From Deltaproteobacteria bacterium (GTDB lineage Bacteria; UBA10199; SPLOWO2-01-44-7): a DNA stretch of 64,000 bases. Location: positions 1,124-65,123 of the forward strand of contig JACQMB010000145.1 in assembly GCA_016203765.1 (NCBI GenBank). Direction: 5' to 3'. Numbering within the stretch: the stretch's first letter is position 1; every line of letters starts with the position of its first letter. The position numbers were made by a program, and so were the translations under genes. This document shows positions 1 through 64,000 of this stretch, piece after piece. The notes under the pieces were generated by a model, which saw only the letters and a list, made by a program, of their open reading frames with translations, made no database searches and was not told the origin of the DNA.

Positions 1-1
1 G

Positions 2-799
2 AAAAAAGAAAGGGCAGAACTTTTGTTTGTGGGGACCGATTTTGAGATAAAGTTTATTGCTCGGCATCGGCAGATTTTAGAATCGGAAACAGGCTGTCAA
101 ATCGTTGTCAGTTCTCCCCGGGTTTCCGATGTCGCCGACGATAAATGGGAAACGCATCGGTTTCTCAAAGAAAAAGGATTTGCAACCCCTCCCTCGACCA
201 TCAGCCTGGAAGGATTGGATGATTTTATACAAGAGGTCGGCTTTCCTCTTATTGTAAAACCGAGGCGCGGTTTTCGTTCCGTAGGGGTTATGCAAGTCAA
301 CAACAGGGAGGAACTTGATTTTGCCGTGAAAAAATCTTCGTCGGAGTGGATCATCCAAAAGGCAGTTGGGTCCTCGGCGCAGGAGTATACTTGTGGCGCG
401 GTGGTTCTTCAAGGAAGGTGTCTTGGAGTTATTGTTATGCGGCGCGACCTCAGAGACGGAAATACCTATCGAGCCTACTTGGAACCTCTGCCGGCCCGCT
501 TGGAATCTTCCATTAGAGAAATGGCATTGGCGTTAAATCCTCACGGTTCAGTCAATTTCCAGGGCCGCTTGGATGGGGAGGATCTCGTTGTCTTTGAAAT
601 CAATGCTCGCTTTTCCGGAACTACGATTATTCGCGCTCTTGCCGGGTTTAATGAGGTGGAGGCAGTAGTCCGGACCTTGGTTTTAAAGGAAAAAGTTTTT
701 CTGCAAGCGAAAAAATATGGAGTGGTGTTGCGCTATTGGGAAGAATTATTTGTTCCGTGGGAAGATTACAACTCCATGGGGGCTCTTTTAAAAACATGA
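2..799 (+). CDS. ATP-grasp domain protein (5' end outside window)
   Basis: The frame is open from base 2, with no stop upstream of the TTG at 23, so the gene is truncated by the window edge. ATP-grasp hallmarks are present: DDKWETHRFLKEKGFATP, GFPLIVKPRRGFRSVGV, VVFEINARFSGTT. Confidence 0.8.
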   Translation, partial: KKERAELLFVGTDFEIKFIARHRQILESETGCQIVVSSPRVSDVADDKWETHRFLKEKGFATPPSTISLEGLDDFIQEVGFPLIVKPRRGFRSVGVMQVNNREELDFAVKKSSSEWIIQKAVGSSAQEYTCGAVVLQGRCLGVIVMRRDLRDGNTYRAYLEPLPARLESSIREMALALNPHGSVNFQGRLDGEDLVVFEINARFSGTTIIRALAGFNEVEAVVRTLVLKEKVFLQAKKYGVVLRYWEELFVPWEDYNSMGALLKT

Positions 800-1713
800 A
801 TCGTGTTTTGGTAACGGGGGCTAACGGTTTTTTTGGCCGGCATTTGGTCTCGCATCTCCTTGAGAGAGGTTATGATGTGATCGCAGGGGCGCGAAACAAA
901 GAGACGTTGGTAAAAATTTTTCCCAAAGTCATTTCTTTAAACATTCTCAATCAAGAAGAATTTCAGCATATTTCATATCCGGTCGATGTTATTATCCACG
1001 CGGCGGCACAGCGGTTGGGTCCGGAGCAAGATCCTCACTCTATTCGATCCTTGTTCAATACGAATGTTTTTGGAACACTCAACGTATTGCACTATGCCTT
1101 GGCCTTGGGCATAAAAAAAGTAATCTATTGTTCCTCTCTTTGTGTTTACACGCTCCCACAGCAGTTGCCCATTAGTGAAGAGGGGCGGACCTCTCCATTG
1201 GGGAACTTAGATAGTTATTATGGCATTTCAAAGTTGACCGGGGAACTTCTTTTGGAACAGATTCGATGTGATAAAAAATTGCATGTGACGTCCTTGCGGC
1301 TCGGACGCATTTATGGGCCGGGAGATAACTCGGGAGGTCTGTTGACGGAATGGAAAAGTAAGGCAGAGCAAGGAGAGACCATCGATGTTTATGGCAATGG
1401 GGAGCGAAGCCTCGATTTTATTTATATTGAAGACGTCGTGGAAGGGATAGAAAGTATTCTTAAAGAGGAAGGGATGGATGGCGTCATGAATTTGAGCAGT
1501 GGTGTGGAAACCACCTGGAAAACTTTGGCACAGACTTTTGTTGAAGTCTTCTCACGTCCCGAAAGGCCTTCTCTGCTCAATTACGTTTCCACGGGCAATA
1601 AAACACGTTGTTATTTGGACAATTCTAAAATAAGAAAAGCTTCGGGTTTTATCCCCCGCTATTCCTTAAAAGAAGGGTTTTTGGCCTGGAAGGAAAATTT
1701 AAAAAAAAGCTAA
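796..1713 (+). CDS. NAD-dependent sugar epimerase/dehydratase (extended SDR)
   Basis: The ATG at 796 overlaps the upstream stop (ATGA). It has the Rossmann motif VLVTGANGFFGRHL and the catalytic YGISK (YxxxK). The ORF-track start at 736 looks like an over-extension. Confidence 0.85.
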   Translation: MNRVLVTGANGFFGRHLVSHLLERGYDVIAGARNKETLVKIFPKVISLNILNQEEFQHISYPVDVIIHAAAQRLGPEQDPHSIRSLFNTNVFGTLNVLHYALALGIKKVIYCSSLCVYTLPQQLPISEEGRTSPLGNLDSYYGISKLTGELLLEQIRCDKKLHVTSLRLGRIYGPGDNSGGLLTEWKSKAEQGETIDVYGNGERSLDFIYIEDVVEGIESILKEEGMDGVMNLSSGVETTWKTLAQTFVEVFSRPERPSLLNYVSTGNKTRCYLDNSKIRKASGFIPRYSLKEGFLAWKENLKKS

Positions 1714-1722
1714 TCCTCGCTT

Positions 1723-2616
1723 GTGAAAAACAGAAGAATTATAGCTCGATTGGATATCAAGGGCCCGAACCTGGTTAAGGGGATTCAATTTGATGGTAAT
1801 CGGGCCTTGGGATTGTCCGAGGATTTTGCTTACCTTTATTATCAAGAGGGCGCCGACGAAATGATTTTTTACGATACGGTCGCCAGTTTGTATCGGAGGA
1901 ATAATTTAATCGAATTTGTGACGGCCGTTTCCAAACATATCTTTGTGCCGCTGACGGTCTCTGGCGGTATCCGCAATGTGGAGGATGTGCAAAAAATCCT
2001 GCGGGCCGGTGCGGATAAGGTGGCGATTAACACCGCGGCCATTGCCAACACTTCCTTGATAAAAATTTCGGCCGAAGCCTTCGGCTCTCAATGCGTCCTT
2101 GCTGGGATTGAAGCTAAACGGAAGGAAAATGGGGATTATGAGGCATGGGTTGATTACGGCCGCGAGCCGACGGGTGTTAATGTTGTGGAATGGGCGCAGA
2201 GAGTTGTTGACTTTGGAGCGGGGGAAATTCTTTTGACATCTATTGACCGGGAGGGAACCGGCAATGGATATGATCTCGAACTAACGGCGCGGGTTGCTCA
2301 AAGTGTTCCAGTCCCGGTTATTGCCTCGGGAGGTGCGGGTCGCAAGAGCCACGTTTTAGATGTTATTCATGAGGGGCGAGCGGATGCCGTCGCCGTTGCT
2401 TCCATGTTCCATTATTATTACGCAAAACCGTTGCAGAGAATGTATTCCTCGACCAATGCCGATGGGTTGCGTTTGGGCGCTCAAATTGACGAGGGAAATT
2501 TGGAATTTCTCAATGCACGTTATGGCGGGATTTTGGAGAGACGTTTTGATCCTATTTCTGTTAAAGGGCTTAAGAGTTTTCTCGCCGGGTCAGGAATACA
2601 GTGCAGGAATATGTGA
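1723..2616 (+). CDS. hisF: HisF-like imidazole glycerol phosphate synthase cyclase-subunit homologue (glycan-cluster paralogue)
   Basis: GTG start. HisF barrel signatures are present: IARLDIKGPNLVKGIQF, PLTVSGGIRNVEDVQKILRAGADKVAINTAA, IASGGAG. It sits next to hisH-like and WbpG-like genes. Confidence 0.85.
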   Translation: MKNRRIIARLDIKGPNLVKGIQFDGNRALGLSEDFAYLYYQEGADEMIFYDTVASLYRRNNLIEFVTAVSKHIFVPLTVSGGIRNVEDVQKILRAGADKVAINTAAIANTSLIKISAEAFGSQCVLAGIEAKRKENGDYEAWVDYGREPTGVNVVEWAQRVVDFGAGEILLTSIDREGTGNGYDLELTARVAQSVPVPVIASGGAGRKSHVLDVIHEGRADAVAVASMFHYYYAKPLQRMYSSTNADGLRLGAQIDEGNLEFLNARYGGILERRFDPISVKGLKSFLAGSGIQCRNM

Positions 2617-2632
2617 TGCCCTAGGTTGCCGT

Positions 2633-3274
2633 ATGAATAAACCGCCAACCATCGTTATTATTGATTATGGTTGTGGGAATTTATTCAGTATCCAGCGCGC
2701 TTTAACGGAACTGGATGTTCCATCAACCATCAGCAGGAATCCGGATGAAATTGCCAAGGCAGATAAAATTATTCTGCCTGGAGTAGGGGCCTTTGGAAAG
2801 GGGATGGAAAATATCCGGCGATTCGGTTTGTTGGAAGTTCTCGGTGCTTTTGTCGCATCCGGCCGTCCCGTTTTGGGCATTTGTCTTGGAATGCAGTTGT
2901 TGATGCGTGCATCGCATGAATTCGGTTATCACGAGGGGCTTCATTGGATTCCCGGGCAAGTGACCAAACTGAGGCCGGGACAACCGGGAGAGGAAACCGT
3001 TAAAATTCCTCATGTCGGTTGGAGCCCGGTTAATTTTAACTCAAATAACGACGGCCTATTTCATCGGTTACAAAACGGAACCTATATGTATTTCCTTCAT
3101 TCCTACTTTGTAACTACAGAGAACCCAATGTGTGGCATCGCGACGACAACGTATGGAAACAATGTTTTTTGTTCAGCCTGTTGCAAGGAAAATATCGTTG
3201 GCGTTCAGTTTCATCCGGAAATCAGCGGACCATCGGGGTTGCGGTTATTGCAAAATTTTGTCTTTTTAAAATGA
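2633..3274 (+). CDS. hisH: HisH-like class I glutamine amidotransferase subunit
   Basis: I used the internal ATG at 2633; the part of ORF 2360-3274 upstream of it overlaps the hisF-like gene and has odd composition. Motifs: VIIDYGCGNLFSIQRAL, GICLGMQLL (nucleophile Cys), GVQFHPE. Confidence 0.85.
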   Translation: MNKPPTIVIIDYGCGNLFSIQRALTELDVPSTISRNPDEIAKADKIILPGVGAFGKGMENIRRFGLLEVLGAFVASGRPVLGICLGMQLLMRASHEFGYHEGLHWIPGQVTKLRPGQPGEETVKIPHVGWSPVNFNSNNDGLFHRLQNGTYMYFLHSYFVTTENPMCGIATTTYGNNVFCSACCKENIVGVQFHPEISGPSGLRLLQNFVFLK

Positions 3275-3304
3275 ACAAAGAAAGAAAGGGGCGATAGAAG
3301 GGGG

Positions 3305-4519
3305 ATGCAGACATTTGACAGACAATTGTCGAAACTTCCCAAGGAAGTGCGGTTTTGCCGCAATTGTGTGGTTTCCAACCAAAGACCGCGCACCGAATTT
3401 AATGATCAGGGGATTTGCAATGCATGCCAATGGTCCTACGAGAAAGATCATGTTGTCGATTGGAAAAAAAGGGAACGCGAACTCCAGGATATTTGTAATC
3501 GTTATCGAAGCTCGGATGGCAGTTTTGACGTTGTCGTTCCTTGTTCCGGGGGAAAAGACAGCGCTTTTGTCGCCCATCAATTAAAATACCGCTACGGAAT
3601 GCATCCGTTGTGCGTTACGTGGTCTCCATTTGAGTATACGGAAATTGGCTGGGAAAATTTAAAAAATTTCACTCGTTCGGGTTTTAATAACATCCTGGGG
3701 CAACCCGATCAATGTATCCACCGCCGTCTCTCTAAACTCTGTTTTGAGTTGCTGGGGGATCCTTGGCAGCCTTTTACTTTTGGTCAAAAATTTTGGGCAT
3801 TTCATATTGCGCACAAATTCAAAATCCCGCTTATCTTTTACGGAGAAAACGGAGAGGTCGAATACGGCGGTTCGATGAAATACAAAAACTTGCCCAAGGA
3901 AAATCCGCATGATTTTGTCGAACACTATTTTAAGGGAATAACGGTGGATAATATCGTTGAAGTCGGACTGGAGCGGGGAATTTTTAAAAAGGCGGAGATC
4001 AAACCCCACACTTTTCAACTTTATAAGCCTCCGCCGCTTGACGAAGTCGTGAAGAGCGGCATTGAAATGCATTGGTACTCCTATTACAGCAAGTGGGTCC
4101 CCCAAGAAAATTTTTATTATGCCGTTGAAAATACCGGTTTTAAAACAAATCCGGCGGGCCGTTCGGAAGGGACATATACCAAATATGCTTCTTTGGATGA
4201 CAAGCTCGATGGGTTTCACTGGTACATGAGCTATATGAAGTTCGGTATGGGGCGGGCCAGCCGGGATGTCCAGCAAGACATACGAAGACATCATATTACC
4301 CGTGAAGAGGGGGTGGCGTTAGTGCAGCGATATGACGGGGAATTCCCTCAAATCTATTATGAATGGTTCAAAGACTACTGTCAGATCGACGACGGTTATT
4401 TTTGGGGCGTCTGCGATTTTTATCGCGGGATGTCCAATATTTGGTCCAAAGAGAATGGAAAGTGGGTTCTGAAAGCCGTTGTGCAAAATTTGGATGGGGA
4501 CTTTTTCAAATCCATATAA
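3305..4519 (+). CDS. N-acetyl sugar amidotransferase (WbpG/PseA/WbuX family, PP-loop)
   Basis: It has a Cys-rich N-terminus (CRNCVVSNQRP...GICNACQW) followed by the PP-loop VVVPCSGGKDSAF. It lies directly downstream of the HisF/HisH homologues, as in known acetamidino-sugar loci. Confidence 0.85.
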   Translation: MQTFDRQLSKLPKEVRFCRNCVVSNQRPRTEFNDQGICNACQWSYEKDHVVDWKKRERELQDICNRYRSSDGSFDVVVPCSGGKDSAFVAHQLKYRYGMHPLCVTWSPFEYTEIGWENLKNFTRSGFNNILGQPDQCIHRRLSKLCFELLGDPWQPFTFGQKFWAFHIAHKFKIPLIFYGENGEVEYGGSMKYKNLPKENPHDFVEHYFKGITVDNIVEVGLERGIFKKAEIKPHTFQLYKPPPLDEVVKSGIEMHWYSYYSKWVPQENFYYAVENTGFKTNPAGRSEGTYTKYASLDDKLDGFHWYMSYMKFGMGRASRDVQQDIRRHHITREEGVALVQRYDGEFPQIYYEWFKDYCQIDDGYFWGVCDFYRGMSNIWSKENGKWVLKAVVQNLDGDFFKSI

Positions 4520-5501
4520 AGTCGCAGTCGTCGGCACGGGCAGTATGGGCTTGCGTCATCTGTCCCTTTTAAAAGAAATAAAAGGGGTTATGCCGATCGC
4601 CATTCCGAAAAGAAATGACCGGAGGGTTGAACTGAATTCACAGGGATTTCAAACAGCCGCTTCCCTAAAACAGGCAGCCGAGGAAGGAACCAATCTGGCC
4701 ATTATTGCTTCCAACACCGGCCAGCATGCCGCGGATGCCCTCGAAGCGCTGGAATGCGGGATGGATCTTTTGGTGGAAAAACCGTTAAGTGTGGATGCCG
4801 AAAGCGCCCGGAGCGTTTACGAAGGTTCTAAGAGAAGGAATAAAAAATTGTTTGTCGGTTGCGTATTGCGTTGTTCGACGTCCCTCCAAACCTTCCGGGA
4901 ATGGCTTCCTAGGATCGGCAAGGTCTATGCCGTGACAGTCGAATGCCAATCTTTTTTGCCCACTTGGAGACCGAACCATCCCTATCGGCAATCCTATTCG
5001 GCCAAAACGGAAGAGGGGGGGGTGTTGCGCGATTTGATTCATGAAATTGATTACGCCACCTGGATTTTTGGGTTTCCGGAAAAGATCCAAGCGCACTTGA
5101 AAAATACCGGCCGCCTCTCCATTGAGGCTGAGGAATTCGCCCGGCTTTGGTGGGAAACAAAAGGGGGTGTCTCCGTTTCCGTGTGCCTCGATTATTTATC
5201 CAAAATTCCCAGAAGGCATGTGACCGCTTTCGGGGAAAAAGGAAATTTGGAATGGGATGGTCTGGTTCGCAAAACATCTGTTGCCATCTCGGATTATCCA
5301 AAAGAAGAGAGGGTGGAGCCGGACTTGTCCGCGATATACAAAACGCAGTTGGAAGAGTGGCTTGAGGCTTGCCGAACGCAGAATCGCGCGACTTGGTTGG
5401 CCACCGGCCTGGAAGGGATCCGGGTCTTGAGCATTTGTGATGCCGCTCGCTTGGCCTCCGAAACAAGGCGGGAGGAAACCGTCTCTTATTTGCACGGATG
5501 A
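4494..5501 (+). CDS. Gfo/Idh/MocA family oxidoreductase
   Basis: Motifs are KVAVVGTGSMGLRHL (Rossmann) and LLVEKPLS (EKP motif). The start is ambiguous (TTG 4479 or ATG 4494), and either one overlaps the upstream gene. Confidence 0.8.
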   Translation: MGTFSNPYKVAVVGTGSMGLRHLSLLKEIKGVMPIAIPKRNDRRVELNSQGFQTAASLKQAAEEGTNLAIIASNTGQHAADALEALECGMDLLVEKPLSVDAESARSVYEGSKRRNKKLFVGCVLRCSTSLQTFREWLPRIGKVYAVTVECQSFLPTWRPNHPYRQSYSAKTEEGGVLRDLIHEIDYATWIFGFPEKIQAHLKNTGRLSIEAEEFARLWWETKGGVSVSVCLDYLSKIPRRHVTAFGEKGNLEWDGLVRKTSVAISDYPKEERVEPDLSAIYKTQLEEWLEACRTQNRATWLATGLEGIRVLSICDAARLASETRREETVSYLHG

Positions 5502-6232
5502 GAAAAAATCCAAAAATGTTGGCTTTGATCCCCGCCCGTGGTGGTTCCAAGGGACTCCCCGGGAAAAATATCCTCCCCTTTTCCGGTCATCCTTTGATCG
5601 CTCATTCCATTTTTATGGCAAAAATGTGTCCTTTGATATCACGCATTGTTATCAGTACCGATGATCCCAAAATCGCGGAGATAGCCAGTGACTACGGTGC
5701 GGAGGTGCCATTTTTGCGGCCCAGGGAATTGGCAAAAGATGAAACACCGATGTGGCCGGTGGTGCGCCATGCCTTGCAAACCGTGGAGGGGAAAAATGGC
5801 GAACAATATGAGTATTTATTATTGCTCGATCCCACCTCTCCCGGCCGGATTCCGGAAGACGTTGAAAAGGCTTTTGAGCGTTTGCAAGCGGAAAAAAGGG
5901 CCGACGGCATTATCGGCGTTTCACGGCCCTCCTTCAATCCCATTTGGCATTGTGTGGTTGAAAAAGAGGGCTGGATGTCACGCCTGATGGAAGAGGGTCA
6001 CCGTTATCACCGCCGTCAAGACGTTCCATCGGTCTATCGGATCAACGCCTCCCTTTATATTTGGAGAAGAGATTTTATTTACGCCTGTGAAAGCGAATGG
6101 ACCAAAAAGGGGCGTTTTTTGATTCATGAAATTCCGGAATCGAGGGCCATTCACATTGATGATCTTCATGAATTTAAAGTGGCCGAACTGTTAGTGAAAA
6201 AAAATCTGATCATCCTCCCCTGGATTCGGTAA
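5498..6232 (+). CDS. neuA: Acylneuraminate cytidylyltransferase family (CMP-nonulosonate synthetase)
   Basis: Motifs are LALIPARGGSKGLPGKN, ISTDD and LLLDPTSPGR. The ATG at 5498 overlaps the upstream stop (ATGA); an alternative ATG lies at 5516. Confidence 0.85.
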   Translation: MRKNPKMLALIPARGGSKGLPGKNILPFSGHPLIAHSIFMAKMCPLISRIVISTDDPKIAEIASDYGAEVPFLRPRELAKDETPMWPVVRHALQTVEGKNGEQYEYLLLLDPTSPGRIPEDVEKAFERLQAEKRADGIIGVSRPSFNPIWHCVVEKEGWMSRLMEEGHRYHRRQDVPSVYRINASLYIWRRDFIYACESEWTKKGRFLIHEIPESRAIHIDDLHEFKVAELLVKKNLIILPWIR

Positions 6233-6233
6233 T

Positions 6234-6992
6234 ATGAAAACATTAAATGAACTCATGCGGTTGGATGGCAGACGGGCCCTCGTCATGGGAGGAAGCGGAC
6301 ATATTGGCCGGGTCGCTTGCGAAACACTCAAAGAATTGGGAGCCAGGGTTGCCGTTTTGGACGCGCAGCCGTCTGACGGATTATTTTTCCCTTGTGATTT
6401 AAAAGACGAGGCGGCGACAAGAAAAACAATCCGTTATGCCATTCATGAATTGAAAGGACTGGATATTTTAATTCATCTCGCGGCTTACGTCGGGACCACA
6501 AAAATTCCAGGCTGGGCCGTTCCCTTTGAGAAACAAACCGTTCAGGCCTGGGAGGAAGCGTTAAAAGTGAATCTCACATCCGTTTTTGTCGGCGTTCAGG
6601 AAAGCCGGGAGGATCTTCAAACATCCGCGCATGGTTCCGTTGTTTTGTTTTCGTCTATTTACGGAATAATTGGCCCGGACTTCCGGCTTTATGAGGGGAC
6701 GGAAATGGCCAACCCCGCCGCCTACAACGCTTCCAAAGGGGGCATTTTGCAGATGACAAAATATTTTGCGACTTTGTTGGCGCCCAAGGTGCGCGTGAAT
6801 GCCATTTCACCCGGCGGCATCCATCGAAATCAGCCCAATGCTTTCGTGGAGAGATATCGGCAAAAAACGCCTCTGGGCCGCATGGGAAGAGAGGAAGATT
6901 TGAAAGGGGCCGTCGCCTATTTAGTCGGTGATTTGTCGTGTTATGTGACTGGCCACAATTTGGTGATTGATGGAGGATTCAGCATATGGTGA
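6234..6992 (+). CDS. Short-chain dehydrogenase/reductase (SDR)
   Basis: It has the cofactor loop ALVMGGSGHIGRV, the catalytic YNASKGG and a C-terminal GHNLVIDGG. Confidence 0.8.
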   Translation: MKTLNELMRLDGRRALVMGGSGHIGRVACETLKELGARVAVLDAQPSDGLFFPCDLKDEAATRKTIRYAIHELKGLDILIHLAAYVGTTKIPGWAVPFEKQTVQAWEEALKVNLTSVFVGVQESREDLQTSAHGSVVLFSSIYGIIGPDFRLYEGTEMANPAAYNASKGGILQMTKYFATLLAPKVRVNAISPGGIHRNQPNAFVERYRQKTPLGRMGREEDLKGAVAYLVGDLSCYVTGHNLVIDGGFSIW

Positions 6993-8038
6993 AAGAAGTC
7001 GTCATTCAAAATCGAAAAATGGGCCAGGGTCATCCCTGTTTTATCATTGCCGAAGCCGGAGTGAACCATAACGGCGACGTTAAAATGGCCAAAAAATTGA
7101 TTGATGCGGCCGCCCATGCCGGCGCCGACGCGGTCAAATTTCAGACTTTTAGGGCCGATAACGTGGTGACATCGGATGCACCTAAGGCCCAATACCAGAT
7201 TCGAGCGACCGGGCGTCAGGAATCCCAACTGGAGATGCTGAAAAAATTGGAGCTTCCTTTGGAGGCCTTTCAGGAATTGCAGAATTATTGTCTCCAAAAA
7301 GGGATTCTTTTCATGTCCACCCCTTTCGACGAAGATTGCGCCGATTTTTTGGATGAGATGGGCATGCCGGTTTTCAAAATCCCTTCGGGGGAGTTGACAA
7401 ACGCCTTTTTTGTCGCTCACGTGGCCGAGAAAAAAAAACCACTGATTGTTTCAACCGGCATGGCAACGCTCGAAGAAGTGGACGCGGCTGTCAGAATAAT
7501 TTTGGATGCCAATAATACAAAATTCGTTTTACTGCACTGCGTGAGCAGTTACCCTGCCGATCCCGGAGATGTGAATCTCCGCGCGATGGATGCGCTACGA
7601 AAATTTTTCAAAGTGCCTGTCGGATTTTCAGACCATACGCGGGGGATCGAGGTAGCCTTGGCGGCAGTAGCCATGGGAGCTTGCGTTTTGGAGAAACATT
7701 TTACCCTGTGCAGAAGGATGTCGGGTCCTGATCATCAGGTTTCTCTTGAGCCGGATGAGTTGATGCAATTAGTAAAAGGAATCCGAACCGTCGAAATGGC
7801 TTTTGGGAACGGATTAAAACAACCCTGTGAAGCAGAGATCGATACTGCCAAAGTGGCCAGAAGGAGCCTTGTTGCGAACAGAGATATTGCAAAGGGGTCC
7901 CGCCTCGCATTGGAATGGGTAGCTATCAAGAGGCCGGGTACCGGTTTGGCTCCAGCCATTCTTCCCAGGCTGGTGGGACTTCAGGTGAAATCGGATATCC
8001 AAGCCGGCTCTTTTTTGACTTTGGAGATGTTTGAATAA
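6986..8038 (+). CDS. neuB: N-acetylneuraminate synthase family enzyme (NeuB/PseI/LegI-type nonulosonate synthase)
   Basis: It has PCFIIAEAGVNHNGDVKMAKKLIDAAAHAGADAVKFQTF, STPFDE and a C-terminal SAF-like segment (IAKGSRLALEWVAIKRPG). Confidence 0.9.
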   Translation: MVKEVVIQNRKMGQGHPCFIIAEAGVNHNGDVKMAKKLIDAAAHAGADAVKFQTFRADNVVTSDAPKAQYQIRATGRQESQLEMLKKLELPLEAFQELQNYCLQKGILFMSTPFDEDCADFLDEMGMPVFKIPSGELTNAFFVAHVAEKKKPLIVSTGMATLEEVDAAVRIILDANNTKFVLLHCVSSYPADPGDVNLRAMDALRKFFKVPVGFSDHTRGIEVALAAVAMGACVLEKHFTLCRRMSGPDHQVSLEPDELMQLVKGIRTVEMAFGNGLKQPCEAEIDTAKVARRSLVANRDIAKGSRLALEWVAIKRPGTGLAPAILPRLVGLQVKSDIQAGSFLTLEMFE

Positions 8039-8039
8039 C

Positions 8040-10049
8040 ATGGAGACCCATTGTTTTGTTGAACGACTTTCCCTGTTCCATTGGTTCTTTCAAGTCTTTC
8101 CATTCGCGTTAAAAGCAAGATTCAAAACCTTGTTTATTTTTGACGCCAAACCTTTTGCCTTGGATGTCGCGGAGAAAATGGGGACCTATTTTGGAATCAA
8201 AGTGGAAAAGCTGCAATTTCGCCTGGTGGATATTAGAGATGAGAATGGGATGCTCATCCGGCTTAGAATTCCCTTTCGGGATTTGAGGGACCTTGAAAAT
8301 GATTTTTTCCCCCATAGTCCTTCCCTGTTGGAGGGAAGAGTGAATGGAAACCGGTTGTGTTCCTATTTGCGAAAAGAAGTGATCTCGCCGGAAATTGTTT
8401 CCGGAGGCTCCCTGTCCCGAACACTTTTTTTGGTTCATGTTTGCCGCTGGAAAACAAAAGGGAAATGTTTTTTGTTCACCGGTTATCCGGTCTATTCAGA
8501 GGCATTAAAAAGGTACGCTTTAAAATACCAAGTTGAACTTTTTTCCCTCTGGTCGCCGTTTCGCATTCAATGGAAAAGGAACGCGGTTTTAAAATATTGG
8601 TACCATCTTTTTTTCAACTGGGTGTGGCGGATTAAATATCGGGTTGGGCCCTTTCTCAAAAGGGCTTCAGCCGCTTCAGGAAAAGATCCAAAGATCGCCA
8701 TCGATTATTATAACCTGTTGAATATAAGCCAGCCGGAAAAATATTCCGATTTTTCCTTCTACCAGCAGTCTGAAATCAAGGGGAGCGATATACTGGCCTT
8801 TCTCTATACGGCGGCGGATCCTCTGGATGAAGAGAGGCTGAGAGTTTTTGAAAAGCATCGGATGGAGGTTTTGCCCCTTCATTTTCGGGCAACCAAGGTT
8901 GCCAGCCATCCCCCCTGGATTCCAACTTGGAAGGCCATGTTGAGAGGCTCCCCCCCTGACTCGCTGGCCAGGCAGTTCCCCGAGGTGAAAAATTTGCGAG
9001 CGCTCTTTTCCTCTTATCAGTGGCTTTACACCTATTGGCGGCAACTTTTTCAGGAAACCAATGCCAAAATATATCTTTCCTGGCACAAATATAATGGGGG
9101 CCATATGGCCATTGCCGATGCAATTCAGGAAGCAGGCGGTGTCATGGGCATTTATCAGCGGGCCCTGGATGTTACCCCTTTTAGCGAATGTCGGTTGGAT
9201 GTTGACTTTGCCTTTGGGTATTCCAAAATAATGGCCGATCTGGAAAAGGAACAGATGTCGAGGATTCCCTATTTTATCGTAACAGGTTATTTGGGAGATC
9301 ATCGGTTTGCTTTGTTGCGGAATTGCGCTTCAAAGAAGAGAGAAGAAATTTTACAACGTGGCACAAAAAGGATCATTGCTTTTACCGATGAAAATTCCGC
9401 AGTCGATGACCGGTGGCACACCGGAAACCGGTTTATGCGGGAAAACTATGATTTTTTGTTGGAAAAATTACTGCAAAATCCCTGGCTGGGCTTAATTATC
9501 AAGCCCAAAGTTCCTTCGACGTTGCGATTTCGGCTGGGGCCCCTTGCGGCAACATTGAAAAGAGCGGAGGCAACGGGACGTTGTTTGGTCTATGAGGAGG
9601 GATCTTCCTTCGGTTCTTGTCCTCCTGCCCTTGCCGCCCTTTCGGCCGATGTTGCCATTCATGGACATTTGTGTGCCCCCACTGCCCCTTTTGAATGTGC
9701 CTTGGCCGGTGTGCCAACTTTGATGCTCGATAGAGAAGGTTTTCCGGTGAGCCCATTGTATGATTTGGGTGTCGGAAAAGTTGTTTTTAAAAGTTGGGAA
9801 CATTTGTGGGAGACATGTCTTGAGCATTGGCAAAACCATCAGGGAATTCAAGGATTTGGAGACTGGTCACCCATGCTGGACCATTTTGATCCGTTTCGAG
9901 ACGGCAAGGCCTCCGAAAGGATGGGCATCTTTTTGAAATGGATGCTTGAAGATTTTAAGGCCGGGTGTAATCGAGAGGCGGTGATGGCCAATGCCGCGGA
10001 ACGTTATTGCAAACAATGGGGACAGGATAAAGTGATGGCGATTCATTAA
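8040..10049 (+). CDS. Hypothetical large protein, possible GT-B-like glycosyltransferase
   Basis: This is a 669-aa ORF (ATG 8040, two nt after the neuB-like stop; the TTG at 8031 is the ORF-track start). I recognise no family motif. The C-terminal half has alternating beta/alpha-like segments (KRIIAFTDENS ... GLIIKPKVPS ... GVPTLMLDREG) resembling the proteins at 14930 and 60256. Confidence 0.55.
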   Translation: METHCFVERLSLFHWFFQVFPFALKARFKTLFIFDAKPFALDVAEKMGTYFGIKVEKLQFRLVDIRDENGMLIRLRIPFRDLRDLENDFFPHSPSLLEGRVNGNRLCSYLRKEVISPEIVSGGSLSRTLFLVHVCRWKTKGKCFLFTGYPVYSEALKRYALKYQVELFSLWSPFRIQWKRNAVLKYWYHLFFNWVWRIKYRVGPFLKRASAASGKDPKIAIDYYNLLNISQPEKYSDFSFYQQSEIKGSDILAFLYTAADPLDEERLRVFEKHRMEVLPLHFRATKVASHPPWIPTWKAMLRGSPPDSLARQFPEVKNLRALFSSYQWLYTYWRQLFQETNAKIYLSWHKYNGGHMAIADAIQEAGGVMGIYQRALDVTPFSECRLDVDFAFGYSKIMADLEKEQMSRIPYFIVTGYLGDHRFALLRNCASKKREEILQRGTKRIIAFTDENSAVDDRWHTGNRFMRENYDFLLEKLLQNPWLGLIIKPKVPSTLRFRLGPLAATLKRAEATGRCLVYEEGSSFGSCPPALAALSADVAIHGHLCAPTAPFECALAGVPTLMLDREGFPVSPLYDLGVGKVVFKSWEHLWETCLEHWQNHQGIQGFGDWSPMLDHFDPFRDGKASERMGIFLKWMLEDFKAGCNREAVMANAAERYCKQWGQDKVMAIH

Positions 10050-10052
10050 TAT

Positions 10053-11123
10053 ATGTATACCCGAACGGAAACATTTTGTATTTCAAAAAACGCCACAACT
10101 CAGGAGGCCATTGCCAAGATGAATGAGGGACGGCTCGGCATTGTGTTGGTGGTGGACGAGGACCGGCGGTTGATTGGAACCATTACCGATGGGGATATTC
10201 GGCGGGCGGTACTTGCCAAATTCCCCCTCTCCCATCTTGTTACGGCCTTGCTGGAGCAAAAGACCGGCACCGAATATGCCAAACCGCTTTATGCTTTGGC
10301 CGGACAAACAAAAAGCGAATATCTAAAAATTTTGAGACAAAATGCCCTTTCACATCTTCCAATTATCAATGGAGAAAAACAGGTGGTGGCCCTTCTGACC
10401 TCGGATGAATTTATGGTTGATTCCCTTGCCTCCATCGATGCCGTGGTGATGGCCGGGGGGAGAGGAATCAGGCTCATGCCTTTGACGGGGGATATTCCCA
10501 AACCGATGCTTCCGGTCGGCGAGAAACCGTTGTTGGAAATTATCATCCATAAGCTTAGAACCGCTGGCATTCAAAAAATAAATGTCACAACACACCACAA
10601 ACCGGAAAAGATCAAAGAATATTTCGGCGACGGCCGGGATTTCGGCATTGATTTGAATTATGTTTCCGAGGAACGTCCGTTGGGGACGGCCGGGGCTCTG
10701 GGGCTTTTGGAAAACATTCAGAAGACCACGTTGGTCATCAATGGTGATATTTTAACCGATGTCGATTTTAAGGCGATGTTTCAATTTCACCGGGAGCATA
10801 ACGCCGATTTGACGGTTGCCGTTCGCGTCTGCGAACTGGAGGTTCCTTTTGGGGTGGTTGAATGTCAGGGGGCTCAGGTGAAGGCGATCCAGGAAAAACC
10901 CAAAGTGAGTTTGATGGTCAACGCGGGCATTTATTTATTGGAACCACACGTTTATTCTTATATCCCCGCTGGCGAGCAATACCACATGACCGACCTGATT
11001 CAGCATCTGATTTCCAAAAAAATCAATGTCATCAGCTTTCCCATCCACGAATATTGGATTGATATCGGGGCCCATGCTGAATACGAAAAAGCCCAAAAAG
11101 AGATCGAGCGGTTTAATTTCTAA
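10053..11123 (+). CDS. CBS-domain sugar-phosphate nucleotidyltransferase (PtmE-like)
   Basis: It has tandem CBS segments (GIVLVVDEDRRLIGTITDGDIRRAV; LPIINGEKQVVALLTSDEF) followed by an NTP-transferase signature (VVMAGGRGIRLMPLTGDIPKPMLPVGEKPLLE). Confidence 0.85.
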   Translation: MYTRTETFCISKNATTQEAIAKMNEGRLGIVLVVDEDRRLIGTITDGDIRRAVLAKFPLSHLVTALLEQKTGTEYAKPLYALAGQTKSEYLKILRQNALSHLPIINGEKQVVALLTSDEFMVDSLASIDAVVMAGGRGIRLMPLTGDIPKPMLPVGEKPLLEIIIHKLRTAGIQKINVTTHHKPEKIKEYFGDGRDFGIDLNYVSEERPLGTAGALGLLENIQKTTLVINGDILTDVDFKAMFQFHREHNADLTVAVRVCELEVPFGVVECQGAQVKAIQEKPKVSLMVNAGIYLLEPHVYSYIPAGEQYHMTDLIQHLISKKINVISFPIHEYWIDIGAHAEYEKAQKEIERFNF

Positions 11124-11126
11124 TTT

Positions 11127-12290
11127 ATGATATCCCAAAAGATTTTGTTGTGTGAACCGTATCTTTCCGGCAGGGAATGGAAGTATGTTAAGGAGTGCCT
11201 CGATTCGGGGTGGATTGCCACTTCGGGTTCCTTCCTTGGCCGCTTTGAAAAAGAGGTGGCCCAATGCGTCGGCTCCGCCCATGCGGTGGGGGTGGCCACC
11301 GGCACGGCGGCCTTGCACCTGGCGTTATTGGCGGCGGGGGTTCAGCCGGAAGAGGAGGTTTTGGTCCCCACCATCACTTTTATTGCTCCAGTGAATGCCA
11401 TCCGCTACGCCGGGGCCCATCCGGTTTTGATGGATGTGGACCCCCTAAACTGGCAATTGGATGTGGGGAAGGTGGAGCGATTTTTGCGGGAGGCCTGTTC
11501 TTTTCATGATGGAATTGTAACAAACAAGAATACCCATCGGCGTGTCAAAGCCATTTTGGCCGTCCATCTTCTGGGCCTATGCTGCCCCATGGATCGTTTG
11601 GTTCCTCTGGCCAAAGAGTTTCAGCTGAAACTCATCGAGGATGCGGCGGAAGGGCTGGGCGTTCGTTATCGGGGCAGGCATGTGGGGACCTTTGGCGATA
11701 TCGGCACGTTGAGTTTTAACGGGAACAAACTGGTGAGCGCCGGATCGGGCGGAATGGTCCTGACGCAAAAAAGGGATTTGGCTGAAAGGGTACGCTATTT
11801 GGCGACCCAGGCGAAGGATAATCCGGATGAATTTTTTCACGGGGCTGTTGGTTTTAATTACCGCCTGACCAATCTTCACGCCGCGGTTGGTTTGGCCCAG
11901 ATGGAGGAGCTGGAGGAAAGAATTTCCAAGAAGCGCCGAATCGCCGCCTTTTACGAGAAAAGATTGGGGGAAATTCCGGGAGTATCTCTCATGCCCCAAA
12001 TTGCCCACTGTGAGCCGACCTATTGGCTTTATACCATTTTGCTTGCCAAAGGAGAAAGGCGAAAGGAAGTTTTGAAGGCTTTGCATGCGGCCGGCATTAT
12101 GGCCCGGCCTCTCTTTCATCCGATCCATGGCCTCCCCCCTTATCAAGGGACCCAGACTTTTTGCATTGAGCATGCGGAGTCCATTTATGCAAGGGCGGTT
12201 TGTCTTCCTTCCAGTTTGGGTTTGGATCAAGCAGCCCTGGAGGCAGTTGTTGCCTGTTTGGAAAAAGCGTTAATACCATGTCGATATTAA
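11127..12290 (+). CDS. DegT/DnrJ/EryC1/StrS family sugar aminotransferase (PseC/LegC/PglE-like)
   Basis: Motifs are SGWIATSGSFLGRFEKEVA, GVATGTAALHLAL and the PLP-lysine region SFNGNKLVSAGSGG. Confidence 0.9.
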   Translation: MISQKILLCEPYLSGREWKYVKECLDSGWIATSGSFLGRFEKEVAQCVGSAHAVGVATGTAALHLALLAAGVQPEEEVLVPTITFIAPVNAIRYAGAHPVLMDVDPLNWQLDVGKVERFLREACSFHDGIVTNKNTHRRVKAILAVHLLGLCCPMDRLVPLAKEFQLKLIEDAAEGLGVRYRGRHVGTFGDIGTLSFNGNKLVSAGSGGMVLTQKRDLAERVRYLATQAKDNPDEFFHGAVGFNYRLTNLHAAVGLAQMEELEERISKKRRIAAFYEKRLGEIPGVSLMPQIAHCEPTYWLYTILLAKGERRKEVLKALHAAGIMARPLFHPIHGLPPYQGTQTFCIEHAESIYARAVCLPSSLGLDQAALEAVVACLEKALIPCRY

Positions 12291-12928
12291 CTCAAACTAA
12301 AATTTTCTGTGTTATCTTGGGGGGCGGCGGTCATGCCCGCGTTGTGGTTGACTGTTTGAAAAGCTTGGGTGCGGCTCATCCTTGCGCGGTTCTCGATCAA
12401 GATCGCTCCCTTTGGGGGAAGGAGGTTTTGGGTGTTCCAATCCGTGGAGGACTCGAACTTCTGCCCAAATTGAAAGCAGAGGGGGCAACCTATTTTGTGC
12501 CGGCTGTCGGAGGGGTGGGGGATAACAACCCCCGCCGACGCATTTTTGATGCTGGTTTACAACACGGTTTGACGGCACTGACGCTTATCCACCCCTCGGC
12601 AACGGTTTCGCCCCATGCCCAGATCGGCCAAGGGACGGTCATTTTTGCGGGTGCCATTATCAATGCGGGGGTGATCATCGGCGATAATTGCATCATCAAC
12701 ACCGGCGCCATTATCGATCACGATTGCCGGATCGGGGATCATGTCCATATTGCGCCAGGCGCTGTTCTTTCCGGGGAAGTTTGTGTGGCACGGAGCGCCC
12801 ATCTCGGGACCGGAGCGAGCGTTATACAGGGCATTCATATCGGGGAGGAGGCTATCGTGGGGGCCGGCGGTGTCGTGGTCCGTAATATCTCTCCAAGGTC
12901 TGTTGTAAAGGGAGTCCCCGCGAAGTGA
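12278..12928 (+). CDS. Hexapeptide-repeat sugar N-acetyltransferase (PglD/NeuD family)
   Basis: I used the internal ATG at 12278, which overlaps the upstream stop region. It has the NeuD-type N-domain ILGGGGHARVVVDCL and left-handed beta-helix repeats IGDNCIINTGAIIDHDCRIGDHVHIAPGAVLSGEV. Confidence 0.85.
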   Translation: MSILTQTKIFCVILGGGGHARVVVDCLKSLGAAHPCAVLDQDRSLWGKEVLGVPIRGGLELLPKLKAEGATYFVPAVGGVGDNNPRRRIFDAGLQHGLTALTLIHPSATVSPHAQIGQGTVIFAGAIINAGVIIGDNCIINTGAIIDHDCRIGDHVHIAPGAVLSGEVCVARSAHLGTGASVIQGIHIGEEAIVGAGGVVVRNISPRSVVKGVPAK

Positions 12929-12970
12929 TCCTCGGCTTGAGAAACGCATTGACACAAAGGAGATCGAACT

Positions 12971-14011
12971 ATGTTTAACGATAAATCCGTATTGATCACC
13001 GGCGGAACCGGTTCCTTCGGCCAAAAAATGACTAGGGTTCTGATTCAGGAATATCGCCCGAAAAAACTGATCATCTTCAGCCGGGATGAGCTCAAACAAT
13101 TTGAAATGGCTCAAAAATGGAATCCAGCCCGGCTCCCTTTTCTGCAGTATGTCCTGGGGGATGTCAGGGATCGTGATCGTCTTATGCATGTTTTTAAAGG
13201 CGTGGATTGTGTGATTCATGCGGCGGCCTTGAAAATGGTTCCGGCCGCGGAGGGGAATCCCACCGAATATATCCAGACTAATGTGATAGGGGCGATGAAT
13301 GTGATCGATGCCGCCTTAACCAACGGGGTAGAGCGGGTTATGGCCCTCTCCACCGACAAGGCTTGTAACCCGGTCAATCTCTACGGGGCCACCAAACTTT
13401 GTTCCGACAAACTCTTTGCCGCGGCCAATGCCAGACGGGAACCATCCCGAACCCGGTTTGCTATTGTTCGCTACGGCAATGTTCTGGGATCGCGCGGTTC
13501 GGTGGTCCCTTTTTTCAGAGAGAGGGCCAAGACCGGCAAACTTCCCATTACCGACAAACGGATGACCCGTTTTTGGATTACTCTCGATCAAGCGGTCCAT
13601 TTTGTCATTTCAACCCTGGAAAAAGCAAGGGGAGGGGAAATTTTTGTGCCGCGCATCCCTTCAATGAAACTTGTCGATTTGGCGCGGGCGATTGCGCCCC
13701 ACTGTGCGCTGGAAGAAGTGGGGATGCGTCCCGGGGAAAGGATCCATGAAACATTAATAAGCGAAGACGACGCCCGCAATACGATCCGATTTAATAATTG
13801 TTATGTGATTTGTCCTCATACCCCCTCCCCGGAGGAGCTTCTGAAATCTTATGACGGTAAGGGGCAGATTTGTCCCGAAGGATTCAGCTACAGCTCCGCC
13901 GGAAACAGCGAATGGCTCGGCGTGGAAGAGTTAAAAGAAATTGTGGGACAGATCGAATCCGATTACGCCATCGAACAATCCCGATGGTCGATGGAAGATG
14001 TCCCGCAATAA
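12971..14011 (+). CDS. pseB: UDP-N-acetylglucosamine 4,6-dehydratase, PseB/FlaA1-like
   Basis: It is preceded by a good RBS (AAGGAG). The match to my recollection of PseB runs along the whole length: VLITGGTGSFG, FSRDELKQFEM, GDVRDRDRL, STDKACNPVNLYGATKLCSDKLF, VRYGNVLGSRGSVVPFF, RMTRFWITL, GGEIFVPRIPSMK. Confidence 0.85.
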   Translation: MFNDKSVLITGGTGSFGQKMTRVLIQEYRPKKLIIFSRDELKQFEMAQKWNPARLPFLQYVLGDVRDRDRLMHVFKGVDCVIHAAALKMVPAAEGNPTEYIQTNVIGAMNVIDAALTNGVERVMALSTDKACNPVNLYGATKLCSDKLFAAANARREPSRTRFAIVRYGNVLGSRGSVVPFFRERAKTGKLPITDKRMTRFWITLDQAVHFVISTLEKARGGEIFVPRIPSMKLVDLARAIAPHCALEEVGMRPGERIHETLISEDDARNTIRFNNCYVICPHTPSPEELLKSYDGKGQICPEGFSYSSAGNSEWLGVEELKEIVGQIESDYAIEQSRWSMEDVPQ

Positions 14012-14015
14012 AGAG

Positions 14016-14933
14016 ATGACCAAACCAAGGGTTCTGATTACCGGTGTCAGCGGTCTGTTGGGGAGTAACCTGGCCTGGTTGTATCGAGACCGTTATTCCG
14101 TTTTGGGCCTTTACCGCCGTCATCCGGTTTCATGGCCCGGCGTTCGGACCCTCCGGCAGGACCTTCTGGAAATTTTGAGCTTGAAAAAATGCGTTCATGA
14201 TTTTCGTCCGGATATTCTGATTCATTGTGCCGCGCTGACCGATGTGGATGCCTGTGAGCGGAACAAACAGGAGGCGGAACAAGCCAATATCGAGGCGACC
14301 CGAAAGGTGGTGGATTGTTTGAACGGCTTGCCCACGCGGCTGATCCACATATCGACCGACTCTGTTTTTGACGGTGAGAAGGGAAATTACTCGGAGACGG
14401 ACCCGGTTCATCCGGTCAATCATTATGGCTGGACAAAATGGAAGGCGGAAACGGAGTCGTTAAAACGGAAAGGGACCTTGGTGTTCAGAACGACCGTTTT
14501 CGGATGGAACGTTCAGGAAAAGGAGAGCCTGGGGGAATGGGTTTTGCATCGGATGATGCGCAAGGAAAAGATTAACGGATTTAGCGACGTTGTTTTTTCT
14601 CCCCTTTACACCATGGAGTTGGGAAGGCTGATGGAAAAAACTTGGCAAAAGGGGCTGGCCGGTCTCTATCACTGCGCCGGATCGAACGCCTGCTCCAAAT
14701 ATGATTTCGCCGTTCAACTTGCCCGTGTGTTTCATCTGGATGAAACAGCCGTGAATTCGATCTCGGTGGATGCCCTTGCCCTGCCGGCCAGGAGGCCCAA
14801 GAATCTTTCGCTGAAAACATCTAAGTTAACGGAATCATTAGGAAATTCATTGCCAAGCGTTCAGCGATCGATTCAATCCTTTTTTGATGATTTTGAGCGC
14901 GGCCTCCCCCGGAAATTAAAAGGACTTGCATGA
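14016..14933 (+). CDS. RmlD-like NAD(P)-dependent sugar reductase (dTDP-4-dehydrorhamnose reductase family)
   Basis: Motifs are VLITGVSGLLGSNL, the catalytic YGWTKWKAE and HISTDSVFDG. The start could be ATG 14016 or ATG 13998; the ORF-track start at 13941 is probably too long. Confidence 0.75.
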   Translation: MTKPRVLITGVSGLLGSNLAWLYRDRYSVLGLYRRHPVSWPGVRTLRQDLLEILSLKKCVHDFRPDILIHCAALTDVDACERNKQEAEQANIEATRKVVDCLNGLPTRLIHISTDSVFDGEKGNYSETDPVHPVNHYGWTKWKAETESLKRKGTLVFRTTVFGWNVQEKESLGEWVLHRMMRKEKINGFSDVVFSPLYTMELGRLMEKTWQKGLAGLYHCAGSNACSKYDFAVQLARVFHLDETAVNSISVDALALPARRPKNLSLKTSKLTESLGNSLPSVQRSIQSFFDDFERGLPRKLKGLA

Positions 14934-16432
14934 AAGCACTGAGCCGCCAACAACTCGACGCCCTCTTTCGTGAAATCCGCGGGCGCTATCCCCGCCTGGC
15001 CGTTTTGGCCATTCCCTGGATTTTTTCCACGATGTGGTCCTATCCTTTAAAGCCGTCTCCCGAACATGTTCAACCCTTCCCGATTTTCGTTGCCATCTTG
15101 TTTCGGGTTCCCTGGCTGGCGCTGCGCGCCATCGCGTTAAGCGGGCGTATCCTATGGCTTCGCCTTTCCTTTCGGAATGCCCTGCGCGATTATCGTTCCC
15201 GATCGTTTGAGGGGCTGGCCAAGACCTGGGCTTTTTCCATGGAAAATTCCGGGGGGGACCGAGATTTTTATTTGGGGGATTTGGCGGAACAGCTCCGCTC
15301 CAGGAATGTTCGGGTGTTGACGTTGTATGATTACGGAACGAATAAAAAAGGATGGGGGAAGAGACAAAACGGGCCGCGGCTACCGGAGCTGGCTCTTCTT
15401 TCGTTCCGGTCCGTATTGAAGATGTTGGGGGAACAATGCCGGGCGGCGCTCCTTCTCTATTTCAAGGGGTTCGGGGAGAGGGATAAAACGTTGCGGGGTT
15501 TGATCTGGCTGGCCGGCCGGGATTGCCTCCGCGCGATGACTCTGCGCAACGGGCTCTTTTATTGGATCGGCAGGGAGGCGGCCCGCCGATGGAAACCCGT
15601 TTTTTTTATAACCTTGTATGAAGGGAATGCCTGGGAAAAGTGTCTGGCCTTGGGCCTTCGCTCCGTCGATTCCCCCTGCAAACTGGTGGGCTATCAGCAT
15701 ACGGTCATTATGCCTCACGCGTATGAACTGCAACGGCCGTCCAATTCCCTCGCGGGGATCAAACCTCCGGAATTGATCCTGAGTGTCGGCACGCGGCCGA
15801 TGCAATGGTTGCAGGCAAGTCATCAGCCGTTCGGAGTCCGTTTCATTCCCTTTGGGACCTTTCGTTATTTCAATCCGGACGAAAAGAGGGGAATCCCCCG
15901 TCCGGACGTCAAAACACTTTTGGTTCTGCCGGAAGGGATTGTCTCCGAGATGATTTTTCTGTTCGACGCGGCCCTCGATTTGGCGTCCCTCTTGCCCGAT
16001 TACCGGATTTTATTTCGTTGTCATCCCGCGATCCCTTTCGAAAAAGTCCGTTCGCGGTTAAAGCGGGATCTGGGGGACTGTCCCAATGTGTCCCTCTCCG
16101 GGGCGGGCCGCATTGAGGAGGATTTCCTGGCCGCTTCCATGATTCTTTACCGCGGTTCTTCGGCCATTCTCTATGCCATTTTAAGCGGGCTGAAACCGTT
16201 TTATTTGCGCAAAAATTCCGAGGAAGAGGTGATTGATCCGCTTTTTGATCTGGCCTCCTGGCGTCAGCGGGCCGATTCGGTTTCGGAATTGGCGGGCCAG
16301 ATGAGGAGCTATTCGGAAAGCGCTTTGTCCGAAATCCAAGATGATTGGCACAAGGCGAATCGGTTTGTCGGGGAATATGTACAGCCGGTCGGACCCCGGT
16401 CTTTTGACCGTTTTTTGGAGGCGCTCCAATGA
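14930..16432 (+). CDS. Hypothetical protein, possible GT-B-like / ulosonate-transferase-like
   Basis: It starts with an ATGA overlap and has a hydrophobic N-terminal segment. The C-terminal region KTLLVLPEG...ILFRCHPAIP...ILYRGSSAILYAILSG resembles the protein at 60256. I recognise no named family with confidence. Confidence 0.55.
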   Translation: MKALSRQQLDALFREIRGRYPRLAVLAIPWIFSTMWSYPLKPSPEHVQPFPIFVAILFRVPWLALRAIALSGRILWLRLSFRNALRDYRSRSFEGLAKTWAFSMENSGGDRDFYLGDLAEQLRSRNVRVLTLYDYGTNKKGWGKRQNGPRLPELALLSFRSVLKMLGEQCRAALLLYFKGFGERDKTLRGLIWLAGRDCLRAMTLRNGLFYWIGREAARRWKPVFFITLYEGNAWEKCLALGLRSVDSPCKLVGYQHTVIMPHAYELQRPSNSLAGIKPPELILSVGTRPMQWLQASHQPFGVRFIPFGTFRYFNPDEKRGIPRPDVKTLLVLPEGIVSEMIFLFDAALDLASLLPDYRILFRCHPAIPFEKVRSRLKRDLGDCPNVSLSGAGRIEEDFLAASMILYRGSSAILYAILSGLKPFYLRKNSEEEVIDPLFDLASWRQRADSVSELAGQMRSYSESALSEIQDDWHKANRFVGEYVQPVGPRSFDRFLEALQ

Positions 16433-17430
16433 GATGCCTCGTTTTTGGCTGCGGGTATATGGGGAAAATCCGCGCGGCGGTGTTGAAAAATCATCCGGAC
16501 GTCACCCAGGTAAAAATTTACGATCCCTATGTGAATCCGGACCGTGAACCCATGGCGCCGGACCTCCTGGTCCCTTCGGAAATCCCGTGGAAAGATTTTG
16601 ACGCGGTTTTTGTCTGTACCCCCAACAACGTCAGCGCCAAACTGGCGATCGAGGGGCTTAAAAATTGCGGGCATGTCTTTTGTGAGAAACCTCCGGCCCG
16701 GAATTACGAGGAGCTGTGCGCGGTGAGGGAGGCCGCCCGGGCGCGTCCGGATCATACTTTGGTTTTCGGTTTTAACCACCGTTACCACCCGCTGGTTCAG
16801 GCGGCCAAAGACCTGGTGGGCGAGGGGGGGCTTGGCGAGGTCCTCTATCTCCGGGGGACCTACGGCAAATCGGGGGGAAAAAATTACCGTCAAAGCTGGC
16901 GCAACCAAAAGGAAATTTCCGGAGGGGGGATACTGCTGGATCAGGGCATTCATATGCTCGACCTCTTTCAATATTTTCTGGGCCCGCTGAAGCTGGTGAA
17001 CAGTCTGTTGCAAGATTCTTTTTGGAAATGCGGCGTGGAAGACAATGTCTTTGTTTTGTTGCGGTCGGCCAGGGGCGCCCCCGTTTTTCTCCATTCTTCC
17101 GCCACGCTGTGGAAACACACTTTTACCTTTGAAATCGGGTGTGAAAAGGGTTATCTCAAGGCCAACGGACTTCTCTCGCAAACCGGGAGCTATGGCCGCG
17201 AACAACTCGTAATCGGCCGAAGGCAGTTTGAGGATGAGGCTTTGGCCCTTGGCAATCCCCGGGAAGAGATCGTCTATTTCGACCGTGACGATTCCTGGCG
17301 ATTGGAGGTCAACGAATTTTTGTCCGCCGTCAAGGAAAAGAGAAAGGCCACGCACGGGACTTTGGAAGAAGCCCTGCAAGTGATGGCCTTGATCCGGGAT
17401 ATCTATGCAATCGATTCAAACCTGCTTTAA
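16429..17430 (+). CDS. Gfo/Idh/MocA family oxidoreductase
   Basis: It starts with an ATGA overlap. Motifs are MRCLVFGCGYMGKIRA (Rossmann) and VFCEKPPA (EKP motif). The 356-aa antisense ORF 16309-17379 is a shadow of this gene. Confidence 0.85.
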   Translation: MRCLVFGCGYMGKIRAAVLKNHPDVTQVKIYDPYVNPDREPMAPDLLVPSEIPWKDFDAVFVCTPNNVSAKLAIEGLKNCGHVFCEKPPARNYEELCAVREAARARPDHTLVFGFNHRYHPLVQAAKDLVGEGGLGEVLYLRGTYGKSGGKNYRQSWRNQKEISGGGILLDQGIHMLDLFQYFLGPLKLVNSLLQDSFWKCGVEDNVFVLLRSARGAPVFLHSSATLWKHTFTFEIGCEKGYLKANGLLSQTGSYGREQLVIGRRQFEDEALALGNPREEIVYFDRDDSWRLEVNEFLSAVKEKRKATHGTLEEALQVMALIRDIYAIDSNLL

Positions 17431-18361
17431 TTTTGATTTGTCGAAAGTCAAACCACTCGAGGAAGTGCTGAAATACCGGACTTTTTGCCTGGAGGCGGTC
17501 CGTCAATCCTGCCGGGGGGGGACGATACGGCGAAACCATTCTCCGGTCAGCGGGGCCCGGTTGCTTTCCTGGGGAACCGTGGACGGTTTGGAATACGGAA
17601 TTTGCCCGAAAACGGGGAGTCTTTTTCTGACGGAGATCCCTGCTCCCGCCGCGTGGGCTTCTCTGCTCGATAAGGTCAACCGGTACCGTAATGAGCAGGC
17701 CTTCGACGTTCATTTAAAACAGTCTCGTTTAACCAGCGTTTATGAACCCAAAAAGGCTTGGATTGAAGACACGCTCCGGTGGCATCACCTGGAGAGACCC
17801 AAGGTGCTTGAGGTGACGACCCCCCCCAGTGAGTTGACGGCCCTCTTGCAAACCAGTCCCCTGGTGGAGGAGGTTGTCGTCTGGAATGAGACGAACCCCC
17901 GCCCGGAAGGGCTTTGGCCGGAAGCGGCGGACGCGGCCATTCTTTTGGAATCGCTTGATCGCTCGGGGGATCCGGCGGCATTTTTAAAGCGCGTCCATGA
18001 AAGTTTGAAACCCGGCGGGCTCCTTTTTTTGACGGCCCTGCTCGCCTCCGGTTTCGACATGAAGGTGTTGGGGACAAAAAATCTCTATCTGTGCCCCCCC
18101 GACCGGACGAATTGCTTTAGCCTGAACGGATTAACGCAACTGCTGGCTCAATCCGGTTTTACCTTTATTGAGGTGAGTACTCCCGGCATCCTGGATGTGG
18201 AGATTGTCCGGGCCCATTGCTTGCAGGATCCGTCCATTCGCCTCTCTCCGTTTGAAACAACGTTGCTCGATGCCGATCCGGAAAAACTGTCGGCATTGCA
18301 AATATTTTTACAGCAGAGCAATGTAAGCTCGTTTGCCCGCGTGGTGGCCAAAAAGAACTAA
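17405..18361 (+). CDS. Putative SAM-dependent methyltransferase-like protein
   Basis: The methyltransferase-like post-I/II region AAILLESLDRSGDPAAFLKRVHESLKPGGLLFLT is present. Motif I is degenerate (VLEVTTPPSE), so the function is uncertain. Confidence 0.55.
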   Translation: MQSIQTCFNFDLSKVKPLEEVLKYRTFCLEAVRQSCRGGTIRRNHSPVSGARLLSWGTVDGLEYGICPKTGSLFLTEIPAPAAWASLLDKVNRYRNEQAFDVHLKQSRLTSVYEPKKAWIEDTLRWHHLERPKVLEVTTPPSELTALLQTSPLVEEVVVWNETNPRPEGLWPEAADAAILLESLDRSGDPAAFLKRVHESLKPGGLLFLTALLASGFDMKVLGTKNLYLCPPDRTNCFSLNGLTQLLAQSGFTFIEVSTPGILDVEIVRAHCLQDPSIRLSPFETTLLDADPEKLSALQIFLQQSNVSSFARVVAKKN

Positions 18362-18891
18362 TGGTTATTTGGGTGACAGGATTGTCCGGAGCGGGGAAAA
18401 CGACCCTTTGTCGCGCCCTCTATGACAGATTGAAAACACATATTCCTCAGCTGGTCTGGCTCGACGGGGATGTTGTGCGAAAGGCTTTTGGAAATGATTT
18501 GGGATATTCCGAAGAGGAAAGGCAGACACAATTGAAGCGTTTGCAAAATCTCGCCAAGGTTCTTTCCCATCAGGGGCTGGTTGTTTTGGTTGCCGTTTTG
18601 TATTCTCATCCCGACTTTTTAAAATGGAATCGGCAGAATTTTCCGGAGTATTTTGAAATCTATTTATCCGTGGCTCTCGATGTGTTGCGGCAAAGAGACG
18701 AGAAAGGACTTTACAACGGGTCCGTGAGAAACGTTGTCGGGCTTGATATCCCTTGGCACCCCCCCCAAACCCCGGCTTTGAAAATAAATGTTGATTATAA
18801 AATACCGCCCGAACGATTAGCGCTGGATGTTATCTCTGCTATTCCAAAACTGGCAGAATGCCTGGAAATGCCGAGGAGAAAAAGAATATGA
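18361..18891 (+). CDS. Adenylyl-sulfate (APS) kinase family protein
   Basis: It has the P-loop [11 protein letters not shown] and [21 protein letters not shown] (the LDGD motif). The usual FISP-type segment is replaced by LYSHP. It is translationally coupled to both neighbours (TAATG at the 5' end, ATGA at the 3' end). Confidence 0.75.
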
Positions 18892-20495
18892 AAAAAACGA
18901 CGCAGTTGCGGCAATTATTATTTTCAGAAAGTTTGGAATTTTTGTGCGAGGCCCACAATGGGTTGAGCGCTAAGATTGTCGAAGAAGCCGGTTTTAAAGG
19001 GATCTGGGGAAGCGGATTATCTCTCTCCGCGGCGATGGCCGTTCGAGATAATAATGAGGCCAGTTGGACGCAGATTTTGGAGACGGTGGAGTTTATGTCC
19101 GATGCCACATCCATTCCTGTCTTGCTGGATGGAGATACCGGATATGGGAATTTTAATAATGTCCGCCGCCTTGTTCAAAAACTCGAGCAAAGAGGCATCG
19201 GCGGTGTTTGCATCGAAGATAAGCTATTTCCTAAAACCAATAGTTTTCTGAGGGGGGAAAAACAGCCGCTGGCGACTCTGGAAGAATTTACGGGCAAAAT
19301 CAAAGCAGCCAAAGACTCTCAGCGAGACAGTGATTTTTGCCTGGTGGCTCGGACCGAGGCCTTTATTGCCGGGTGGGGGTTATTCGAGGCCTTGCGCCGC
19401 GCCGATGCCTATCATCGTGCCGGGGCGGATGCCATTTTGATTCATAGTAAACTTTCCAAGCCGGATGAAGTCTTGGCATTTAAGAAAGAGTGGGGTCGCC
19501 GTTCTCCGGTGGTGATTGTTCCTACGACCTATTACGCAACACCGATGGAGGTTTTCCAAGAAGCGGGTTTTAGTACCGTTATCTGGGCCAACATGATTTT
19601 GCGCAGTGCGATCACGGCCATGAAAGCCGTTGCCTCACAACTGAAAAGGGAAAATTCTCTTTTGAGTGTGGAGGATAAAATTGTGCCCGTCAAAGAAGTG
19701 TTTCGTCTCCAAGGGGATCAGGAGTTGGAAGAGGCGGAAAGACTTTATTTGCCAAGCGTCGCCTCGGAAACCAAGGCCGTTATTTTAGCCGCTTCTCGCG
19801 GGGAAGTCTTAGATGCGTTGACCCAAGAAAGACCGAAGGCCATGATCCCCGTTGGGGGAGAGCCCTTGTTATTTCGGCAGATCCGAACGCTGCAAGAGGC
19901 GGGCGTGAAAGACGTGACCGTGGTGCGGGGTTATTGCAAAGAGGTGATTGACGCCCCTGGCCTTCGCTACGTGGATAATGAGATTTATGCCTCATCCAAG
20001 GAACTGGTTTCCCTATGGAAGGGAATCCAAAATTTATCGGGGCCCGCATTTATCGCCTATGGGGACATCCTTTATAAGAAGTATGTTCCAACTTTGCTGT
20101 TGCAGGAGGAAGAGGATTTTGTCATCGCCGTCGATTCTGAATGGGAGAGGAGCGGCAATCGAAAAAGATATGCTGATTATGTCTCCTGCGACGTCCCTTA
20201 CCGGCGGACATTATTGGATCACCCCGTTTATCTGACGAGGATGGATGCAGATTTAGTGCCGGCAACCATTTGTGGAGAATGGATTGGTCTTCTGCGGGCT
20301 TCAGCGGAGGGGATAAAAATTATTCAAAAAATATTAGCCGAACTGTCTCAACAAGAAGCATTTTCAAAGATGCGTATGGCGCATCTGTTCAATGCATTGA
20401 GACAAAAAGGTTATAAGGCCAGGGTTCATTATATTCGAGGCCATTGGTTGGATGTCGATGACCTTACGGATCTCGTTACGGCACACGCCTTTTAG
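18888..20495 (+). CDS. aepX: Phosphoenolpyruvate mutase fused to a C-terminal nucleotidyltransferase domain
   Basis: The ATG at 18888 overlaps the upstream stop (ATGA). The N-terminal domain has LDGDTGYG and the PEP-mutase-discriminating [10 protein letters not shown] (EDK-X5-NS, nt 19215-19244). The C-terminal roughly 240 aa are NTP-transferase-like ([32 protein letters not shown]). Confidence 0.85.
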
Positions 20496-20503
20496 AAAAT
20501 CGC

Positions 20504-21667
20504 ATGATTCAAGCCAAAGACTTTATTGAACCGGCATTGGAGCGAGGATATCGCTTCTGGTCAGGCGTCCCTTGTTCTTTTTTAACGCCGTTTATTAACT
20601 ATGTCATCCAGAATAAAGAGCTCCGGTATGTGGGGGCCTCGAGCGAAGGGGAAGCCGTCGCGATAGCGATCGGTAGTTACCTGGCCGGCAATAAATCGGT
20701 GGCCATTTGCCAAAACTCCGGTCTAGGGAATATGGTCAATCCGTTGACAAGCCTCAATTATCCTTTTCGGATTCCTTTGCTTTTGATTGTGACGCACCGA
20801 GGAGCCCCTGGCATCCAAGATGAACCCCAGCATGTCTTGATGGGTCAAATTACGGAAAAATTGTTAGAAACGATGCGCATCCCTTACCTCCCCTTTCCTG
20901 AGGAAGGTCGGGATGTGCAAAGGACTCTGGCAGAAGTGGAAAATTATATTGAAAAAGAGAATCTGCCGTTCGCTTTGATTATGAAAAAGGATGCTGTCAC
21001 TTCCTATCCTTTAGAACAAAAAATCACGTTTCACCATTTTCCCGTCTCCCCTGTTGAGGGGAAATTTTATTGGTCCGGTGATTCCCGAATGCGCCGCTTG
21101 GAAGCGATTCAGATAATTAAGGAAACGGCATCGCAACGAGCCCTTCTGATAGCTACAACCGGAAAAACCGGTAGAGAACTGTTCGCATTGGGTCATCAAT
21201 CCAATCAAATTTATATCGTGGGCGGGATGGGATGTGCTGCCGGAATCGGGTTGGGATTGAGTCTCGGACAGCCTTCCAAAAAGGTTTTGGTTTTGGATGG
21301 AGACGGGGCGGTCTTAATGAAGATGGGCACTTTGGCAACGATAGGGCACTATCAGCCAAAAAATTTGATTCATATTGTTTTGGACAATGAGGCTCATGAA
21401 TCAACGGGGGCACAGTTTACGGTGTCGGGGAGCACAGATATCGCCTCTGTCGCCTCTGCCTGCCGCTACCGAAAGCTTTTTCGCTGCGATCAGGCAAAAG
21501 ACTTAAAAAGGTATTTGGATTTGGCCATGCAATCCGAGGGCCCTGTGATGATTCATGTCAAAATCGCCGTCGGATCGGACCCCAAGTTGGGCCGTCCCAC
21601 GTTGACGCCCCATGAAGTCAAAGATCAGTTTGTCCGCCGAATGAATAAAGAAAGGAGCGATTTATGA
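20504..21667 (+). CDS. aepY: Phosphonopyruvate decarboxylase (ThDP-dependent)
   Basis: Motifs are FWSGVPCSFLTPF, GEAVAIAIGSYLAG and the ThDP motif LDGDGAVLMKMGTLATIG...IVLDNEAHESTG. It lies immediately downstream of the PEP mutase. Confidence 0.85.
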   Translation: MIQAKDFIEPALERGYRFWSGVPCSFLTPFINYVIQNKELRYVGASSEGEAVAIAIGSYLAGNKSVAICQNSGLGNMVNPLTSLNYPFRIPLLLIVTHRGAPGIQDEPQHVLMGQITEKLLETMRIPYLPFPEEGRDVQRTLAEVENYIEKENLPFALIMKKDAVTSYPLEQKITFHHFPVSPVEGKFYWSGDSRMRRLEAIQIIKETASQRALLIATTGKTGRELFALGHQSNQIYIVGGMGCAAGIGLGLSLGQPSKKVLVLDGDGAVLMKMGTLATIGHYQPKNLIHIVLDNEAHESTGAQFTVSGSTDIASVASACRYRKLFRCDQAKDLKRYLDLAMQSEGPVMIHVKIAVGSDPKLGRPTLTPHEVKDQFVRRMNKERSDL

Positions 21668-23004
21668 TAACAAAAGACCCCACCTTTTTGAAACGCCAGG
21701 GGGCCAATTTTTTATCTCTGATCAATGATTTAAAAAGAAACCGAAAAGCGGCCGCCCAAGATTTGCAGGTTTCCCTTGAGACAATAGAGAAGATCATCGC
21801 CGGGGAAAGCGATATTCCTCCGGGATTGATTCAGAGAGCTACGGAAGTTTGGCCGGTGAATCGGCGCGATTTCATGATTATGGAAGATGATTGTCCGGAG
21901 GGGGTTTTGGTGATGCGGGGAGAGGCGTCTGAAAAAAGTTCCCGCATTTTTACCCGGGGGGGAGCGGATTATTATGAATATCGGGATACGGCCATGTCGA
22001 AAGTGGCCCCCTTTCGTCCTGAATGGATTTTGGAACTTTGCACGGTGGAGGACAATGACCCGAAAAATTCCAGTTTGCGGTGGAATAACGGCCACTTTAT
22101 GCATCAGTTTACGATGTTTGTGGGCCCGGTCAATTTTTATTATATTGAAGAGAACCAAAAAAAGGTGATGGTCGCAAACACGGGGGATTCCATGTACATT
22201 ACCCCCTTTGTCCCGCACACTTTTGCGACGAGACAAAGGCAAAAAGGTCTCATTCTGGCTTTGACCTATGGAAACAAATTGCTCGGAGACGTCCAACAGG
22301 AAATGTCGAGCCTGGGTGGAGATATTCCGGGCCAATTTCTTTTGGAAACACGAAGCCGAGACGCCTATTTTGCCTCTCTGTTACAATTGCAGATGGCCGC
22401 TTTAAGCCTCTCTGCGGAAGATTTGATTGTGCAGACCGGTTTGCCTGCCGATCGCGTTCACCGGTGGATAAAGGGTGAAGCCTTTCCAACTCCTGAAGAA
22501 TACGGGAGGTTGGCTGATCGTTTGAATGTGAATGTTTATGATTTAATGCCTCCCGACGCTTTTGATCCCGGAGTCATTGTTAGCTATTTGTCGCATTCCA
22601 AGCCTAGGCGGTATTTTAATTGCCAAATCAGAGAACTCGCTTCCATTCGCTATCTCCCTTACTCCAAGGCCCTTCTTCTGGATGTTTTGGAAAAGGCAGA
22701 GACGTTTCCCTTCAAAGTGCCCCTGCATCAATACTGCTATAATTTTGGAGATGTGTCGGTGACGCTCCGATGGGATTGGAAAGGACAGACCAGAGAAGTG
22801 GAAGTGGGTCCCAATGATTCGGTTTATGTGAAACCGTTTGTGCCTCACTCCTTTTCGCCTTGTGCGGCCAAGCCAGCTTCTTTGTTGAGTTTGCGCATCG
22901 GCGGAAAAGGCACTGGAGAGCCCCAAAGAGAACTGTCCCATATTGGAAAAAAGAATATCCAACGCATCTATCAAGAGTATTCACTTTGGTATAAGGAAGA
23001 ATAA
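21664..23004 (+). CDS. mpnS: MpnS/HEPD-family two-cupin non-haem iron oxygenase, residue pattern favouring methylphosphonate synthase
   Basis: It starts with an ATGA overlap and is 446 aa. It has two HTH-like plus cupin repeats (ANTGDSMYITPFVPHTFATR and VGPNDSVYVKPFVPHSFSP). The first cupin carries N141, H144, Q148, F158, I179 and H185. It sits between ppd and an iron ADH. The family call is stronger than the MpnS-versus-HEPD call. Confidence 0.6.
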   Translation: MITKDPTFLKRQGANFLSLINDLKRNRKAAAQDLQVSLETIEKIIAGESDIPPGLIQRATEVWPVNRRDFMIMEDDCPEGVLVMRGEASEKSSRIFTRGGADYYEYRDTAMSKVAPFRPEWILELCTVEDNDPKNSSLRWNNGHFMHQFTMFVGPVNFYYIEENQKKVMVANTGDSMYITPFVPHTFATRQRQKGLILALTYGNKLLGDVQQEMSSLGGDIPGQFLLETRSRDAYFASLLQLQMAALSLSAEDLIVQTGLPADRVHRWIKGEAFPTPEEYGRLADRLNVNVYDLMPPDAFDPGVIVSYLSHSKPRRYFNCQIRELASIRYLPYSKALLLDVLEKAETFPFKVPLHQYCYNFGDVSVTLRWDWKGQTREVEVGPNDSVYVKPFVPHSFSPCAAKPASLLSLRIGGKGTGEPQRELSHIGKKNIQRIYQEYSLWYKEE

Positions 23005-23007
23005 GCG

Positions 23008-23721
23008 ATGAAAGCCATTTTGCTCACCGCGGGACAAGGAAGCCGTTTGCTGCCCTATACGCAATCGATGCCAAAACATTTGCTCCCCCTCGGTTCCACC
23101 ACCATTATTCATCGAACAATCAAAATATTAAGGGATATCGGGATTCAAGACATTGCAATGGTCGTAGGTTATTTAAAGGAAAAATTTTATGAGGCCTTTC
23201 CTAAAGATATTCAATTTTATACCAATGAAGCTTATCCAGTCACCGACCAGGCCGCGAGTTTGGCGAAGGCAGTGGAGAAATTGGAAGATGATTTTTTGGT
23301 CATTGCAGGGGATTTATTTTGTCCCCGAAAGGTTTTTGTTCAGATATTGGAAAAACCCCATCCCATCTGTCTAGCCATTGAAAAAAGGAAAGGGCCATTT
23401 AATGACGTGACGGAAAAGGTCTGCACGAGAGGGGAGTCCATTTTTAAGATCGGGAAATTGAACGTTTTGAACGGAGAAGCCAATGGAGAATTTTTGGGAT
23501 TGACAAAGGTGAGAAAGGAAAAGGCGTCGTTTTTTCTCCGACATCTTAAAGCCGCGCTTTTAGAAAACCCCAGGAGCGCCATCATTCACGTCCATCAAAA
23601 AATAATCGATGCCGGATGTCCTCTTCCTTATATCCACTGCGGAGATTCCTGGTGTGAAATTGATGAGCCCGCCACCTGGAAAAAGGCAAAAGAGATTTTT
23701 CAAAAAACCCCTGATTACTGA
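23008..23721 (+). CDS. Nucleotidyltransferase (sugar-phosphate or phosphonate cytidylyltransferase-like)
   Basis: It has a canonical N-terminal signature: MKAILLTAGQGSRLLPYTQSMPKHLLPLG. Confidence 0.8.
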   Translation: MKAILLTAGQGSRLLPYTQSMPKHLLPLGSTTIIHRTIKILRDIGIQDIAMVVGYLKEKFYEAFPKDIQFYTNEAYPVTDQAASLAKAVEKLEDDFLVIAGDLFCPRKVFVQILEKPHPICLAIEKRKGPFNDVTEKVCTRGESIFKIGKLNVLNGEANGEFLGLTKVRKEKASFFLRHLKAALLENPRSAIIHVHQKIIDAGCPLPYIHCGDSWCEIDEPATWKKAKEIFQKTPDY

Positions 23722-23779
23722 GGAGCATGATTTAGATCATGTTGACTCTTGTTTGCATTAGTTCTAGCGGTGACCGGTT

Positions 23780-25270
23780 ATGGGAAACGTGCCTGCATGC
23801 CGGGTGCCCGTGACCCCTTCATTAGAAGCATTGTTAAATCCGGAACTCTTCAAAAAGGAACCGCTTTTCACCTCTCCTTTAAAACCGCCGCAAAAAGGGG
23901 AGAAGGTTCATCTCCTTTCAGAAGAGGACGTCAATGCCATTCGAAAACTAAGAGGGGCGGTGGTCGATCTCCATCCCGGAATGGGGGGCGTTACCCCGGA
24001 CAAGCTGATTGCCATGATCAAGAGCGGCATCCGATTGACTTCTATCGATTATATGATGACCCGGGGTTGTAATTTCGAATGCACTTGGTGTTTCGCGGGT
24101 TCGGGTCCTTTGCAAAAAGAATATCTTCCCTTTCAAAAACTAGCATCTATTACGCAAGAAGCGGCAAAGTTGGGCGTTACCCTTTTTATTTTAACGGGCG
24201 GAGAACCCCTTGTTTATCGGGACCCGGCGTTAGGGCAGCAGAAAGGCATTGGGGATCATTTTTTTAGAGTCGTGAAGATGATTCGAGATACTTACAGCCA
24301 ACAAGGCCTCTCCGCGAAAATATTGACCTTCGACGATGTCGCATTGATTTCTCCCGAGATTGCAAAGCGGTTTGCGGAATACGAAATAGGTCTCTGTACA
24401 AAAGGCGACACCCTTGCCCCCGAGCTCCAAGATTATAAAGTCAATCAGGTTGGGGCTTTTGACAAGATGCAAAGAGGTTATAAGAATCTTGTGGATGCCG
24501 GTTATGGAAGGGACCCAAGACTAAGAGTCGTCGTGAATTCTGTTTTGGATCACACCACCTTCGATGGCATGTTGGATTTGCATCTATGGGTTATGGAGAA
24601 TGGTTTTGATCATTCCATTGTCCCCGTTCATTATTGCGGCAATGCTGAAAATGAAGATCAAGAGGCAGGGGTTCACTCTCCTCATGTCAAGGTTTTGTAC
24701 GATGTTCTTTCTGAGATTGACAGGAAGCGCTTTGGCATTGAGTGGAAACCCTGGTCCGCCTTTCCTTACAATAAAACTTGCAACCGTAACCGCTCTGGGA
24801 TTCATATCCGGGCCAATGGCGATGTGACGGCTTGTTCCGAATCGCCGGGGCCTGAGCTAACTGGGCGTTACACTTTCGGTAATATTTTCGCCCCTGGTTT
24901 TTCTCTCGAAAAAGTTGTGAAGGATGAAAAGTTAGAAGCCTATCGAGAGGAGTTTAAGAGAGGATATGGGACCTTTGTTTGTTCTCCGGAGGTGTGTGAT
25001 CTGTACGCCCATGACCTTTGTTTGGGCGGGTGCGCCACCCGCTCCGCTTATTCCAAAATAGATATTCAAACGGGCCTCGTCGTTAAAAATGAAAATTTTC
25101 ACAATTACAGTGAGAAGAGAGAAGACCCCTTATGTCCTGCTTGGACTTTGTTGGCTATGCGCCAGGGGATTTTGAGAGAAGGTTTATTAGACAATATCCG
25201 GCATCGGATCATTTCCAGAAGTACAAGACTAAAAGATTTGGAAGGAATGGAACATTCCATTCCTTGTTAG
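23780..25270 (+). CDS. Radical SAM protein with C-terminal SPASM/twitch-like Cys cluster
   Basis: The CxxxCxxC motif is at residues 97-104 (RGCNFECTWCFAG). GGEPL is present. The C-terminal Cys-rich region is CSESPG...CSPEVCDLYAHDLCLGGCATRS. The start is uncertain because about 90 aa precede the cluster. Confidence 0.8.
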   Translation: MGNVPACRVPVTPSLEALLNPELFKKEPLFTSPLKPPQKGEKVHLLSEEDVNAIRKLRGAVVDLHPGMGGVTPDKLIAMIKSGIRLTSIDYMMTRGCNFECTWCFAGSGPLQKEYLPFQKLASITQEAAKLGVTLFILTGGEPLVYRDPALGQQKGIGDHFFRVVKMIRDTYSQQGLSAKILTFDDVALISPEIAKRFAEYEIGLCTKGDTLAPELQDYKVNQVGAFDKMQRGYKNLVDAGYGRDPRLRVVVNSVLDHTTFDGMLDLHLWVMENGFDHSIVPVHYCGNAENEDQEAGVHSPHVKVLYDVLSEIDRKRFGIEWKPWSAFPYNKTCNRNRSGIHIRANGDVTACSESPGPELTGRYTFGNIFAPGFSLEKVVKDEKLEAYREEFKRGYGTFVCSPEVCDLYAHDLCLGGCATRSAYSKIDIQTGLVVKNENFHNYSEKREDPLCPAWTLLAMRQGILREGLLDNIRHRIISRSTRLKDLEGMEHSIPC

Positions 25271-26425
25271 ATGTCCTCCCCTTTCTTTAATCCTGTTCAG
25301 GTTGTTTTTGCAGAAAGGCTTTCGGAAGGCTTGCCTCCTTTGCTGAAAGGAAGACGTGCGTCTGTTTTGACGACGAAAGGAATGAAGCAAAGAGAGGGAT
25401 TCAGACTTTTAGAAGAAGCCCTGGGTGGAAAAAGTTGCGGGGTTTGCACCGATGTTGTCCCGAATCCGGATGTGGAATCCATTCTTTCTTGCACGCGGCA
25501 GATTTCCTCCTTCAAACCGGAGATACTCATTGCCTTGGGAGGCGGAAGTGTTTTGGATGCAGCGAAGGTGGTCGCCATTTTGCTTGCGGCCCCTTTTTCT
25601 AAGACTGCCCTGCAAGAGATTTTGGATGGCAACATTTCTTTGCCCAAGGAAATGGATGCCTTGCCGGTGATTGCTATCCCTACCACGTCGGGGACCGGTT
25701 CGGAGGTAACTTCGTGGAGCGCCGTTTGGAATAAAAAGACAGGCCAGAAATATTCTCTGTCGCATCAGTGTATGTATCCCGAGGCCGCGCTTCTGGTTCC
25801 TGCCCTCACGGCAACCCTTTCTTATGAAAACACGCTGTTTCCCGCTTTGGACGCCCTTTCCCAAAGCATGGAAACCGTTTGGAACAGGAATGCCAATCCC
25901 GTTTCCGATGCGCTGGCCATGCAGGCAATGACCTGTCTGTTTGGAATTTTAAAGAAGGACTTTCGCCGTTCTTTTGAAGCTTTGTCCGTGCGGAAGGAGT
26001 TGCAAAAAGCCAGTCTGTTAACGGGCCTTGCCTTTAGCAACACGGAAACGGCGATCGCCCATTCCCTTTCCTATCCTTTGACAGGCAAAAAGGGGGTTCC
26101 GCACGGTTTGGCTTGTAGTTTTACCCTCCCGGAAATTTTGCGTTTTAATTATCAAGGGGCTCCGGAACGCGTAACCCTTGTTTTAAAAGCCCTAGGTTTT
26201 TCTCATGTTGAAGAAGCGATAGAAGCTTTGTATATGGTTTTTGAAGACTTAGGTATTTGGCAGTATCTTAGAAATTACATTATGGACCCTTGTGAACTGC
26301 AAGAGTTGCAACACCTTTTGGTCTCTGCTCAGCGCGCCCGGAATAATATCGTCCCCTTTTCTCAAGAAGCGGCTGTAGAGTTATTGACCGCCGCTTTTGG
26401 CCGCATCGTGGGCCGAAGATGTTAA
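25271..26425 (+). CDS. Iron-containing (group III) alcohol dehydrogenase, candidate phosphonoacetaldehyde reductase
   Basis: Motifs are ALGGGSVLDAAKVVA, IPTTSGTGSE and a His-rich metal site (AHSLSYPLTGKKGVPHGLA). The functional call comes from its position in the phosphonate sub-cluster. Confidence 0.75.
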   Translation: MSSPFFNPVQVVFAERLSEGLPPLLKGRRASVLTTKGMKQREGFRLLEEALGGKSCGVCTDVVPNPDVESILSCTRQISSFKPEILIALGGGSVLDAAKVVAILLAAPFSKTALQEILDGNISLPKEMDALPVIAIPTTSGTGSEVTSWSAVWNKKTGQKYSLSHQCMYPEAALLVPALTATLSYENTLFPALDALSQSMETVWNRNANPVSDALAMQAMTCLFGILKKDFRRSFEALSVRKELQKASLLTGLAFSNTETAIAHSLSYPLTGKKGVPHGLACSFTLPEILRFNYQGAPERVTLVLKALGFSHVEEAIEALYMVFEDLGIWQYLRNYIMDPCELQELQHLLVSAQRARNNIVPFSQEAAVELLTAAFGRIVGRRC

Positions 26426-27189
26426 AAGATCATCTCCGACATCGCAGAATAGTGTTCGGCGCTTGGACCTCTCTGGCCCATCCCCAAATTACCGAGATGT
26501 TCGCCTCCGTCATGAAGCCCGATTTCATCGGGATCGACATGGAGCATTCCACCATCAGCCAGGGGGAAGCGCAAAGGATTATCGCCGCCGGCCAGGCCTG
26601 CGGGGTTCCCGTTTTGCCGCGGCTGGCCTCCCATGATATCGAAGCGATGCGCCGCCTCTGCGATTCGGGGGCAGACGGCCTGATCGTTCCCATGGTCAAT
26701 ACGCCCGAGGAACTGGAACGGGTGGTGAAGGGGTGCAAATATCCCCCCGTGGGCCAAAGGGGCTACGGGGTGGCGCGGGCCCAGGGGCACGGTGCCCGTT
26801 TTGATGAATATATTTCCGCGTGGAATGCAAAATCGGTTCTGATCATTCAGATTGAATCCATTCAAGCCGTGGAAAATATCGACCGGCTGTTGGACAATGA
26901 GCAGGTGGATGGAGTGATGATCGGCCCCTACGACATCTCCGGCTCGCTGGGAATTCCGGGAAAGCTGATCGACCCCAAAGTTTTGCAGGCCGGCGAGCGG
27001 GTCCTTGCGGCGTGCGCGCGCCGGGGAAAGGCTTGCGGCACGCAAATTACGGAACTCCCCGACGAGAAAAAAATTAAGGAGGCCATCGATCGCGGTTATA
27101 CCGTCATTGTCCTGGCCTCCGATGTCTTTTTGATGTGGCGATGGTCGGAACAAATGAGAGGGTTGATCGCTCGTGTACGGCAGTCTTGA
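26419..27189 (+). CDS. HpcH/HpaI family class II (pyruvate-type) aldolase
   Basis: Motifs are FGAWTSLAHPQITEMFA, DFIGIDMEHS, LIIQIESIQAVENID and MIGPYDISGSLG. Confidence 0.85.
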   Translation: MLKDHLRHRRIVFGAWTSLAHPQITEMFASVMKPDFIGIDMEHSTISQGEAQRIIAAGQACGVPVLPRLASHDIEAMRRLCDSGADGLIVPMVNTPEELERVVKGCKYPPVGQRGYGVARAQGHGARFDEYISAWNAKSVLIIQIESIQAVENIDRLLDNEQVDGVMIGPYDISGSLGIPGKLIDPKVLQAGERVLAACARRGKACGTQITELPDEKKIKEAIDRGYTVIVLASDVFLMWRWSEQMRGLIARVRQS

Positions 27190-27778
27190 AACCGTTGTCC
27201 AAAGGGCAAAGGCACTGATTTTTGATTTTGACGGGACGCTGGTCGATTCCAACCCCATCAAATTGTACGCCTTCGAAAAATGTTTTTCGGATTTTGTGGA
27301 AAAACAAAGCGAGATCATGGACTATTGCCTGGCGCATCATCATGTCTCGCGCTTTGATAAATTTCGGCATGTTTTTGAAACAATCCTGCACCGACCCTAT
27401 ACGCCGGAGTGGGAGCGGAAAATGCTGAGGCGCTATGCCGAGGAGACGACGGAGCAGGTGATCGGCGCCCCCGAAATTCCAGGGGCCGTCTCCTTTGTCA
27501 AGCGTTGGAAAAAGAAGAAGGAGGTCGTTTTGCTCTCCACGACGCCGGATGAGATTTTGAAACATATTTTGGCCAGGCGGGAGATGGAACATCTCTTTTC
27601 CGTCATTCGCGGAGCCCCAGTTCATAAGGCCTCGTGGATGGACGGGTTTATGCGGGGAAGGGGTTTGGAGAAGAGGGAGGTGGTGTTCTTCGGCGATTCC
27701 GACGAAGACGCCGAGTCGGCAAAAACGGCCGGGGTGATTTTTGTGAAGGTGGAAGGAGATCAAACGTTTCGATCATGA
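27173..27778 (+). CDS. HAD-superfamily hydrolase (phosphatase)
   Basis: GTG start. It has motif I LIFDFDGTLVDS and motif IV FFGDSDEDAESA. Confidence 0.8.
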   Translation: MYGSLETVVQRAKALIFDFDGTLVDSNPIKLYAFEKCFSDFVEKQSEIMDYCLAHHHVSRFDKFRHVFETILHRPYTPEWERKMLRRYAEETTEQVIGAPEIPGAVSFVKRWKKKKEVVLLSTTPDEILKHILARREMEHLFSVIRGAPVHKASWMDGFMRGRGLEKREVVFFGDSDEDAESAKTAGVIFVKVEGDQTFRS

Positions 27779-28539
27779 TAAAGAACCAAACCATGGATCA
27801 AAGATTTTCTTTGCGGGGCAAGGCGGCGGTGGTCGTCGGCGGGGCGGGTTATCTTTGTTCCGCTTTATCGAGGGCGATGTTGGAATCGGAAATGAAGGTC
27901 GCTATTTTGGATGTTGTGAAGGAACCGCCAGCCGATTTGTCTGGAGAGGTTTTCTTTTTGCAGTGCGACGCCGCTCAAAAAGAGGCATTGTTGAAAGGCC
28001 GCGAGGCCGTTCTACAAAAATTCGGCCGTGTGGACGTTTTGTTAAACGGCGCCACCTGCAACGCCCCAACCCCCTTTTTGGAAATCAGCGAGCCGGAGAT
28101 TGACCGGATCTTGCGAGCCAATGTCTACGCCACCCTCTACGGCTGCCAGGTGTTTGGAGAGGCGATGGTTAAACAACGCAAGGGAAGCATTATCAATTTT
28201 GCCTCTGCCTCCAGCACAACGCCCCTCTCCAGGGCCTTTGTCTACTCCGCCGCCAAGGCGGGGGTTCTGAATCTGACCAAAAACCTGGCCAGGGAATGGG
28301 CCCCCTATCAGGTGCGCGTCAACGCCCTTCAACCCGGTTTTTTCCCGACCGAGTGGAGTCGGAAGCATTTTATTGACGAGGAACGCCAGGCGAAAATTTT
28401 GGGTCATACTCCGATGAGGCGCTTTGGCAAACCGGAGGAATTGACCGGGGCCGTTCTTTGGCTGGCCTCCGAAGCCGCCTCTTTCGTGACCGGCTCCGTT
28501 GTAACCATAGACGGCGGTTTTACCGCCATGACGATTTGA
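27775..28539 (+). CDS. Short-chain dehydrogenase/reductase (SDR)
   Basis: The ATG at 27775 overlaps the upstream stop (ATGA). Motifs are GKAAVVVGGAGYLCSAL, YSAAKAG and PGFFPT. The ORF-track start at 27634 is an over-extension. Confidence 0.85.
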   Translation: MIKNQTMDQRFSLRGKAAVVVGGAGYLCSALSRAMLESEMKVAILDVVKEPPADLSGEVFFLQCDAAQKEALLKGREAVLQKFGRVDVLLNGATCNAPTPFLEISEPEIDRILRANVYATLYGCQVFGEAMVKQRKGSIINFASASSTTPLSRAFVYSAAKAGVLNLTKNLAREWAPYQVRVNALQPGFFPTEWSRKHFIDEERQAKILGHTPMRRFGKPEELTGAVLWLASEAASFVTGSVVTIDGGFTAMTI

Positions 28540-28541
28540 AT

Positions 28542-29285
28542 ATGACGAAGAGTGTTGCCATCACCGGAGGCAATCGCGGCATCGGAAAGGGAATCGCCGA
28601 TTATTTTTTGGCCAAGGGGCATCGGGTGGCTGTTTGCTCCCGCTCCCCAAGAGAAAAAGGTTTGGCGAAGGCCATCCTGCACCTGCAAATAGACGTTCGT
28701 AAAAGGGAAGACCAAAAACTGTTTTTGGCGCATGTTCAAGAATCCTTTGGGGGGTTGGATGTCGTTGTCCATTGCGCCGGCGTTTCCCGGTGGAGGCCGC
28801 TCGAAGCGGCGGACGAGACTTTCGTGGAAGAGGTGATAGAGACGAATTTGCTGGGGACGTTGTGGGGTTGCCAGGCGGCCGCGCAGGTTTTGGGGCCGGG
28901 GGGGGCCATTGTCAATGTCTCCAGCCTGGCGGGCAAGCGCGGCTCCGCCAATAACAGCGTCTATTGCGCCTCCAAGTTTGCCGTCAACGGACTCACGCAG
29001 GCCTTGGCCAAGGAGCTTGGGCCGCGGGGGGTGCGCGTGAATGCGGTTTGTCCGGTTTATGTGGAAACCGATTATATTCTTCAATCCCTGAGTGAAAAAA
29101 ACTCTCCGGCGGGGGGAGGATCGGTGCGGAGTTATCTGGAAAATTTTGCCAAAACGCAGACGGCCCTGGGGCGTCTCCCCAGAGTGGACGAGATTGCCAA
29201 GACCGTTTATTTTTTTGCCAGCGACGAGGCCTCCGCCGTTACCGGACAATGTCTCAACGTGGATTGCGGAACCTTTCCCCAATAA
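28542..29285 (+). CDS. Short-chain dehydrogenase/reductase (FabG-like SDR)
   Basis: ATG at 28542. Motifs are VAITGGNRGIGKGIA, NVSSLAG, YCASKFA and NAVCPVYVETD. Confidence 0.85.
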   Translation: MTKSVAITGGNRGIGKGIADYFLAKGHRVAVCSRSPREKGLAKAILHLQIDVRKREDQKLFLAHVQESFGGLDVVVHCAGVSRWRPLEAADETFVEEVIETNLLGTLWGCQAAAQVLGPGGAIVNVSSLAGKRGSANNSVYCASKFAVNGLTQALAKELGPRGVRVNAVCPVYVETDYILQSLSEKNSPAGGGSVRSYLENFAKTQTALGRLPRVDEIAKTVYFFASDEASAVTGQCLNVDCGTFPQ

Positions 29286-30041
29286 ATGACCACAAAAATT
29301 GCCGCCGTGATTCCCGCCCGCATGGCCTCGCAGCGCCTTCCGGGCAAGCCGTTATTGGAAATCGAGGGACTGCCGATGATTGAGCACGTTCGGCGGCGCG
29401 TCCTTTTGGCCAAGGGGTTTTCCCGCGTGGTTGTCGCCACCTGTGATCCGATCATTGCCGAGACGGTTGAAGATTACGGGGGAGAGGTTTTAATGACCAG
29501 CCCCGCGCATCAGGTGGCCACCGAGCGGATCATCGAGGCGATACAACATTTGGACTGCACGCATGTGATCAATGTCCAAGGCGATGAAGTTTTGGTCTTG
29601 CCCTCCGACCTGGAAAAAATGACTTCGGCCATCCAGGCCCATCCGGAAAAGCCGGTTTGGAATGCGGTGGCGCCCCTTGAGAGCGAAGAGACGCTCAAGG
29701 ACCAATCGATCGTCAAGTGCCGGCTTTCCCCTTCCGGCCGGATTCTCTCCTTTGTACGCGAGGGATCTTCCGAGACGGGGCCGCTCTATTGGGTGATCGG
29801 CCTTTTGGCTTATCGTCGCGGCATTTTAGAGGAGTTTGCGCGGTGGAAGCGGAGCGCCTTGGAAGCGAAGGCCTCGATTGAGCAGATGCGCTTTTTGGAA
29901 AACGACGTGCCGATCGCCTCCGTTCTTTTTGCCAAGGCCTATCCCGGCATTAATGAAGAGCGGGAGGTAGGCCCGGTGAAGGATTATTTGCACGAGGACA
30001 GGCTTCAGAGATCCGTTTTGCGAAAGGTCCTTGCCTCATGA
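29286..30041 (+). CDS. kdsB: KdsB-like cytidylyltransferase (CMP-ulosonic acid synthetase family)
   Basis: Motifs are IAAVIPARMASQRLPGKPLLEIEGLPMIEHV, VVVATCD and INVQGDEVLV. The family call is solid, but the substrate need not be Kdo. Confidence 0.7.
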   Translation: MTTKIAAVIPARMASQRLPGKPLLEIEGLPMIEHVRRRVLLAKGFSRVVVATCDPIIAETVEDYGGEVLMTSPAHQVATERIIEAIQHLDCTHVINVQGDEVLVLPSDLEKMTSAIQAHPEKPVWNAVAPLESEETLKDQSIVKCRLSPSGRILSFVREGSSETGPLYWVIGLLAYRRGILEEFARWKRSALEAKASIEQMRFLENDVPIASVLFAKAYPGINEEREVGPVKDYLHEDRLQRSVLRKVLAS

Positions 30042-30982
30042 GAACCGTTTACGTCGCTTTGTCCAAGTTTTGCGAACAGGACGACGGCCCGCGCCGCGTT
30101 TTGACGGAGGCCGGACTCGATGTTTTGGAAAATAAAACGGGGAGGCGGCTTCGCGAAGAGGAGATGTACGCTTTGTTAAAAGACGTGGACGGCGTGCTGG
30201 CGGCCGTGGAGCCTTATCGGGCCGGCTTGCTGGAAAAATTGCCGAGGTTGAAATGTATCAGCCGCTGCGGCGTGGGAACCGATAACATTGATTTGGAAGC
30301 GGCCGAAAAATACGGCAAGGCGGTTTTCAACACGCCGGATGAAATCGTGGAGCCGGTGGCGCAGATGACCGTGGCGATGATTTTGAACTTGGCCCGCCGT
30401 TTAAATCGGTACGCCTCCGATTTTTGGAAAGGGGAGTGGGTCAAACGGAGCGGTTTTCTCCTTTCGGAGTGGACGGCGGGTATTATAGGCTTTGGACGCG
30501 TCGGCAAAAGGGTCGCCCATTATCTAAAACCCTTCGGGACACGCATTTTGGTTTATGATCCCGCGGTGTCTCCGGCCCAATTTCCTGAATTTTTGTTTTG
30601 CCGGTCGCTGGACGAACTTTTGAGTCAATCCGACATCGTCACCTTGCACGCGGGCCGGCCGACGCGGGAGGGAGTTTTAATGAACCTGGAGTCCTTTAGG
30701 AAAATGAAACCGGGGAGTTATTTTGTCAACACGTCGCGGGGATACCTGGTTGACGAAACGGCGCTCCATGAAATGTTGGTCTGCGGCCATTTGGCCGGCG
30801 CGGCCCTCGATGTTTTTGCCCAGGAACCCTACCAAGGGTCTTTGAACTCTCTCCTACAGGTGATAGGCACTCCCCATGCGGCGACTCTGACCCGGGCCTC
30901 CCGGTCGGCTATGGAGCTGAAGGCCGCGCAAAACCTGGCCTGTTTTTTCTCAACATGTACGAAAACCACTGGAAGCATTTGA
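30038..30982 (+). CDS. D-isomer-specific 2-hydroxyacid dehydrogenase (phosphoglycerate dehydrogenase-like)
   Basis: It starts with an ATGA overlap. It has the NAD loop GIIGFGRVGKRVAHYL, AALDVF and the catalytic His region GTPHAAT. Confidence 0.85.
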   Translation: MRTVYVALSKFCEQDDGPRRVLTEAGLDVLENKTGRRLREEEMYALLKDVDGVLAAVEPYRAGLLEKLPRLKCISRCGVGTDNIDLEAAEKYGKAVFNTPDEIVEPVAQMTVAMILNLARRLNRYASDFWKGEWVKRSGFLLSEWTAGIIGFGRVGKRVAHYLKPFGTRILVYDPAVSPAQFPEFLFCRSLDELLSQSDIVTLHAGRPTREGVLMNLESFRKMKPGSYFVNTSRGYLVDETALHEMLVCGHLAGAALDVFAQEPYQGSLNSLLQVIGTPHAATLTRASRSAMELKAAQNLACFFSTCTKTTGSI

Positions 30983-32148
30983 ACCAGCTGACCTTGGCCG
31001 CCATTGTTGTGGCCGGCGGGAGGGTGGGCTCTGATTTTATCCAAAGCCTGTTTGACGGTCATCCCGAAGTTTTGACATTTGACGGGGTTTTATCCTTTGA
31101 GGATTTTTATCAGAATGCCATCAGTCTTTGGGGGACGGCCATCCAGTTTCAAGTCCATCGCCGTTTAGAAAGGGCAGCCCCTTCCGATTTTTTTTATGAA
31201 TTTGCATGGAAACATTTATACGCCTTCAAATCCAATTACGACAACCTGGAAGGCAAACACCGATTGGGGATGTCCCGCGATGAAGCCAACCAAGTGGACA
31301 TTGAGGCCTTTGTTCGATACGGCGTTCAACTTTTAAGCGGGAGAGAATGGACAAGCCGCAACGCCTTTTTGGCTCTTTACGGAGCCTTTGGGCTGGCGAG
31401 AGGGGAGGATTTGTCAAAGAAGAAAGTGTTATTACATCATATCCATGATATGGAAAAATTGCCTCCGCTCTTGGAGGCTTTTCCGAACATAAAGGTGATC
31501 GCTGCCACCCGTGATCCGCGGGCCGGTTATCTTTCCACCATGGAGCATACCTATCGGTATTCCAAAGAAAAGGTGACGCCGAATATGCATGCCTATGTCT
31601 ATGCCCGCATTCTGCGTGAGTCGGATCCTTTGCAAGGACGGCCTGGTATGGATGTTCGCGTCAATTTATTGGAGCGCCTGCATCAAAGCCCGGAAACCGT
31701 GCTTAACAATATGTGTCAATGGTTGGGCATTCCGTTTCATCCCGTCTTGCTTTGCTCCACCTGGGGAGGAAAGGAGTGGTGGGGAGATGCCCTCTCGGAT
31801 GAGATCCGGAAGACATTTAATCCGGAAATGTATGCGGCTTCACAAAAAAAATGGGAACGAAATCTTTCTTTTCAGGATCGATTGCTCTTGGAGGTGTTGA
31901 TGCGCAAGAAACTCAGGCGGTATGGGTATGTCATCAAGTATCGGGCATCCCTTTGGCATTTATTGGCTTTTCCGTTAATTTTTTGGCCCAACCGGATAGA
32001 AAGAAAATTGCTTAGAGAAAACTTAAAGTCGTTTGGCGCGATTCGCTTGCTTCGTTGGATTCAAGGATTGGGCCGTCGTTATCGTTGTATGTTGCAGAGA
32101 TGGATTGCCGTTCTGCGTTCAGGAAAGGAATCCTTTGAGTTTTTTTAG
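30955..32148 (+). CDS. Sulfotransferase-family protein
   Basis: It has a 5'-PSB-like loop (IVVAGGRVGSDFIQSLFDGHPEV) and a 3'-PB-like segment (VIAATRDPRAGYLS). It overlaps the upstream gene by 28 nt. Confidence 0.65.
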   Translation: MYENHWKHLNQLTLAAIVVAGGRVGSDFIQSLFDGHPEVLTFDGVLSFEDFYQNAISLWGTAIQFQVHRRLERAAPSDFFYEFAWKHLYAFKSNYDNLEGKHRLGMSRDEANQVDIEAFVRYGVQLLSGREWTSRNAFLALYGAFGLARGEDLSKKKVLLHHIHDMEKLPPLLEAFPNIKVIAATRDPRAGYLSTMEHTYRYSKEKVTPNMHAYVYARILRESDPLQGRPGMDVRVNLLERLHQSPETVLNNMCQWLGIPFHPVLLCSTWGGKEWWGDALSDEIRKTFNPEMYAASQKKWERNLSFQDRLLLEVLMRKKLRRYGYVIKYRASLWHLLAFPLIFWPNRIERKLLRENLKSFGAIRLLRWIQGLGRRYRCMLQRWIAVLRSGKESFEFF

Positions 32149-33193
32149 ATTTAAAACGCACGTCGAAACAGTCCGCCGCTTGCGCAACGACAAGCGGGAC
32201 CGCCACGACCGGTTCCGCCTGGATGCCAATGAGCGGCTGGAAGGCCTGCCGGCCTCTCTGTGGAAGAAATTCAAGCGGGATTTGAGGCAGGAGGACGTTT
32301 TGTGCTATCCCGAGACGGAAAAATTTTATGAAAAACTTGCCGGCCATCTGGGCGTGGGGGTGGAAAATCTGGTTCTGACCACCGGCGTGGACGGGGCCAT
32401 CAAAAATTGTTTTGAACTGTTCGTCAAACCGGGGGACACGGTTGTTTATCCGGACCCCACTTTCGGGATGGTCGATGTTTACGCGCGGTTATTTCAGGCG
32501 CAAGCGAAAAAGATTCCTTTCGGCGGGGCGGTGGCCATCGAGGACCTGATCAAAGTCGTCGATCAGGGCGTGACCTTTGTTTTTCTCCCCAACCCCAACA
32601 GTCCCACCGGGCACTATTTTCAAAATTCCGACCTGGAAAAACTGATGGCCGCCTGTCGTGAGAAAAAAACAGGCCTGTTGATCGACGAGGCCTATTGGGG
32701 CTTTTCCCCGGGGACGGCCGTCGATATCGCTTTGCGATTTGAGAATGTGGCCGTCGCCCGCTCTTTTTCCAAGGTCTTCGGTCTGGCGGGCTTGCGGATC
32801 GGCTATCTGATTGCCCCCGCTCCCCTGGCCGCGCTTTTGTACAAATTCAGACCGATGTATGAGGTCAATCAACCGGCCTTGAAGCTGGCCTCGCTGGTTT
32901 TGGATCAATTTGACGAGGTCTTTGCGTACGGCAGGCGGACGCGGGAGGGGCGCAAATATTTTGTTGATTCGATGAGACAAAGGGGTTTTAATGCCCGCGA
33001 GACGGAGGCGAATTTCGTCTATGTCGATTTTAAAGAGAAGAGGGACGCTCTGCTGACCCATTTAAAAGAAAAGGGAGTCTTGATCAGGGGTTCTTATAAT
33101 CTGGAGGCCTTTGGAGATTGGGTTCGATTGACCGTCGGTCCGGCGGCAATCATGAAAAAACTGATTGGGCTCATTGATGAGGTCTTATGCTAA
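32135..33193 (+). CDS. Class I/II PLP aminotransferase (HisC-like)
   Basis: I propose a TTG start at 32135, preceded by AGGAAAGGAA. Motifs are RLDANERLEGLP and the PLP lysine region ARSFSKVFGLAGLRIGYLIA. The ORF-track start at 32033 lies inside the upstream gene. Confidence 0.8.
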   Translation: MSFFRFKTHVETVRRLRNDKRDRHDRFRLDANERLEGLPASLWKKFKRDLRQEDVLCYPETEKFYEKLAGHLGVGVENLVLTTGVDGAIKNCFELFVKPGDTVVYPDPTFGMVDVYARLFQAQAKKIPFGGAVAIEDLIKVVDQGVTFVFLPNPNSPTGHYFQNSDLEKLMAACREKKTGLLIDEAYWGFSPGTAVDIALRFENVAVARSFSKVFGLAGLRIGYLIAPAPLAALLYKFRPMYEVNQPALKLASLVLDQFDEVFAYGRRTREGRKYFVDSMRQRGFNARETEANFVYVDFKEKRDALLTHLKEKGVLIRGSYNLEAFGDWVRLTVGPAAIMKKLIGLIDEVLC

Positions 33194-33915
33194 GGACGAA
33201 CCGCCCCTGGGGCAATCCCTCTTCGCTCTCTTTTTTTAAAGAGCATCGGAACTCCGTCGAAGAGGCCTATCCCTCGGAACTCCATTTTTTGGAAAAGGTG
33301 GTTCCCCAGGTTCAATCGGTTTTGGACGTCGGCTGTGCCGCGGGGGGATTGTATCCGGTTTTCAAAAAGTACAACCCCCGTCTTCACTACGAAGGGGCGG
33401 ATGTCATTCCCGAAATGATCGAGAACGCCCGAAAGAAATTTCCTCGGCTCTCTTTTCACCTGGTCGGCGGCGCGGCGCTCCCCTTTGAAGACAACAGCAG
33501 GGAGATGGTCTTCAGCTCCGGTCTTTTTCACCTGATCGATCATTACGAAGCCTATCTGCAGGATTTGTACCGGGTGGCCCGGCGTTTTTTGCTGGTCGAT
33601 TTTCGCGTTCATTCGGAGGCGACCCGTTGTTCGGAAATGTGGGTTGCCTTCGGGGGGGTGGAAAGAAAAGAGGAGTTGAAGGTTCCCTATTATGTCCTGA
33701 ACATGGGCGACTATCTGCGGATGTTGACGCGGTTAAAACCGAGCCCCGGAAAAATCGATATCTACGGTTATCCGGGCAAGGTCTCCGCCAACACAAAAGA
33801 AAATATTCCCGATGTCCTTTTTCTCTTTGCCAACATTGAAAAGGGGGCGGGCCGGACGGCGTGGCCCGAAATTTCTTTGCATATCACCCCAAAACCTCAA
33901 GGGGGGGTTGGATGA
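33187..33915 (+). CDS. Class I SAM-dependent methyltransferase
   Basis: Motif I is VLDVGCAAGGLYPVF, and the fold is typical downstream (MVFSSGLFHLID). Confidence 0.8.
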   Translation: MLRTNRPWGNPSSLSFFKEHRNSVEEAYPSELHFLEKVVPQVQSVLDVGCAAGGLYPVFKKYNPRLHYEGADVIPEMIENARKKFPRLSFHLVGGAALPFEDNSREMVFSSGLFHLIDHYEAYLQDLYRVARRFLLVDFRVHSEATRCSEMWVAFGGVERKEELKVPYYVLNMGDYLRMLTRLKPSPGKIDIYGYPGKVSANTKENIPDVLFLFANIEKGAGRTAWPEISLHITPKPQGGVG

Positions 33916-34742
33916 AACACTATTCGGGAGGTCCCTGGTTCCGGCATTTGGAGGTGGATGTCTCCGGCGTCTGCAACCGGAGCTGTATTTTTTGTCCCCG
34001 GTACGATTCCAAAAACTATCCGAACGTAAAGGAATTTTTTCCGCTCGATCTTTGGGAAAAGGTCTCCGGGGAATTGGGAGGGTACGGCTACAACCACCGG
34101 ATCGCGTTTTCCGGAACGGGAGAGCCCCTGTTTCACAAACAGATCGAACGACTCATTGCCGTGGCCCGGGCCGAGATGCCTTCGGTTCAGCTTGATTTGA
34201 TCACCAACGGGGATATTCTGAAGGCCAAAAAAATGCGGTCGCTGATCGACGCGGGGTTGAGCCGGATTTTGATTTCTCTTTATGACGGGCCTTTTCAACA
34301 TGAAAAATTCGACGCCATGGCGGCCGGCGTCGGCCTGACGAGGGAGCAAGTCGTCTGCCGCGTCCGCTATCTGGCTAAAGAAGAAAATTTCGGTTTGGAA
34401 CTTTCCAACCGGGGGGGGATCGCCGACAACAAAGAGGCGGGGATGGACAAGCCCCCGGAGCCCCGCCGCCGGACCTGTTATTATCCTTTTTATTTTTCCT
34501 CGGTCGATTTCCGGGGGAATGTTCTGTTGTGTCCCCATGACTGGCCGAAACACCTGATCATCGGCAATTTGCGTCAACAGACCTTCGCCGGAATTTGGAA
34601 CTCGGAGACGATGAAAAAAGTGCGGCAAAAAATGTTCGCGGTCGACATCGATTTTCTCCCCTGTTCCACCTGCACGGTGAACGGACAGATCGACGGGAAG
34701 CAATATTTTGAGCAGTGGGCCCAACACTATGCCGGAAGGTAG
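33912..34742 (+). CDS. Radical SAM protein with C-terminal auxiliary Cys motif
   Basis: The ATG at 33912 overlaps the upstream stop (ATGA). Motifs are VSGVCNRSCIFCP (CxxxCxxC), FSGTGEPL and the C-terminal CYYPF...LLCPHDW...CSTC. Confidence 0.85.
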   Translation: MKHYSGGPWFRHLEVDVSGVCNRSCIFCPRYDSKNYPNVKEFFPLDLWEKVSGELGGYGYNHRIAFSGTGEPLFHKQIERLIAVARAEMPSVQLDLITNGDILKAKKMRSLIDAGLSRILISLYDGPFQHEKFDAMAAGVGLTREQVVCRVRYLAKEENFGLELSNRGGIADNKEAGMDKPPEPRRRTCYYPFYFSSVDFRGNVLLCPHDWPKHLIIGNLRQQTFAGIWNSETMKKVRQKMFAVDIDFLPCSTCTVNGQIDGKQYFEQWAQHYAGR

Positions 34743-35991
34743 AACCCAGCCCTATTTCCTCGGCCATTCCCTTTTTTTGGTCTCGATCACCGCCTATCTC
34801 TTCCTCCAATCCTGGAAGCCGGATATCGAGCGGGCCGTTTTCTGGGGGGAGATGTTCAGTCTCCTCCTCTTTTTTTACAGCCTTCGTTTCAACTGTCAAC
34901 ATCCCCTCCAAAAGAAAATCGTCCTGGGGGTTTCTATTTGGATTTTTTTGTTTCCCCTTTATGCCGCGGCCATTTCCTATTTTTTATATTTGGATGATCT
35001 GGAATTTTCCTATTTTTTGCGTCATCTCGCCTTTTTTTATTACGCCCTCTTTTTTTTCGCCGGTTATAAATTGGGGCCCGAAATGATTCAAAGACTTTCC
35101 CGTTATTGGATACCCATTCTGGCGGGGGTGATTTTGACCACCTGTTTTGTTGGGGGCGGCCTGGGGTCCGCCATGGCGTTGGGGTTTGTCTGGCTGGTTT
35201 GCCAGAAGGGGAGGCCGGATAAGCGGGTGTTTTATCTCTATTGGGCCGGCATGAGTTTTTTATTTTTGATGGTTTCCCACCACGGAACCAGCAAGGCCCT
35301 GCTGATCCTGCTGGTCTGCTCCGCCCCCGTTATTTATTTGTTGAAACTCTGGAACAAAACGAACGTGGCCATGTTGAACAAGGCATCGCTACGCTTTTTT
35401 TTGCTGATCGTGACCGTTTTGCTGGTGGTCGGCGCCAATCATTTGATCGATATGATGTATGCCGTGGCGGCGGCCGGGGGGAGCTTTCACGCCTTTTTTG
35501 AGGATTTTGGGTTCACCGACATGAACGGGGTCTGGAGAATCATGCTCTGGACCTATCTGTTTGACCGTTTTCTCGATCATCCCCTGGGGATCGGGCTGGG
35601 GACCCCCCTGATCGGGCGGGAATTGGCGAATTTTATGTATCTGGTCCAAAAACCGGGGGATGAATTCACCAGCGGCGCCCACAATTCCTTTCTCACCTTT
35701 TTGGTGCGGTTGGGCGTTCCGTTTTTGATTTATTTCCTTTGCATGTCCTCTTTTGCGGGGCAGTTGATACTGCGATTTCTTCGCCGGACCGGCTACCGTG
35801 TTTTGGATACGGTGGAAAAACGGTTTGTCTTTTCCACCCTGTTGACCTTTTTGATCGCTGTGATTCAGGCCTGCTTCAATGTCGTGCTGGAGTCCCCTCT
35901 GACCGCCGGCCTTTTCTGGTTTTATTTCGGCCTGTTTGTGCGCGTGACCGGTGATTTTCTGGCCGCCCCCCGGGAAAATGCTTCTTGTTAA
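34729..35991 (+). CDS. O-antigen ligase/polymerase (Wzy_C-type) polytopic membrane protein
   Basis: It has many hydrophobic helices and the Wzy_C-like loop SGAHNSFLTFLVRLGVPFLIYFL. The start could be ATG 34729 or TTG 34708. Confidence 0.7.
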   Translation: MPEGRTQPYFLGHSLFLVSITAYLFLQSWKPDIERAVFWGEMFSLLLFFYSLRFNCQHPLQKKIVLGVSIWIFLFPLYAAAISYFLYLDDLEFSYFLRHLAFFYYALFFFAGYKLGPEMIQRLSRYWIPILAGVILTTCFVGGGLGSAMALGFVWLVCQKGRPDKRVFYLYWAGMSFLFLMVSHHGTSKALLILLVCSAPVIYLLKLWNKTNVAMLNKASLRFFLLIVTVLLVVGANHLIDMMYAVAAAGGSFHAFFEDFGFTDMNGVWRIMLWTYLFDRFLDHPLGIGLGTPLIGRELANFMYLVQKPGDEFTSGAHNSFLTFLVRLGVPFLIYFLCMSSFAGQLILRFLRRTGYRVLDTVEKRFVFSTLLTFLIAVIQACFNVVLESPLTAGLFWFYFGLFVRVTGDFLAAPRENASC

Positions 35992-37942
35992 AAAACCGCT
36001 GGTCGTCTTTTTGCCGGTCACCCTTTGGCTGATCCTCGAGTATTTTATTTTGGGGCCTTATTCCTACGTTCGGATATTCGACGTCGGCAATATCCATATT
36101 CCGCAAAATATCGTTGCCGCCGCCGATTTTTGGCGGTGGGGGGCGACCTATTGGTATCCGTACTCCCTGGGCGGCATCGATTTGATGGCGGAAGGGTACC
36201 GGGCCCTCAACCTCAATTACATGAACGTTTTTTATTATTTTTTGCCGGCCTGGATGGCTTACCCCGCATTCTTGCTGGGGGTGGTTTGGACCGGGGGCTA
36301 TTTTACCTATCGGTTGGCAAGGGAACACCTGGGACTTTCCGAGGCCGGCGGTTATTTTGCCGGCGTCTCCCTGGCCTGTGTCCTCGGCGTTTGGGCCCTT
36401 TGTTTCGTGGCCTTGCTCCCTTTGGTCCTCTTTGCTTTCGATAAGATCCATGAAAAGAGCAGACGTTCCCTCTGGCACGGTTTGTGGGTTTTTCCCCTGG
36501 CGCTCCTCTTCGCCTCCGGCTCCCAGTTTGTTTTTGACCACATGGCGTTGTTGATCATTCCGGCCTGGTTTATCCTGGTGCTCCGGAAGTGGGATAGGCG
36601 ATTTTGGCTTTTATACGGATTATTTGTCGTCACCGCCCTTCTTTATTATTTTCCCACCCTCTGGGCCCAATTTGCCAACGGGCCCTATTCCCACCGCGCC
36701 GATGATCCCATGACCCTTGGGTATCATCTGGGCGTGGTCACCGGCATGCTATTAATGATTCACGATCAGACCCCGGCCCATATGGCGCTGCCTCTCCTGT
36801 GGACGCTGGGGATAGTCGCGGCCCTCTGGAAATTTCGTTTTCACAATGGGAAATTCAATGGGGTGCTGGCGTTGTTTTGTTTGCTGGCGGGAGCGGCCTA
36901 TTTGTTGAATATTTTCGCTTTTCTTGTTCAGGATAAAATCGCCTTTTTTCGCGGAATCCACTTTCATTATACCCTGCTTCCCCTGCCCGTTTTTTACGCC
37001 CTGGCCGGCGCGTTTGCGGTGGAGGCACTGCGGGCCCCGCCGCGCCCCCTCCTCGTCCGGTTCCTTTTTGTCCTGTTATTTGTCTTTAGCTTGTACCCGA
37101 AGGCGTTGAATTTGAATCGATGGCTTCACGGCGACCATTATGCTCATTTATACGGGAATCCGGTCTTGCAACGATTGGCCGGTCAAATGACCAAAGACAA
37201 TTTGTTTCGGGTGGGGGGGACGCATTGGATCACCCCCCCCATCCTAAGCGCCTACGGCCTGGAAACAGTGGGGGGATATGTCCACCTCTATCCGAAGCGC
37301 TACAAACTCTTTTTTTCCGCCCTGCTGGGGAGGGGTGAGGGTGATTGGGTCGGAAGCCGCGCCCATTTGTGGGGCGATCGATTGAATGGGAGCCTTCTCT
37401 CCCTGGCCAACACGAAATTTATCGTTTCGGAAAGGGAAACGCCGAAACCGGAGGGATTTTCGGCCAAGCTCCAATGGGCCTTAAACCGCGTGGTCCATAA
37501 TTTCGAGCCGCACGATCGTTATGCTATTGTCGAAAACCGGGACGTTTTGCCGCGCTTTTTCGTGGCGAGGAGTCCGAAATATTTCGACGCGCCGGAAGAT
37601 TTGTTCCATGCCTTAAAAAACGCGACCGACGCCTCCCTGTTCAAAGAGGCCGTTTTTTTGGAAAGGGAATTTCAGGCGGATGTCCCTTTTCATCAGGGGA
37701 ACTTTCAATTTGCCAATATTCAAGTTGAAGAGTATAGCCCGGACCGGATTCGCTTGACGGTGGAGGTCGACGGAGAGGGTGTTTTGATCGTCTCCAATTC
37801 CTACAGCCCTTTTTGGCGCGTTTTTCTGGATGGGGTGGAGCGTAAAATTCTCCCGGCCTACCTTGCCTTTTGGGGGGTGCCGTTGACAAAAGGCAATCAT
37901 GAAATCCGTTTTAGCTACGAGCCCCCCTATAGATTTTTTTAA
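35978..37942 (+). CDS. YfhO-like large polytopic membrane protein (putative glycosyl/glycan transferase)
   Basis: About 12 predicted helices are followed by a soluble C-terminal domain ending IVSNSYSPFWRVFLDGVERKILPAYLAFWGVPLTKGNHEIRFSYEPP. That ending matches my recollection of the YfhO family. The start could be ATG 35978 or GTG 35951. Confidence 0.6.
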   Translation: MLLVKKPLVVFLPVTLWLILEYFILGPYSYVRIFDVGNIHIPQNIVAAADFWRWGATYWYPYSLGGIDLMAEGYRALNLNYMNVFYYFLPAWMAYPAFLLGVVWTGGYFTYRLAREHLGLSEAGGYFAGVSLACVLGVWALCFVALLPLVLFAFDKIHEKSRRSLWHGLWVFPLALLFASGSQFVFDHMALLIIPAWFILVLRKWDRRFWLLYGLFVVTALLYYFPTLWAQFANGPYSHRADDPMTLGYHLGVVTGMLLMIHDQTPAHMALPLLWTLGIVAALWKFRFHNGKFNGVLALFCLLAGAAYLLNIFAFLVQDKIAFFRGIHFHYTLLPLPVFYALAGAFAVEALRAPPRPLLVRFLFVLLFVFSLYPKALNLNRWLHGDHYAHLYGNPVLQRLAGQMTKDNLFRVGGTHWITPPILSAYGLETVGGYVHLYPKRYKLFFSALLGRGEGDWVGSRAHLWGDRLNGSLLSLANTKFIVSERETPKPEGFSAKLQWALNRVVHNFEPHDRYAIVENRDVLPRFFVARSPKYFDAPEDLFHALKNATDASLFKEAVFLEREFQADVPFHQGNFQFANIQVEEYSPDRIRLTVEVDGEGVLIVSNSYSPFWRVFLDGVERKILPAYLAFWGVPLTKGNHEIRFSYEPPYRFF

Positions 37943-37948
37943 AAAATC

Positions 37949-39769
37949 ATGAATATCCTTGGCATTTCCGCTTTTTACCACGACAGCGCCGCTTGCCTGG
38001 TGCGCGATGGGGAGATTGTCTGCGCCGCGCAGGAGGAGCGCTTTACCCGTAAAAAACACGACGCCGCTTTTCCCAAAAACGCCGCGGCTTGGTGCCTGCG
38101 GGACGCCGGCGCGAAAATTCAGGACATCGATATTATCGCCTTTTATGACAAGCCCTGGCTCAAGTTTGAGCGGATTTTGCAGACCTATTTGACTTTTGCC
38201 CCGCGGGGGATCACCTCGTTCATGAAGGCCATTCCCCTTTGGCTCAAGGAAAAACTCTGGATGAAAGAGGCCATCCGGAAAGAACTGGAAGGGTTTGAGG
38301 GAAAGATTCTTTTCCCGGAACATCACGAGTCACATGCCGCCAGCGCTTTTTATCCTTCGCCTTACCCGGAGGCGGCCTTTTTGACCATCGACGGGGTGGG
38401 GGAGTGGGCCACGGCCAGTTACGGGGTGGGGCGGGGAAATCAAATTAAAATTTTGGAAGAGATCCATTTTCCCCATTCGCTGGGGTTGTTGTATACCGCC
38501 TTTACCTATTATCTGGGTTTCAAGGTCAATTCGGGGGAATACAAGGTCATGGGCCTGGCCCCTTACGGGGAGCCCCGCTATAAAGATTTGATTTTTAAGG
38601 AGCTGGTCGATTTAAAGGAAGACGGCTCGTTTCAACTCCATCTCAAATATTTTGATTATTGCGTCGGCCTCAAGATGATCAATAAAAAATTCGGGCAATT
38701 GTTCGGCCTGCCCGCGCGCCGGCCGGAGACAAAATTGACCCAACAACACATGGACATCGCCCGCTCCGTTCAGGAGGTGACGGAGGAGATCGTCTTGAAG
38801 ATGGGAAGGCATATCCACCGAAAAACGGGGTTGAAAAAATTGTGCATGGCGGGCGGGGTGGCCCTCAACTGCGTGGCCAACGGGCGGCTGTTGCGCGAAG
38901 GTCCCTTTGAGGATATTTGGATCCAGCCGGCGGCCGGCGACGCCGGCGGGGCATTGGGTGCGGCGTTGCTGGCTTGGCATCAATACCTTCAACGGGAACG
39001 GACGGCGGATGAAAAAAACGACGCCCAGCGGGGGTCCCTGCTGGGTCCGGCGTTTACCCGGGAGCAGATTCGGGATTATTTGGAAGCAAATCAAATTCCC
39101 TTTCGGGAATTATCGGAGGAAGAACTTCCGCAAAAAGTTTCCGGCCTGATCGCAGAGGAAAAAGTCATCGGCTGGTTTCAGGGCCGGATGGAGTTCGGGC
39201 CGCGCGCCCTGGGGGCCCGGTCGATCCTGGGCGATTCGCGCAGTTCCAAGATGCAATCGGTGATGAATCTCAAGATCAAATTTCGGGAGAGTTTCAGACC
39301 TTTTGCCCCTTCGGTCTTGAGGGAAAAGGTCAATGATTACTTTGAGATGGACAAGGAGAGTCCCTATATGCTCCTGGTGGCCCCGGTCCGGGAGGCGATC
39401 CGCCGGCCGATGACCCCGGAACAGTCAAAGCTCTTCGGCATCGAAAAACTCAACGTGGTTCGCTCTACGATTCCGGCGGTCACCCATGTGGATTATTCGG
39501 CAAGGGTGCAAACGGTGGACGGCAATTCTCATCCCCTTTATTATCAACTGCTGAAAGTTTTTGAAGAGCGGCAGGACTGCGGCGTCATTGTAAACACCTC
39601 TTTTAACGTTCGTGGCGAACCTCTGGTTTGCCGGCCGGAAGAGGCCTATCTCTGTTTTATGCGGACCGAGATGGATTATCTGGTTTTGGGAAATTTTTTG
39701 CTCGACAAGAGAGAGCAAAAACCGTTGCCCAAGGATGAAAGTTGGATGCGTGAGTTTGAATTGGATTAA
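37949..39769 (+). CDS. Carbamoyltransferase (NodU/CmcH family)
   Basis: Motifs are MNILGISAFYHDSAACLVRDGEIVCAAQEERFTRKKHD, GVALNCVANG and NTSFNVRGEPLVC. Confidence 0.9.
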   Translation: MNILGISAFYHDSAACLVRDGEIVCAAQEERFTRKKHDAAFPKNAAAWCLRDAGAKIQDIDIIAFYDKPWLKFERILQTYLTFAPRGITSFMKAIPLWLKEKLWMKEAIRKELEGFEGKILFPEHHESHAASAFYPSPYPEAAFLTIDGVGEWATASYGVGRGNQIKILEEIHFPHSLGLLYTAFTYYLGFKVNSGEYKVMGLAPYGEPRYKDLIFKELVDLKEDGSFQLHLKYFDYCVGLKMINKKFGQLFGLPARRPETKLTQQHMDIARSVQEVTEEIVLKMGRHIHRKTGLKKLCMAGGVALNCVANGRLLREGPFEDIWIQPAAGDAGGALGAALLAWHQYLQRERTADEKNDAQRGSLLGPAFTREQIRDYLEANQIPFRELSEEELPQKVSGLIAEEKVIGWFQGRMEFGPRALGARSILGDSRSSKMQSVMNLKIKFRESFRPFAPSVLREKVNDYFEMDKESPYMLLVAPVREAIRRPMTPEQSKLFGIEKLNVVRSTIPAVTHVDYSARVQTVDGNSHPLYYQLLKVFEERQDCGVIVNTSFNVRGEPLVCRPEEAYLCFMRTEMDYLVLGNFLLDKREQKPLPKDESWMREFELD

Positions 39770-39772
39770 ATC

Positions 39773-40153
39773 ATGCTGAACGAGTTCAGGGCCATCAAAA
39801 CCGAAAAGAAGCAGTTGAGGCAATTTGCTGTTTTGGCCGTTATTGTTTTCGCGGGATTGGCTTTTCGCAATACCGGGTTTGCGGTTCCGGCCTTTCTTGC
39901 CGGATTGTTGGGATGGCTGTGGCCCGCTTTTTTCAAGCCTTTTTATCTGGTTTGGATGGGGATTGCCGTTGTTTTGGGGAATATTGTTTCGCGCATTGTT
40001 TTATTTATCACTTTCTATGGCGTTGTTACGCCGATGGGTTTGCTGATGCGCCTTTTTGGAAAGGGCTTTATTCAACCCAAAGGGACTATCACTTATTGGA
40101 TTTCGAGAGATGATTTTTCATCTAAACCGGAAAAATATGAACGCCAATTTTAG
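39773..40153 (+). CDS. SxtJ-like small membrane protein
   Basis: This 126-aa protein has three hydrophobic helices. The segment SRIVLFITFYGVVTPMGLLMRLFGKGF...YW, and its position right after a carbamoyltransferase, match the SxtJ family as I recall it. Confidence 0.65.
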   Translation: MLNEFRAIKTEKKQLRQFAVLAVIVFAGLAFRNTGFAVPAFLAGLLGWLWPAFFKPFYLVWMGIAVVLGNIVSRIVLFITFYGVVTPMGLLMRLFGKGFIQPKGTITYWISRDDFSSKPEKYERQF

Positions 40154-40168
40154 GCAGAGGAGGTTAAT

Positions 40169-40330
40169 ATGTTTGCAAAATTAAGTATCTTGGGTGAGTT
40201 TATTCAGTTCCTTAAAATTCGGAAAAAATGGTGGTTGTTGCCGATCCTGATCTTTCTTTTTCTCCTCAGCGGCCTGCTGGTCTTGAGCCAGGGGTCCGTG
40301 GTGGCCCCGTTCATCTACACCCTCTTTTAA
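40169..40330 (+). CDS. DUF5989 (SxtK-like) small membrane protein, 53 aa
   Basis: It is absent from the ORF track because it is under 60 aa. The RBS GGCAGAGGAGG lies 6-8 nt upstream of the ATG at 40169. My hand translation is MFAKLSILGEFIQFLKIRKKWWLLPILIFLFLLSGLLVLSQGSVVAPFIYTLF. The RKKWWLLPI...APFIYTLF pattern matches the conserved family found after carbamoyltransferase/SxtJ genes. Confidence 0.7.
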   Translation: MFAKLSILGEFIQFLKIRKKWWLLPILIFLFLLSGLLVLSQGSVVAPFIYTLF

Positions 40331-40331
40331 T

Positions 40332-41402
40332 ATGAAACCTTTGCTTGTATTCGGGACCCGGCCCGAGGCGATCAAGCTGGCGCCGGTCTTCTTTACCTTC
40401 CAAAAAAAAGGGATTCAACCCCTGGTGTGCGTCACCTCCCAGCATCAGGAATTGCTGCGGCAGATGCTGGATCTCTTTGCCATTCGCCCCGATTACGATT
40501 TTGAATTGATGGAGGAAAATCAGGACCTGCTCGGTCTTGCCTCCAGGGCGTTGAGCCGCTTTCAATCTCTCTTCGATGACGTGCGGCCCGATTGCGTCGT
40601 CGTGCAGGGGGATACCACCACCGCCTTCATCGCCTCCCTGGCCGCCGCCTATCGCAAAATTCCGGTGGCCCACGTGGAGGCGGGCCTCCGTTCCTTTAAC
40701 CATCACAATCCGTTTCCCGAGGAGATCAATCGGACCCTGGTTGATCAGGTGGCCCGGTGGTGCTTTGCCCCCACGGAGCGCTCCAAAGAAAATCTTCTGC
40801 GGGAAGGGATCGCGCCGGAAAAAATCCATGTAACGGGCAATACCGTTGTGGACGCCTTGGAAATGATACGCGGCAAAATTGGGCCGGCACCCGGCAGGGG
40901 GAAATCGCTTATTTTAGTCACGACCCATCGCCGGGAAAGTTTCGGCAAAGATTTGCAATCGATTTGCCGGGCTTTATTGGTATTGGCCGAACGGCTTCCC
41001 GAAACGCGGTTTGTTTTGCCGGTCCATCCCAATCCCAATGTGCGTGAACCCGTCTATCGCCTGTTGTCGTCGTGTGAGCAAATCGATTTGACGGCCCCCA
41101 TGGATTACGAATCCTTTTTGCGTCTGTTGATGCGAGCCGATCTGGTCCTGACCGATTCGGGGGGCGTTCAGGAGGAGGCCCCCTCTTTTGGCGTGCCCGT
41201 GGTGGTAATGCGCAAGACCACGGAACGGCCGGAGTTGGTTGAATCGGGTTTTGGAGAACTGGTCGGAACCGAGACCGACGCCATTGTGGCCGCCGCGCAC
41301 CGCCTTTTGAAAAACCGGCCCCGTCTGGCCGGCCTGCCGAATCCTTTTGGGGATGGACAAGCCGCCCCCCGCATTGTAGAAATTCTTCTCGCGAATCGAT
41401 GA
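40332..41402 (+). CDS. wecB: UDP-N-acetylglucosamine 2-epimerase
   Basis: Motifs are LLVFGTRPEAIKLAPV, VVQGDTTTAF, HVEAGLRSF and TDSGGVQEEAPSFGVPVVVMR. I infer the non-hydrolysing type from the adjacent wecC-like gene. Confidence 0.85.
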   Translation: MKPLLVFGTRPEAIKLAPVFFTFQKKGIQPLVCVTSQHQELLRQMLDLFAIRPDYDFELMEENQDLLGLASRALSRFQSLFDDVRPDCVVVQGDTTTAFIASLAAAYRKIPVAHVEAGLRSFNHHNPFPEEINRTLVDQVARWCFAPTERSKENLLREGIAPEKIHVTGNTVVDALEMIRGKIGPAPGRGKSLILVTTHRRESFGKDLQSICRALLVLAERLPETRFVLPVHPNPNVREPVYRLLSSCEQIDLTAPMDYESFLRLLMRADLVLTDSGGVQEEAPSFGVPVVVMRKTTERPELVESGFGELVGTETDAIVAAAHRLLKNRPRLAGLPNPFGDGQAAPRIVEILLANR

Positions 41403-42619
41403 CGAGAAAAACAAACATTTGTGTTTTGGGCCTGGGATACATCGGCCTTCCCACCGCCTGCCTCTTTGCCCAGGCCGGCTTTCAAGTTTTGGGGGTTGAT
41501 ATCAATCCGGAGGTCGTTGAGGGGGTCAATGCCGGCGATTCCCATCTTGATTTGGAGCCGGATCTTAGCGAGGCCTTGGCGGGCGTGGTTCGGGAAGGAA
41601 GGCTTCAGGCCGCCTGCAAGCCCGTCCCGGCCGATTTATTTCTCATCTGCGTTCCAACTCCCTTTAAAGAGGAGCATCAGGCCGATCTGACCTATATTGA
41701 AGCCGCCTTGGATTCGATCTTGCCTTTCATCCGGCCCGGCAACACGATCGTTTTGGAAAGCACCTCTCCTCCGGGGACCACGGAAAAAGTCGTGGCCGGG
41801 GCTTTGAAAACAAAAGGTTTTACCGCGGGCAAGGATTGTTTTGTCGCCTACTGTCCGGAACGGGTTTTGCCCGGAAAAATTATGCGGGAGTTGAAGGTCA
41901 ATGCCCGTATCGTGGGGGGAGTAACCCCCGCCTGCGGCAGGCAGGCCAGCCAATTTTATAAAAAAATAGTTGACGCCGAGGTGATGGAGACGACGGCCCG
42001 CACCGCCGAGGTGGTCAAACTGGTGGAAAACAGTTTTCGCGATGTCAATATCGCCTTCGCCAACGAGATTTCAATGTTTTGCGACCGATTGCAGGTTTCT
42101 CACCGGGAAGTGATTCGGCTGGCCAACCATCATCCCCGCGTGAATATTTTGACTCCCGGCCCGGGCGTGGGGGGGCATTGCATCGCGGTCGACCCCTGGT
42201 TTTTGGTGGAGGCCCTGCCGGAACAGACGGCCCTGATCCGGACGGCCCGTAATGTCAATCTATCCAAGACGCGTTACGTCATCAGCACCATTCATCGGAA
42301 TGTGAATGAGCGATTTAAGGCCACGGGCCTTTTTCAAAAAGTTTATCTTTTTGGCATGACCTACAAGGCGGATGTGGCCGATTTTCGGGAGTCTCCGTCC
42401 ATCGATATCTATCATGGCTTGGTCAAGGAGCTGGGCAAGATGGCCCACCTCTATGTCGTGGATCCCTATCTGGATGAAGGCGGCTATGGCCTTTCCGAAA
42501 GATTGCCGGCGGTTCCTTTAGATCAAGTGCCGTCGATGGCGGCGAGTATCCTTTGGGTTCAATTGACAGCCCACCGATCTTTTCAGGGGTTGAATTTTAC
42601 GCTCAATTTCAGTTCTTAA
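41399..42619 (+). CDS. wecC: UDP-N-acetyl-D-mannosamine dehydrogenase (nucleotide-sugar dehydrogenase)
   Basis: It starts with an ATGA overlap. Motifs are ICVLGLGYIGLPTA and GPGVGGHCIAVDPWF (catalytic Cys). Confidence 0.85.
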   Translation: MTRKTNICVLGLGYIGLPTACLFAQAGFQVLGVDINPEVVEGVNAGDSHLDLEPDLSEALAGVVREGRLQAACKPVPADLFLICVPTPFKEEHQADLTYIEAALDSILPFIRPGNTIVLESTSPPGTTEKVVAGALKTKGFTAGKDCFVAYCPERVLPGKIMRELKVNARIVGGVTPACGRQASQFYKKIVDAEVMETTARTAEVVKLVENSFRDVNIAFANEISMFCDRLQVSHREVIRLANHHPRVNILTPGPGVGGHCIAVDPWFLVEALPEQTALIRTARNVNLSKTRYVISTIHRNVNERFKATGLFQKVYLFGMTYKADVADFRESPSIDIYHGLVKELGKMAHLYVVDPYLDEGGYGLSERLPAVPLDQVPSMAASILWVQLTAHRSFQGLNFTLNFSS

Positions 42620-42626
42620 TCCTCTC

Positions 42627-43703
42627 TTAATCCTCCAAAAGGGAGGCGGCCGCTTCCAGCCCGCAATAAACCCAAGCCTGCGTCCAGCGGGCAAAAACGG
42701 TTTTGTCGGCCGGCCTGCGGCCCTTCCGGTAAGCAAACCGCCCTTCGCCTAAATAGGCCTCCCGCCTCAACCAATCCACAATTTTTTCCGCCTGGTTTCG
42801 AGCCGTCTCCCGATCCAACCACCCCCCCTTAACCATTTCTCCCAACAGGATCAATCCGACGGCGGCCGAATGGGTTTCCAGGGGATAGGTTTGGTTGTCA
42901 TAGTAGCGGGGTTTTCCGTCCGTGGTAAAGGCGTGCGCCAGATAATAATTTAATCCGTTTTGAACGGCCTTTTTTATTTTCTCATTCGGCAGGGCGGAAT
43001 GGATATTCGATAAGGCGATTAAATTATAAGCGGTATGAAAATTATCACACCATTGGTGGTGGGGAAGAGTGCCGTAGGGCCAGCGGCCGGACGGTTCCTG
43101 GGCTTCCAATGAAATTTCCGCCGCCCGAAGCGCGTCGGGTTGAAAGGGGAGGTGCCGCGCCGCCGCCTCGGCTCCCAAAAGATTGGCGTTATGAACCAGG
43201 ATGGCCTCGCGCGCGACGTAGGAAAAAAACCCCTCCCGCTTTTTATAAAAACAGTCATGGAGGGCCTGGACCGATTGTTGAGGGTTGACGGAGGCCCGGT
43301 TCAAGGCCCGAAGACAAAGGGCCGACAGAACCAGGTTCGGCTCTTTCGCCTTGAGATAAAAGGCCTTGGAGGCCCAGGGGAAGGGATAACCCCAGAGATG
43401 AGTCCCCGGTGTTCGCAAATCAAGGAGGCGCGGGACGGCCCTGTCCAAAAACTCCGTTTTGCCGGCTTCCACGGCCCCCAATATCCCCGCCGCCCAGCTC
43501 ATCGGGTTTTCCTGGGGGGAAACAAAAAGCCAGGGCCGGATATTGAAGGGAAACCGTTTGACGAATTGCAAAAAGGCGACGGCCGGGAAACCCCTCCCCA
43601 AAATTTTTTGCAAAGGTGTGTTTAGGCCGTCAAAGGGGTCAAAACCCTTCCATCCGTTTGTTTCGAGCCAACCGAAAACTTCTTCTTTGATGGTTTCAAG
43701 CAT
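42627..43703 (-). CDS. Hypothetical protein, possibly alpha/alpha-toroid-like
   Basis: I prefer the ATG at 43703, an 8-nt overlap with the upstream gene. The ORF-track start at 43874 adds a Pro-rich, low-complexity 57 aa. Repeated aromatic or Gly-containing helix-pair motifs occur (WGYPFPWASKAF, WPYGTLPHHQWCDNFHTAYNL, YPLETHSAAVGLILLGE). I made no family-level assignment. Confidence 0.5.
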   Translation of the reverse strand: MLETIKEEVFGWLETNGWKGFDPFDGLNTPLQKILGRGFPAVAFLQFVKRFPFNIRPWLFVSPQENPMSWAAGILGAVEAGKTEFLDRAVPRLLDLRTPGTHLWGYPFPWASKAFYLKAKEPNLVLSALCLRALNRASVNPQQSVQALHDCFYKKREGFFSYVAREAILVHNANLLGAEAAARHLPFQPDALRAAEISLEAQEPSGRWPYGTLPHHQWCDNFHTAYNLIALSNIHSALPNEKIKKAVQNGLNYYLAHAFTTDGKPRYYDNQTYPLETHSAAVGLILLGEMVKGGWLDRETARNQAEKIVDWLRREAYLGEGRFAYRKGRRPADKTVFARWTQAWVYCGLEAAASLLED

Positions 43704-45738
43704 CAACGAGGATCGGTCTTCCTTTGCCGAGGCTTTGTCTGCACGCCAGGGTGGCGAGGGTGGTATTCCAAATGGCTTCGGCGGCGATGGGGGCCGATTT
43801 TCTGTCTCCTTGCCGGCAGGCGGCAATAAAGGCTTGCAACAATCCCGATTGCCCCTTCTCTTTTTGAAAATCATCCAGGACGGCCGATTTCCCTTCCCCG
43901 TGCACTTCCAGATATTCCTTTTCCAGGCTCGGATCCCCCGCCGCCAAATAAAGGATGGAGGCCAGGGCGCCGTTGGCGCATTCCAGCGTCACATGAAATT
44001 CCTGGTCGAAGCCTATGGCAAAGACTTTGCGAATCGGGCTTGCCGCCAGATAGCCCGCCAGGTCGATGAAGTGACAGCCCTCGCCCAGCAGTCTTCCCCC
44101 TCCGATTTCGGGAATGTGCAACCAGTGATCGGCTTTTAATTTGCCGGCGTTGATTCGGTAGATAATATGCTTGGCCCCGTCGGGAAAGAGCGATTTTATT
44201 TTTTGAATCTGCGGGGCAAAACGGCGGTTAAAACCTACGCACAAAAGACCTTTGGAATTTTGGTATTCCTCGCGGATCGCCGCGAACTCTTCCAGGCTCA
44301 AACAAAGCGGTTTTTCCACGAAGACGTTTTTGTTTTGCCTCAGGCCGGAGACGACGTATTCGGCATGACTGTCATGCCGGGTGACGATGAAGATCGTGCC
44401 GATGGTTTCCGAATGGAGAACGGCCTCCGGCGTGGCCTGTCCCTTTAATCCGGAAGCGGTGGCGATGGCTTCGATCCTCACGGCGGGAATTTTTTTCAGA
44501 TTGGGGAGGAGCTGGGAGGCGGCATAGTTGCCCATCCCGATCAAACCTATTTGGAGCGGCTCTCTTGTTTGGGCCGGAGCGACCAGACGGGCTTTGGGCG
44601 GAGCGGGGGGCCGGGGAGGCGTCTTATATTCCAGAAGAATGCCGAGGTAGGGTGTCTCGGTTCCATTCAACAGGGCAAAGGCCGCTTCGGACTTTTCAAA
44701 CGCAAAGCGATGGGTAATCAGCGGGGTTAAATCGATTCGCCGGGAGGCCAGCAGATCCAAAAAGGCCTCCATATTTCGCTGTTCGGTGAAGCGGACGTAG
44801 CCGGCCGGATAATCGAGCCCCAGTTCCTCATAGAAGGGATCGTAGCGGCCCGGCCCGTAGGAGCGGCTCAGCCGGATGTCGAGTTCCTTTTGATAGTAGA
44901 TATCACGGGGGAATTGGGTCCCCACGTTTCCCACCACCACGACCCGTCCTTTCTCCCTGCACAACAGTCCGGCCTGTTCCATCAAACCATTGGCGGATGT
45001 GGATGCGGTAATCAAAACGCCGTCCGCGCCGCGCCCCCGAGTCCACGCTTCCGCTTTTGCTTCGAGGTGAGGATCGTTGCCCAACGCGGTCTCCATGTCG
45101 TTTTTATCGGCCTGTTCCAGTTTCCAGGGATCCAGATCGGTGGCCAGGACAAAACAGCCGCATGCCTTCAAGAGCCGCGCCGTCATCTGCCCCAGCAGAC
45201 CCATCCCCAACACGACAAAACGCTCGCCCATTTTGGGATCAGCCTGACGCACGCCTTGCAGTGCGATGGCCCCGAGGGTGGTGAAGGCGGCCTGATCGAG
45301 CGGCGTGCCGGGCGGCACCTTGACCGCCAGGCGGTGCGGGACCGCGTTATATTCGGCATGATTGGCAAAACCGGCGCCGGCGCAGGCTACCGTGTCGCCG
45401 ACTTGAATCCCATCCACCCAATCCCCGACTTCCTCGACGATGCCGACCAGGGAATAACCGAGCGGGATCGGTTCTCCCAATTTCTTGCGGACGAATTGCA
45501 AGGTGGAAAACCAGCCTTCTCTTTTTGCCTTTTGCAAAACTTTTTTGACCAGATCGGGACGGGATCGGGCCTTTTGCCATAATGACATTTTGGCGACATC
45601 GACTTTCGTCTTTTCGGTTCCGGCGCTGATGGCGGAATAGAGGGTGCGCACGAGAACGGAGGAGGGACGCGTTTGGGGCATGGGAATTTCCGCCGCGTTT
45701 AATTCGCCCGTCTGATAATTTTGGACAACCTGTTTCAT
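43696..45738 (-). CDS. Bi-domain oxidoreductase (N-terminal MDR/Zn-ADH-like domain fused to C-terminal Gfo/Idh/MocA domain)
   Basis: The N-terminal half is GroES-like plus Rossmann (VVLGMGLLGQMTARLL). The C-terminal half has IGLIGMGNYAAS and VFVEKPL (EKP motif). Confidence 0.8.
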   Translation of the reverse strand: MKQVVQNYQTGELNAAEIPMPQTRPSSVLVRTLYSAISAGTEKTKVDVAKMSLWQKARSRPDLVKKVLQKAKREGWFSTLQFVRKKLGEPIPLGYSLVGIVEEVGDWVDGIQVGDTVACAGAGFANHAEYNAVPHRLAVKVPPGTPLDQAAFTTLGAIALQGVRQADPKMGERFVVLGMGLLGQMTARLLKACGCFVLATDLDPWKLEQADKNDMETALGNDPHLEAKAEAWTRGRGADGVLITASTSANGLMEQAGLLCREKGRVVVVGNVGTQFPRDIYYQKELDIRLSRSYGPGRYDPFYEELGLDYPAGYVRFTEQRNMEAFLDLLASRRIDLTPLITHRFAFEKSEAAFALLNGTETPYLGILLEYKTPPRPPAPPKARLVAPAQTREPLQIGLIGMGNYAASQLLPNLKKIPAVRIEAIATASGLKGQATPEAVLHSETIGTIFIVTRHDSHAEYVVSGLRQNKNVFVEKPLCLSLEEFAAIREEYQNSKGLLCVGFNRRFAPQIQKIKSLFPDGAKHIIYRINAGKLKADHWLHIPEIGGGRLLGEGCHFIDLAGYLAASPIRKVFAIGFDQEFHVTLECANGALASILYLAAGDPSLEKEYLEVHGEGKSAVLDDFQKEKGQSGLLQAFIAACRQGDRKSAPIAAEAIWNTTLATLACRQSLGKGRPILVDA

Positions 45739-47705
45739 CGATCGATATATTGCCGGGTCCAGAGTTCCAGCGACATCAACATCCAGATTTTGAGGGCGTG
45801 GTCTTCCTTTCCGCTGAAAAATTCCTCTTGCAACTTCAGGATCGCCGGTTTTTGAAACCAGCCCCTCTTGCCTAAACCGTTCGCCCCTAACAATTCCCTT
45901 TGCATCTCCCTTAAACCGCCGCGGAGCCAGGAACGGACCGGAGCCCCGAACCCCGCCTTCTTACGCCAAATAATCCGGCTTGGCAAGAAGGGCTCGGCGG
46001 CTTTTTTCAACAGCCATTTTCCCTCCAATTTGCCTCGGCGCCATCTCAACAAACGGTCGGGAGCTTGTTGCAAGGCGAGGCGGACCAATTCGATATCCAA
46101 AAAGGGGACGCGCACCTCGATGCCGTTGGCCATCGAGGTCTTGTCGGTGTAGGCCAAGTTGAGACAGGGGAGGTAGGTCACCAAATCGAGGAGGAGGGCC
46201 TGGCGGAGCGGAGCAATCGGTGACAACCCATTGATTTTATTGGTAATTTTTTGATGGGTAGCTTCTGTTCCGCCGGCCCCGTTTTGCCACGGGCCGTCGC
46301 CGGCCAACAGGGCCGGATGCTCGGTCGGCAAAAAATAACTCTCCATGGCGATGTAGTGTTGCAGTGAGTCCCCGTCCATCCCTTTCAAAAATTTTTTGAG
46401 GGAGCGCCCCCATTTGGCCCGGCGGCTTTTGCCGGCGCCGGGAAGGGAGTCACTGAGACACTGAATCGTTTGAGTAAAAAGCTTCGGCATTTTTCGAAAG
46501 TATTGCGCGTAGACCAGCGCCTTTTGCCGGGGATAGCCGGCGAAGAGTTCATCCCCGCCCATGCCGGAGAGCATGACGGTCAGGCCGTTTTTTTTTGCCG
46601 CTTCGCAAATCAGATACGAGGAGACGGCGGCCGGATCGCCGAGCGGTTCATCCAGATGCCAAACGACTTTGGGAAGCAGTTCGCCCACATTGGGGGACAA
46701 GAGAATTTCCTGATGAGGGATTTGGAGCGCCCGGGAGACTTGCCGGGCAAAGGGGAGGTCGTCCGGGACAATGTCAAAGGCCAAATCTTCCTTTCGATAT
46801 CCGATGGAAAATGTTTGATGCGTTTTTTGCATCAACGCGACGACGAGAGAGCTGTCGAGGCCGCCGCTTAAAAAGGCTCCCAGGGGGACATCGGAGACAA
46901 GTTCTTCCCGCACCGCGCGGGCGAGATTTTCTCTCAAAGCCGGCAGACCGCCGGCTTGGCGCTCGCCGCGGCAATCAAAGGGAGACCAGTATGTCGATTG
47001 GGACGTTTCCCCCGTGTTCAGATCGAAAGTCAATAAGGTTGCCGGCTCCAATTTAAAAATATTTTTCAATCCGGTTTGTTCCCCGGGAATCCACAAGAAC
47101 TGAAGATACTGCCGGAGGGCGTCAAAATCGGCATCGGCCTCGAAATGTTTGATGGTCAGAAAGGCCTTAAGCTCCGAGGCAAAATAAAACAGGCCGCTCC
47201 GGCGCGTATAATAAAGGGGTTTGACCCCCAGGTGATCCCGCGCCAGAAAAACCCGGTTTTTTCTTAAATCGGCCAGGGCGAAGGCGAAAATGCCGCGGAG
47301 TTTTTCCACGCATTGTATTCCCCAGGCGCGGTAGGCCTCCAGGAAAACTTCCGTGTCGGAGGCGGTTTGAAAAACGGCGCCGCCTTTTGTCAATTCTTCG
47401 CGCAGTTCGCGAAAATTGTAGATTTCGCCGTTGTAGGCGAGAAAAATTTTTCCCTTTTCACGCACCATCGGCTGGCGGGCGGCCTCGCTCAGGTCGAGAA
47501 TGCTCAAGCGCCGGTGACCGAAGGCGGCGCGGGGTCTTGCCTGGGCGTCCAACGTTTGCAAAGGTTTGGCCAAGGCCGGCCCTTCCCAAAAGTAGCCGAA
47601 ATCATCGGGTCCGCGATGCGTCAGGGCCCGATTCATCTTTTGCAGGTCTTCTCCCCACCCTTCCGGAAGGGGGGAGGGAGAGACCATTCCGACAATGCCG
47701 CACAT
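45735..47705 (-). CDS. asnB: Asparagine synthase (glutamine-hydrolysing) family amidotransferase
   Basis: I placed the start at MCGIVG (ATG 47705) because Cys2 is the obligatory Ntn nucleophile. The PP-loop FLSGGLDSSLVVALM is present. The ORF-track start at 47774 is an over-extension. Confidence 0.9.
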   Translation of the reverse strand: MCGIVGMVSPSPLPEGWGEDLQKMNRALTHRGPDDFGYFWEGPALAKPLQTLDAQARPRAAFGHRRLSILDLSEAARQPMVREKGKIFLAYNGEIYNFRELREELTKGGAVFQTASDTEVFLEAYRAWGIQCVEKLRGIFAFALADLRKNRVFLARDHLGVKPLYYTRRSGLFYFASELKAFLTIKHFEADADFDALRQYLQFLWIPGEQTGLKNIFKLEPATLLTFDLNTGETSQSTYWSPFDCRGERQAGGLPALRENLARAVREELVSDVPLGAFLSGGLDSSLVVALMQKTHQTFSIGYRKEDLAFDIVPDDLPFARQVSRALQIPHQEILLSPNVGELLPKVVWHLDEPLGDPAAVSSYLICEAAKKNGLTVMLSGMGGDELFAGYPRQKALVYAQYFRKMPKLFTQTIQCLSDSLPGAGKSRRAKWGRSLKKFLKGMDGDSLQHYIAMESYFLPTEHPALLAGDGPWQNGAGGTEATHQKITNKINGLSPIAPLRQALLLDLVTYLPCLNLAYTDKTSMANGIEVRVPFLDIELVRLALQQAPDRLLRWRRGKLEGKWLLKKAAEPFLPSRIIWRKKAGFGAPVRSWLRGGLREMQRELLGANGLGKRGWFQKPAILKLQEEFFSGKEDHALKIWMLMSLELWTRQYIDR

Positions 47706-48460
47706 TATTTTTTCCTTTTTTGGTGGAGGTATTCCTTGAAAACCATGTATACAAAGCGGCGGTTGGTTTGCCAATAGCGTTTAAAGAGGCGCCGGGGCTC
47801 CTGGGCCATGCGAAAAAACCACTCCAGACCCGTTTGCTGCAGCCATCGGGGGGCCCGTTTCGTTTTTCCCGCCAGGATGTCGAAACTCCCCCCGACCCCC
47901 ATGGAGAAGGGGACCTGCATGACCTCCCTGAACCGGCTCAAAAAAATTTCTTTTTTGGGCGTCGGCATGCCGACAAAAAGAATGTCGGCCTTGGACTCCC
48001 GGATCTGGGATGCGACTGACGCGGCCTCCTCCTCCGGGAAATAACCGTCCCTCTTTCCCGCGAGGATCAGGCCGGGATGCCGTTGTTGCAGGCGACGGCT
48101 CATTTGCTCCAAAACATTGCGCGTGCCTCCCAGGAAGAAAACCCGCCATCCTTTTTGTTCCGCCGATTTTAACAGGGCCACGATCAAATCCGACCCTGAA
48201 ACTTTTTCGGGCACCGGAATCCCAAGCAGACGGGCCGCCCAAACGACCGGCTGACCGTCAATATTGATCAGGTCGCTTTCCCGGATGCTTTGTTTCAACA
48301 GGGGATCCCTTTGCGCCAAAACGATTTTGGCCGCGTTGACCACGGTATGCCGGCAAAAGGGGGAGCGTTTTTGAACGGCGTTTTCGATCCAATCGAGCGT
48401 TTGCGTCATGGAAAGGCAGTCGATGGGGCAGTCAAGAAATGAATAACGATGCGGGCTCAC
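47705..48460 (-). CDS. WecG/TagA/CpsF family glycosyltransferase (GT26, ManNAc(A) transferase type)
   Basis: GTG start at 48460. Motifs are FLDCPIDCLSMTQTLDWI, INIDGQPVVWAARLLG and VFFLGG. Confidence 0.85.
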   Translation of the reverse strand: MSPHRYSFLDCPIDCLSMTQTLDWIENAVQKRSPFCRHTVVNAAKIVLAQRDPLLKQSIRESDLINIDGQPVVWAARLLGIPVPEKVSGSDLIVALLKSAEQKGWRVFFLGGTRNVLEQMSRRLQQRHPGLILAGKRDGYFPEEEAASVASQIRESKADILFVGMPTPKKEIFLSRFREVMQVPFSMGVGGSFDILAGKTKRAPRWLQQTGLEWFFRMAQEPRRLFKRYWQTNRRFVYMVFKEYLHQKRKK

Positions 48461-48538
48461 CGATCTACCAAAAAGGATAAATATCTTCCTGCGGATTTTT
48501 TTTGGTGAAAAGACAACGGATCCTGAAAAAAAACACCT

Positions 48539-49453
48539 TCAGTTTTTTAAACAGCATATGCATTCCATTTCTCCGGAATTGCGTAACACAGCCCACTGCA
48601 GAAAGACAAGGGGGGAAAAAAGGGCCGTGGCGGGGAGAAAAAACCAGGCCTGGCGGGGCGGGGTCTTCAATTTTAAGCGGTGGCTGAGCCAGTTGCAAAA
48701 GGAGACCGAAAAGTCGCCGGGGTCAAAAATGCGGTTGTAGCGGTTCATCCGTAAACCGGCCCGCTCCAGGAGTCGTCCCAGGGAACGGTGGGTCGGAAAA
48801 ATTTGATGACGCGGAATTTGAAGCCCCGACCAATGCCGGGGAAAGACAAAACGCCAGAGGGAATTCCAATTCGGAACTTCCATGACCAAGAGGCCCTTTG
48901 GTTTTAGCAGGCGGGACAAGAGGGACAAGGCCTCCAAGGGGCGGGGGAGGTGCTCCAGAACGCTGTAGAGCGTAATGACGTCATACGATTTTTTAAAGGG
49001 AAACCGCAGAAAGTCGCCTTCCATCCAGTCCACTCCGGAAAGAGTGGCTTGGCCGGGCGGCGGTTTAAAATCGATGCCGGCCAATTGACAACGCTCCCCC
49101 CACTTCTCCTTTAAGTAGGCCAGAAAGGCGCCGTCGCCGTAGCCGACCTCCAATAAAGAAGAGGGGATCCCTTGGCAGGCGTTTTGGATTCTCCGCCGGC
49201 GGAACAGGTAGCGGGGCCGGTACAATTGTTGAGACAACCCTGACCGTCGTCCTTTTAACTGCGTATAGTAATGGGCGGGATAACGGTCGGGCAGGTTTTC
49301 TTCCGCCGGCCGGGGAGAGAGGTAGATAAAATGACAATCGAGACATTGGGCGACGCTGAATCGGCCGCCGGTGCCCGCCTCCACGTCGGTCAGATCGGCG
49401 CGCAATATTTTTTTTTGTGACTTGCCGCAGAAAAGGCAATTTTCGATGTTCAT
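48539..49453 (-). CDS. Class I SAM-dependent methyltransferase with N-terminal Cys4 zinc-ribbon-like segment
   Basis: The ATG at 49453 overlaps the upstream stop (ATGA). It has CLFCGKS...CLDCHFIYLSP followed by motif I LLEVGYGDGAFLAYL. Confidence 0.8.
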   Translation of the reverse strand: MNIENCLFCGKSQKKILRADLTDVEAGTGGRFSVAQCLDCHFIYLSPRPAEENLPDRYPAHYYTQLKGRRSGLSQQLYRPRYLFRRRRIQNACQGIPSSLLEVGYGDGAFLAYLKEKWGERCQLAGIDFKPPPGQATLSGVDWMEGDFLRFPFKKSYDVITLYSVLEHLPRPLEALSLLSRLLKPKGLLVMEVPNWNSLWRFVFPRHWSGLQIPRHQIFPTHRSLGRLLERAGLRMNRYNRIFDPGDFSVSFCNWLSHRLKLKTPPRQAWFFLPATALFSPLVFLQWAVLRNSGEMECICCLKN

Positions 49454-50037
49454 CGGGTCTTGGCGAAAATCATGATGTTTTGAACTCCCCAAAAATGCAT
49501 CGTCTCGGCCTGAACCACGTCGCAATGATCCCTCACGATGGACAACTCCTCCTCTTTGCTTCGGATAAAATTTCCGCGATCGAGGGCGGTCAGCATTCTC
49601 CCCCAGAGATTGATCCGGTTTTGCCGGAGGGGGTCGGTGAGGATGATGTGTCCGGAGACGATTCGGGTAAGGGAGGCCAGGAGGTTGTGAAAGTCCGCTT
49701 TCGGCAAATGATGGGATAAATCGATCAACAGGGCGGCGTCGAATTTTTTTTCCGCGAGATCAATCTGTTGCAAGGCGCGGCATTTAAATTGTCTTTTGGG
49801 AGCGCGGTATTTCCGGGAGGCGCTTTGGATGTAACCGGGGTCCATGTCGATCCCCAAATAATCCCCGTCGGTTATTTGTGAATACTGCCCCGTGCCGCAG
49901 CCGACATCCAGCACGGAGGCGCAAGGGGAGATGCCGAATTCCCGGATCAGGGCAAACCGCCGTTGATAGAGGTTGCCGAACAGGTCCAGCATCCTTCGAA
50001 ACTGGCTCCAAACAAAAACATTTTCCAGGATATGCAT
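49450..50037 (-). CDS. Class I SAM-dependent methyltransferase
   Basis: I prefer the ATG at 50037, which overlaps the upstream stop as TGATG. Motif I is VLDVGCGTGQYSQ. Confidence 0.8.
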   Translation of the reverse strand: MHILENVFVWSQFRRMLDLFGNLYQRRFALIREFGISPCASVLDVGCGTGQYSQITDGDYLGIDMDPGYIQSASRKYRAPKRQFKCRALQQIDLAEKKFDAALLIDLSHHLPKADFHNLLASLTRIVSGHIILTDPLRQNRINLWGRMLTALDRGNFIRSKEEELSIVRDHCDVVQAETMHFWGVQNIMIFAKTR

Positions 50038-51254
50038 CAGCGCAAGACCCTCGCGTACGCTTTTTTGAGGTAAGCCTCCGGGGAGGCCGCTATGTAAGCA
50101 CAACATTCCGTTTCAGTCATCCTGCCGTTTAACAATCGATGCAGGAGATCGATGTAAACCTCCCCTTCGAAATGGCGGTCCGATCGGAGCAGGGTGACCG
50201 TCGACGCCGACTCATCCGCCAGAACCCCTTCCCAGACGAAATCTTCCTTCGGAACCTGAAAGGCATCGGGGTGGACCTTGAAGCGCGGCGCGATCTTCTC
50301 GGAGGAGGCCGGAATATCTGAGTTGATGGCCATCAGCCACAATTTTTGAATGAGGGGGGATTGGGAGTCGATGGCCGCCTCGATGGCGCGCAATTCTTCC
50401 ACGAGCCAGGCCATTTTAAAATCACTCAGCCAATGGGCCAATTTCCGCTGGGGAAAATGTTTCAGGAGGGAACGGTTGCTGTTGCGATCCGCCTCCTCCC
50501 AAAAAAAATCCCATTGTTCGGAAAGATGAAGGCGCTCAACCGAGTCGGCCTTTTCCTCCTCAAACAGCATCCCCTCAAAATCGACCCCCCCCGGAAACAA
50601 CAAGGCCGATTCGGCGTCACGCCAGATCAGTTTAAGGCCCGGCCCCTTTAAAATTCGAGTCCAGGCGGCCGGCGGCTCTTCACGGTGGAGATAGGCGAGG
50701 TAGGGGACCGTCAGATTATCCGTTATTGGAATCGTCAAAATCGGCGACCGGTGGGTGCCCTGGCAGAAAAAAGGGGACTTGGGGATGATGCCTTGAACGG
50801 TTTCATCATAGCGTTCGGGATGAATGAAGATGGCCTGAAGGCCGTGTTCCACCAGCGTTTCGATTTGCTGGTTGCGGATCATCAACTCGTTTTGCAGAAA
50901 GGCGGGGACCGTGTTTTTTAAATGTTCTTTGATCGTTTTCAAACCGTATTCCAAATTGAGCTGAAATCCTTCGTGATTGCGCAGGGGGGACAAGTCATGC
51001 GCGAAAGGGCGGGCCAGGATTTGAAAAATTTCGGGGTGGGCGTTGATTAAATCCAGGGCCTCGGGATTGAAAACACTCAGGTCCTTGATGGTCGCTCCGG
51101 TCAAACCGATATTGACCTTGCGCCGGTTCCGAACATAGTTATTCAACAGGCGGCAAAGGCGGGAATTTTTTCCCCCTTCCAAAGAGCGAAGCCATTTATT
51201 GGAGGGAAGGCAGGAGGCGTCGGCGTTCAAATTGACGATATCCATCAGGGCCAT
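50037..51254 (-). CDS. Hypothetical protein
   Basis: This 405-aa ORF has normal composition and is co-linear with flanking genes. I could not identify any diagnostic motif. Confidence 0.5.
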   Translation of the reverse strand: MALMDIVNLNADASCLPSNKWLRSLEGGKNSRLCRLLNNYVRNRRKVNIGLTGATIKDLSVFNPEALDLINAHPEIFQILARPFAHDLSPLRNHEGFQLNLEYGLKTIKEHLKNTVPAFLQNELMIRNQQIETLVEHGLQAIFIHPERYDETVQGIIPKSPFFCQGTHRSPILTIPITDNLTVPYLAYLHREEPPAAWTRILKGPGLKLIWRDAESALLFPGGVDFEGMLFEEEKADSVERLHLSEQWDFFWEEADRNSNRSLLKHFPQRKLAHWLSDFKMAWLVEELRAIEAAIDSQSPLIQKLWLMAINSDIPASSEKIAPRFKVHPDAFQVPKEDFVWEGVLADESASTVTLLRSDRHFEGEVYIDLLHRLLNGRMTETECCAYIAASPEAYLKKAYARVLR

Positions 51255-51258
51255 GATA

Positions 51259-52002
51259 TCACCACCATTCCCCGCCGTTCACGTTCAGCGTCTCTGCCGT
51301 GATAAAACCCGCTTCCGGCGAGGCCAAAAAGAGGGCCGCCTCGGCAATTTCTTCATAAGTCCCCAGACGACCCAAAAGGATGTTGCGCAGACGGGTTTCG
51401 CGCAGGGACGCCGGCATGGTCTGATCGGTCATTGCCGACGCGACGATACCCGGCGAAAGGCAATTGACCGTAATCTTGCGGGGGGCTGTAAAGCGAGCCA
51501 GGCAGTGGGTCAGCGCCATGACACCCGCCTTGGCCGCGGCATAGGCGGGGGAGCGGGGTCCCCCAAGCTGGCCCGAGACCGAACCGATATTAATGATGCG
51601 CCCCCCCTCCGGGATATGGGGGAGGGCGGCTTGACAGCAGAGGAATACGCCGGTCAGATTGACCGCCAAGACTTCGTTCCATTCCTCCAGTGTTTGTTTG
51701 TCGAAATCGTTGACCCGGTTCATTCCGGCGTTGTTCACCAAAATATCGATGGAGCCGAAGTGCCGGGCCGTCTCCGCAATCGCTTGTTTGATTTGATCGG
51801 GTTCGGAAACGTCGAGGGGAAGTAGTGCGGCCTCGCCCCCCTGATCGCAAATTTGGCGGACCACTTTTTCGGCCGCTTCTTTTTGCCGCCGGTAGGTAAC
51901 GGCAATTTTGGCCCCCTCACGGGCAAACGCCAAGGCAATGGCCCGCCCAATGCCGCGGCTGGATCCGGTAATGAGCGCGCTCTTGCCTTTTAATCGCTTC
52001 AC
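51259..52002 (-). CDS. Short-chain dehydrogenase/reductase (FabG-like SDR)
   Basis: The GTG start overlaps the upstream stop (GTGA). Motifs are SALITGSSRGIGRAIA, NNAG and YAAAKAG. Confidence 0.85.
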   Translation of the reverse strand: MKRLKGKSALITGSSRGIGRAIALAFAREGAKIAVTYRRQKEAAEKVVRQICDQGGEAALLPLDVSEPDQIKQAIAETARHFGSIDILVNNAGMNRVNDFDKQTLEEWNEVLAVNLTGVFLCCQAALPHIPEGGRIINIGSVSGQLGGPRSPAYAAAKAGVMALTHCLARFTAPRKITVNCLSPGIVASAMTDQTMPASLRETRLRNILLGRLGTYEEIAEAALFLASPEAGFITAETLNVNGGEWW

Positions 52003-52664
52003 GAGGGGACCTTCAAGCCTTTCTCGTCGAAGGCGGCATCAAACGCCGCCCGGTCTTCCTCGACCAGGGGAGAGGACAAAACCATCTGATAGACATCAAG
52101 GGGTGCGGTGACGATATCGGAACCCGCGGCGACGGCCTCCGACAAGTCGGCGGGGGTTTTGATCGAGGCGGCCAGAATTTTTGCCCGGGATCGGCGCTGG
52201 GCAAGAGACTCGATGACTTGTTTCCAATCATGGCCGGCCTGCCGCAGGCGCCCGCAGAATACCGATAGGACCATGTCGCCGTCAGGGAGATGATTCAAAA
52301 GGGCCATGGAGATCAAACCTTGGGCCGGGGACTTGACGATGGTCATGTTCAAGGGGATTTCCTTCAGCAGTTGCGAGGCCGCCTGGAGGCCTTCCATCGT
52401 TGTGGGGAGTTTCACGCGCACCCGCTTGTCCCAGGAGGCCAAAACCTTGGCCTGCGCGATCATCGCTTCGGCTCCGCCGGAGCGGACCTCCAAACTGACG
52501 TCCCAGCCCTTGTCCGCGATTTCCAACAGGGCCAGGGCGTGGGATTTATAATCGAGGGACTCTTTGGCCATCAAAACCGGATTAACGGTCACTCCCGAAA
52601 TGAAACCCCAGCTCCTCGCCGTGCGAATTTGCTCCAGATTGGCCGTGTCGACAAAAAACTTCAT
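51999..52664 (-). CDS. Transaldolase family protein, fructose-6-phosphate-aldolase (FSA/TalC)-like, divergent
   Basis: This 221-aa protein starts MKFFVDTANLEQIRTARSWGFISGVTVNP. The Schiff-base Lys region is RVKLPTT. The central region differs from my recollection of canonical FSA. Confidence 0.75.
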   Translation of the reverse strand: MKFFVDTANLEQIRTARSWGFISGVTVNPVLMAKESLDYKSHALALLEIADKGWDVSLEVRSGGAEAMIAQAKVLASWDKRVRVKLPTTMEGLQAASQLLKEIPLNMTIVKSPAQGLISMALLNHLPDGDMVLSVFCGRLRQAGHDWKQVIESLAQRRSRAKILAASIKTPADLSEAVAAGSDIVTAPLDVYQMVLSSPLVEEDRAAFDAAFDEKGLKVPS

Positions 52665-53689
52665 GGTTGTGAAACCCCCAGACGCTCCGCCAGATCTCTT
52701 AATTCAGCCCATGTCTTTTCGTCAAGCGGGATTCCGGTTTCCCTCCGAATCCGTTCGCTTCGGAATTCCGGCTCTCCGGGGAGGAGAACCTCTTCCACCC
52801 CCTTTGCCCGTTCGGCTTTTTTGATCGCTTTTTGCATCCGTTCCATGTCATCCAGGAAAGGGTCCAACCCCTCACGAAAAATTTTGGGGTCCAGGACAAT
52901 AAACAAAACCCCATTGCCGATGTCGCGGTCCGCGAAGGCGGGACTGCCGGCACCCGTCAAAAATCCCCCCAGGATTTCAATCATCAGGCTGAGGGCCGAC
53001 CCCTTATGCCGGCCGATCGGGAGGAGCGCGCCTCCGTCATAAAAATCGTCCGGGCTGGTGGTCTCCTCCCCCCGCCGATTGATAGCCGTCTCCTTTTCAA
53101 GCCGTTGACCGGTGTTTCTGGCGACCCTCACCTTGCCCTCGGTGGCGAGGCTCGTGGCCAGATCGATCAGAATCGGGTTGCCGTCGCGGGAGGGGGCGGC
53201 GCACGCGATGGGGTTTGTCCCGAAGACCCGTTGGATGGCTCCAAAGGGAGCGACATTCGGCGTGCAGCCGTTGCAAAAACCGACTCCCACCATCTTCGCC
53301 TCGGCCGCCTTCAAAACGTATTCTCCGACTCTTCCGATGTGATGGGTCCGTCGCAAGCCGACCACGCCGATGCCGGTTGACCGGGCTTTTTCCATCGCGA
53401 TTTCAATGCCGTAAACGGCGATGACTTGGCCGAACCCGTGATGGCCGTCGACCATGGCAAGGGAGGGATGATCGACGACCACCGTCGGCCCCGCCTTGGG
53501 GTCGAGCTCGCCTTTTTGAATGAAACCAACGTACTGGGCTACTCTCACCACGCCGTGGGAATCGATGCCCGCCAGGTTTGCCCCCACCAGGGACTCGCTC
53601 ACTCTTTGGGCGGCCTTAGGGGGGGCCCCCGCGGCTTGAAAAATCTTTCGGGCCAAATCGGTTAAGGCCGCGGCTTGAAAAATAGGCAC
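52661..53689 (-). CDS. Ldh_2 family (malate/L-lactate/sulfolactate dehydrogenase type 2) oxidoreductase
   Basis: I propose a GTG start at 53689, preceded by AAGGAG with a 7-nt spacer. Motifs are GIDSHGVVRVAQYV and HHIGRVGEY. The ORF-track start at 53821 would run through the upstream gene's 3' end. Confidence 0.8.
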   Translation of the reverse strand: MPIFQAAALTDLARKIFQAAGAPPKAAQRVSESLVGANLAGIDSHGVVRVAQYVGFIQKGELDPKAGPTVVVDHPSLAMVDGHHGFGQVIAVYGIEIAMEKARSTGIGVVGLRRTHHIGRVGEYVLKAAEAKMVGVGFCNGCTPNVAPFGAIQRVFGTNPIACAAPSRDGNPILIDLATSLATEGKVRVARNTGQRLEKETAINRRGEETTSPDDFYDGGALLPIGRHKGSALSLMIEILGGFLTGAGSPAFADRDIGNGVLFIVLDPKIFREGLDPFLDDMERMQKAIKKAERAKGVEEVLLPGEPEFRSERIRRETGIPLDEKTWAELRDLAERLGVSQP

Positions 53690-53693
53690 GTCT

Positions 53694-54446
53694 TCACTCC
53701 TTAATGTTTTTTTCAAAAGTTTTGCGCAGGTTGTTCCAATCGTTGACACGTTCCTGCGCCAAAGCGGCCGCCGCCGGGTGCGTATCGATGAAACGAATAA
53801 TAGCTTGCAATGGAAAACCACAGCCGGGGGAATAGAGGGTTTCCAATACCGCCTTGAAAAATTGAAAATCCTCGAGATAATCCATGGTCATGCGCAGCTC
53901 GGGCCGGCGGAGTTCTTCGGCGACGGGGACGCGCTCGACCCGGTATCGCTTGTTTTTTAAAAAATACAAATCCCAGCCGTGATCCGTTTTCCCCTGATGA
54001 TTCCGGTGGCAGGTCTCCAGGGCGGAGACCTTGACCGCGTAGGGGCTGGCGCCCAACGGAAGGTCGGGACAATAGAGAAAATCGGCCCCGGTCTTTTCGT
54101 ATTGATCAATCAGGAGATCGACGTGGCAAGGATCGACAAAGATATTGTCGCTCCCCACGGTAACGAGGAAATCGACCCCGTGGGCCTGGGCGCCATGGAG
54201 CATTCGTTCAATCAGATCCTCGACACTGCCTCGGTAGAGGGCAAGCCCTTCCGCGCGTGCCAGATCGGCCAAGACGTCGTCTTCCGCCAACGGGGTGGTG
54301 GCAAGGATAAAGCATTCCGTTTTTTTTGCGTTTTTGAGGCGCTCGATTTGATACGACAAAATAGGCCGTCCCATGACCTCCAGGAGCACTTTTCCGGGAA
54401 GACGGTAGGAGTTGGTGCGGGCATACGTCAGCAGACCTGTTTTCAT
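53694..54446 (-). CDS. SpsF-like cytidylyltransferase (CTP_transf_3 family)
   Basis: The ATG at 54446 overlaps the upstream stop (ATGA). Motifs are MKTGLLTYARTNSYRLPGKVLLEVMGRPILSYQIERL and ATT...DD. Confidence 0.8.
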   Translation of the reverse strand: MKTGLLTYARTNSYRLPGKVLLEVMGRPILSYQIERLKNAKKTECFILATTPLAEDDVLADLARAEGLALYRGSVEDLIERMLHGAQAHGVDFLVTVGSDNIFVDPCHVDLLIDQYEKTGADFLYCPDLPLGASPYAVKVSALETCHRNHQGKTDHGWDLYFLKNKRYRVERVPVAEELRRPELRMTMDYLEDFQFFKAVLETLYSPGCGFPLQAIIRFIDTHPAAAALAQERVNDWNNLRKTFEKNIKE

Positions 54447-55060
54447 ACTCTGGGCCGGGAGCATCTGGCCAGGCTGAAATGGGCCGGCGAGATGCGATAA
54501 TCCTTGGGAGAATCAAAAACGACCTCCTCGAAACACGGCGTGAGAAAATTTCGGAATTCATCCGAAGTAAATTCCTTGACATGAAATTCCGTACGGGGAG
54601 CGTCTTGCTTGATAGGTGTGGTGATCAGTAATCGTCCGTCGCAAGACAGTCGTTTTAAAACACCCGCCAAAAATCTATTTTGCCGTTCCTCGGTGATGTG
54701 TTCAATCGCTTCGATACAGACGATCACATCGAATTTTTCATATTTTAGATCGCAGAAGCCTATTTGGGACAGGTCGCCTTGTTTGTAATCAATCCCTTTT
54801 TTGCCGTTTAATTTGTCTTTGGCATAGTCGATCGCCTCCTCGCTGATGTCCATCCCCACCACGGCCTTACAGCGTTTTTTTAGCAAAAGGCTTCCGTATC
54901 CGCTGCCGCACGCGGCGTCGAGAACGGTATCCGTTGGTTTGAGATGGGATTGGGCCCACAGATAGCGGCGGATATGCCTTTCGACCATATCCGTTCCGTA
55001 GTGATCGGCATATTCGATATAGATCCGCTCCGCCGTCAGGTTCGGTCTTGGCAATTCCAT
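54443..55060 (-). CDS. Class I SAM-dependent methyltransferase
   Basis: Motif I is VLDAACGSGYGSLLL, followed by DVIVCIEAIEHI. Confidence 0.85.
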   Translation of the reverse strand: MELPRPNLTAERIYIEYADHYGTDMVERHIRRYLWAQSHLKPTDTVLDAACGSGYGSLLLKKRCKAVVGMDISEEAIDYAKDKLNGKKGIDYKQGDLSQIGFCDLKYEKFDVIVCIEAIEHITEERQNRFLAGVLKRLSCDGRLLITTPIKQDAPRTEFHVKEFTSDEFRNFLTPCFEEVVFDSPKDYRISPAHFSLARCSRPRV

Positions 55061-55069
55061 CGGAGGGGT

Positions 55070-56821
55070 TTACATATCCAAGATTTTATAGATTTGTCCA
55101 GAGGCAATATGCTCTCTCGCCCGCAAGAACTGATCCATCGGCATTTTCCCGAAGTTCAGGGGTTGGCCGCTTTGGTCGTGCATGACCTTCGTCGCGTCAT
55201 CCAGCTCCAGGACATAATAATGCAAGTTCTCGTCGCAAATGGGATTGTTTTCCTCGTCATAGGCAATTCCGAAGTTTTCATGAAGCTGTTTTTTCACGGC
55301 GGGGTGGCCGAACATCTCCGTTCCCGGGTAGGCGGTCGCCACAAACATGTTTTTATTCACCGAGTCCGGGCGGTCCCCAAATTGGGAGTAAAACTCTTCC
55401 TGCCATTTGATGAAAGCCACGCTCGTTTTAAGCATCTCTAATGTTTCCCCCGGATAACCCATAATCCAGGTGCAGTTGGCGTGGATGCCGGCATGTTTGG
55501 TGTTTTTAATCCCCTCGATCATGGTCACGGGAAATTCCCATCCGTTGATTTTCTCCGTTCCATTGGCGAGGATGAATCCCCCCTTTCCCATGTATTCCAA
55601 AGACCGTTTGTCCGCCGATTCGGCCCCGAATCCGATGTAGACACAACCGGCCTGGGCCATTTGATCGACGCGAAGGGTGTTGTGTTTGACCGATTTGCCG
55701 TTTCCATTCGGCCGCAGATCGGCCGCCTCGTCCAAGCGTCCGTGGGTTCCCCACCGCAGGCCGGACCGTTCGACAAAACCTTTTAATTCGCCGGGGAGTT
55801 GCGCGATGCGATTTCTCTGCACCAAAAAGTTGTCATCCAGGATGCCCACGAAATCGACGCCGTACTTGGTGTGATAGAACTCCAGCTCCGCGCCTAAACG
55901 GTCCGCGGCCCGGACGCCGTAATTTCTCTCCCCGGTTGCCCCCCGGTAACAGTATTTGCAGGCGTAGGGACATCCTCGGCTGGAGATCGTATTGATGCTC
56001 CGGCGCATGGTGAAAGGGGTGGCCGAAGAGTTGTTGGCCGTGATTCCCCATATTTCATTTTGAAGGTAGTTTTCCAGAACCGGATAGCCGTTGATATCCT
56101 CTCTCAAAAGTTCATAGTCGGGGAGGGGAACGTCGTCCAAAGAGGAGGGCCTTCCCCCGTCGTAAATAAAACGGTGCCGGCCCAGATGCTCCCCAATATG
56201 GTAAGGTTCCAGGCATCCCCGTTGAAGGGCAGTTTGAAATCCGTGTTCTTTGATCTTTGCCGCGTCAAAAGCGATTTTGATAATGGAGAGGTCTCCCTCC
56301 GAGTGTCCCACCCCATCCAGTTCCGGAATCCAGTTGAAAAGCCCTCCCTTAAATTCAGTGGCCAGGCCGTTGCCGGAAACGAGAAAGGCATGGGGTTGAT
56401 GGCGTCTGATAAATTTAGCCGCCCTCTCTTGCCATTTTAACGTCGTGATCATGCCGGAGAGGAGAATCAAGTCCTGATCGCCGTATTTGCTGAAATATTT
56501 CATCAGGAGTTTCTGCATCTCCTCTTCGGAAAGACCTCTCTGCCGTCCGTTTTCCTTGAGGCGGTAGGCGTTCAGGTCGACGATAAGAGGTTCCACGTTA
56601 TATTTTTCGAGTTGGGCGGCCAGGAGACAAACCCCATTCGGCAGACAATTGGGCCGGGCCGATTCCCGAAGGGGCATGTTGATAAACAGAACTTTTAAAC
56701 CGGCCAGATCCTTCGCTGCAATTTTGCCGACGACCGTTTGCGGGTGGACATAGGGTTTTAGGGGCTTGGGAGTTATCATTGGGTTCATAAATTCACAAGA
56801 GGCTAATAAAGTACTCTCCAT
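55070..56821 (-). CDS. B12-binding-domain radical SAM protein (class B-like)
   Basis: The N-terminal domain is Rossmann-like and cobalamin-type (LKVLFINMPL...DLILLSGMITT). The radical SAM cluster is SSRGCPYACKYCYRG. The start is ambiguous (56821, 56788 or 56779), and none has a clear RBS. Confidence 0.8.
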   Translation of the reverse strand: MESTLLASCEFMNPMITPKPLKPYVHPQTVVGKIAAKDLAGLKVLFINMPLRESARPNCLPNGVCLLAAQLEKYNVEPLIVDLNAYRLKENGRQRGLSEEEMQKLLMKYFSKYGDQDLILLSGMITTLKWQERAAKFIRRHQPHAFLVSGNGLATEFKGGLFNWIPELDGVGHSEGDLSIIKIAFDAAKIKEHGFQTALQRGCLEPYHIGEHLGRHRFIYDGGRPSSLDDVPLPDYELLREDINGYPVLENYLQNEIWGITANNSSATPFTMRRSINTISSRGCPYACKYCYRGATGERNYGVRAADRLGAELEFYHTKYGVDFVGILDDNFLVQRNRIAQLPGELKGFVERSGLRWGTHGRLDEAADLRPNGNGKSVKHNTLRVDQMAQAGCVYIGFGAESADKRSLEYMGKGGFILANGTEKINGWEFPVTMIEGIKNTKHAGIHANCTWIMGYPGETLEMLKTSVAFIKWQEEFYSQFGDRPDSVNKNMFVATAYPGTEMFGHPAVKKQLHENFGIAYDEENNPICDENLHYYVLELDDATKVMHDQSGQPLNFGKMPMDQFLRAREHIASGQIYKILDM

Positions 56822-56921
56822 TAGTCAAGCGGATGCTAAGAGAAATATGCGGACATCAGGAATGGCATGCTGTGTCCTAAATGCTTGTAATTTTCTTCCA
56901 TTATTGTATAGATTACTCCCG
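56822..56921. promoter_or_regulatory. AT-rich divergent intergenic region between two head-to-head B12-radical SAM genes, with a candidate sigma70-like promoter
   Basis: This is the only sizeable non-coding gap at a strand switch. On the plus strand, TTGTAA (56885-56890), a 16-nt spacer and TATAGA (56907-56912) place a putative start site within about 10 nt of the ATG at 56922, which would give a near-leaderless transcript. This is pattern-matching only. Confidence 0.3.
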
Positions 56922-58985
56922 ATGCGTAAAGTTAAAATATATTTTGGAGACTTAGTCCATACTTGGGAAAAAACAAGTATTTGGACCATGCCGTTAAATA
57001 TCGGGTTTATTGCGGAATATGCAAAAAAGCATATTGAAAATGAATTAGAAATTCGCCTTTTTAAATGTCCCACAAAGATGATAGACGCCATTAAAGGTGA
57101 CGCGCCGGATGTGGTTGCGCTTAGTCATTATGTGTGGAATACAAGCTTAAATAAATTAGTTTTTCAAATAGCAAAACAACAAAATCAAAATACTTTGACA
57201 GTAGGGGGCGGTCCATCCTTTACCAATCTAAATGCGATTCCAGAAGTGGCGGCACCCTTTTTTAAACACCACAAGTACTGTGATGCATGGGTTCTCAACC
57301 AAGGAGAGCTGGGTTTTGTTGGTTTAATGAAATCTTTTATAAATTCAGGGCTAAATACTCCAAAAATCAAATCCAACCCCATTGATGGTTGTTTTACCGT
57401 TGATGGAAAGGATAGCAGTGAGACGACCATTGGAAAAGTTTTGAACTCTATTCTCAATCTTGACGAAATCCCCTCGCCATATCTCAGTGGATTGTTTGAC
57501 GAGTTTTTTGATGGGTCGATCACTCCTATTTTGGAATCCAATCGTTCTTGTCCCTATAGATGTACGTTTTGTGCTTTTGGAATTGGAACGCAAAAGCTGG
57601 CTAGATTTAGCGAAGAACGGATTTACGCTGAAATTGACTACATAACGGATCGGTGTGCCAAGGGAGCTACAATTATTTTTTCCGATGCGAATTTCTCGAT
57701 TTTAGAGCGGGATGTGCAAATTGCAAGATATCTTTACCAAAGCCATGTTAAGAAAGGAACTCCGGGGCACGTTTTTGTTTATTGGAATAAATCAAATCCT
57801 GAACGTGTGTTGCGCACCGCCAAGGAATTTCAAGGTATTTCTCAGGTTGGGGCTTCTATGCAAACATTCCATCCGGATACTCTGACGGCAATTAAACGGC
57901 GCAATCTCCCCATCGATTCCGTTGTTCGCATGGCTGAAGAACTTTTAAACTTTAAAAAGGATATCCATTTGTACTCCGACCTTATTGTTGGGTTGCCAAT
58001 GGAGACTTGGGAAAGTCATCTTGAAGCGAATAAAAAGCTTATGGATCTTGGATTTGAAGTTTTAAACTTCAATCTACATCTTATTCCTGGAACAGAAATG
58101 GAAAGTAAATCGCATCGGCAACAATATATTAGAAAAACAGGCTGGCGATTACATGACAATGCATTTGGAATATATGACGATCAAAAAGTTTTTGAGTGTC
58201 AAGAAGTGGTTTTGGAAACAACTACAATGACCCGGACGGAACTTCATTCTTTTCGCTTTCTTCACTATTTGTTTCAGTTTATGTGGGGCAGACGATGGTA
58301 TTATGACTATTTAATGTATGTTAAAAGTCTGGGCATTCATCCTGCCGATATGATGGTTAAAATGGCAAAAGAAGCCCAATATCAATCGGGACCGGTCGGA
58401 AAGCTCTATGCTAATTTTAATCGTGACCATAGCTACGAACAATTTGATACCTCTGAAGAACTCATTGAATTTTGGTCGCAACCGGAAAATTTTTTAAGAC
58501 TAAAGACAAGCGATTATGGAAAGTTAAATTACCATTATTCCTATGTTGCCATTTTGGAATGTCCCGAAGAGTTTACGAATTTTATACTCGCAGTCACCCA
58601 GAGCGTCTTGGAGAAGAAAAAAGACGGTCATTTCGAAACCAAATTAAATCAATGCCGTGAGGTGTTGCAATTTTGTTTAGATAAGAGAGTAAAATTTACC
58701 CGGCAGCTTGAACCTCTTCGCATGCAAACAATCAACTATGCCAATAATTGGGTGGATTGGAAAAATGCTAAATGCTTGGGAGAGGTAAAAAGAGAAGGGA
58801 CTCAAGTGGAATTTTATCTTCCGGAAAAACAAGAAAGGCTGTTAAAATATCAACTGAACCAATATAAGTCTAATAATAAATATCTTACGCTCAGGAAAAT
58901 GAGTGAATATACCAGTCCTGAGCAGTTTTTTTATAAGGCTCGCATTTTTTCATCGGCCAAGAGTACTCAAATGGAAGCGGCATAA
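56922..58985 (+). CDS. B12-binding-domain radical SAM protein (class B-like), low-GC
   Basis: I prefer the ATG at 56922; the ORF-track start at 56766 lies inside the divergent gene. The N-terminal domain reads KVKIYFGDL...DVVALSHYVWN, and the cluster is SNRSCPYRCTFCAFG. Confidence 0.8.
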   Translation: MRKVKIYFGDLVHTWEKTSIWTMPLNIGFIAEYAKKHIENELEIRLFKCPTKMIDAIKGDAPDVVALSHYVWNTSLNKLVFQIAKQQNQNTLTVGGGPSFTNLNAIPEVAAPFFKHHKYCDAWVLNQGELGFVGLMKSFINSGLNTPKIKSNPIDGCFTVDGKDSSETTIGKVLNSILNLDEIPSPYLSGLFDEFFDGSITPILESNRSCPYRCTFCAFGIGTQKLARFSEERIYAEIDYITDRCAKGATIIFSDANFSILERDVQIARYLYQSHVKKGTPGHVFVYWNKSNPERVLRTAKEFQGISQVGASMQTFHPDTLTAIKRRNLPIDSVVRMAEELLNFKKDIHLYSDLIVGLPMETWESHLEANKKLMDLGFEVLNFNLHLIPGTEMESKSHRQQYIRKTGWRLHDNAFGIYDDQKVFECQEVVLETTTMTRTELHSFRFLHYLFQFMWGRRWYYDYLMYVKSLGIHPADMMVKMAKEAQYQSGPVGKLYANFNRDHSYEQFDTSEELIEFWSQPENFLRLKTSDYGKLNYHYSYVAILECPEEFTNFILAVTQSVLEKKKDGHFETKLNQCREVLQFCLDKRVKFTRQLEPLRMQTINYANNWVDWKNAKCLGEVKREGTQVEFYLPEKQERLLKYQLNQYKSNNKYLTLRKMSEYTSPEQFFYKARIFSSAKSTQMEAA

Positions 58986-59015
58986 AAGTAGGAATTTTCT
59001 GAGAGGGAAGGGCCA

Positions 59016-60218
59016 GTGGAGTTTCCCGGCGTGAGTTGGTTTGAAAACAATCCAAAGAAGAGTTTTTTGATATTTTTTTTGGCAGTGTTTTTGTTGGCAG
59101 AATGTGTATTGCAAGCGGTTTATTTTTTTATTGAAAAGAAGAATGAAATTTATAAACCAATCCCATTACGTAGTTCCCGTTTAACATATACTGAATACAT
59201 TCCAAATATTAGCTTTGTCAGATTTCTTCCATCTGATCACCATCCTCCGGTTTTCAGCCATGTTAACGCAATGGGTATTCGGGTAGGAAAGAGGGCAGAA
59301 CGGCTTAATAGCAAAAAAAACTATAGAGTTCTGAATGTTGGGGACTCTTTTGTGCAGTCTGAACAAATTCCTTTTGAGCAGACTTTTGGAGAGCTTTTAA
59401 ATCATCATTTTGGGTACGATATTGAATTTGTCTCTCATGGCATAAGGCGGTGGGCTCCAACCGTTGAATTTGCATGGGTTTACCATGTGGGAGTGCATTT
59501 AGATCCCGACGAAGTGAATCTGTTTTTGTGCATTAATGATTTTCCACGGAAACGACACTACCACTTTACAGACCAGACTTATCGAGAGACGGCCATTTAT
59601 AATGGTTCTGTTCCCGTTGGGTTTGAAATGCAAGAGGGAGTAGAAGTCAATGATAGGGATAGAACATTCAAATCAAAGATAATAAATAATATTCGAATAG
59701 TATCTTTGCTTTATCATGGTACTTATCAACCACTAAAGAAATGGTTGGGAAAAAAGCTCAGAAAAGATGAAAATTCGGATCTGTCGGGATTCGGGAATGA
59801 AGCGATCCTTCTTTCACAACCTGTCACGCAATGGCCGAAGGATTTGAAGGAGAATGTAGATGAAACAATGGAGGTTGTAAAAAATCTTCATGCTTTTCTT
59901 GTAAAAAGGGGCATCCGTTTAAATGTATTGATGGTTGCCGTTGGGTTTGGTTGGAAAGATGAAGCGGGCCCCGGCAAAGAAGCTTATGGTTGGAACAAAG
60001 ATGCTACTCTTTCTCAAGAAGGGATTGAAAAATACTTACAAGAGTTTTTAAAACAGGCAAATATTCCTTTTATTGATATCCGCAGTGCGTTTGAAAAATA
60101 TAAACGTTTAAATCCGCACAAAGCGCTTTTTTTTCCGCTGGACGGCCATTGGAATGAAGAGGGGCATTCAGTTGTTTTTGATGTTCTTAGAAAGCATTAC
60201 GAGCAAGAGCGGAAATAA
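59016..60218 (+). CDS. SGNH/AlgX-AlgJ-like putative polysaccharide O-acyltransferase or esterase with an N-terminal TM helix
   Basis: The GTG start is preceded by GAGAGGGAAGG. It has an N-terminal hydrophobic helix, the block I motif LNVGDSFVQSE and a DxHW-type motif near the C-terminus (FPLDGHWNEEGH). Confidence 0.6.
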   Translation: MEFPGVSWFENNPKKSFLIFFLAVFLLAECVLQAVYFFIEKKNEIYKPIPLRSSRLTYTEYIPNISFVRFLPSDHHPPVFSHVNAMGIRVGKRAERLNSKKNYRVLNVGDSFVQSEQIPFEQTFGELLNHHFGYDIEFVSHGIRRWAPTVEFAWVYHVGVHLDPDEVNLFLCINDFPRKRHYHFTDQTYRETAIYNGSVPVGFEMQEGVEVNDRDRTFKSKIINNIRIVSLLYHGTYQPLKKWLGKKLRKDENSDLSGFGNEAILLSQPVTQWPKDLKENVDETMEVVKNLHAFLVKRGIRLNVLMVAVGFGWKDEAGPGKEAYGWNKDATLSQEGIEKYLQEFLKQANIPFIDIRSAFEKYKRLNPHKALFFPLDGHWNEEGHSVVFDVLRKHYEQERK

Positions 60219-60255
60219 AAGAGTTAAAAAAACAGTCCTGGAGGGGAAGGCGCGC

Positions 60256-61524
60256 GTGAAAAAGAAATTATTGATTTCGTGGGGGAGCCCCTATCAATTT
60301 CACGGATTGATTATCCCCCTTATCCCTAAATTGGCCGAGGTGTTTTCCGTTTATGTCGTTTTTTCCGATTTTAACACGCCTGCTTTGTTGCGCGCCCGTT
60401 TGGAGGCGATGGCCCGTCAAAAGCAGATCGAAAAATATTGGCTCCTCCCCGATTTTTCCGGATCGTTTCGCCTGAAAGATCTTCTGAAACATCATGCCGC
60501 CGTTCGCCACAACCTAAAAACATGGAAACAGCTCAATTTTGATGTTTTGCTGGCTTGCGATGATTTGACCACTTATCAGAGATATCTCTCCGAATGTGCA
60601 GTTTCAAATGAGTGTATGCATGTTTGCTGGATTGCCGGAAGGACACATCTGATGATAGGAAAAAAAAGAAACGAAACAGGTTTGCTCAAAAGGGGGCTTG
60701 TCAAAATCGGGGAAGCGGGTTCGCTCGCGGACGTTTTCAAGAAAGGCATTCGGGTATCCAGCCGCACCATCCACCGTTTCAAAAAGCAAGGCATCCATTT
60801 TTTGGATCATATCCTTTTGCCGGCGTTATTAGCCGGCAAAGTTTTTCCACCCGGTCCTTACGACCATTTGACCCAAACCGGTCCGGGAAACTGCGATGCA
60901 ATGATCTTTTGCGATGAAGCCACAGCCTCGGCCCACAAGCCTTTTTGCAAGACCGATGCGATTTTCATGGCCGGCTACCCCACGCAGGGTCTTTGCCGCT
61001 GCCGGGAGAGAGAAAATGACAAAAAGACCCTTTTGGTCTTTGTGGGATACGGCCATGAAATCGGTGAAGATTTTTTGGCGCTCTATTATCGGGATCTTCA
61101 AACGATGCTCAAGGGAACAGGGGCCCAAAAAATTCATTTACGGCCCCATCCCCGTTCACCCAAGGAAACCCCCTTTGGTTTGAGCCGCTACCTTCAGGAG
61201 CGCGGCATTGACGCCCAACCGGTGGGTTGTGAGAAGCCGATTTGGGAAATTGTCTGTGATTACGAGGGAGTAGTCGGCCCCATATCAGAGGCCTTGCGTG
61301 ACGCGCGAACCACTTGTGATTACATACCGGTGGTTTGTCTTATATCCATCTCCGATCCCCGCTACGAAAACCCCCGCGTTTCCTTTGGCAATCACACAAT
61401 GATCGGCTGGATTGAAAAAGACGGTTCCTATGATCCCGCCATTTTTGAGAGGCGAAGGGCCGAACGTCCCAGGCGAAAATCAGTCCCTGAAATCCTCCTG
61501 GAGCTCTCCTCAACAAACCCTTGA
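60256..61524 (+). CDS. Hypothetical protein, related to the 14930-16432 product (possible GT-B-like)
   Basis: I propose a GTG start at 60256, preceded by GGAGGGGAAGG; the ATG at 60154 would overlap the upstream gene by 65 nt. The segment KTLLVFVGYG...KIHLRPHPRSP parallels KTLLVLPEG...ILFRCHPAIP in the 14930 protein. Confidence 0.5.
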   Translation: MKKKLLISWGSPYQFHGLIIPLIPKLAEVFSVYVVFSDFNTPALLRARLEAMARQKQIEKYWLLPDFSGSFRLKDLLKHHAAVRHNLKTWKQLNFDVLLACDDLTTYQRYLSECAVSNECMHVCWIAGRTHLMIGKKRNETGLLKRGLVKIGEAGSLADVFKKGIRVSSRTIHRFKKQGIHFLDHILLPALLAGKVFPPGPYDHLTQTGPGNCDAMIFCDEATASAHKPFCKTDAIFMAGYPTQGLCRCRERENDKKTLLVFVGYGHEIGEDFLALYYRDLQTMLKGTGAQKIHLRPHPRSPKETPFGLSRYLQERGIDAQPVGCEKPIWEIVCDYEGVVGPISEALRDARTTCDYIPVVCLISISDPRYENPRVSFGNHTMIGWIEKDGSYDPAIFERRRAERPRRKSVPEILLELSSTNP

Positions 61525-61560
61525 CAAGCGGGCTTTTGTTAAGCCTAAGATGCCCCGCCC

Positions 61561-62376
61561 ATGCCTTTTCCAACACTCGACTTGACCGCCAAAACGCTCC
61601 GCGGCGCCGTGGTGGAGATGTCCCACCGGGCGGGGGCCCCCCATTTGGCCTCTTCACTCTCTTGTATTGATATTTTGACGGTCCTTTATTGGAAAATTCT
61701 TCGGTTGGACCCCAAAAAACCCCAAGACCCCGACCGGGATCGGTTTATTTTGAGCAAGGGGCACGCGGCCGCCGCCCTTTATGCCGCGCTGGCCCATCGC
61801 GGTTTTTATCCCGCGGAGGATTTGAAAAAGTATGTCGTCAATGAAAGCCGTTTTCCCGAACACCCGCCCGCCGTCGGCCTTCCCGGCGTGGAGGCGGCGA
61901 CCGGCTCCCTGGGCCACGGCCTTCCCATGGGTTTGGGAATGGCGCTCGCCGCGAGGATTCTGAAGAAGAAATACCGTGTCTTTGTTTTGTTGAGCGACGG
62001 GGAGTGCAACGAAGGTTCCAATTGGGAAGCGGCCATGTTTGCGGCGGGACAAAAACTGTCGAACGTCTGCGTCCTCGTCGATTATAACAAATGGCAGGCG
62101 ACCGGACGGAGCCGGGACATCCTGGCCATTCATCCCCTCGACAAAAAATGGGAGGCCTGCGGCTGGTCCACCCTCGAGATCGACGGCCATGATCACTCCG
62201 GGTTGACCGAAGTCCTTTCCGCCTTGCCCCGGGAAGATGGGAAACCGACCGCCATTATCGCCCACACGATCAAGGGAAAAGGAATTTCATTTATGGAAGA
62301 CGACAACAACTGGCACTATAAAATCCCTTCTGTTGCGGAGGTGGCGGCGGCCAAAAAAGAACTCGGATTGATATGA
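61561..62376 (+). CDS. Transketolase, N-terminal (ThDP pyrophosphate-binding) subunit
   Basis: Motifs are SCIDILTVLYW, DRFILSKGHAAAALYA, GSLGHGLPMGLGMA and LLSDGECNEGSNWEA. Confidence 0.9.
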   Translation: MPFPTLDLTAKTLRGAVVEMSHRAGAPHLASSLSCIDILTVLYWKILRLDPKKPQDPDRDRFILSKGHAAAALYAALAHRGFYPAEDLKKYVVNESRFPEHPPAVGLPGVEAATGSLGHGLPMGLGMALAARILKKKYRVFVLLSDGECNEGSNWEAAMFAAGQKLSNVCVLVDYNKWQATGRSRDILAIHPLDKKWEACGWSTLEIDGHDHSGLTEVLSALPREDGKPTAIIAHTIKGKGISFMEDDNNWHYKIPSVAEVAAAKKELGLI

Positions 62377-63293
62377 GAAACGCGTTTGCGCAAGAATTAA
62401 CGGCCCTGGCCAAAGAAGAATCCCGGCTCGTTTTTCTCTCCGGGGATATCGGCAACAAACTCTTTGACGCCTTCAAGGCCGAATGCCCGAATCGATTTTA
62501 CAACTGCGGGGTGGCCGAGCAAAACATGATGGGGGTGGCGGCGGGCCTGGCCAAGTCGGGGCTAAGGCCGATCGTCTATACCATCACCCCCTTCGTCACC
62601 ACCCGCTGTTACGAGCAAATCCGTGTCGATGTTTGTTATCACAACCTTCCCGTTATTATTGCCGGGGTGGGAAGCGGTTTGAGCTATGCCACGCTGGGGC
62701 CGACGCATCATTCCCTGGAGGATATCGCCTTTTTGAGGGCCTTGCCGGAGATGACCGTGCTTTGCCCGGGGGATGCGATGGAGGTGCGCGCTTGTCTGCG
62801 GGCCGCGTTGAAACACTCCGGACCCGTCTATCTCCGCCTGGGCAAAAAGGGCGAACCGGTGATTCACAAAGAGGTTCCAAAGGTTACCATCGGCCGGGCT
62901 TTGGAAATCCAACGGGGAAAAGATATTTGTTTATTGAGCACCGGAAATATTTTGCCTTTGGCCGTGGATGCGGCCAACTCCTTGGCCGACTCTCGATTGA
63001 GCGTGCAGGTTTTTAGCTTCCATACGGTCAAACCGCTGGACACGGGTGTGTTGGAGGAGGTCTTGGCAAAATACCCTTTGGTCGTGACCCTGGAGGAACA
63101 CGGCCTTTTGGGCGGCTTCGGTTCCGCCGTGGCCGAGTGGAGGGCCGACCACCCTGAATCGAAAGCCCGTTTGCTTCGTTTTGGCACCCGGGATGAATTC
63201 ATGCACAGCAACGGCGATCAAGACTTCGCCCGCGCCTATTTCGGGCTCACCCGTGAAAATATTTGCAAGAAAATTATGGAGGTCTACAAATAA
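62373..63293 (+). CDS. Transketolase, C-terminal (pyrimidine-binding) subunit
   Basis: It starts with an ATGA overlap. Motifs are FYNCGVAEQNMMGVAAGLA, GPTHHSLEDIAFLRALP and TLEEHGLLGGFGS. Confidence 0.9.
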   Translation: MRNAFAQELTALAKEESRLVFLSGDIGNKLFDAFKAECPNRFYNCGVAEQNMMGVAAGLAKSGLRPIVYTITPFVTTRCYEQIRVDVCYHNLPVIIAGVGSGLSYATLGPTHHSLEDIAFLRALPEMTVLCPGDAMEVRACLRAALKHSGPVYLRLGKKGEPVIHKEVPKVTIGRALEIQRGKDICLLSTGNILPLAVDAANSLADSRLSVQVFSFHTVKPLDTGVLEEVLAKYPLVVTLEEHGLLGGFGSAVAEWRADHPESKARLLRFGTRDEFMHSNGDQDFARAYFGLTRENICKKIMEVYK

Positions 63294-64000
63294 TGAAAAC
63301 CAAAGCGGCCGTTTTGATTCAAACCAGGGAACCGCTGGCGGTTGTCGATTTGGGCATCCCCCCGTTAAAAGAGGGACAGGTTTTGGTTGAGGTGGCTTAC
63401 AGCGGCGTTTGCCATACCCAATTATTGGAGTGCCGGGGCTATCGGGGTGAGGATAAATTTCTTCCCCATTGCCTGGGGCATGAAGCCAGCGGAGTGGTCA
63501 GGGAAATCGGACCCGGCGTGACCAAAGTTAGACCGGAACAGAAGGTGATTCTCTCCTGGATGAAAGGCTCCGGCAAAAATGTGCCGGGGACGACCTATGA
63601 TTGGAACGGGACCGCGGTCAACGCGGGGGCGGTGACGACCTTCAGTCGAAGCACGGTCGTCAGCGAAAACAGGCTGACGCCGGTGGCGGACGATTTCGAT
63701 TTGAAAAGCGCGGCCCTGTTGGGTTGCGCGGCGGCCACCGGTTTGGGATCCGTTTTGAATGTGGCCCAACCGAAGGCCGGCCAGAGCCTGGCCGTTTTCG
63801 GCGCGGGGGGAATAGGGCTTTGCGCGGTGGCGGGGGCGCGGATCGCCGGTTGCCGGCCGGTCATTGCCATTGACCTTCTTGAAGAGAGATTGGCCTTGGC
63901 GAAGGCGATGGGGGCTACCGAATGCCGGTTGGCGGGCAAGGAGGGTGCTAAGCTCGAGGGACTCGACTTTGCCGTGGAGGCCACGGGCGTTCCGGAGGTG
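63293..64000 (+). CDS. Zinc-dependent (MDR) alcohol dehydrogenase, 3' end outside window
   Basis: It is absent from the ORF track because there is no stop inside the window. I hand-translated from the ATG at 63293, which overlaps the upstream stop as TAATG: MKTKAAVLIQTREPLAVVDLGIPPLKEGQVLVEVAYSGVCHTQLLE...CLGHEASGVV...VFGAGGIGLCAVAGARIAG. The frame stays open to base 64000. Confidence 0.85.
   Translation, partial: MKTKAAVLIQTREPLAVVDLGIPPLKEGQVLVEVAYSGVCHTQLLECRGYRGEDKFLPHCLGHEASGVVREIGPGVTKVRPEQKVILSWMKGSGKNVPGTTYDWNGTAVNAGAVTTFSRSTVVSENRLTPVADDFDLKSAALLGCAAATGLGSVLNVAQPKAGQSLAVFGAGGIGLCAVAGARIAGCRPVIAIDLLEERLALAKAMGATECRLAGKEGAKLEGLDFAVEATGVPEV

Follow-up and report, generated by a model that had tools for sequence, protein, structure and literature searches.

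Two conserved cassettes in a putative bacterial surface-glycan island probably make and CMP-activate unusual sugars

Cytidylyltransferases of the island

The 64-kb stretch of DNA analyzed (hereafter, the window) contains three CTP_transf_3 genes (CT1, CT2 and CT3), each above the Pfam gathering score (PF02348, 22.6 bits). They are all the CTP_transf_3 genes of the MAG holding the island (G000; 1.47 Mb, only 68% complete). In pairwise comparison, CT2 and CT3 have 33% and 17% identity to CT1, respectively; thus, they are old family members and no recent duplicates. As the original prediction had it, they fall into distinct subfamilies according to profiles and PDB matches, i.e., NeuA/LegF/PseF-like (CT1), KdsB-like (CT2) and SpsF-like (CT3), and Pfam scores confirm that each is located beside the gene of a different carbon-carbon bond-forming enzyme (NeuB, HpcH_HpaI and TAL_FSA, respectively). 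The predicted counts were also correct when examined with Pfam: six nucleotidyltransferase domains (CT1, CT2, CT3, a CBS-NTP_transferase at 10053, a PEP_mutase-NTP_transf_3 fusion at 18858 and an NTP_transf_3 at 23008), five SAM methyltransferases (17405, 33187, 48539, 49450 and 54443) and four radical SAM enzymes (23780, 33861, 55070 and 56766). The radical SAM genes 55070 and 56766 are located just beyond the range 5498-54446 for which the prediction was made.

The host is an uncultured bacterium without lipopolysaccharide and without lipid A/Kdo machinery. KdsA above cut-off, LpxC and WaaA were found neither in G000 nor in two sister genomes (95% and 98% complete); therefore, CT2 is not a housekeeping KdsB. 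Loci fetched from other genomes for comparison are designated L followed by a number.

Module A

4479..5501, +, GFO/IDH/MocA oxidoreductase in PtmF-like position (Pfam GFO_IDH_MocA; stop overlaps the CT1 start)
5498..6232, +, CT1, NeuA/LegF/PseF-type CMP-nonulosonate synthetase (PF02348, 75 bits)
6234..6992, +, SDR in PtmA-like position (adh_short_C2, 133.8 bits)
6986..8038, +, NeuB-type nonulosonate synthase, LegI/NeuB-like (PF03102, 329.7 bits, and SAF domain)
10053..12928, +, CBS-NTP_transferase (PtmE-like), DegT aminotransferase (LegC-like) and PglD-type N-acetyltransferase (LegH-like) (Pfam)

Module A is an ordinary legionaminic-acid-type pathway of known kind. Its synthase is the MAG's sole true NeuB and reaches 462.4 bits with TIGR03569 (NeuB_NnaB, equivalog cut-off 399.65). 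CT1 scores 150.8 bits with TIGR03584 (PseF), which is under the cut-off of 205.7, and its top PDB match is the CMP-Neu5Ac synthetase 6ifd (125 bits). Homologs of PtmE, DegT and unk672 likewise adjoin in L013. The PtmE-like nucleotidyltransferase, the aminotransferase and the acetyltransferase would supply a hexose precursor, to be condensed with PEP by NeuB, and CT1 would then form the CMP-nonulosonate. An acetamidino group could be added by WbuX, which scores over its profile cut-off in the window, with HisH/HisF-like proteins.

Module B

14930..16432, +, unk500, 500-aa GT-B-fold protein, candidate transferase (predicted fold)
16429..18361, +, GFO/IDH/MocA sugar oxidoreductase and Methyltransf_23 (MT23) (Pfam)
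26419..27189, +, HpcH/HpaI class II (metal-dependent) pyruvate aldolase (PF03328, 102.4 bits)
27173..27778, +, HAD-IA phosphatase, in this copy of module B only (HAD_2, 64.5 bits; 17-nt overlap with HpcH)
27775-28539, +, SDR_b1, D-mannonate oxidoreductase/KduD-like (Pfam, NCBIfam, start codons)
28542-29285, +, SDR_b2, glucose-1-dehydrogenase-like (Pfam, NCBIfam, start codons)
29286..30041, +, CT2, KdsB/KpsU-like cytidylyltransferase (PF02348, 124.5 bits)
30038..30982, +, D-2-hydroxyacid dehydrogenase (2HADH), PGDH/glyoxylate-reductase-like (Pfam, NCBIfam; 4-nt overlap with CT2)
32033..33915, +, periphery: HisC/CobD-like class I/II aminotransferase and methyltransferase (Pfam)

The best PDB matches of HpcH are 3qz6, YfaU (2vws) and GarL (1dxe). 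Residues R68, E146 and D172 are invariant across the copies in L004, L006/L013 and L014 and align with the catalytic positions of HpaI. CT2 exceeds the cut-off of NF003952 (198.1 bits, cut-off 193) and matches KpsU (1gq9, 123.5 bits) in the PDB. The relatives of SDR_b1, mannonate oxidoreductase and KduD, are sugar-acid enzymes. The peripheral aminotransferase scores 230.7 bits with the hisC profile, under its cut-off. For unk500, no Pfam match was obtained and matches to TIGR04326/TIGR04396 (‘surface carbohydrate biosynthesis protein’) are weak. Using its AF2 model (pLDDT 93.3), Foldseek gave GT-B glycosyltransferases, UDP-GlcNAc 2-epimerases and TagF as best hits; the family comprises 3008 representative clusters.

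Module B was compared with four fetched loci (L004, L006/L013 and L014), which represent three other genomic contexts. The order unk500-GFO-MT23-HpcH-SDR-SDR-CT2-2HADH is identical in L006/L013. L014 contains all of these genes except unk500, which would be expected outside the fetched locus, past its 5’ end, and carries an insertion of about 8 kb between MT23 and HpcH. In L004 the module is rearranged and lacks an adjacent 2HADH; unk500 travels with the cassette there as well as in L006/L013. Identities in the related loci are 74-80% for HpcH (L004, L006/L013 and L014), 64-73% for the two SDRs, 57-62% for CT2, 50-74% for GFO and 49-51% for MT23, for which tblastn gave no match in L004, though Pfam calls a Methyltransf_23 gene there. 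The 2HADH directly follows the CT2 homolog in L005, L006/L013 and L014 (57-60% identity), and the aminotransferase and the methyltransferase of the periphery are found in L004 with 70% and 63% identity, respectively.

Among 93 genomes of the phylum, a CTP_transf_3 gene is located within 10 kb of 11 of the 14 HpcH-family genes, six of them at less than 350 bp. The remaining three are found in fragmented assemblies, either on contigs apart from any CTP_transf_3 gene or in a genome without one. No paper combining the enzymes of module B was found in the literature. HpcH and the KdsB-like gene form part of a conserved cassette that is unpublished and occurs in organisms lacking a Kdo/LPS pathway.

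Module C

50037..51254, -, unk405, 405-aa GH57-fold protein (Pfam GH57 at 21.2 bits only)
51259..52002, -, FabG/glucose-1-dehydrogenase-like SDR (adh_short_C2, 232.6 bits)
51999..52664, -, Tal, TalC-type transaldolase paralog (PF00923 TAL_FSA, 96.5 bits)
52661..53689, -, Ldh_2-family 2-hydroxyacid/2-oxoacid dehydrogenase (PF02615, 359 bits)
53694-54464, likely start ATG 54446, -, CT3, SpsF-type cytidylyltransferase (PF02348, 61.2 bits)
54443..56821, -, upstream SAM methyltransferase and radical SAM enzyme (Pfam; co-directional, tightly packed with CT3)
61561..63293, +, split transketolase, N and C halves (Pfam)

Homologs of CT3 are named SpsF in the source annotation; its top PDB match is 6oew (‘cytidylyltransferase’, 73.9 bits), with KdsB at only 23.9 bits. 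Ldh_2, whose likely start is a GTG at 53689 preceded by AAGGAG, scores 267.8 bits with NF007504 (cut-off 336), and the SDR exceeds the cut-offs of NF009466 and NF005559. The protein unk405 is rare (33 clusters among 5.8 billion proteins; in the phylum in G000 alone, i.e., one of 93 genomes). Its AF2 model (pLDDT 93.3) matched the GH57 4-alpha-glucanotransferase 1k1w (E=5.5e-12) in Foldseek, followed by GH38 and CE4, and E123 and D213 are invariant.

Tal had been predicted to be an ‘FSA-like aldolase’ making an acidic sugar. This part of the prediction is not supported, since none of the catalytic residues of TalC-type transaldolases (Glu, Phe and the phosphate-binding Arg among them) is lost in Tal, for which ketose phosphates are expected as products, not keto acids. 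It scores 131.6 bits with TIGR00875 (cut-off 245.95) and, compared to the Thermoplasma acidophilum transaldolase 3s0c, retains D6, N28, E59, K85, N106, T108, F136 and R139.

L007 shows synteny for the block CT3-Ldh_2-Tal-SDR-unk405, at 55-70% identity, and L113 contains it, too. Identities in these two loci are 63% and 55% for CT3, respectively, and 68-72% for Tal. The SDR adjoins the unk405 homolog in L007, L113, L114 and L115, and Ldh_2 was found in the first three of these. Tal is missing in L114 and is replaced in L115 by a split transketolase directly upstream of SDR-unk405; in both loci the cytidylyltransferase is of the NeuA type instead of the SpsF type. Thus, Tal and CT3 are paired only among close relatives, and the constant core across distant versions comprises the FabG-like SDR, the rare GH57-fold protein and a cytidylyltransferase.

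Proposed products and alternative explanations

We see about an even chance that the window represents a mosaic island for surface glycans, composed of three separate modules, each ending in a CMP-forming cytidylyltransferase: legionaminic (A), pyruvate-aldolase (B) and transaldolase-fed (C). Modules B and C are two conserved and previously undescribed cassettes which probably make and CMP-activate unusual sugars, B via a pyruvate aldolase; the route proposed below for C is tentative. For both, the chemistry is deduced from the families to which the enzymes belong. A third sugar backbone is a possibility, as is the predicted single glycan with all three acidic sugars. The prediction is partly supported: two non-canonical aldolases for acidic sugars are backed as far as the conserved HpcH/KdsB-like cassette goes, but not in the case of Tal, given its transaldolase residues and its inconstancy as a partner.

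In module B, the metal-dependent HpcH/HpaI aldolase would join pyruvate to an aldehyde or aldose, most likely yielding a 3-deoxy-2-ulosonic acid. The acceptor may be phosphorylated in this copy, because a HAD phosphatase adjoins. The sugar-acid-type SDRs, the GFO oxidoreductase, the 2-hydroxyacid dehydrogenase and the methyltransferase would tailor the product, CT2 would form the CMP-sugar, and the co-traveling unk500 is the likely transferase. The logic is that of the Kdo pathway, except that a pyruvate aldolase takes the place of the PEP-dependent KdsA.

Could the aldolases be central or catabolic enzymes merely inside a large island? Most enzymes of the HpcH/HpaI and transaldolase families do work in catabolism or the pentose-phosphate pathway, and HpcH (tested against HpaI, GarL and YfaU) and Tal are both under every equivalog cut-off. 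However, the pairings are more than chance: both blocks keep their gene order on unrelated contigs, HpcH-to-CT2 in L004, L006/L013 and L014 and CT3-to-unk405 in L007 and L113. Furthermore, start and stop codons overlap inside both cassettes, HpcH is CT-linked in 11 of 14 cases, and a second, housekeeping-type TalC (39% identity to the island Tal) is encoded on another contig (G000:C25). Incidental adjacency is thus largely refuted, retaining hardly any probability, and the prediction that the aldolases act outside central metabolism stands. Only slightly less improbable is that HpcH belongs to the adjacent phosphonate pathway, joining pyruvate and phosphonoacetaldehyde in a RhiG-like manner, with CT2 cytidylylating a phosphonate. 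RhiG, which performs an aldol reaction of oxaloacetate with phosphonoacetaldehyde, is a precedent (PMC8942020), and genes of phosphonate metabolism (for a cupin oxygenase, an NTP transferase and an Fe-ADH) are located directly 5’ of HpcH in the window and in L004. Yet, L006/L013 has the cassette but zero phosphonate genes in 20 kb, six further genomes with HpcH-CT pairs lack any PEP-mutase-family gene, and the only such genes of the sister genomes are about 290 aa long or weakly scoring and are located on other contigs, with a similar copy in G000. The HpcH-CT pairing is therefore independent of PEP mutase; moreover, the phosphonate cytidylyltransferases known so far come from other families of nucleotidyltransferases (PMC8942020). 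A PEP-independent route to ordinary Kdo for a non-LPS polymer (pyruvate plus D-arabinose or arabinose-5-P, CT2 being a true CMP-Kdo synthetase) is unlikely as well, although less so. It would fit the missing KdsA, the phosphatase beside the aldolase, which mimics KdsC, and a CT2 that passes one KdsB subfamily cut-off and has its nearest match in KpsU, a capsule enzyme. On the other hand, CT2 is under the kdsB equivalog cut-offs TIGR00466 (120.5 bits, cut-off 155.2) and NF003948, no KdsD-type isomerase was found in the window, the phosphatase is absent from L004, L006 and L014, and two SDRs, GFO, 2HADH and a methyltransferase would be superfluous for Kdo synthesis.

For module C, the transaldolase paralog would transfer a three-carbon ketol unit to a sugar phosphate, the SDR, Ldh_2 and the GH57-fold protein would act on its product or on a side group, and CT3 would activate the resulting keto-acid sugar. 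No enzyme turning the ketose phosphate of a transaldolase into a 2-keto acid was identified; Tal would act as chain-builder or side-chain supplier and not as acid-forming synthase. Alternatively, the island makes two backbones only and module C tailors a NeuB-derived nonulosonate or activates the tailored form, CT3 being a second CMP-nonulosonate synthetase; Tal/transketolase, SDR, Ldh_2, the GH57-fold protein and the neighboring methyltransferases would then build or attach a small polyhydroxy or acyl side group. We lean against this explanation but take it as a real possibility. The closest relatives of CT3 outside the cassette adjoin NeuB, in some cases together with a HAD phosphatase, and SpsF of Bacillus subtilis is tied to legionaminic acid and needed for its transfer (PMC7439481); hence, CT1 and CT3 could both serve NeuB-derived nonulosonates. 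In addition, NeuB is 2.4 kb from the SDR-unk405 pair in L115, a Maf-type (MptE-like) gene directly follows unk405 in L114, and module C is flanked by three methyltransferases. A parallel is seen in the Shewanella flagellin-modification genes sfmABCDE, in which a carbon-carbon bond-forming ThDP enzyme, a FabG-like SDR and an ATP-grasp enzyme occur with a NeuB-domain protein (PMC3765264), but this likeness is one of enzyme class only. Against tailoring, NeuB was not seen near the cassette in L007 (8.8 kb) or L113 (19 kb), and an own cytidylyltransferase would be odd in a pure tailoring cassette when CT1 is already beside NeuB. The split transketolase of the window possibly belongs with the SDR/GH57-fold module.

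Cytidylyltransferases and gene inventory

Sixty long ORFs of the window were translated and scanned against Pfam; the whole stretch is a single surface-glycan island. Exactly three CTP_transf_3 cytidylyltransferase genes (CT1 to CT3) were found in the window, as predicted, and the partner genes proposed for them exist. The pairs are designated module A (NeuB, CT1), module B (HpcH, CT2) and module C (Tal, CT3):

5498-6232, + strand: CT1; PF02348, 75 bits (cut-off 22.6); best family model PseF, 150.8 bits, below cut-off; best structures CMP-Neu5Ac synthetases (6ifd, 125 bits)
6986-8038: NeuB with SAF domain
26419-27189: HpcH, Pfam family HpcH_HpaI
29286-30041, + strand: CT2; PF02348, 124.5 bits (cut-off 22.6); KdsB subfamily model NF003952 passed (198.1 vs 193); best structure the capsule enzyme KpsU (1gq9, 123.5 bits)
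51999-52664: Tal, Pfam family TAL_FSA
53694-54464, - strand: CT3; PF02348, 61.2 bits (cut-off 22.6); likely start ATG 54446; KdsB models barely touched; best structure an uncharacterised 'cytidylyltransferase' (6oew, 73.9 bits)

Translated from ATG 54446, CT3 is a 250-aa product which is matched in the protein database. Besides CT1-CT3, no further CTP_transf_3 members are present in the MAG (1.47 Mb, 68% complete). The three proteins share 17-33% identity; in a three-way alignment, R14, S17 and L20-K23 of the N-terminal nucleotide-binding motif PAR..S.RLPGK are invariant. Subfamily assignments rest on NCBIfam and PDB scores. Due to these matches and to the naming of the database relatives of CT3 as SpsF by their sources, the labels NeuA-like (CT1), KdsB-like (CT2) and SpsF-like (CT3) hold. 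The count of six nucleotidyltransferase domains, five SAM methyltransferases and four radical SAM enzymes was reproduced, whereby the radical SAM genes at 55070 and 56766 lie just past the end of the island as first delimited. The original prediction was of one glycan with up to three CMP-activated acidic sugars, two of them made by non-canonical aldolases. Its spirit is borne out for two of the pairs, whereas for the third it claims too much; a single glycan with all three sugars is a conjecture.

Module A

Module A is ordinary. Its NeuB passes the TIGR03569 NeuB_NnaB equivalog (462.4 bits, cut-off 399.65) and is the only true NeuB in the whole MAG. It is surrounded by a GFO oxidoreductase, CT1 and an SDR, as well as a CBS-NTP_transferase, a DegT aminotransferase and a PglD-type acetyltransferase; PtmE-, LegC-, LegH-, LegI- and LegF-like genes were all found by Pfam. 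Upstream of NeuB (1723-4519) are WbuX (327 bits, above cut-off) and HisF- and HisH-like genes, which form the known three-gene set converting an N-acetyl to an acetamidino group. Judged from the Campylobacter ptm/leg genes, we take module A to be a legionaminic-type pathway with amidino tailoring. By comparison with the CMP-legionaminic set (Ptm/Leg) of C. jejuni, PtmF-, PtmB/LegF-, PtmA-, LegI-, PtmE-, LegC- and LegH-like counterparts are present in close order; the gene families themselves were tested here. Module A differs from the C. jejuni pathway by WbuX, HisH and HisF for amidino formation and by the absence of a NeuC/LegG-type hydrolysing 2-epimerase adjoining NeuB, where a 669-aa protein without family match (8040-10049) is found instead. 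The sole Epimerase_2 gene (40332-41402) adjoins WecC and looks like WecB.

Module B: cassette and distribution

The cassette of module B has the order unk500 (a 500-aa protein, 14930-16432), GFO oxidoreductase, Methyltransf_23, HpcH, SDR, SDR, CT2 and 2-hydroxyacid dehydrogenase. CT2 homologues of 57-62% identity occupy the same cassette in related loci:

L006/L013, MAG Deltaproteobacteria bacterium RIFCSPHIGHO2_01_FULL_43_49: order as in the window
L014, another such MAG: window order; unk500 upstream of the locus and not captured; about 8 kb between Methyltransf_23 and HpcH
L004, Logan contig: rearranged form of module B

HpcH is unusually conserved across these loci (74-80% identity). In a census of the phylum (93 species genomes), HpcH-family genes numbered 14 and came from 11 genomes. 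According to their coordinates, 11 of the 14 lie within 10 kb of a CTP_transf_3 gene, six of them within 350 bp; in these fragmented assemblies, the remaining three are on other contigs than every CTP_transf_3 hit or in a genome without any. Two relatives (sister genomes, 95% and 98% complete) each contain a second, more distant HpcH abutting another CTP_transf_3 gene. Such second copies are located at G081:C72:9090-10452 and G082:C8:49884-51231 (genome, contig, positions; 35-39% identity), and the islands of these two genomes comprise 4 and 5 cytidylyltransferase genes, respectively, on a single contig. A genome-collection scan with the HpcH alignment returned two loci only, using peptide patterns so specific that this number has little bearing on the wider distribution.

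HpcH matches PF03328 with 102.4 bits (cut-off 25) and is far below the HpaI, GarL and YfaU equivalog cut-offs. R68, E146 and D172, aligned with the solved HpaI, YfaU and GarL, are invariant in the cassette subfamily and are presumably the catalytic arginine and two acidic metal ligands. CT2, likewise, is below the kdsB equivalogs (TIGR00466, 120.5 vs 155.2; NF003948, 157.5 vs 281). One short-chain dehydrogenase, SDR_b1, resembles mannonate oxidoreductase and KduD. The predicted structure of unk500 (pLDDT 93) has GT-B architecture; Foldseek matches include many GT-B glycosyltransferases and also non-transferase GT-B UDP-GlcNAc 2-epimerases (E ~1e-8 to 1e-7, TM 0.4-0.6), and no CAZy or Pfam family was matched.

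Module B: interpretation

The best reading of module B is a Kdo-like logic in which the synthase is replaced; the gene association and the missing Kdo pathway are observed, and from these we infer the chemistry. HpcH would join pyruvate to an aldehyde or aldose, yielding a 3-deoxy-2-ulosonic acid, which the dehydrogenases and the methyltransferase would tailor. The tailored acid would be converted into a CMP-sugar by CT2, and the GT-B-fold protein unk500 is the candidate for its transfer. With the CMP-Kdo pathway (KdsD/KdsA/KdsC/KdsB) and KpsU, module B shares the KdsB/KpsU-like cytidylyltransferase as endpoint and, in the window's copy, a HAD phosphatase beside the C-C-forming enzyme; Kdo and the putative pyruvate aldol product belong to the same chemical class, the 3-deoxy-2-ulosonic acids. 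Differences are the C-C-forming step, which in module B is assigned to an HpcH/HpaI class II pyruvate aldolase whereas Kdo uses the PEP-dependent KdsA, the absence of KdsD, WaaA and lipid A genes from the genome, the invariable addition of two SDRs, a GFO oxidoreductase, a 2-hydroxyacid dehydrogenase and a methyltransferase, and the candidate transferase, which is of an uncharacterised GT-B-fold family.

Two other assignments were considered. CT2 might be a housekeeping CMP-Kdo synthetase (KdsB). This was ruled out, since KdsA, LpxC and WaaA are missing in the MAG of the window and in the two sister genomes: KdsA has no match at the cut-off of 314 bits (best matches 117-132 bits), LpxC was not found and WaaA has no match above cut-off in any of the three. 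Alternatively, HpcH might be a phosphonate aldolase, as a phosphonate block directly precedes it in the window and in L004. In L013 this is not so, and the L013 cassette is without phosphonate genes. Among ten genomes with HpcH genes, CT-linked in nine, six are without a PEP_mutase-family gene. In the sister genomes, PEP_mutase-family genes are only on other contigs (~290-300 aa, one each), the same copy type occurs in the MAG of the window, and weaker-scoring matches were seen in genomes G082 and G080. The phosphonate reading was therefore rejected as an explanation for the cassette in general.

In the paper library searched, a published pathway pairing HpcH/HpaI or a pyruvate aldolase with a cytidylyltransferase or KdsB was not found, a Halomonas genome report being an incidental match. 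Module B, with the synthase of the Kdo-like logic replaced, apparently represents an unpublished variant of ulosonic-acid biosynthesis. To our knowledge, the CMP-activated ulosonic acids characterised so far (Kdo, sialic, legionaminic, pseudaminic, Kdn) all depend on a PEP-dependent KdsA- or NeuB-type synthase, and a class II pyruvate aldolase in its place would add a third route to this class. The module B cassette occurs in organisms without a Kdo/LPS pathway and points to chemically undescribed surface sugars. In environmental bacteria, recent untargeted work has detected CMP-linked keto acids that await assignment (bioRxiv 10.64898/2026.04.20.719630), and cassettes like B and C are candidate sources. 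Since module B, a standard NeuB pathway and module C lie side by side in the window, internal controls for expression analysis and mass spectrometry are at hand. Testable context is also gained for two function-less families, the ~500-aa GT-B-fold family of unk500 (about 3000 representative clusters, no assigned function) and the GH57-fold family of unk405, the 405-aa protein of module C (33 clusters; within the phylum in the MAG of the window only).

Phosphonate block and side-group genes

The phosphonate block (18361-26425) comprises an APS-kinase-like gene, a PEP mutase-nucleotidyltransferase fusion, Ppd, a 446-aa HTH-cupin oxygenase, NTP_transf_3, a radical SAM/SPASM enzyme and Fe-ADH. It is placed exactly between Methyltransf_23 and HpcH; as these genes abut in L013, the block appears to have been inserted into module B. 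In L004, a portion of it occupies the corresponding place. A class I/II aminotransferase (32033-33193), which scores 230.7 bits with the hisC model, is HisC/CobD-like. This enzyme and the HAD phosphatase (27173-27778) resemble Campylobacter enzymes that provide small phosphorylated amino-alcohols for the amide decoration of capsule sugars; the aminotransferase may thus serve to form a side group rather than to aminate the sugar itself.

Lipopolysaccharide, glycosyltransferases and island structure

The MAG of the window and those carrying L013 and L014 belong to the same family, and two bear the name Deltaproteobacteria bacterium. The lineage seems to be without lipopolysaccharide. The island has WecB, WecC, WecG/TagA and YfhO-type genes instead. 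Except for WecG (47705-48460), the 64-kb window contains no Pfam-recognisable GT-A or GT-B glycosyltransferase. The family-less proteins at 8040-10049, 14930-16432 and 60154-61524 may fill this role; the second alone was modelled and has the GT-B fold. No significant similarity among the three was detected by BLASTP, and they had no match in Pfam (E ≤ 5) or among PDB sequences.

The G+C content is 38-44% over the B12-radical SAM and AlgX-like genes (56001-60000) versus 52-58% in the flanking modules, and this drop suggests that the island was assembled from pieces acquired independently. Homologues of the B12-radical SAM, AlgX-like and carbamoyltransferase genes surround the module C copy in L113.

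Module C: a transaldolase paralogue beside CT3

Module C is a rare cassette. CT3, Ldh_2, Tal, SDR and unk405 (50037-51254, - strand) are syntenic in locus L007 with 63, 55, 68, 70 and 63% identity, respectively, and the block also occurs in L113. Tal had been called an 'FSA-like aldolase', a label which does not stand: the full-length protein can be aligned with TalC-type transaldolases, whose catalytic set it keeps. D6, N28, E59, K85, N106, T108, F136 and R139 all align to residues of the T. acidophilum transaldolase (3s0c), Glu59 and Phe136 with its Glu60 and Phe132; further on, in the A-S-I-R-N-P segment, the island protein has Lys in place of Arg. FSA has Gln and Tyr where transaldolase has Glu and Phe. 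With TalC-type transaldolases (3S0C) and E. coli FSA alike, Tal shares the length of ~220 aa, the fold family and the Schiff-base Lys, Asp, Asn, Thr and Arg. It differs from E. coli FSA in having Glu59 and Phe136; as Gln and Tyr are missing, 'FSA-like' is a misnomer. Further differences are a 6-residue insertion and its status as an island-specific extra copy. Scores were ~103 bits against TalC transaldolases and ~63 bits against solved FSA structures; TIGR00875 was not passed (131.6 bits, cut-off 245.95). Given the transaldolase residue pattern, Tal should, judged from its sequence, transfer a dihydroxyacetone unit between sugar phosphates and not form a keto acid.

The MAG has a second Tal on contig C25, whose type occurs in 88 of the 93 phylum genomes; none of the others in this set contains a close orthologue of the island Tal. 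When metagenomes were scanned with the Tal alignment, housekeeping TalC genes (≤ 40% identity) dominated the output and no new module C copy emerged. No published pathway pairing a transaldolase with a cytidylyltransferase in a nonulosonic context was found in the paper library searched.

The predicted structure of unk405 (pLDDT 93) is a GH57/GH38/CE4-type barrel, with 1k1w as Foldseek match (E=5.5e-12, TMq 0.56); the Pfam GH57 score of 21.2 bits is barely at the cut-off. In the sequences, E123 and D213 are family-invariant; their numbering is close to that of the Glu nucleophile and the Asp acid/base in the T. litoralis enzyme, to which they may correspond. A role of unk405 as lactonase between an aldose dehydrogenase and Ldh_2 finds no support in this type of fold. 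More distant unk405 homologues were found in two loci:

L114, 56% identity: Ldh_2, NeuA-type cytidylyltransferase, SDR, unk405, then a Maf-type gene; no Tal
L115, 41% identity: NeuA-type cytidylyltransferase, split transketolase, SDR, unk405, NeuB 2.4 kb away; no Tal or Ldh_2

From these arrangements it follows that the constant core consists of the SDR, the GH57-fold protein and a cytidylyltransferase. Tal is one among several interchangeable ketol-transferring partners. The gene after the GH57-fold protein in L114 (4585-5445) is MptE-like (DUF115/Maf-type), a hint that in this locus a nonulosonate transferase of the Maf type may receive the product.

Module C: interpretation

Two readings of module C are of similar weight, neither being more likely than not. 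According to the slightly preferred one, it may build a third backbone: Tal would extend the chain, the SDR and Ldh_2 would oxidise the product and CT3 would activate it. According to the other, hardly less likely, the module C enzymes would modify the NeuB product, or CT3 would activate such a modified form. In the flagellin-modification operon sfmABCDE of Shewanella oneidensis, which is similar by enzyme class only, a C-C-forming enzyme, a FabG-like SDR, tailoring and nonulosonate genes are likewise combined; sfm, however, has an ATP-grasp enzyme and, for the C-C bond, an IlvB-like ThDP enzyme, and Ldh_2 and a cytidylyltransferase are not listed among its five genes. CT3 relatives at 39-53% identity adjoin NeuB, with or without a HAD phosphatase, and CT3 is SpsF-type like the enzymes of B. 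subtilis and of the NeuB-HAD-cytidylyltransferase (Kdn-type) cassettes; in B. subtilis, SpsF is needed for legionaminic acid transfer (PMC7439481). Unlike these cassettes, the window, L007 and L113 have no NeuB nearby, and Ldh_2, Tal, a FabG-like SDR and the GH57-fold protein are found instead. It is unlikely that the island holds two undescribed CMP-sugar routes beside NeuB, HpcH leading to a non-Kdo 3-deoxy-2-ulosonic acid and Tal, via SDR/Ldh_2, to a CT3-activated 2-keto acid (non-deoxy or higher-carbon). If true, three mechanistically different ways of building a CMP-sugar acid would be encoded in one locus.

Transketolase genes were also noted. A split transketolase and a Zn-ADH (61561-64000) run off the end of the window. 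The split transketolase of L115 directly precedes the SDR and GH57-fold pair, and E1/transketolase-like genes are situated near the cassettes in L006 and L114.

Follow-up and report, generated by a model that had tools for sequence, protein, structure and literature searches.

The question raised by this locus is what a compact group of genes in a groundwater deltaproteobacterial genome (MAG) would make, and whether an APS-kinase-like gene and a radical SAM gene belong to that group. In the window (the whole 64-kb stretch of DNA that was analysed), the group comprises seven tightly packed ORFs, all on the + strand (18361-26425; Table 1). Judged by homology and gene context, these seven genes probably form one module for making methylphosphonate and activating it for attachment. 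Such a module would be a variant of a known pathway, combining the whole known route from PEP to methylphosphonate with two activating nucleotidyltransferases (NTases) and two recurrent accessory enzymes.

Table 1. Genes of the predicted methylphosphonate module (window coordinates).
Feature	Coordinates	Strand	Models or matches
APS-kinase-like P-loop kinase, 176 aa; true APS kinase or 3'-kinase for a nucleotide-phosphonate	18361..18891	+	PF01583, NF004041
PEP mutase (N-terminal) fused to LicC/PntC-like nucleotidyltransferase (C-terminal, NTP_transf_3)	18888..20495	+	TIGR02320, PF13714, PF12804
Phosphonopyruvate decarboxylase (ThDP enzyme)	20504..21667	+	TIGR03297
Predicted methylphosphonate synthase (MpnS), 446 aa, double HTH+cupin architecture	21664..23004	+	6B9S match, five markers
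Stand-alone LicC/PntC-like nucleotidyltransferase, 237 aa	23008..23721	+	PF12804, PF00483
Radical SAM/SPASM enzyme, 496 aa, uncharacterised highly conserved family	23780..25270	+	PF04055, PF13186
Iron-dependent alcohol dehydrogenase (Fe-ADH), probable phosphonoacetaldehyde reductase making 2-hydroxyethylphosphonate	25271..26425	+	PF00465, PF25137, TIGR03405

All genes named in the original prediction are present on the + strand at the positions given there; its count of eight, however, is that of the catalytic domains, the ORFs numbering seven because the PEP mutase and one NTase are fused. The description of the genes as mostly overlapping holds for two junctions, apsK/ppm (as ATGA) and ppd/mpnS, with overlaps of 4 nt each, whereas the radical SAM and adh genes abut without a gap and the other three junctions have gaps of 8, 3 and 58 nt. 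The start of ppm was placed at 18888, with AGGAG 8-9 nt upstream, although a longer ORF from 18858 exists; the public gene call gives a protein of 535 aa, named phosphoenolpyruvate mutase (MBI4125590.1) by NCBI. Independent backing for the two boundaries comes from base composition: each of the seven genes has a GC3 of 0.46-0.52 as against 0.58-0.69 in the flanks, and the value steps exactly at 18361 and 26425 (0.63 in the gene ending at 18361, 0.68 in that starting at 26419). The kinase and radical SAM genes are therefore part of the module, which was probably acquired horizontally and came to lie within a long co-directional surface-glycan operon. Promoter-like and terminator-like sites did not exceed their frequency in shuffled sequence. 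A Piscirickettsiaceae MAG (locus L016) combines these seven functions in another gene order.

The family assignments are far beyond chance (HMM E-values of 1e-32 to 1e-127 across the module genes). Measured against NCBIfam equivalog cut-offs, the PEP mutase scores 371 bits with TIGR02320 (cut-off 319.6; PF13714 E 7e-59) and carries the EDK-X5-NS motif noted earlier, and the decarboxylase scores 423 bits with TIGR03297 (cut-off 312.5; E 7e-127). For the Fe-ADH, TIGR03405 (Phn_Fe-ADH) ranks first among the models with 325 bits, below its equivalog cut-off of 423.7 bits and ahead of the next model at 176 bits; NCBI (PGAP) names the product phosphonoacetaldehyde reductase. By family membership, the mutase domain would convert PEP to phosphonopyruvate, Ppd would decarboxylate this to phosphonoacetaldehyde, and the Fe-ADH would reduce the aldehyde to 2-hydroxyethylphosphonate (HEP), the predicted substrate from which MpnS and O2 would yield methylphosphonate and CO2. 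Family models and a solved-structure homologue thus agree on the four core steps originally proposed.

Activation by the two NTases, also part of that proposal, is made plausible by LicC and PntC being among the best solved relatives of both. Both domains belong to PF12804, which in the fusion protein spans aa 307-427 (numbered from 18858). The fused domain matches LicC 1JYK (E 2e-11) and PntC 6PD1, and the stand-alone enzyme matches LicC 1JYK (E 5e-12) and PntC 6PD1 over residues 2-183. Phosphonate tailoring is known to involve Ppm-NTase fusions, of which Ppm-PF12804 is the commonest type, and CMP activation (PMC6697681). Of 38 long metagenomic mpnS loci, 35 also carry a homologous NTase; at one of the loci (L087), an NTase 52% identical to the stand-alone enzyme follows an mpnS 61% identical to that of the window. 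In view of the LicC and PntC matches, nucleotide activation of the phosphonate is a reasonable reading, and by analogy the nucleotide is expected to be CMP, although it may be AMP. In contrast to the Pnt pathway, where PntC (6PD1/6PD2) is characterised on 2-aminoethylphosphonate (AEP), the window has no AEP transaminase; the predicted NTase substrates are therefore methylphosphonate and/or HEP. Both enzymes would turn phosphonates into nucleotide conjugates: for one of them HEP is a plausible substrate, as it is for Fom1, and for the other methylphosphonate.

The kinase and the radical SAM enzyme were said to lie outside the core pathway as known, and this assessment stands; HMM searches and neighbourhood comparisons match the module to an mpn-type core and find both accessory genes recurring in related phosphonate clusters. 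For the kinase, the role considered slightly more likely than supplying PAPS to a sulfotransferase is phosphorylation of the 3'-OH of the nucleotide-phosphonate, giving a PAPS-like donor. The analogy is drawn from Campylobacter jejuni, in which Cj1415-Cj1418 make CDP-phosphoramidate 3'-phosphate, an APS-kinase homologue (Cj1415) and a PF12804-type NTase (Cj1416) building the 3'-phosphorylated, PAPS-like capsule donor (PMC11800397). The window holds a similar pair of kinase and PF12804-type NTase (Cj1415 being compared by description), CDP-amidate and CMP-methylphosphonate would be near-isosteric, and JGI applies the names of the Cj1415/Cj1416 orthologue groups to a homologue sharing 58% identity with the window kinase and to fusion proteins of Ca. 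Scalindua. By this analogy, the kinase may add a 3'-phosphate to the nucleotide-phosphonate as Cj1415 does to CDP-amidate. Unlike the C. jejuni pathway, the module lacks a glutamine kinase (Cj1418) and an amidate hydrolase (Cj1417).

A less probable but substantial alternative is that the gene encodes an ordinary APS kinase making PAPS for the sulfotransferase of the island, so that the same glycan would be sulfated and the kinase would have no part in phosphonate chemistry. The kinase (PF01583, E 1.6e-32) indeed exceeds the cut-off of the adenylyl-sulfate kinase subfamily model NF004041 (135 against 127 bits), although it falls under that of the canonical TIGR00455 (126.5 against 138.7), and its best solved relatives are APS kinases (95 bits). 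It also differs from the C. jejuni case in being closest to kinases that adjoin ATP sulfurylase, the gene that comes next after the kinase in the closest three homologues from long contigs (59-63% identity). All three lie in glycan clusters, and one of these clusters encodes Sulfotransfer_3 and a CysQ-like phosphatase besides. These homologues have in common with the window kinase an unusual VLYSH motif in place of ISP, whereas the kinases of other phosphonate clusters share just 27-42% identity with it, and the island itself encodes a Sulfotransfer_3 protein, named sulfotransferase by NCBI (30955-32148). Against this alternative, no ATP sulfurylase occurs anywhere within the 64-kb window, and the kinase gene, with a GC3 of 0.475, resembles the phosphonate module and not the flanking glycan genes, besides overlapping ppm. 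Furthermore, APS-kinase-like genes recur inside five mpnS clusters (L016, L122, L126, L128 and L132), none of which has an ATP sulfurylase in range, and Ca. Scalindua (L023) has a fusion of an APS_kinase domain with NTP_transf_3, a PntC-like NTase, followed by Fe-ADH and radical SAM genes with no ppm or ppd in range. As the last step, a putative transferase would pass the activated phosphonate to the glycan; transferases of the LicD, CDP-alcohol-transferase and EptA types were not found in the island.

The radical SAM protein has the CX3CX2C motif at C97/C101/C104 and eight more invariant cysteines (286, 334, 352, 401, 406, 414, 418 and 452), which by number would suffice for two auxiliary clusters. 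Of 33 non-redundant genomic loci with its gene, about two thirds also have ppm-ppd-adh (Fe-ADH in 21, Ppd in 18, Ppm in roughly 20) and 12 an MpnS-like gene; hence the ppm-ppd-adh-radical SAM set exists with or without mpnS. We infer that the enzyme acts on HEP or on its nucleotide ester; occupying the pathway position of Fom3, it could give rise to a second, modified phosphonate head group or provide an O2-independent conversion. A similar combination, compared by description and not by sequence, has been reported from Campylobacter (GCF 385), where radical SAM and adenylylsulfate kinase genes flank ppm-ppd and were flagged as unexplained (Li & Horsman 2022, PMC8942020); none of the 37 radical SAM family loci found in the genomic contigs searched was from Campylobacter.

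It is unlikely that the enzyme instead matures proteins or peptides in the manner of, for instance, anSME, with a sulfatase-family member or some other protein as its target, and merely travels with glycan clusters, having nothing to do with phosphonates. Its AF2 model (pLDDT 83) does have anSME as best fold match (TM 0.66, 15% identity), the fold search returning generic SPASM relatives only (anSME, SkfB, SuiB and CteB); sulfatase-family genes are frequent in mpnS and radical SAM loci, and about 10 of the 33 family loci lack phosphonate genes within 10 kb. Nevertheless, no NCBIfam model reaches its cut-off on the protein, those for anSME and other maturases being nowhere near, and identities of 55-78% across bacteria and archaea, together with numerous invariant residues (Arg, His and Lys), are unusual for peptide maturases. 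The window has no sulfatase gene; both there and in L016 the genes are spaced too closely for a precursor-peptide gene to fit between them, and the family is linked specifically to ppm-ppd-adh and not to any single glycan gene.

The predicted action of the radical SAM enzyme on HEP or its ester also invites comparison with the fosfomycin cluster, which consists of Fom1 (CyTase-Ppm), Fom2, FomC, Fom3 and Fom4. In the window, the Ppm-NTase fusion, Ppd, the HEP-making Fe-ADH, the radical SAM enzyme and the cupin+HTH oxygenase superficially mirror these five, and two relatives (L001 and L016) have a Fom1-type PF01467-Ppm fusion. The Streptomyces pathway likewise uses a Ppm-cytidylyltransferase fusion, and its radical SAM enzyme acts once HEP is nucleotide-activated (PMC6697681). 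Release of a free small-molecule phosphonate, be it a fosfomycin-like antibiotic or a storage compound, in place of glycan decoration is nonetheless highly unlikely. The domain search found no B12-binding (cobalamin) domain in the radical SAM protein, which is of SPASM type, and Fom3-like methyl transfer is therefore unlikely; the cupin enzyme matches MpnS and not the 198-aa epoxidase HppE (34 bits only). The context is that of glycan synthesis and not of antibiotic synthesis: the module sits within a single co-directional array of NeuB, CMP-sugar synthetase, aminotransferase, Wzy-like and carbamoyltransferase genes, and related loci contain glycosyltransferases, flippases and CDP-alcohol transferases.

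The oxygenase, annotated by NCBI as a hypothetical protein only and first described as MpnS/HEPD-like, can be narrowed further. Nitrosopumilus maritimus MpnS (6B9S) aligns over residues 4-444 with 444 bits (E 4e-132), and the sequence-marker rule for MpnS (PMC11978286) finds all five markers, the His/Gln/His triad plus Phe and Ile, at H144, Q148, F158, I179 and H185 (MpnS H148, Q152, F162, I184 and H190). That it is instead a hydroxyethylphosphonate dioxygenase (HEPD) yielding hydroxymethylphosphonate is highly improbable: superfamily and architecture are common to both and S. albus HEPD (6B9R) ranks second among the solved matches, but at 278 bits, PhpD-type HEPD reaches only 21 bits, and Phe158 and Ile179 stand at the two Gln-adjacent positions, which are Tyr and Gly in S. 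albus HEPD. On sequence grounds the oxygenase is a methylphosphonate synthase, and the predicted C1 product is therefore methylphosphonate, a methane precursor.

The module accordingly has the core of the N. maritimus mpn cluster (ppm, ppd, Fe-ADH, mpnS and a stand-alone NTase), the same five genes as typical marine mpnS loci, but differs from that cluster in adding a radical SAM/SPASM gene (carried by 1 of 80 typical metagenomic mpnS loci), an APS-kinase-like gene (4 of 38 long loci) and a second NTase, fused to Ppm, and in belonging to a deltaproteobacterial and not a thaumarchaeal host. Within one operon, an MpnS that requires O2 and a radical SAM enzyme that is O2-labile make an awkward pairing, a point that counts against the reading proposed here.

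The core of the module is a further member of the known methylphosphonate (mpn) pathway, of which the radical SAM/SPASM gene, the APS-kinase-like gene and the doubled nucleotidyltransferase make a variant; the whole is compact, at 8 kb. All seven functions of the sub-cluster stand at the coordinates that the original prediction gave them, but its count of eight genes does not, since there are seven ORFs and the nucleotidyltransferase (NTase) domain fused to the PEP mutase (Ppm) had been counted twice. Two of the junctions are overlaps of 4 nt and one is an exact abutment; at the remaining three, intervals of 3, 8 and 58 nt separate the genes. The ppm start at 18888 is preferred to that of a longer alternative ORF from 18858, being preceded by AGGAG, overlapping the stop codon of the kinase gene as ATGA and agreeing with the public gene call of 535 aa. 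Promoter- and terminator-like sites between 9500 and 28000 are as numerous as in shuffled sequence; thus, they offer no internal punctuation to claim and nothing that speaks against one long transcript.

Base composition sets the module apart from its surroundings. The third-position GC content (GC3) of all seven genes lies at 0.46-0.52, against 0.63 for the methyltransferase gene ending at 18361, 0.68 for the HpcH/HpaI gene starting at 26419 and 0.58-0.69 for the other flanking genes. The predicted module boundaries, 18361 and 26425, are thereby borne out, the GC3 steps falling exactly there. This shared and distinct composition suggests that the seven genes came in together, into a pre-existing glycan operon, and it groups the kinase and radical SAM genes with the phosphonate genes instead of the surrounding sugar genes. 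A second metagenome-assembled genome (MAG; protein records HY609_) has the same genes as the source MAG in the public protein records.

Genes of the phosphonate module and of the overlapping run that follows it
Feature	Coordinates	Strand	Length
APS-kinase-like gene	18361-18891	+	176 aa
PEP mutase with C-terminal MobA-like nucleotidyltransferase, fused	18888-20495	+	535 aa
Phosphonopyruvate decarboxylase	20504-21667	+	387 aa
HTH+cupin oxygenase	21664-23004	+	446 aa
Second nucleotidyltransferase	23008-23721	+	237 aa
Radical SAM/SPASM protein	23780-25270	+	496 aa
Iron alcohol dehydrogenase	25271-26425	+	384 aa
Overlapping run, in order: HpcH/HpaI aldolase, HAD phosphatase, two SDRs, CMP-sugar synthetase, PGDH-like 2-hydroxyacid dehydrogenase, sulfotransferase, HisC/CobD-like PLP enzyme, methyltransferase	26419-33915		

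Three enzymes are predicted to lead to 2-hydroxyethylphosphonate (HEP). The Ppm part matches the equivalog model TIGR02320 at 371.4 bits (cut-off 319.55), while the runner-up, phosphonopyruvate hydrolase, reaches 244 bits and stays under its cut-off of 374. The EDK-X5-NS motif reported for this protein is indeed present, at residue 120 in the numbering of the ORF from 18858; EDKXXXXXNS is described as the motif telling Ppm from other members of the isocitrate lyase superfamily (PMC6697681). Phosphonopyruvate decarboxylase (Ppd) is similarly recognised by its equivalog model (TIGR03297, 423.4 bits, cut-off 312.5), with both ThDP domains (PF02776 and PF02775) found. For the iron alcohol dehydrogenase (Fe-ADH), TIGR03405 (Phn_Fe-ADH) is by far the best model at 325.4 bits, under its cut-off of 423.7, the next model reaching 175.7; the name given to it by NCBI's pipeline is nevertheless phosphonoacetaldehyde reductase. 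Its homologues occur in 24 of the 38 long loci carrying the methylphosphonate synthase gene (mpnS) and in 21 of the 33 loci of the radical SAM family, in line with conserved co-location with ppm and ppd.

The oxygenase, described in the original prediction as MpnS/HEPD-like, can be narrowed to methylphosphonate synthase (MpnS). Its residues 4-444 align with residues 8-451 of Nitrosopumilus maritimus MpnS (6B9S) at 444 bits (E 4e-132), and it has the full-length double HTH+cupin architecture (about 450 aa; HTH_31 and Cupin_2 matches). A 2-His-1-Gln triad, together with Phe and Ile by the Gln, is the rule for separating MpnS from hydroxyethylphosphonate dioxygenase (HEPD) quoted in PMC11978286. 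The triad is present as H144, Q148 and H185, corresponding to H148, Q152 and H190 of 6B9S, and the markers are F158 and I179, where HEPD of Streptomyces albus (6B9R) has Tyr and Gly. That enzyme scores 278 bits, and Phe/Ile in place of its Tyr/Gly argues against an HEPD of class II, as does a score of 20.7 bits to PhpD (3G7D) against one of class I; HppE is dismissed by its 34 bits and by the markers. On the strength of the scores and markers the product is called methylphosphonate, and the enzyme is predicted to convert HEP and O2 to methylphosphonate and CO2. Its public annotation is 'hypothetical protein HY466_06670' of a Deltaproteobacteria MAG. It is accepted that aerobic methane in phosphate-starved waters derives from methylphosphonate, and MpnS has been studied chiefly in marine Thaumarchaeota and SAR11; a marker-complete MpnS is now placed in a groundwater deltaproteobacterium. 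Among the related loci, two MpnS-like proteins (L015:8270-9490 and L018:6585-7823) keep the His/Gln/His triad and have Val or Ala plus His at the Phe/Ile positions. Being neither MpnS-type nor HEPD-type, they may represent a third specificity class.

Both NTase domains belong to PF12804 and have the CTP:phosphocholine cytidylyltransferase LicC (1JYK; E 5e-12 and 2e-11) and the phosphonate cytidylyltransferase PntC (6PD1; E 1e-9 and 2e-4) among their best solved relatives. The fusion of Ppm to PF12804 is given as the commonest Ppm fusion in PMC6697681, where phosphonate tailoring via CMP activation is treated as established. The closest Ppm-NTase fusion is encoded in a Ryanbacteria MAG (L008; mutase part 73% and NTase part 56% identical), which has the radical SAM gene and lacks mpnS. 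Of the 38 long metagenomic mpnS loci, 35 include a stand-alone NTase; in L087, one of the related loci, an NTase with 52% identity comes after an mpnS with 61% identity. The window accordingly reads as the union of two sets, namely ppm-NTase/ppd/adh/radical SAM and mpnS with its own NTase, which suggests that the two predicted phosphonate NTases would serve different phosphonates.

The role of the APS-kinase-like protein has to be weighed between two readings. It scores 135 bits with NF004041 (cut-off 127) and 126.5 with the canonical TIGR00455, under the cut-off of 138.7, and the conserved (F/I)ISP motif of APS kinase (CysC) is replaced by VLYSH. The reading to which we lean slightly is that the kinase phosphorylates a nucleotide-phosphonate at the 3' position, in the manner of Cj1415: in Campylobacter jejuni, Cj1415-Cj1418 make CDP-phosphoramidate 3'-phosphate, the likely donor for the capsule phosphoramidate (PMC11800397). 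The context fits such a role, as the kinase gene overlaps the ppm-NTase gene and has the GC3 of the module. A Piscirickettsiaceae locus (L016) encodes the same seven functions, without a sulfurylase, and APS-kinase-like genes lie inside four marine mpnS clusters (L122, L126, L128 and L132), adjacent to an NTase gene in the first two. In Ca. Scalindua (L023:7455-8783, JAIQZU010000084.1), the APS_kinase and PF12804 MobA-like NTase domains are joined in a 442-aa fusion, with Fe-ADH and the radical SAM gene directly downstream. This fusion is represented by about 22 protein clusters, all of them with 81-100% identity to that of Scalindua, some of which carry JGI names after the Cj1416 orthologue group.

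That the protein is instead a plain APS kinase supplying PAPS is somewhat less likely. Such a role would agree with the NF004041 score above cut-off, with APS kinases being the best solved relatives and with the Sulfotransfer_3 gene of the island (30955-32148). Furthermore, the three nearest homologues on long contigs (59-63% identity) belong to glycan clusters and each have an ATP sulfurylase gene after them, and one of those clusters includes a sulfotransferase and a CysQ-like phosphatase as well. Nevertheless, no ATP sulfurylase is found anywhere in the 64-kb window, and composition and overlap tie the kinase to ppm. Distinguishing the two roles by motif was attempted and dropped: the sulfurylase-adjoining homologues have the same replacement of ISP by VLYSH, so the ISP-to-YS change cannot separate them. 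If the kinase does make a PAPS-like phosphonate donor, this would explain the delivery of phosphonates to glycans in clusters devoid of LicD-type transferases.

Related enzymes occur in other arrangements among the compared loci. The nearest kinase homologues, in the glycan clusters L084, L085 and L086, stand in a conserved trio of APS kinase, ATP sulfurylase and a pyruvate-kinase-like protein. Four marine mpnS loci (L090, L091, L105 and L131) have, at a distance of 1-2 kb from mpnS, a homologue of the L084 ATP sulfurylase (36-38% identity) and no APS kinase in range; the reverse, kinase present and sulfurylase absent, is seen in other mpnS loci. Enzymes of the sulfate-activation type, kinase or sulfurylase, seem to recur across methylphosphonate clusters.

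The radical SAM/SPASM protein (rSAM) carries the cluster motif CX3CX2C (C97/C101/C104), matches PF04055 and PF13186, and has eight more invariant cysteines (C286, C334, C352 (GX4C), C401, C406, C414, C418 and C452), which would suffice for two auxiliary clusters. An N-terminal extension of 85 residues is conserved in the family; the NCBI annotation of 418 aa begins only at M79, so that a 78-residue family-conserved region (consensus KVPxTxxLxxLLxPxLFxKEPIFT...) is missing from it. None of the NCBIfam radical SAM subfamily cut-offs (anSME, sactipeptide maturases, MoaA, viperin and others) is reached, the best being StsB with 47 bits against 625, and the matches cover the generic core alone. A PDB sequence search gave a match confined to the cluster-binding core. 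The AlphaFold model (pLDDT 83) has anSME as its best Foldseek match (TM 0.66, 15% identity), followed by SkfB, SuiB, CteB, BlsE, DesII and viperin; these generic SPASM/twitch relatives, at 13-19% identity, assign no function. The B12-binding domain (PF02310) expected of a class B, Fom3-like methyltransferase was not found by domain search. Homologues 55-78% identical are encoded in Woesearchaeota, Patescibacteria, Omnitrophota, Acidobacteriota, Planctomycetota and Proteobacteria.

The genomic context of this family points to HEP. Within 10 kb of the rSAM gene, among 33 non-redundant genomic loci, Fe-ADH is encoded in 21, Ppm in about 20, Ppd in 18 and an MpnS-like protein in 12. At least 10 loci (including L008, L014, L021, L026, L034-L038 and L041) combine ppm, ppd, adh and the rSAM gene without mpnS, while the rSAM gene is present in just one (L123) of the top 80 metagenomic mpnS loci. 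The family is thus tied, as judged from gene neighbourhoods, to HEP-making genes and lies outside canonical methylphosphonate synthesis. Two facts are to be set against a phosphonate role: about 10 rSAM loci are free of phosphonate genes over a distance of 10 kb, and the Scalindua locus L023 has ADH and rSAM while ppm and ppd are absent within 10 kb. As for peptide substrates, neither the window nor L016 has space for a precursor-peptide gene beside the rSAM gene. We infer that the enzyme would act on HEP or on its nucleotide ester. This is the pathway position of Fom3 in fosfomycin synthesis, although the chemistry would differ, the rSAM having no B12 domain.

The accessory genes have been noticed earlier without explanation. 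Li & Horsman (PMC8942020) remark on Campylobacter ppm-ppd genes that have radical SAM and adenylylsulfate kinase genes as their neighbours, and leave this unexplained. In the literature searched, no published characterisation of this rSAM family was found, and a search for SPASM enzymes acting on HEP or methylphosphonate gave Fom3 and the remark of Li & Horsman alone. The module links two unexplained enzymes, the family of 55-78%-identical rSAM proteins and the APS-kinase-like kinase, to the HEP pathway. In its combined form the proposal is a tentative one, credited a little short of evenly: the rSAM/SPASM family would be a new phosphonate-tailoring enzyme acting on HEP or its nucleotide ester, and the linked kinase would make a PAPS-like 3'-phospho-NMP-methylphosphonate donor. 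Transformation of HEP by the rSAM would constitute a new reaction for phosphonate biochemistry, possibly an oxygen-independent one. The extreme form, in which the rSAM is an O2-independent methylphosphonate synthase that cleaves the C-C bond of HEP by radical chemistry, is very unlikely; were it true, lineages dominant in anoxic groundwater and sediments (DPANN archaea, CPR bacteria, Omnitrophota and anammox bacteria) would make the methane precursor for themselves.

The co-directional array around the module extends from at least 23 to 42619. It encodes WbuX with HisH-/HisF-like partners, NeuB, two CMP-sugar synthetases, DegT and PglD-like enzymes, dehydratases, reductases, Wzy-like and YfhO-like proteins, a carbamoyltransferase, a second radical SAM/SPASM protein, UDP-GlcNAc 2-epimerase and a UDP-sugar dehydrogenase. 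By analogy with N. maritimus, the surface glycan would be the obvious acceptor of the phosphonate. A search of the island for a phosphonate transferase yielded no LicD, CDP-alcohol transferase or EptA-like gene of the sulfatase family; the ORFs at 8031-10049 (672 aa), 14930-16432 (500 aa) and 30955-32148 are candidates only, the first two for transfer of either phosphonate or glycan. These two match no Pfam family; the 500-aa protein has weak matches to 'surface carbohydrate biosynthesis protein' models and to nothing else.

Downstream of the module, the HpcH/HpaI aldolase and HAD phosphatase genes (26419-27778) were considered as phosphonate genes, for a RhiG-like aldol reaction on phosphonoacetaldehyde, and rejected, being present in none of the 120 related loci and having the GC3 of the flanks. 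The PLP enzyme, dehydrogenase and phosphatase set of the overlapping run recalls the serinol-phosphate and ethanolamine-phosphate branch of C. jejuni (Cj1436/Cj1437). A second, unrelated radical SAM/SPASM gene (293-aa ORF, 33861-34742) lies in the same glycan operon, followed by the Wzy-like gene (34708-35991) and the gene of the YfhO-like membrane protein (35951-37942). At the other end of the array, 1723-4519 encodes the three proteins usual for an acetamidino sugar: HisF-like cyclase, class I glutamine amidotransferase and the N-acetyl sugar amidotransferase WbuX (TIGR03573, 327 bits). They lie upstream of the nonulosonic acid set of NeuB and CMP-sugar synthetase at 5498-8038.

Follow-up and report, generated by a model that had tools for sequence, protein, structure and literature searches.

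What does an APS-kinase-family protein do in a cluster of phosphonate genes? In the window, by which we mean the whole 64-kb stretch of DNA analyzed here, a gene for such a kinase (18361..18891, + strand; 176 aa, ATG start, TGA stop) runs directly into a gene for a PEP mutase fused to a nucleotidyltransferase. A sequence-only reading of this DNA had suggested that the kinase could phosphorylate a CMP-phosphonate, in analogy to the Campylobacter jejuni O-methyl phosphoramidate (MeOPN) pathway. The precedent itself exists in the literature: Taylor & Raushel 2018 present Cj1415 as a cytidine diphosphoramidate 3'-kinase, and 3'-phospho-cytidine diphosphoramidate is named as an intermediate in PMC6429109.

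The kinase gene and its cassette

The APS-kinase fold was borne out by a Pfam profile search (APS_kinase, PF01583; E=1.6e-32 over residues 1-142, cutoff 21 bits) and by matches to solved APS kinases (E=4e-26 to 1e-11), with the motifs GLSGAGKTT and LDGD located at residues 7-15 and 34-37, respectively. The protein passes NCBIfam NF004041 (PRK05541; 135 bits, cutoff 127), a model whose top scores go to MeOPN-context kinases (183-228 bits), and fails the canonical CysC equivalog TIGR00455 (126.5 bits, cutoff 138.7). Its start codon overlaps the stop of an upstream methyltransferase-like gene (17405..18361, +; Methyltransf_23, E=1.2e-9) as TAATG, and its own stop (TGA, 18889-18891) overlaps the ATG at 18888 of the PEP mutase-nucleotidyltransferase gene (Ppm-NTP) as ATGA, the latter overlap just as had been pointed out. 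This ATG has GAGGAG upstream, and the protein that it opens, beginning [11 protein letters not shown], matches at its N-terminus the orthologous Ppm-NTP fusions of two other loci, L166 and L167; another in-frame ATG upstream of it, at 18858, is probably not the true start. The kinases of these two loci (81% and 60% identical to that of the window, respectively) overlap the Ppm-NTP start by the same 4 nt, and the earlier claim of translational coupling to phosphonate genes thus extends to a conserved cassette membership in a subclade of three loci, the cassette here being one for methylphosphonate (MPn).

The genes 3' of the kinase, all on the + strand, are predicted on strong homology to make MPn. 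Ppm-NTP (18888..20495) combines a PEP mutase (PEP_mutase, E=7e-59; TIGR02320, 371 bits, cutoff 319) with a MobA/LicC-type nucleotidyltransferase (NTP_transf_3, E=1.3e-11), a fusion type described by Rice et al. 2019 (PMC6697681). It is followed by a phosphonopyruvate decarboxylase (Ppd, 20504..21667; TIGR03297, E=6.9e-127, 423 bits, cutoff 312) and an orthologue of methylphosphonate synthase (MpnS, 21664..23004), which matches N. maritimus MpnS (PDB 6b9s, E=3.9e-132) better than HEPD (6b9r, 1.7e-81) and keeps H148/Q152/H190 together with the MpnS-type F162/I184. The stand-alone, LicC/PntC-like nucleotidyltransferase NTP2 (23008..23721; NTP_transf_3, E=7.9e-14; LicC 1jyk, E=5.4e-12; PntC 6pd1, E=1.3e-9) has PDB matches that span LicC/PntC and sugar-1-phosphate thymidylyltransferases and so single out no one nucleotide as its substrate. 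An Fe-dependent alcohol dehydrogenase (Fe-ADH, 25271..26425; E=9.2e-37) is likely a phosphonoacetaldehyde reductase yielding 2-hydroxyethylphosphonate (2-HEP). Between these two lies a radical SAM/SPASM gene (23780..25270; Radical_SAM, E=2.9e-11; SPASM, E=2.2e-4), absent from the cassettes of L167 and of the syntenic locus L174.

Base composition sets the cassette apart. The kinase has a GC3 of 0.475, as does the radical SAM/SPASM gene within the low-GC3 block, and the kinase, the MPn genes and the gene for a sulfotransferase-fold protein further downstream (ST1, 30955..32148, +) all range from 0.46 to 0.53, vs. 0.61-0.69 in every gene between or beside them. ST1 (0.533) forms an island among genes of 0.64-0.65, and the methyltransferase-like gene upstream of the kinase (0.630) is a boundary marker outside the cassette. 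A promoter/terminator scan of 14-33.5 kb gave counts no different from shuffle expectation.

The absence of ATP sulfurylase from the window, claimed earlier, was confirmed: tblastn of the 64 kb with ATP sulfurylase (Sat) and pyruvate kinase (PK) queries from related loci gave no match, and among ~55 window ORFs ≥ 150 aa Pfam scans detected neither ATP-sulfurylase nor PAPS_reduct, a CysN-type GTPase or CysD. These results bear on a conventional explanation, in which the protein would be just the adenylyl-sulfate kinase that its name and profile scores suggest. It would convert to PAPS the APS made by a sulfurylase whose gene lies elsewhere on the genome, and ST1 would use this PAPS to sulfate the same glycan, the operon position reflecting only co-regulation of two decorations. 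A housekeeping or dissimilatory sulfurylase elsewhere could indeed provide the APS, and sulfated glycans are common, yet close relatives of the kinase carry a sulfurylase of their own. The conventional explanation would also leave the window without a recognizable MPn transferase; Pfam scans detected none of the LicD, TagF or AP type in it. We regard this explanation as a serious but minority possibility, and much of what follows speaks to it from one side or the other.

Relatives of the kinase and its binding pocket

Canonical APS kinases, the solved ones included, separate in a neighbor-joining tree at 100% bootstrap from two other classes: class A, whose members are for the most part joined in operons, as fusions, to ATP sulfurylase and pyruvate kinase, and class B, found in O-methyl-phosphoramidate (Cj1415-type) clusters. 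WNRxN, QG and VVGxD are common to A and B and missing from the canonical group. By tree, motifs and NF004041 score, the window kinase is assigned not to canonical CysC but to this sister superclade, which it shares with the Cj1415-type kinases, Cj1415 being represented in the comparison by a proxy, the Arcobacteraceae orthologue of a verified complete MeOPN-type cluster (L075). Close kinship to the Cj1415-type kinases, on the other hand, was contradicted by the tree. The window kinase belongs to class A (94% bootstrap) and not to its sister, class B (73%). It is embedded there among kinases, 60-65% identical to it, whose genes overlap one for an apparently genuine ATP sulfurylase, and proteins that similar usually share their function. 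These sulfurylases keep QTRN...HRAH and GRDHAG.

The nearest relatives thus favor an ordinary APS kinase. They belong to K-Sat-PK modules (kinase, Sat, PK) of glycan loci, for which we found no description in the literature; these modules, at times beside sulfotransferases, hold the closest sequence relatives of the window kinase (50-65% identity, same clade and motifs), but in the window, L166 and L167 the kinase is followed by Ppm-NTP (with Ppd and MpnS after it) and not by Sat and pyruvate kinase. These three kinases (the window kinase, P0002 and P0003; 60-81% identity) form a subclade of their own at 91% bootstrap. A single origin of the phosphonate-linked class-A kinases was rejected (A1+A2, 0% bootstrap); since the two are not one clade, kinases were recruited into phosphonate clusters more than once.

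The pocket was compared with that of M. tuberculosis CysC, whose K456, D478/D480, R483, R497 and K562 align with the P-loop/LDGD/Arg/lid Lys set of the window kinase ([14 protein letters not shown]40, R54, K115). Among the APS-binding residues, the phosphosulfate-binding R40 and R54 and the ribose-contacting D37 and K115 are kept, and the adenine-stacking F492 is conservatively replaced by Y49, which retains an aromatic ring; the second stacking residue, F576, corresponds to V125, the canonical ISP(Y) loop reads LYSHP, and the Asn of canonical ENIRR is Gln (Q57). The protein accordingly resembles canonical CysC and PAPSS kinase domains (PDB 4bzq, 5cb6, 2pey) in fold, P-loop, LDGD, R40/R54, D37/K115 and the aromatic Y49, and departs from them in the stacking Val, LYSHP and Gln, in falling below the TIGR00455 cutoff, in the 100% split and in having no sulfurylase partner in the window.

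LYSHP does replace canonical ISPY, as had been observed, but the altered substrate pocket with which it had seemed consistent did not hold up, the motif being family-wide and present in sulfurylase-linked kinases as well. Some 37 relatives whose genes abut ATP sulfurylase have LYSHP, Q57 and the F-to-V lid change in common with the window kinase, and ALY[AS]HP, Q57 and VVGxDIPW are shared with the sulfurylase-linked class-A kinases. For this reason the stacking and loop changes do not by themselves exclude APS as substrate, and all three, together with a 4-residue lid deletion that sulfurylase-linked kinases share too and that also occurs in P0005 and L059, were rejected as substrate markers. 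Position 49 was likewise rejected as a purine/pyrimidine marker: most MeOPN-context kinases and a second MPn clade have His there, and the sulfurylase-linked kinases have Tyr, but Tyr also occurs in MeOPN-context kinases and in class-B kinases of phosphonate context. Pockets are near-identical throughout class A, and no pocket or lid feature separates the window kinase from its sulfurylase-linked relatives. The retained phosphosulfate- and ribose-binding residues, with no distinguishing change, are what an APS kinase would show; the near-identity would also suit a 3'-kinase of broad specificity that acts on APS as well as on a nucleotide-phosphonate in one cell, so that sulfation and phosphonylation both depend on it.

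Kinases of the superclade in phosphonate clusters and the ST1 protein

L167 is a compact seven-gene cassette (kinase, Ppm-NTP, Ppd, MpnS, NTP, Fe-ADH, ST1), in which an ST1 orthologue, 61% identical, stands directly 3' of Fe-ADH. L174 keeps this synteny (GFO, MT, Ppm-NTP, Ppd, MpnS, NTP, Fe-ADH, X, HpcH) with neither kinase nor ST1: the methyltransferase-like homologue abuts Ppm-NTP directly, no kinase lying between them, and X, at the place that ST1 has in L167, is a Glyphos_transf (TagF-like) protein. The kinase and ST1 co-vary with the MPn cassette, with which they share their GC3, and a TagF-like transferase replaces both in L174, which argues against an ordinary APS kinase. The sample behind this is small, with a single syntenic cassette that has no kinase and a subclade of three loci for the window kinase.

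Superclade kinases have repeatedly and independently joined phosphonate clusters, and the unrelated settings in which they recur number at least four, which supports the phosphonate-donor reading. The second class-A phosphonate clade comprises L012, L086, L089 and the loci of P0014, P0120 and P0091, and all six members with known context show the order NTP, MpnS, Fe-ADH, kinase and an AP-superfamily "sulfatase-like" protein; in the sole locus with a longer upstream flank (L171, that of P0120), Ppm-NTP and Ppd precede the NTP gene. Neither Sat nor a sulfotransferase was found near the kinases in these six loci. As the "sulfatase-like" partners have no C/SxPxR motif, they are probably not formylglycine sulfatases. 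In class B, the kinase domain of L144 is fused to an orthologue of the window Fe-ADH (Fe-ADH::APS_kinase), and a Sulfotransfer_3 protein comes next. L059 is an island of four genes (kinase, NTP+CT+Ppm, Fe-ADH, Ppd) that is flanked by dnaX and alaS and has no sulfation genes, and L080 (Ppm, kinase, Ppd), L131 and L041 are further phosphonate-cluster cases. Superclade kinases in phosphonate clusters without any sulfotransferase, and one fused to Fe-ADH, speak against a mere PAPS supplier. The archetypal N. maritimus mpnS cluster, however, does without such a kinase, so that MPn attachment does not generally require one.

Some of the same loci are also compatible with an earlier-acting kinase, one that 3'-phosphorylates a cytidylylated intermediate (such as CMP-2-HEP) for tailoring by the radical SAM protein or methyltransferases, its product not being the final donor. 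We know of no case of tailoring on a 3'-phosphorylated CMP conjugate. The cassette has two nucleotidyltransferase domains, the L059 island has the kinase, cytidylyltransferases, Ppm, Fe-ADH and Ppd and neither MpnS nor a transferase, the fusion partner in L144 is the 2-HEP-forming enzyme, and a precedent for Fom1-type cytidylylation of 2-HEP ahead of tailoring is cited in PMC6697681. Co-variation of the kinase with ST1, a fold built for 3'-phospho-nucleotide donors, speaks against this scheme, which we consider improbable. Hybrid loci with a single kinase beside both systems (L142: Amid, CTase, kinase, Sat, PK; L102: Sat-PK with a glutamine-kinase homologue) would fit the broad-specificity kinase, as would, on chemical reasoning, the isosteric anhydrides of methylphosphonate and sulfate; the window, though, has only one sulfotransferase-fold gene, and to such a dual role we give very little credence.

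The sulfotransferase fold that had been proposed for ST1 was corroborated by a Sulfotransfer_3 match (32 bits, cutoff 27) and by an AlphaFold (AF2) model (pLDDT 92.4), whose top Foldseek matches were TPST1/2, the CurM/OLS ST and Stf9/Stf1 with PAP (probability 1.00 vs. TPST, CurM ST and Stf9); the sequence search against PDB had given only a marginal CurM match. The ST1-like family keeps GR(V/S)GS (GRxGS) and RDPxxxxxS, aligned with the 5'-PSB and 3'-phosphate-binding motifs of sulfotransferases. On its model, ST1 has the fold of a PAPS-dependent sulfotransferase, and the transferred group is not readable from sequence; the fold and its PAPS-type motifs are also those of an enzyme that a PAPS supplier would serve. 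ST1 travels with the kinase, and in L174 both give way to the TagF-like protein. ST1-like genes are located ≤ 8 kb from the kinase in 30 of 64 MeOPN-type loci without Sat vs. 4 of 24 Sat-linked loci.

A candidate 3'-phosphorylated donor of methylphosphonate

Weighing this evidence, which is comparative-genomic, we lean slightly towards the window kinase being a 3'-kinase for a nucleotide-methylphosphonate donor in a pathway that decorates glycans with MPn. The earlier phosphonate-donor reading was thus partly supported, by the coupling to the cassette, the superclade and the co-occurrence with ST1, and partly not, given the failure of the LYSHP argument and the nesting among sulfurylase-linked kinases. 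In the proposed pathway, strong homology suggests that PEP would be converted to phosphonopyruvate (Ppm), phosphonoacetaldehyde (Ppd), 2-hydroxyethylphosphonate (Fe-ADH) and finally methylphosphonate (MpnS). The Ppm-fused NTP domain and/or NTP2 may then make NMP-methylphosphonate (base C or A), and the kinase would use ATP to phosphorylate the ribose 3'-OH, giving 3'-phospho-NMP-methylphosphonate, a PAPS-like donor. ST1 could hold the 3'-phosphate handle and pass the methylphosphonyl group on to the hydroxyl of a sugar, the putative acceptor being the nonulosonic-acid-containing surface glycan encoded around ST1. The logic would be that of PAPS for sulfate and of 3'-phospho-cytidine diphosphoramidate for Campylobacter MeOPN, carried to a phosphonate. 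AMP-methylphosphonate is isosteric and isoelectronic with APS and would fit the descent of the kinase from sulfurylase-linked kinases.

The window kinase resembles Cj1415 in its APS-kinase fold, its CysC annotation, its place in a glycan-decoration cluster, the adjoining LicC-type nucleotidyltransferase and the lack of a sulfurylase, as well as in the chemistry proposed for it, 3'-phosphorylation of an NMP-5'-phospho-X conjugate; with the Cj1415-type kinases, through the L075 proxy, it also shares WNRxN/QG/VVGxD and a passing NF004041 score. It differs from that type in belonging to the sister class A, in the proposed group, a C-P phosphonate and not a phosphoramidate, and in its partners, the window having nucleotidyltransferases only and no homologues of the glutamine kinase (PPDK_N plus PEP-utilizers) or of the GATase-type amidohydrolase. 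The PntC/LicC-LicD tailoring of CMP-AEP (PMC6697681) offers a second parallel, with a Ppm::NTP_transf_3 fusion, a nucleotidyl-activated phosphonate and a cell-surface glycan context. In that scheme, LicD-like transferases use the CMP conjugate directly and a kinase or sulfotransferase goes unmentioned (PMC6697681), whereas the window has a kinase and a sulfotransferase-fold protein in place of a TagF/LicD-type transferase.

That kinase and ST1 together constitute a phosphonyl-transfer system with 3'-phospho-nucleotide-methylphosphonate as donor has, in our estimate, an even chance of being correct. ST1 would then be the first known phosphonyltransferase of the sulfotransferase fold, and the superclade would supply three parallel donors of "PAPS logic" (sulfate, phosphoramidate and phosphonate) to sulfotransferase-fold or AP-superfamily transferases. 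Our literature search found nothing that links phosphonates, PEP mutase or MpnS to APS kinase, Cj1415 or a sulfotransferase. Methylphosphonate esters of polysaccharides have been proposed as the source of the methane found in oxic seawater, and we know of no established route by which MPn is attached to glycans. The proposal, if true, provides a testable route for the esterification of MPn to polysaccharides, and the compact L167 cassette makes the roles of kinase and ST1 directly testable. If the kinase makes a 3'-phosphorylated donor, the activation logic of Campylobacter MeOPN would reach C-P compounds and the sulfotransferase fold would gain a new chemistry. The "adenylylsulfate kinase" genes beside ppm/mpnS genes, noticed earlier without interpretation (PMC8942020, PMC9381506), would be explained, and thousands of NF004041 "adenylyl-sulfate kinase" annotations would probably be misnamed.

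Kinase gene and methylphosphonate cassette

The kinase gene under study (18361-18891, plus strand) encodes a 176-aa protein with a P-loop (GLSGAGKTT) and an LDGD motif, and the APS-kinase fold proposed for it by the sequence-only reading was borne out by Pfam (APS_kinase, E = 1.6e-32) and by matches to solved APS kinases (top hit 7yq0, E = 4e-26). Its start ATG shares bases with the TAA of a methyltransferase-like gene upstream (TAATG), and its stop TGA overlaps, as the ATGA noticed earlier, the ATG at 18888 that opens the gene of a PEP mutase::nucleotidyltransferase fusion (Ppm-NTP) and has GAGGAG upstream. The 4-nt overlap is kept at both loci with a window-like kinase (L166 and L167), whose Ppm-NTP orthologues share the same N-terminus from this ATG (11 residues). 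The reading we lean towards, with little more than even confidence, is that the kinase is a 3'-kinase for a phosphonate donor. The sequence-based prior, an APS kinase engaged in plain PAPS supply, is a serious rival that we nevertheless consider rather unlikely, as the context favours a role in the methylphosphonate (MPn) pathway and the coupling to Ppm-NTP is conserved. The lack of a sulfurylase in the 64-kb window also counts against PAPS supply: as claimed from the sequence alone, ATP sulfurylase, CysD and CysN were all absent from the Pfam matches of ~55 ORFs there, and tblastn with queries from related loci found neither ATP sulfurylase (Sat) nor pyruvate kinase (PK).

The window is a single large surface-glycan locus (NeuB, CMP-sugar synthetases, DegT/PglD-type enzymes, Wzy, a carbamoyltransferase and others). 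Downstream of the kinase follow Ppm-NTP, phosphonopyruvate decarboxylase (Ppd; TIGR03297, E = 7e-127), a 446-aa orthologue of the N. maritimus methylphosphonate synthase MpnS (21664-23004; 6b9s, E = 3.9e-132 vs. 1.7e-81 for HEPD 6b9r), a LicC/PntC-like nucleotidyltransferase, a radical SAM/SPASM protein and an Fe-alcohol dehydrogenase (Fe-ADH). The MpnS orthologue keeps the H/Q/H iron ligands and has Phe and Ile where HEPD carries Tyr and Gly, two positions that Born and colleagues reportedly described as diagnostic in 2017; MpnS-type residues occur in all MpnS-like proteins of the kinase-bearing cassettes examined. Given this orthologue and the flanking pathway genes, the phosphonate made is most likely methylphosphonate. 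That the kinase acts on an earlier cytidylylated intermediate of the pathway seems improbable. The contig is labelled by NCBI as 'MAG: Deltaproteobacteria bacterium'; the usual subjects when MPn synthesis is discussed are marine Thaumarchaeota and SAR11.

The glycan locus also encodes four radical SAM proteins (23780-25270, 33861-34742, 55070-56821 and 56766-58985), two of them with SPASM, one with a weak, sub-threshold match to a B12-binding domain and one with the radical SAM domain only. The gene at 23780-25270 lies inside the MPn cassette and is missing from its versions in L167 and in L174, a syntenic cassette that lacks the kinase. Downstream of the cassette, the three syntenic loci each carry a gene for an HpcH/HpaI-type aldolase (window 26419-27189, L167 8348-8569, L174 14393-15169).

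Kinase classes and APS-contact residues

The kinase was compared with 165 related loci, taken from metagenomes as well as genomes, plus the contigs of close homologues, with neighbouring genes labelled by tblastn and Pfam. Neighbor-joining trees (~165 columns) resolved three groups. Canonical APS kinases (with PDB 7yq0, 5cb6 and 8a8h) separate from all other kinases with 100% bootstrap and lack the WNRxN, QG and VVGxD motifs common to classes A (94%) and B (73%). Class A, which contains our kinase, includes ~37 loci from many phyla in which the kinase gene precedes a 360-aa ATP sulfurylase, retaining QTRN...HRAH and GRDHAG, and a 474-aa PK. In ~83 class-B loci the kinase gene lies among genes for a PPDK_N/PEP-utilizers protein, a GATase/Peptidase_C26 protein, a nucleotidyltransferase and methyltransferases, an arrangement that matches the Campylobacter O-methyl phosphoramidate (MeOPN) genes Cj1418, Cj1417 and Cj1416 and was verified by Pfam in an Arcobacteraceae locus. 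NCBIfam scores are consistent with the tree: our kinase, at 126.5, falls short of the cutoff of the canonical equivalog TIGR00455 (138.7) and passes NF004041 (135 against 127), where MeOPN-context kinases score highest (183-228 bits). NF004041 (PRK05541) is named 'adenylyl-sulfate kinase', which is probably misleading for much of its annotation set (228 and 183 bits for the MeOPN-type clusters L075 and L029, 177 for the phosphonate-island kinase of L059, 142 for sulfurylase-linked kinases).

The kinase-Sat-PK modules (Sat as PUA_2 plus ATP-sulfurylase) have overlapping genes and lie in glycan loci (e.g., L002 10001-13034; L003, L004, L006-L011, L013-L019, L087, L088, L168 and others); PK may serve there for ATP regeneration or ADP removal. 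MeOPN-type clusters (glutamine-kinase-like protein, amidohydrolase, cytidylyltransferase, kinase, methyltransferases; ~83 loci among L022-L165) reach far beyond Campylobacter, into Lachnospiraceae, Acidobacteriota, Nitrospina, Planctomycetes, Pseudomonas and Paenibacillus. In about half of these clusters a Sulfotransfer_3-like protein is encoded close by, and those of Acidobacteria and Bryobacterales contain an APS_kinase::PPDK_N/PEP-utilizers (glutamine-kinase-like) fusion (L036 9947-12871). Two hybrid loci hint at kinase promiscuity: L142 (a 4.1-kb contig), where a single kinase gene follows genes for an amidohydrolase and a cytidylyltransferase and precedes those for sulfurylase and PK, and L102, where Sat-PK lies 6 kb from a glutamine-kinase homologue.

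APS contacts of M. tuberculosis CysC (PMC4373884) were mapped onto our kinase. Four are kept (D480 as D37, R483 as R40, R497 as R54, K562 as K115), F492 is conservatively replaced by Y49, and F576 (V125) and the I523/S524 loop (LYSHP) are changed. All these changes recur in the sulfurylase-linked class-A kinases, which almost certainly use APS, and some of them also have the 4-residue lid deletion of our kinase. The altered substrate pocket that the sequence-only reading saw in LYSHP therefore fails as an argument, and judged by residues our kinase is inseparable from its sulfurylase-linked relatives. Nucleotide-methylphosphonate anhydrides are, on chemical reasoning, isosteric with APS; little pocket change would therefore be needed, and the lines from sequence and context can be reconciled. 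Dual use of the kinase seems very improbable.

Kinases and sulfotransferase-fold proteins in phosphonate clusters

Several independent recruitments of superclade kinases into phosphonate clusters argue for a role in the MPn pathway. Subclade A1 (bootstrap 91%; our kinase, P0002 with 81% and P0003 with 60% identity) is coupled to Ppm-NTP in all three of its loci; the compact P0003 locus L167 reads kinase, Ppm-NTP, Ppd, MpnS, nucleotidyltransferase, Fe-ADH, ST1 (a sulfotransferase-fold protein, 61% identical to that of the window) and HpcH. A second class-A clade, A2, never grouped with A1 in the bootstrapped trees. All six members with known context show the order nucleotidyltransferase, MpnS, Fe-ADH, kinase and 'sulfatase-like' protein, and Ppm-NTP and Ppd precede the nucleotidyltransferase gene in L171 (P0120), the sole A2 locus with a longer upstream flank. 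The 'sulfatase-like' gene often overlaps the kinase gene (copies directly after the kinase: L169 10534-12180, L171 10576-12171, L172 4869-6518, L086 5297-6943). Its products have a conserved SNTQF segment, without a formylglycine motif (C/SxPxR) or membrane segments, and resemble sulfatases less than soluble phospho(no)transferases or diesterases. Their distant relatives adjoin kinase-Sat-PK modules (L003, L168), together with radical SAM/SPASM genes.

In class B, two loci point the same way: an MpnS cassette with a Rosetta-stone Fe-ADH::APS_kinase fusion (L144 5249-6934), upstream of an ABC ATPase and a Sulfotransfer_3 protein, and a four-gene island free of sulfation genes (L059: kinase, NTP+CT+Ppm, Fe-ADH, Ppd), flanked by dnaX and alaS. 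L080 (rSAM, CT-Ppm, kinase, Ppd, CT), L131 and L041 hold additional class-B kinases in phosphonate clusters.

The sulfotransferase fold claimed for ST1 of the window (30955-32148) was upheld by a Sulfotransfer_3 match and by an AlphaFold model (pLDDT 92.4, pTM 0.91) resembling PAP-bound sulfotransferases (TPST1/2, CurM and OLS ST domains, Stf9, Stf1, 3-OST); candidate transferases of the LicD, TagF or AP type were not found in the window. Kinase and ST1 are both missing from L174, our single kinase-less control locus (GFO, MT, Ppm-NTP, Ppd, MpnS, NTP, Fe-ADH, X, HpcH; MpnS 57% identical to that of the window), in which the methyltransferase gene directly abuts Ppm-NTP and X, a Glyphos_transf (TagF-like) protein, takes the position of ST1 in L167. 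GC3 is 0.46-0.52 in the kinase, Ppm-NTP, Ppd, MpnS, the stand-alone nucleotidyltransferase, rSAM and Fe-ADH and 0.53 in ST1, 4.5 kb beyond them, while all genes flanking or separating these have 0.61-0.69. Kinase and ST1 thus go together as parts of the MPn cassette, and both their joint loss with a TagF-like replacement and the common GC3 speak against PAPS supply. The low-GC3 island (18361-26425 and 30955-32148) suggests one acquired cassette, later split by the HpcH-to-2-HADH block.

With an HMM seeded from three phosphonate-linked sulfotransferase-fold proteins, ST1-like members were counted within 8 kb of the kinase at 30 of 64 MeOPN-type loci (without sulfurylase) vs. 4 of 24 sulfurylase-linked loci; one such member matches Sulfotransfer_3 at E = 2e-13. 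The family keeps GRxGS and RDPxxxxxS, which we take to be the sulfotransferase 5'-PSB and 3'-phosphate-binding motifs. Its distribution and motifs fit enzymes using 3'-phosphorylated nucleotide donors other than PAPS.

Earlier descriptions and the proposed kinase route

The Campylobacter MeOPN precedent (Cj1415) invoked from the sequence alone is real and confirmed in the literature. Ppm-NTP fusions and CMP-AEP were described by Rice et al. 2019 (PMC6697681), where the words kinase and sulfotransferase are absent. Li & Horsman 2022 report radical SAM and 'adenylsulfate kinase' genes flanking Campylobacter ppm-ppd cores, and in Lockwood et al. 2022 the genes listed in the vicinity of mpnS and hepD include arylsulfatase and 'adenylylsulfate transferase'; both papers leave these neighbours uninterpreted. 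Our literature search found no pairing of Cj1415 with phosphonates, of PEP mutase or phosphonate with adenylylsulfate kinase, or of methylphosphonate synthase with sulfotransferase. The co-occurrence of kinase and phosphonate genes is therefore already known, in passing, and the 3'-kinase mechanism for a phosphonate donor is unproposed as far as the literature searched goes. Since the N. maritimus mpnS cluster has AP-superfamily proteins and no kinase, the kinase route would be one variant, not the rule.
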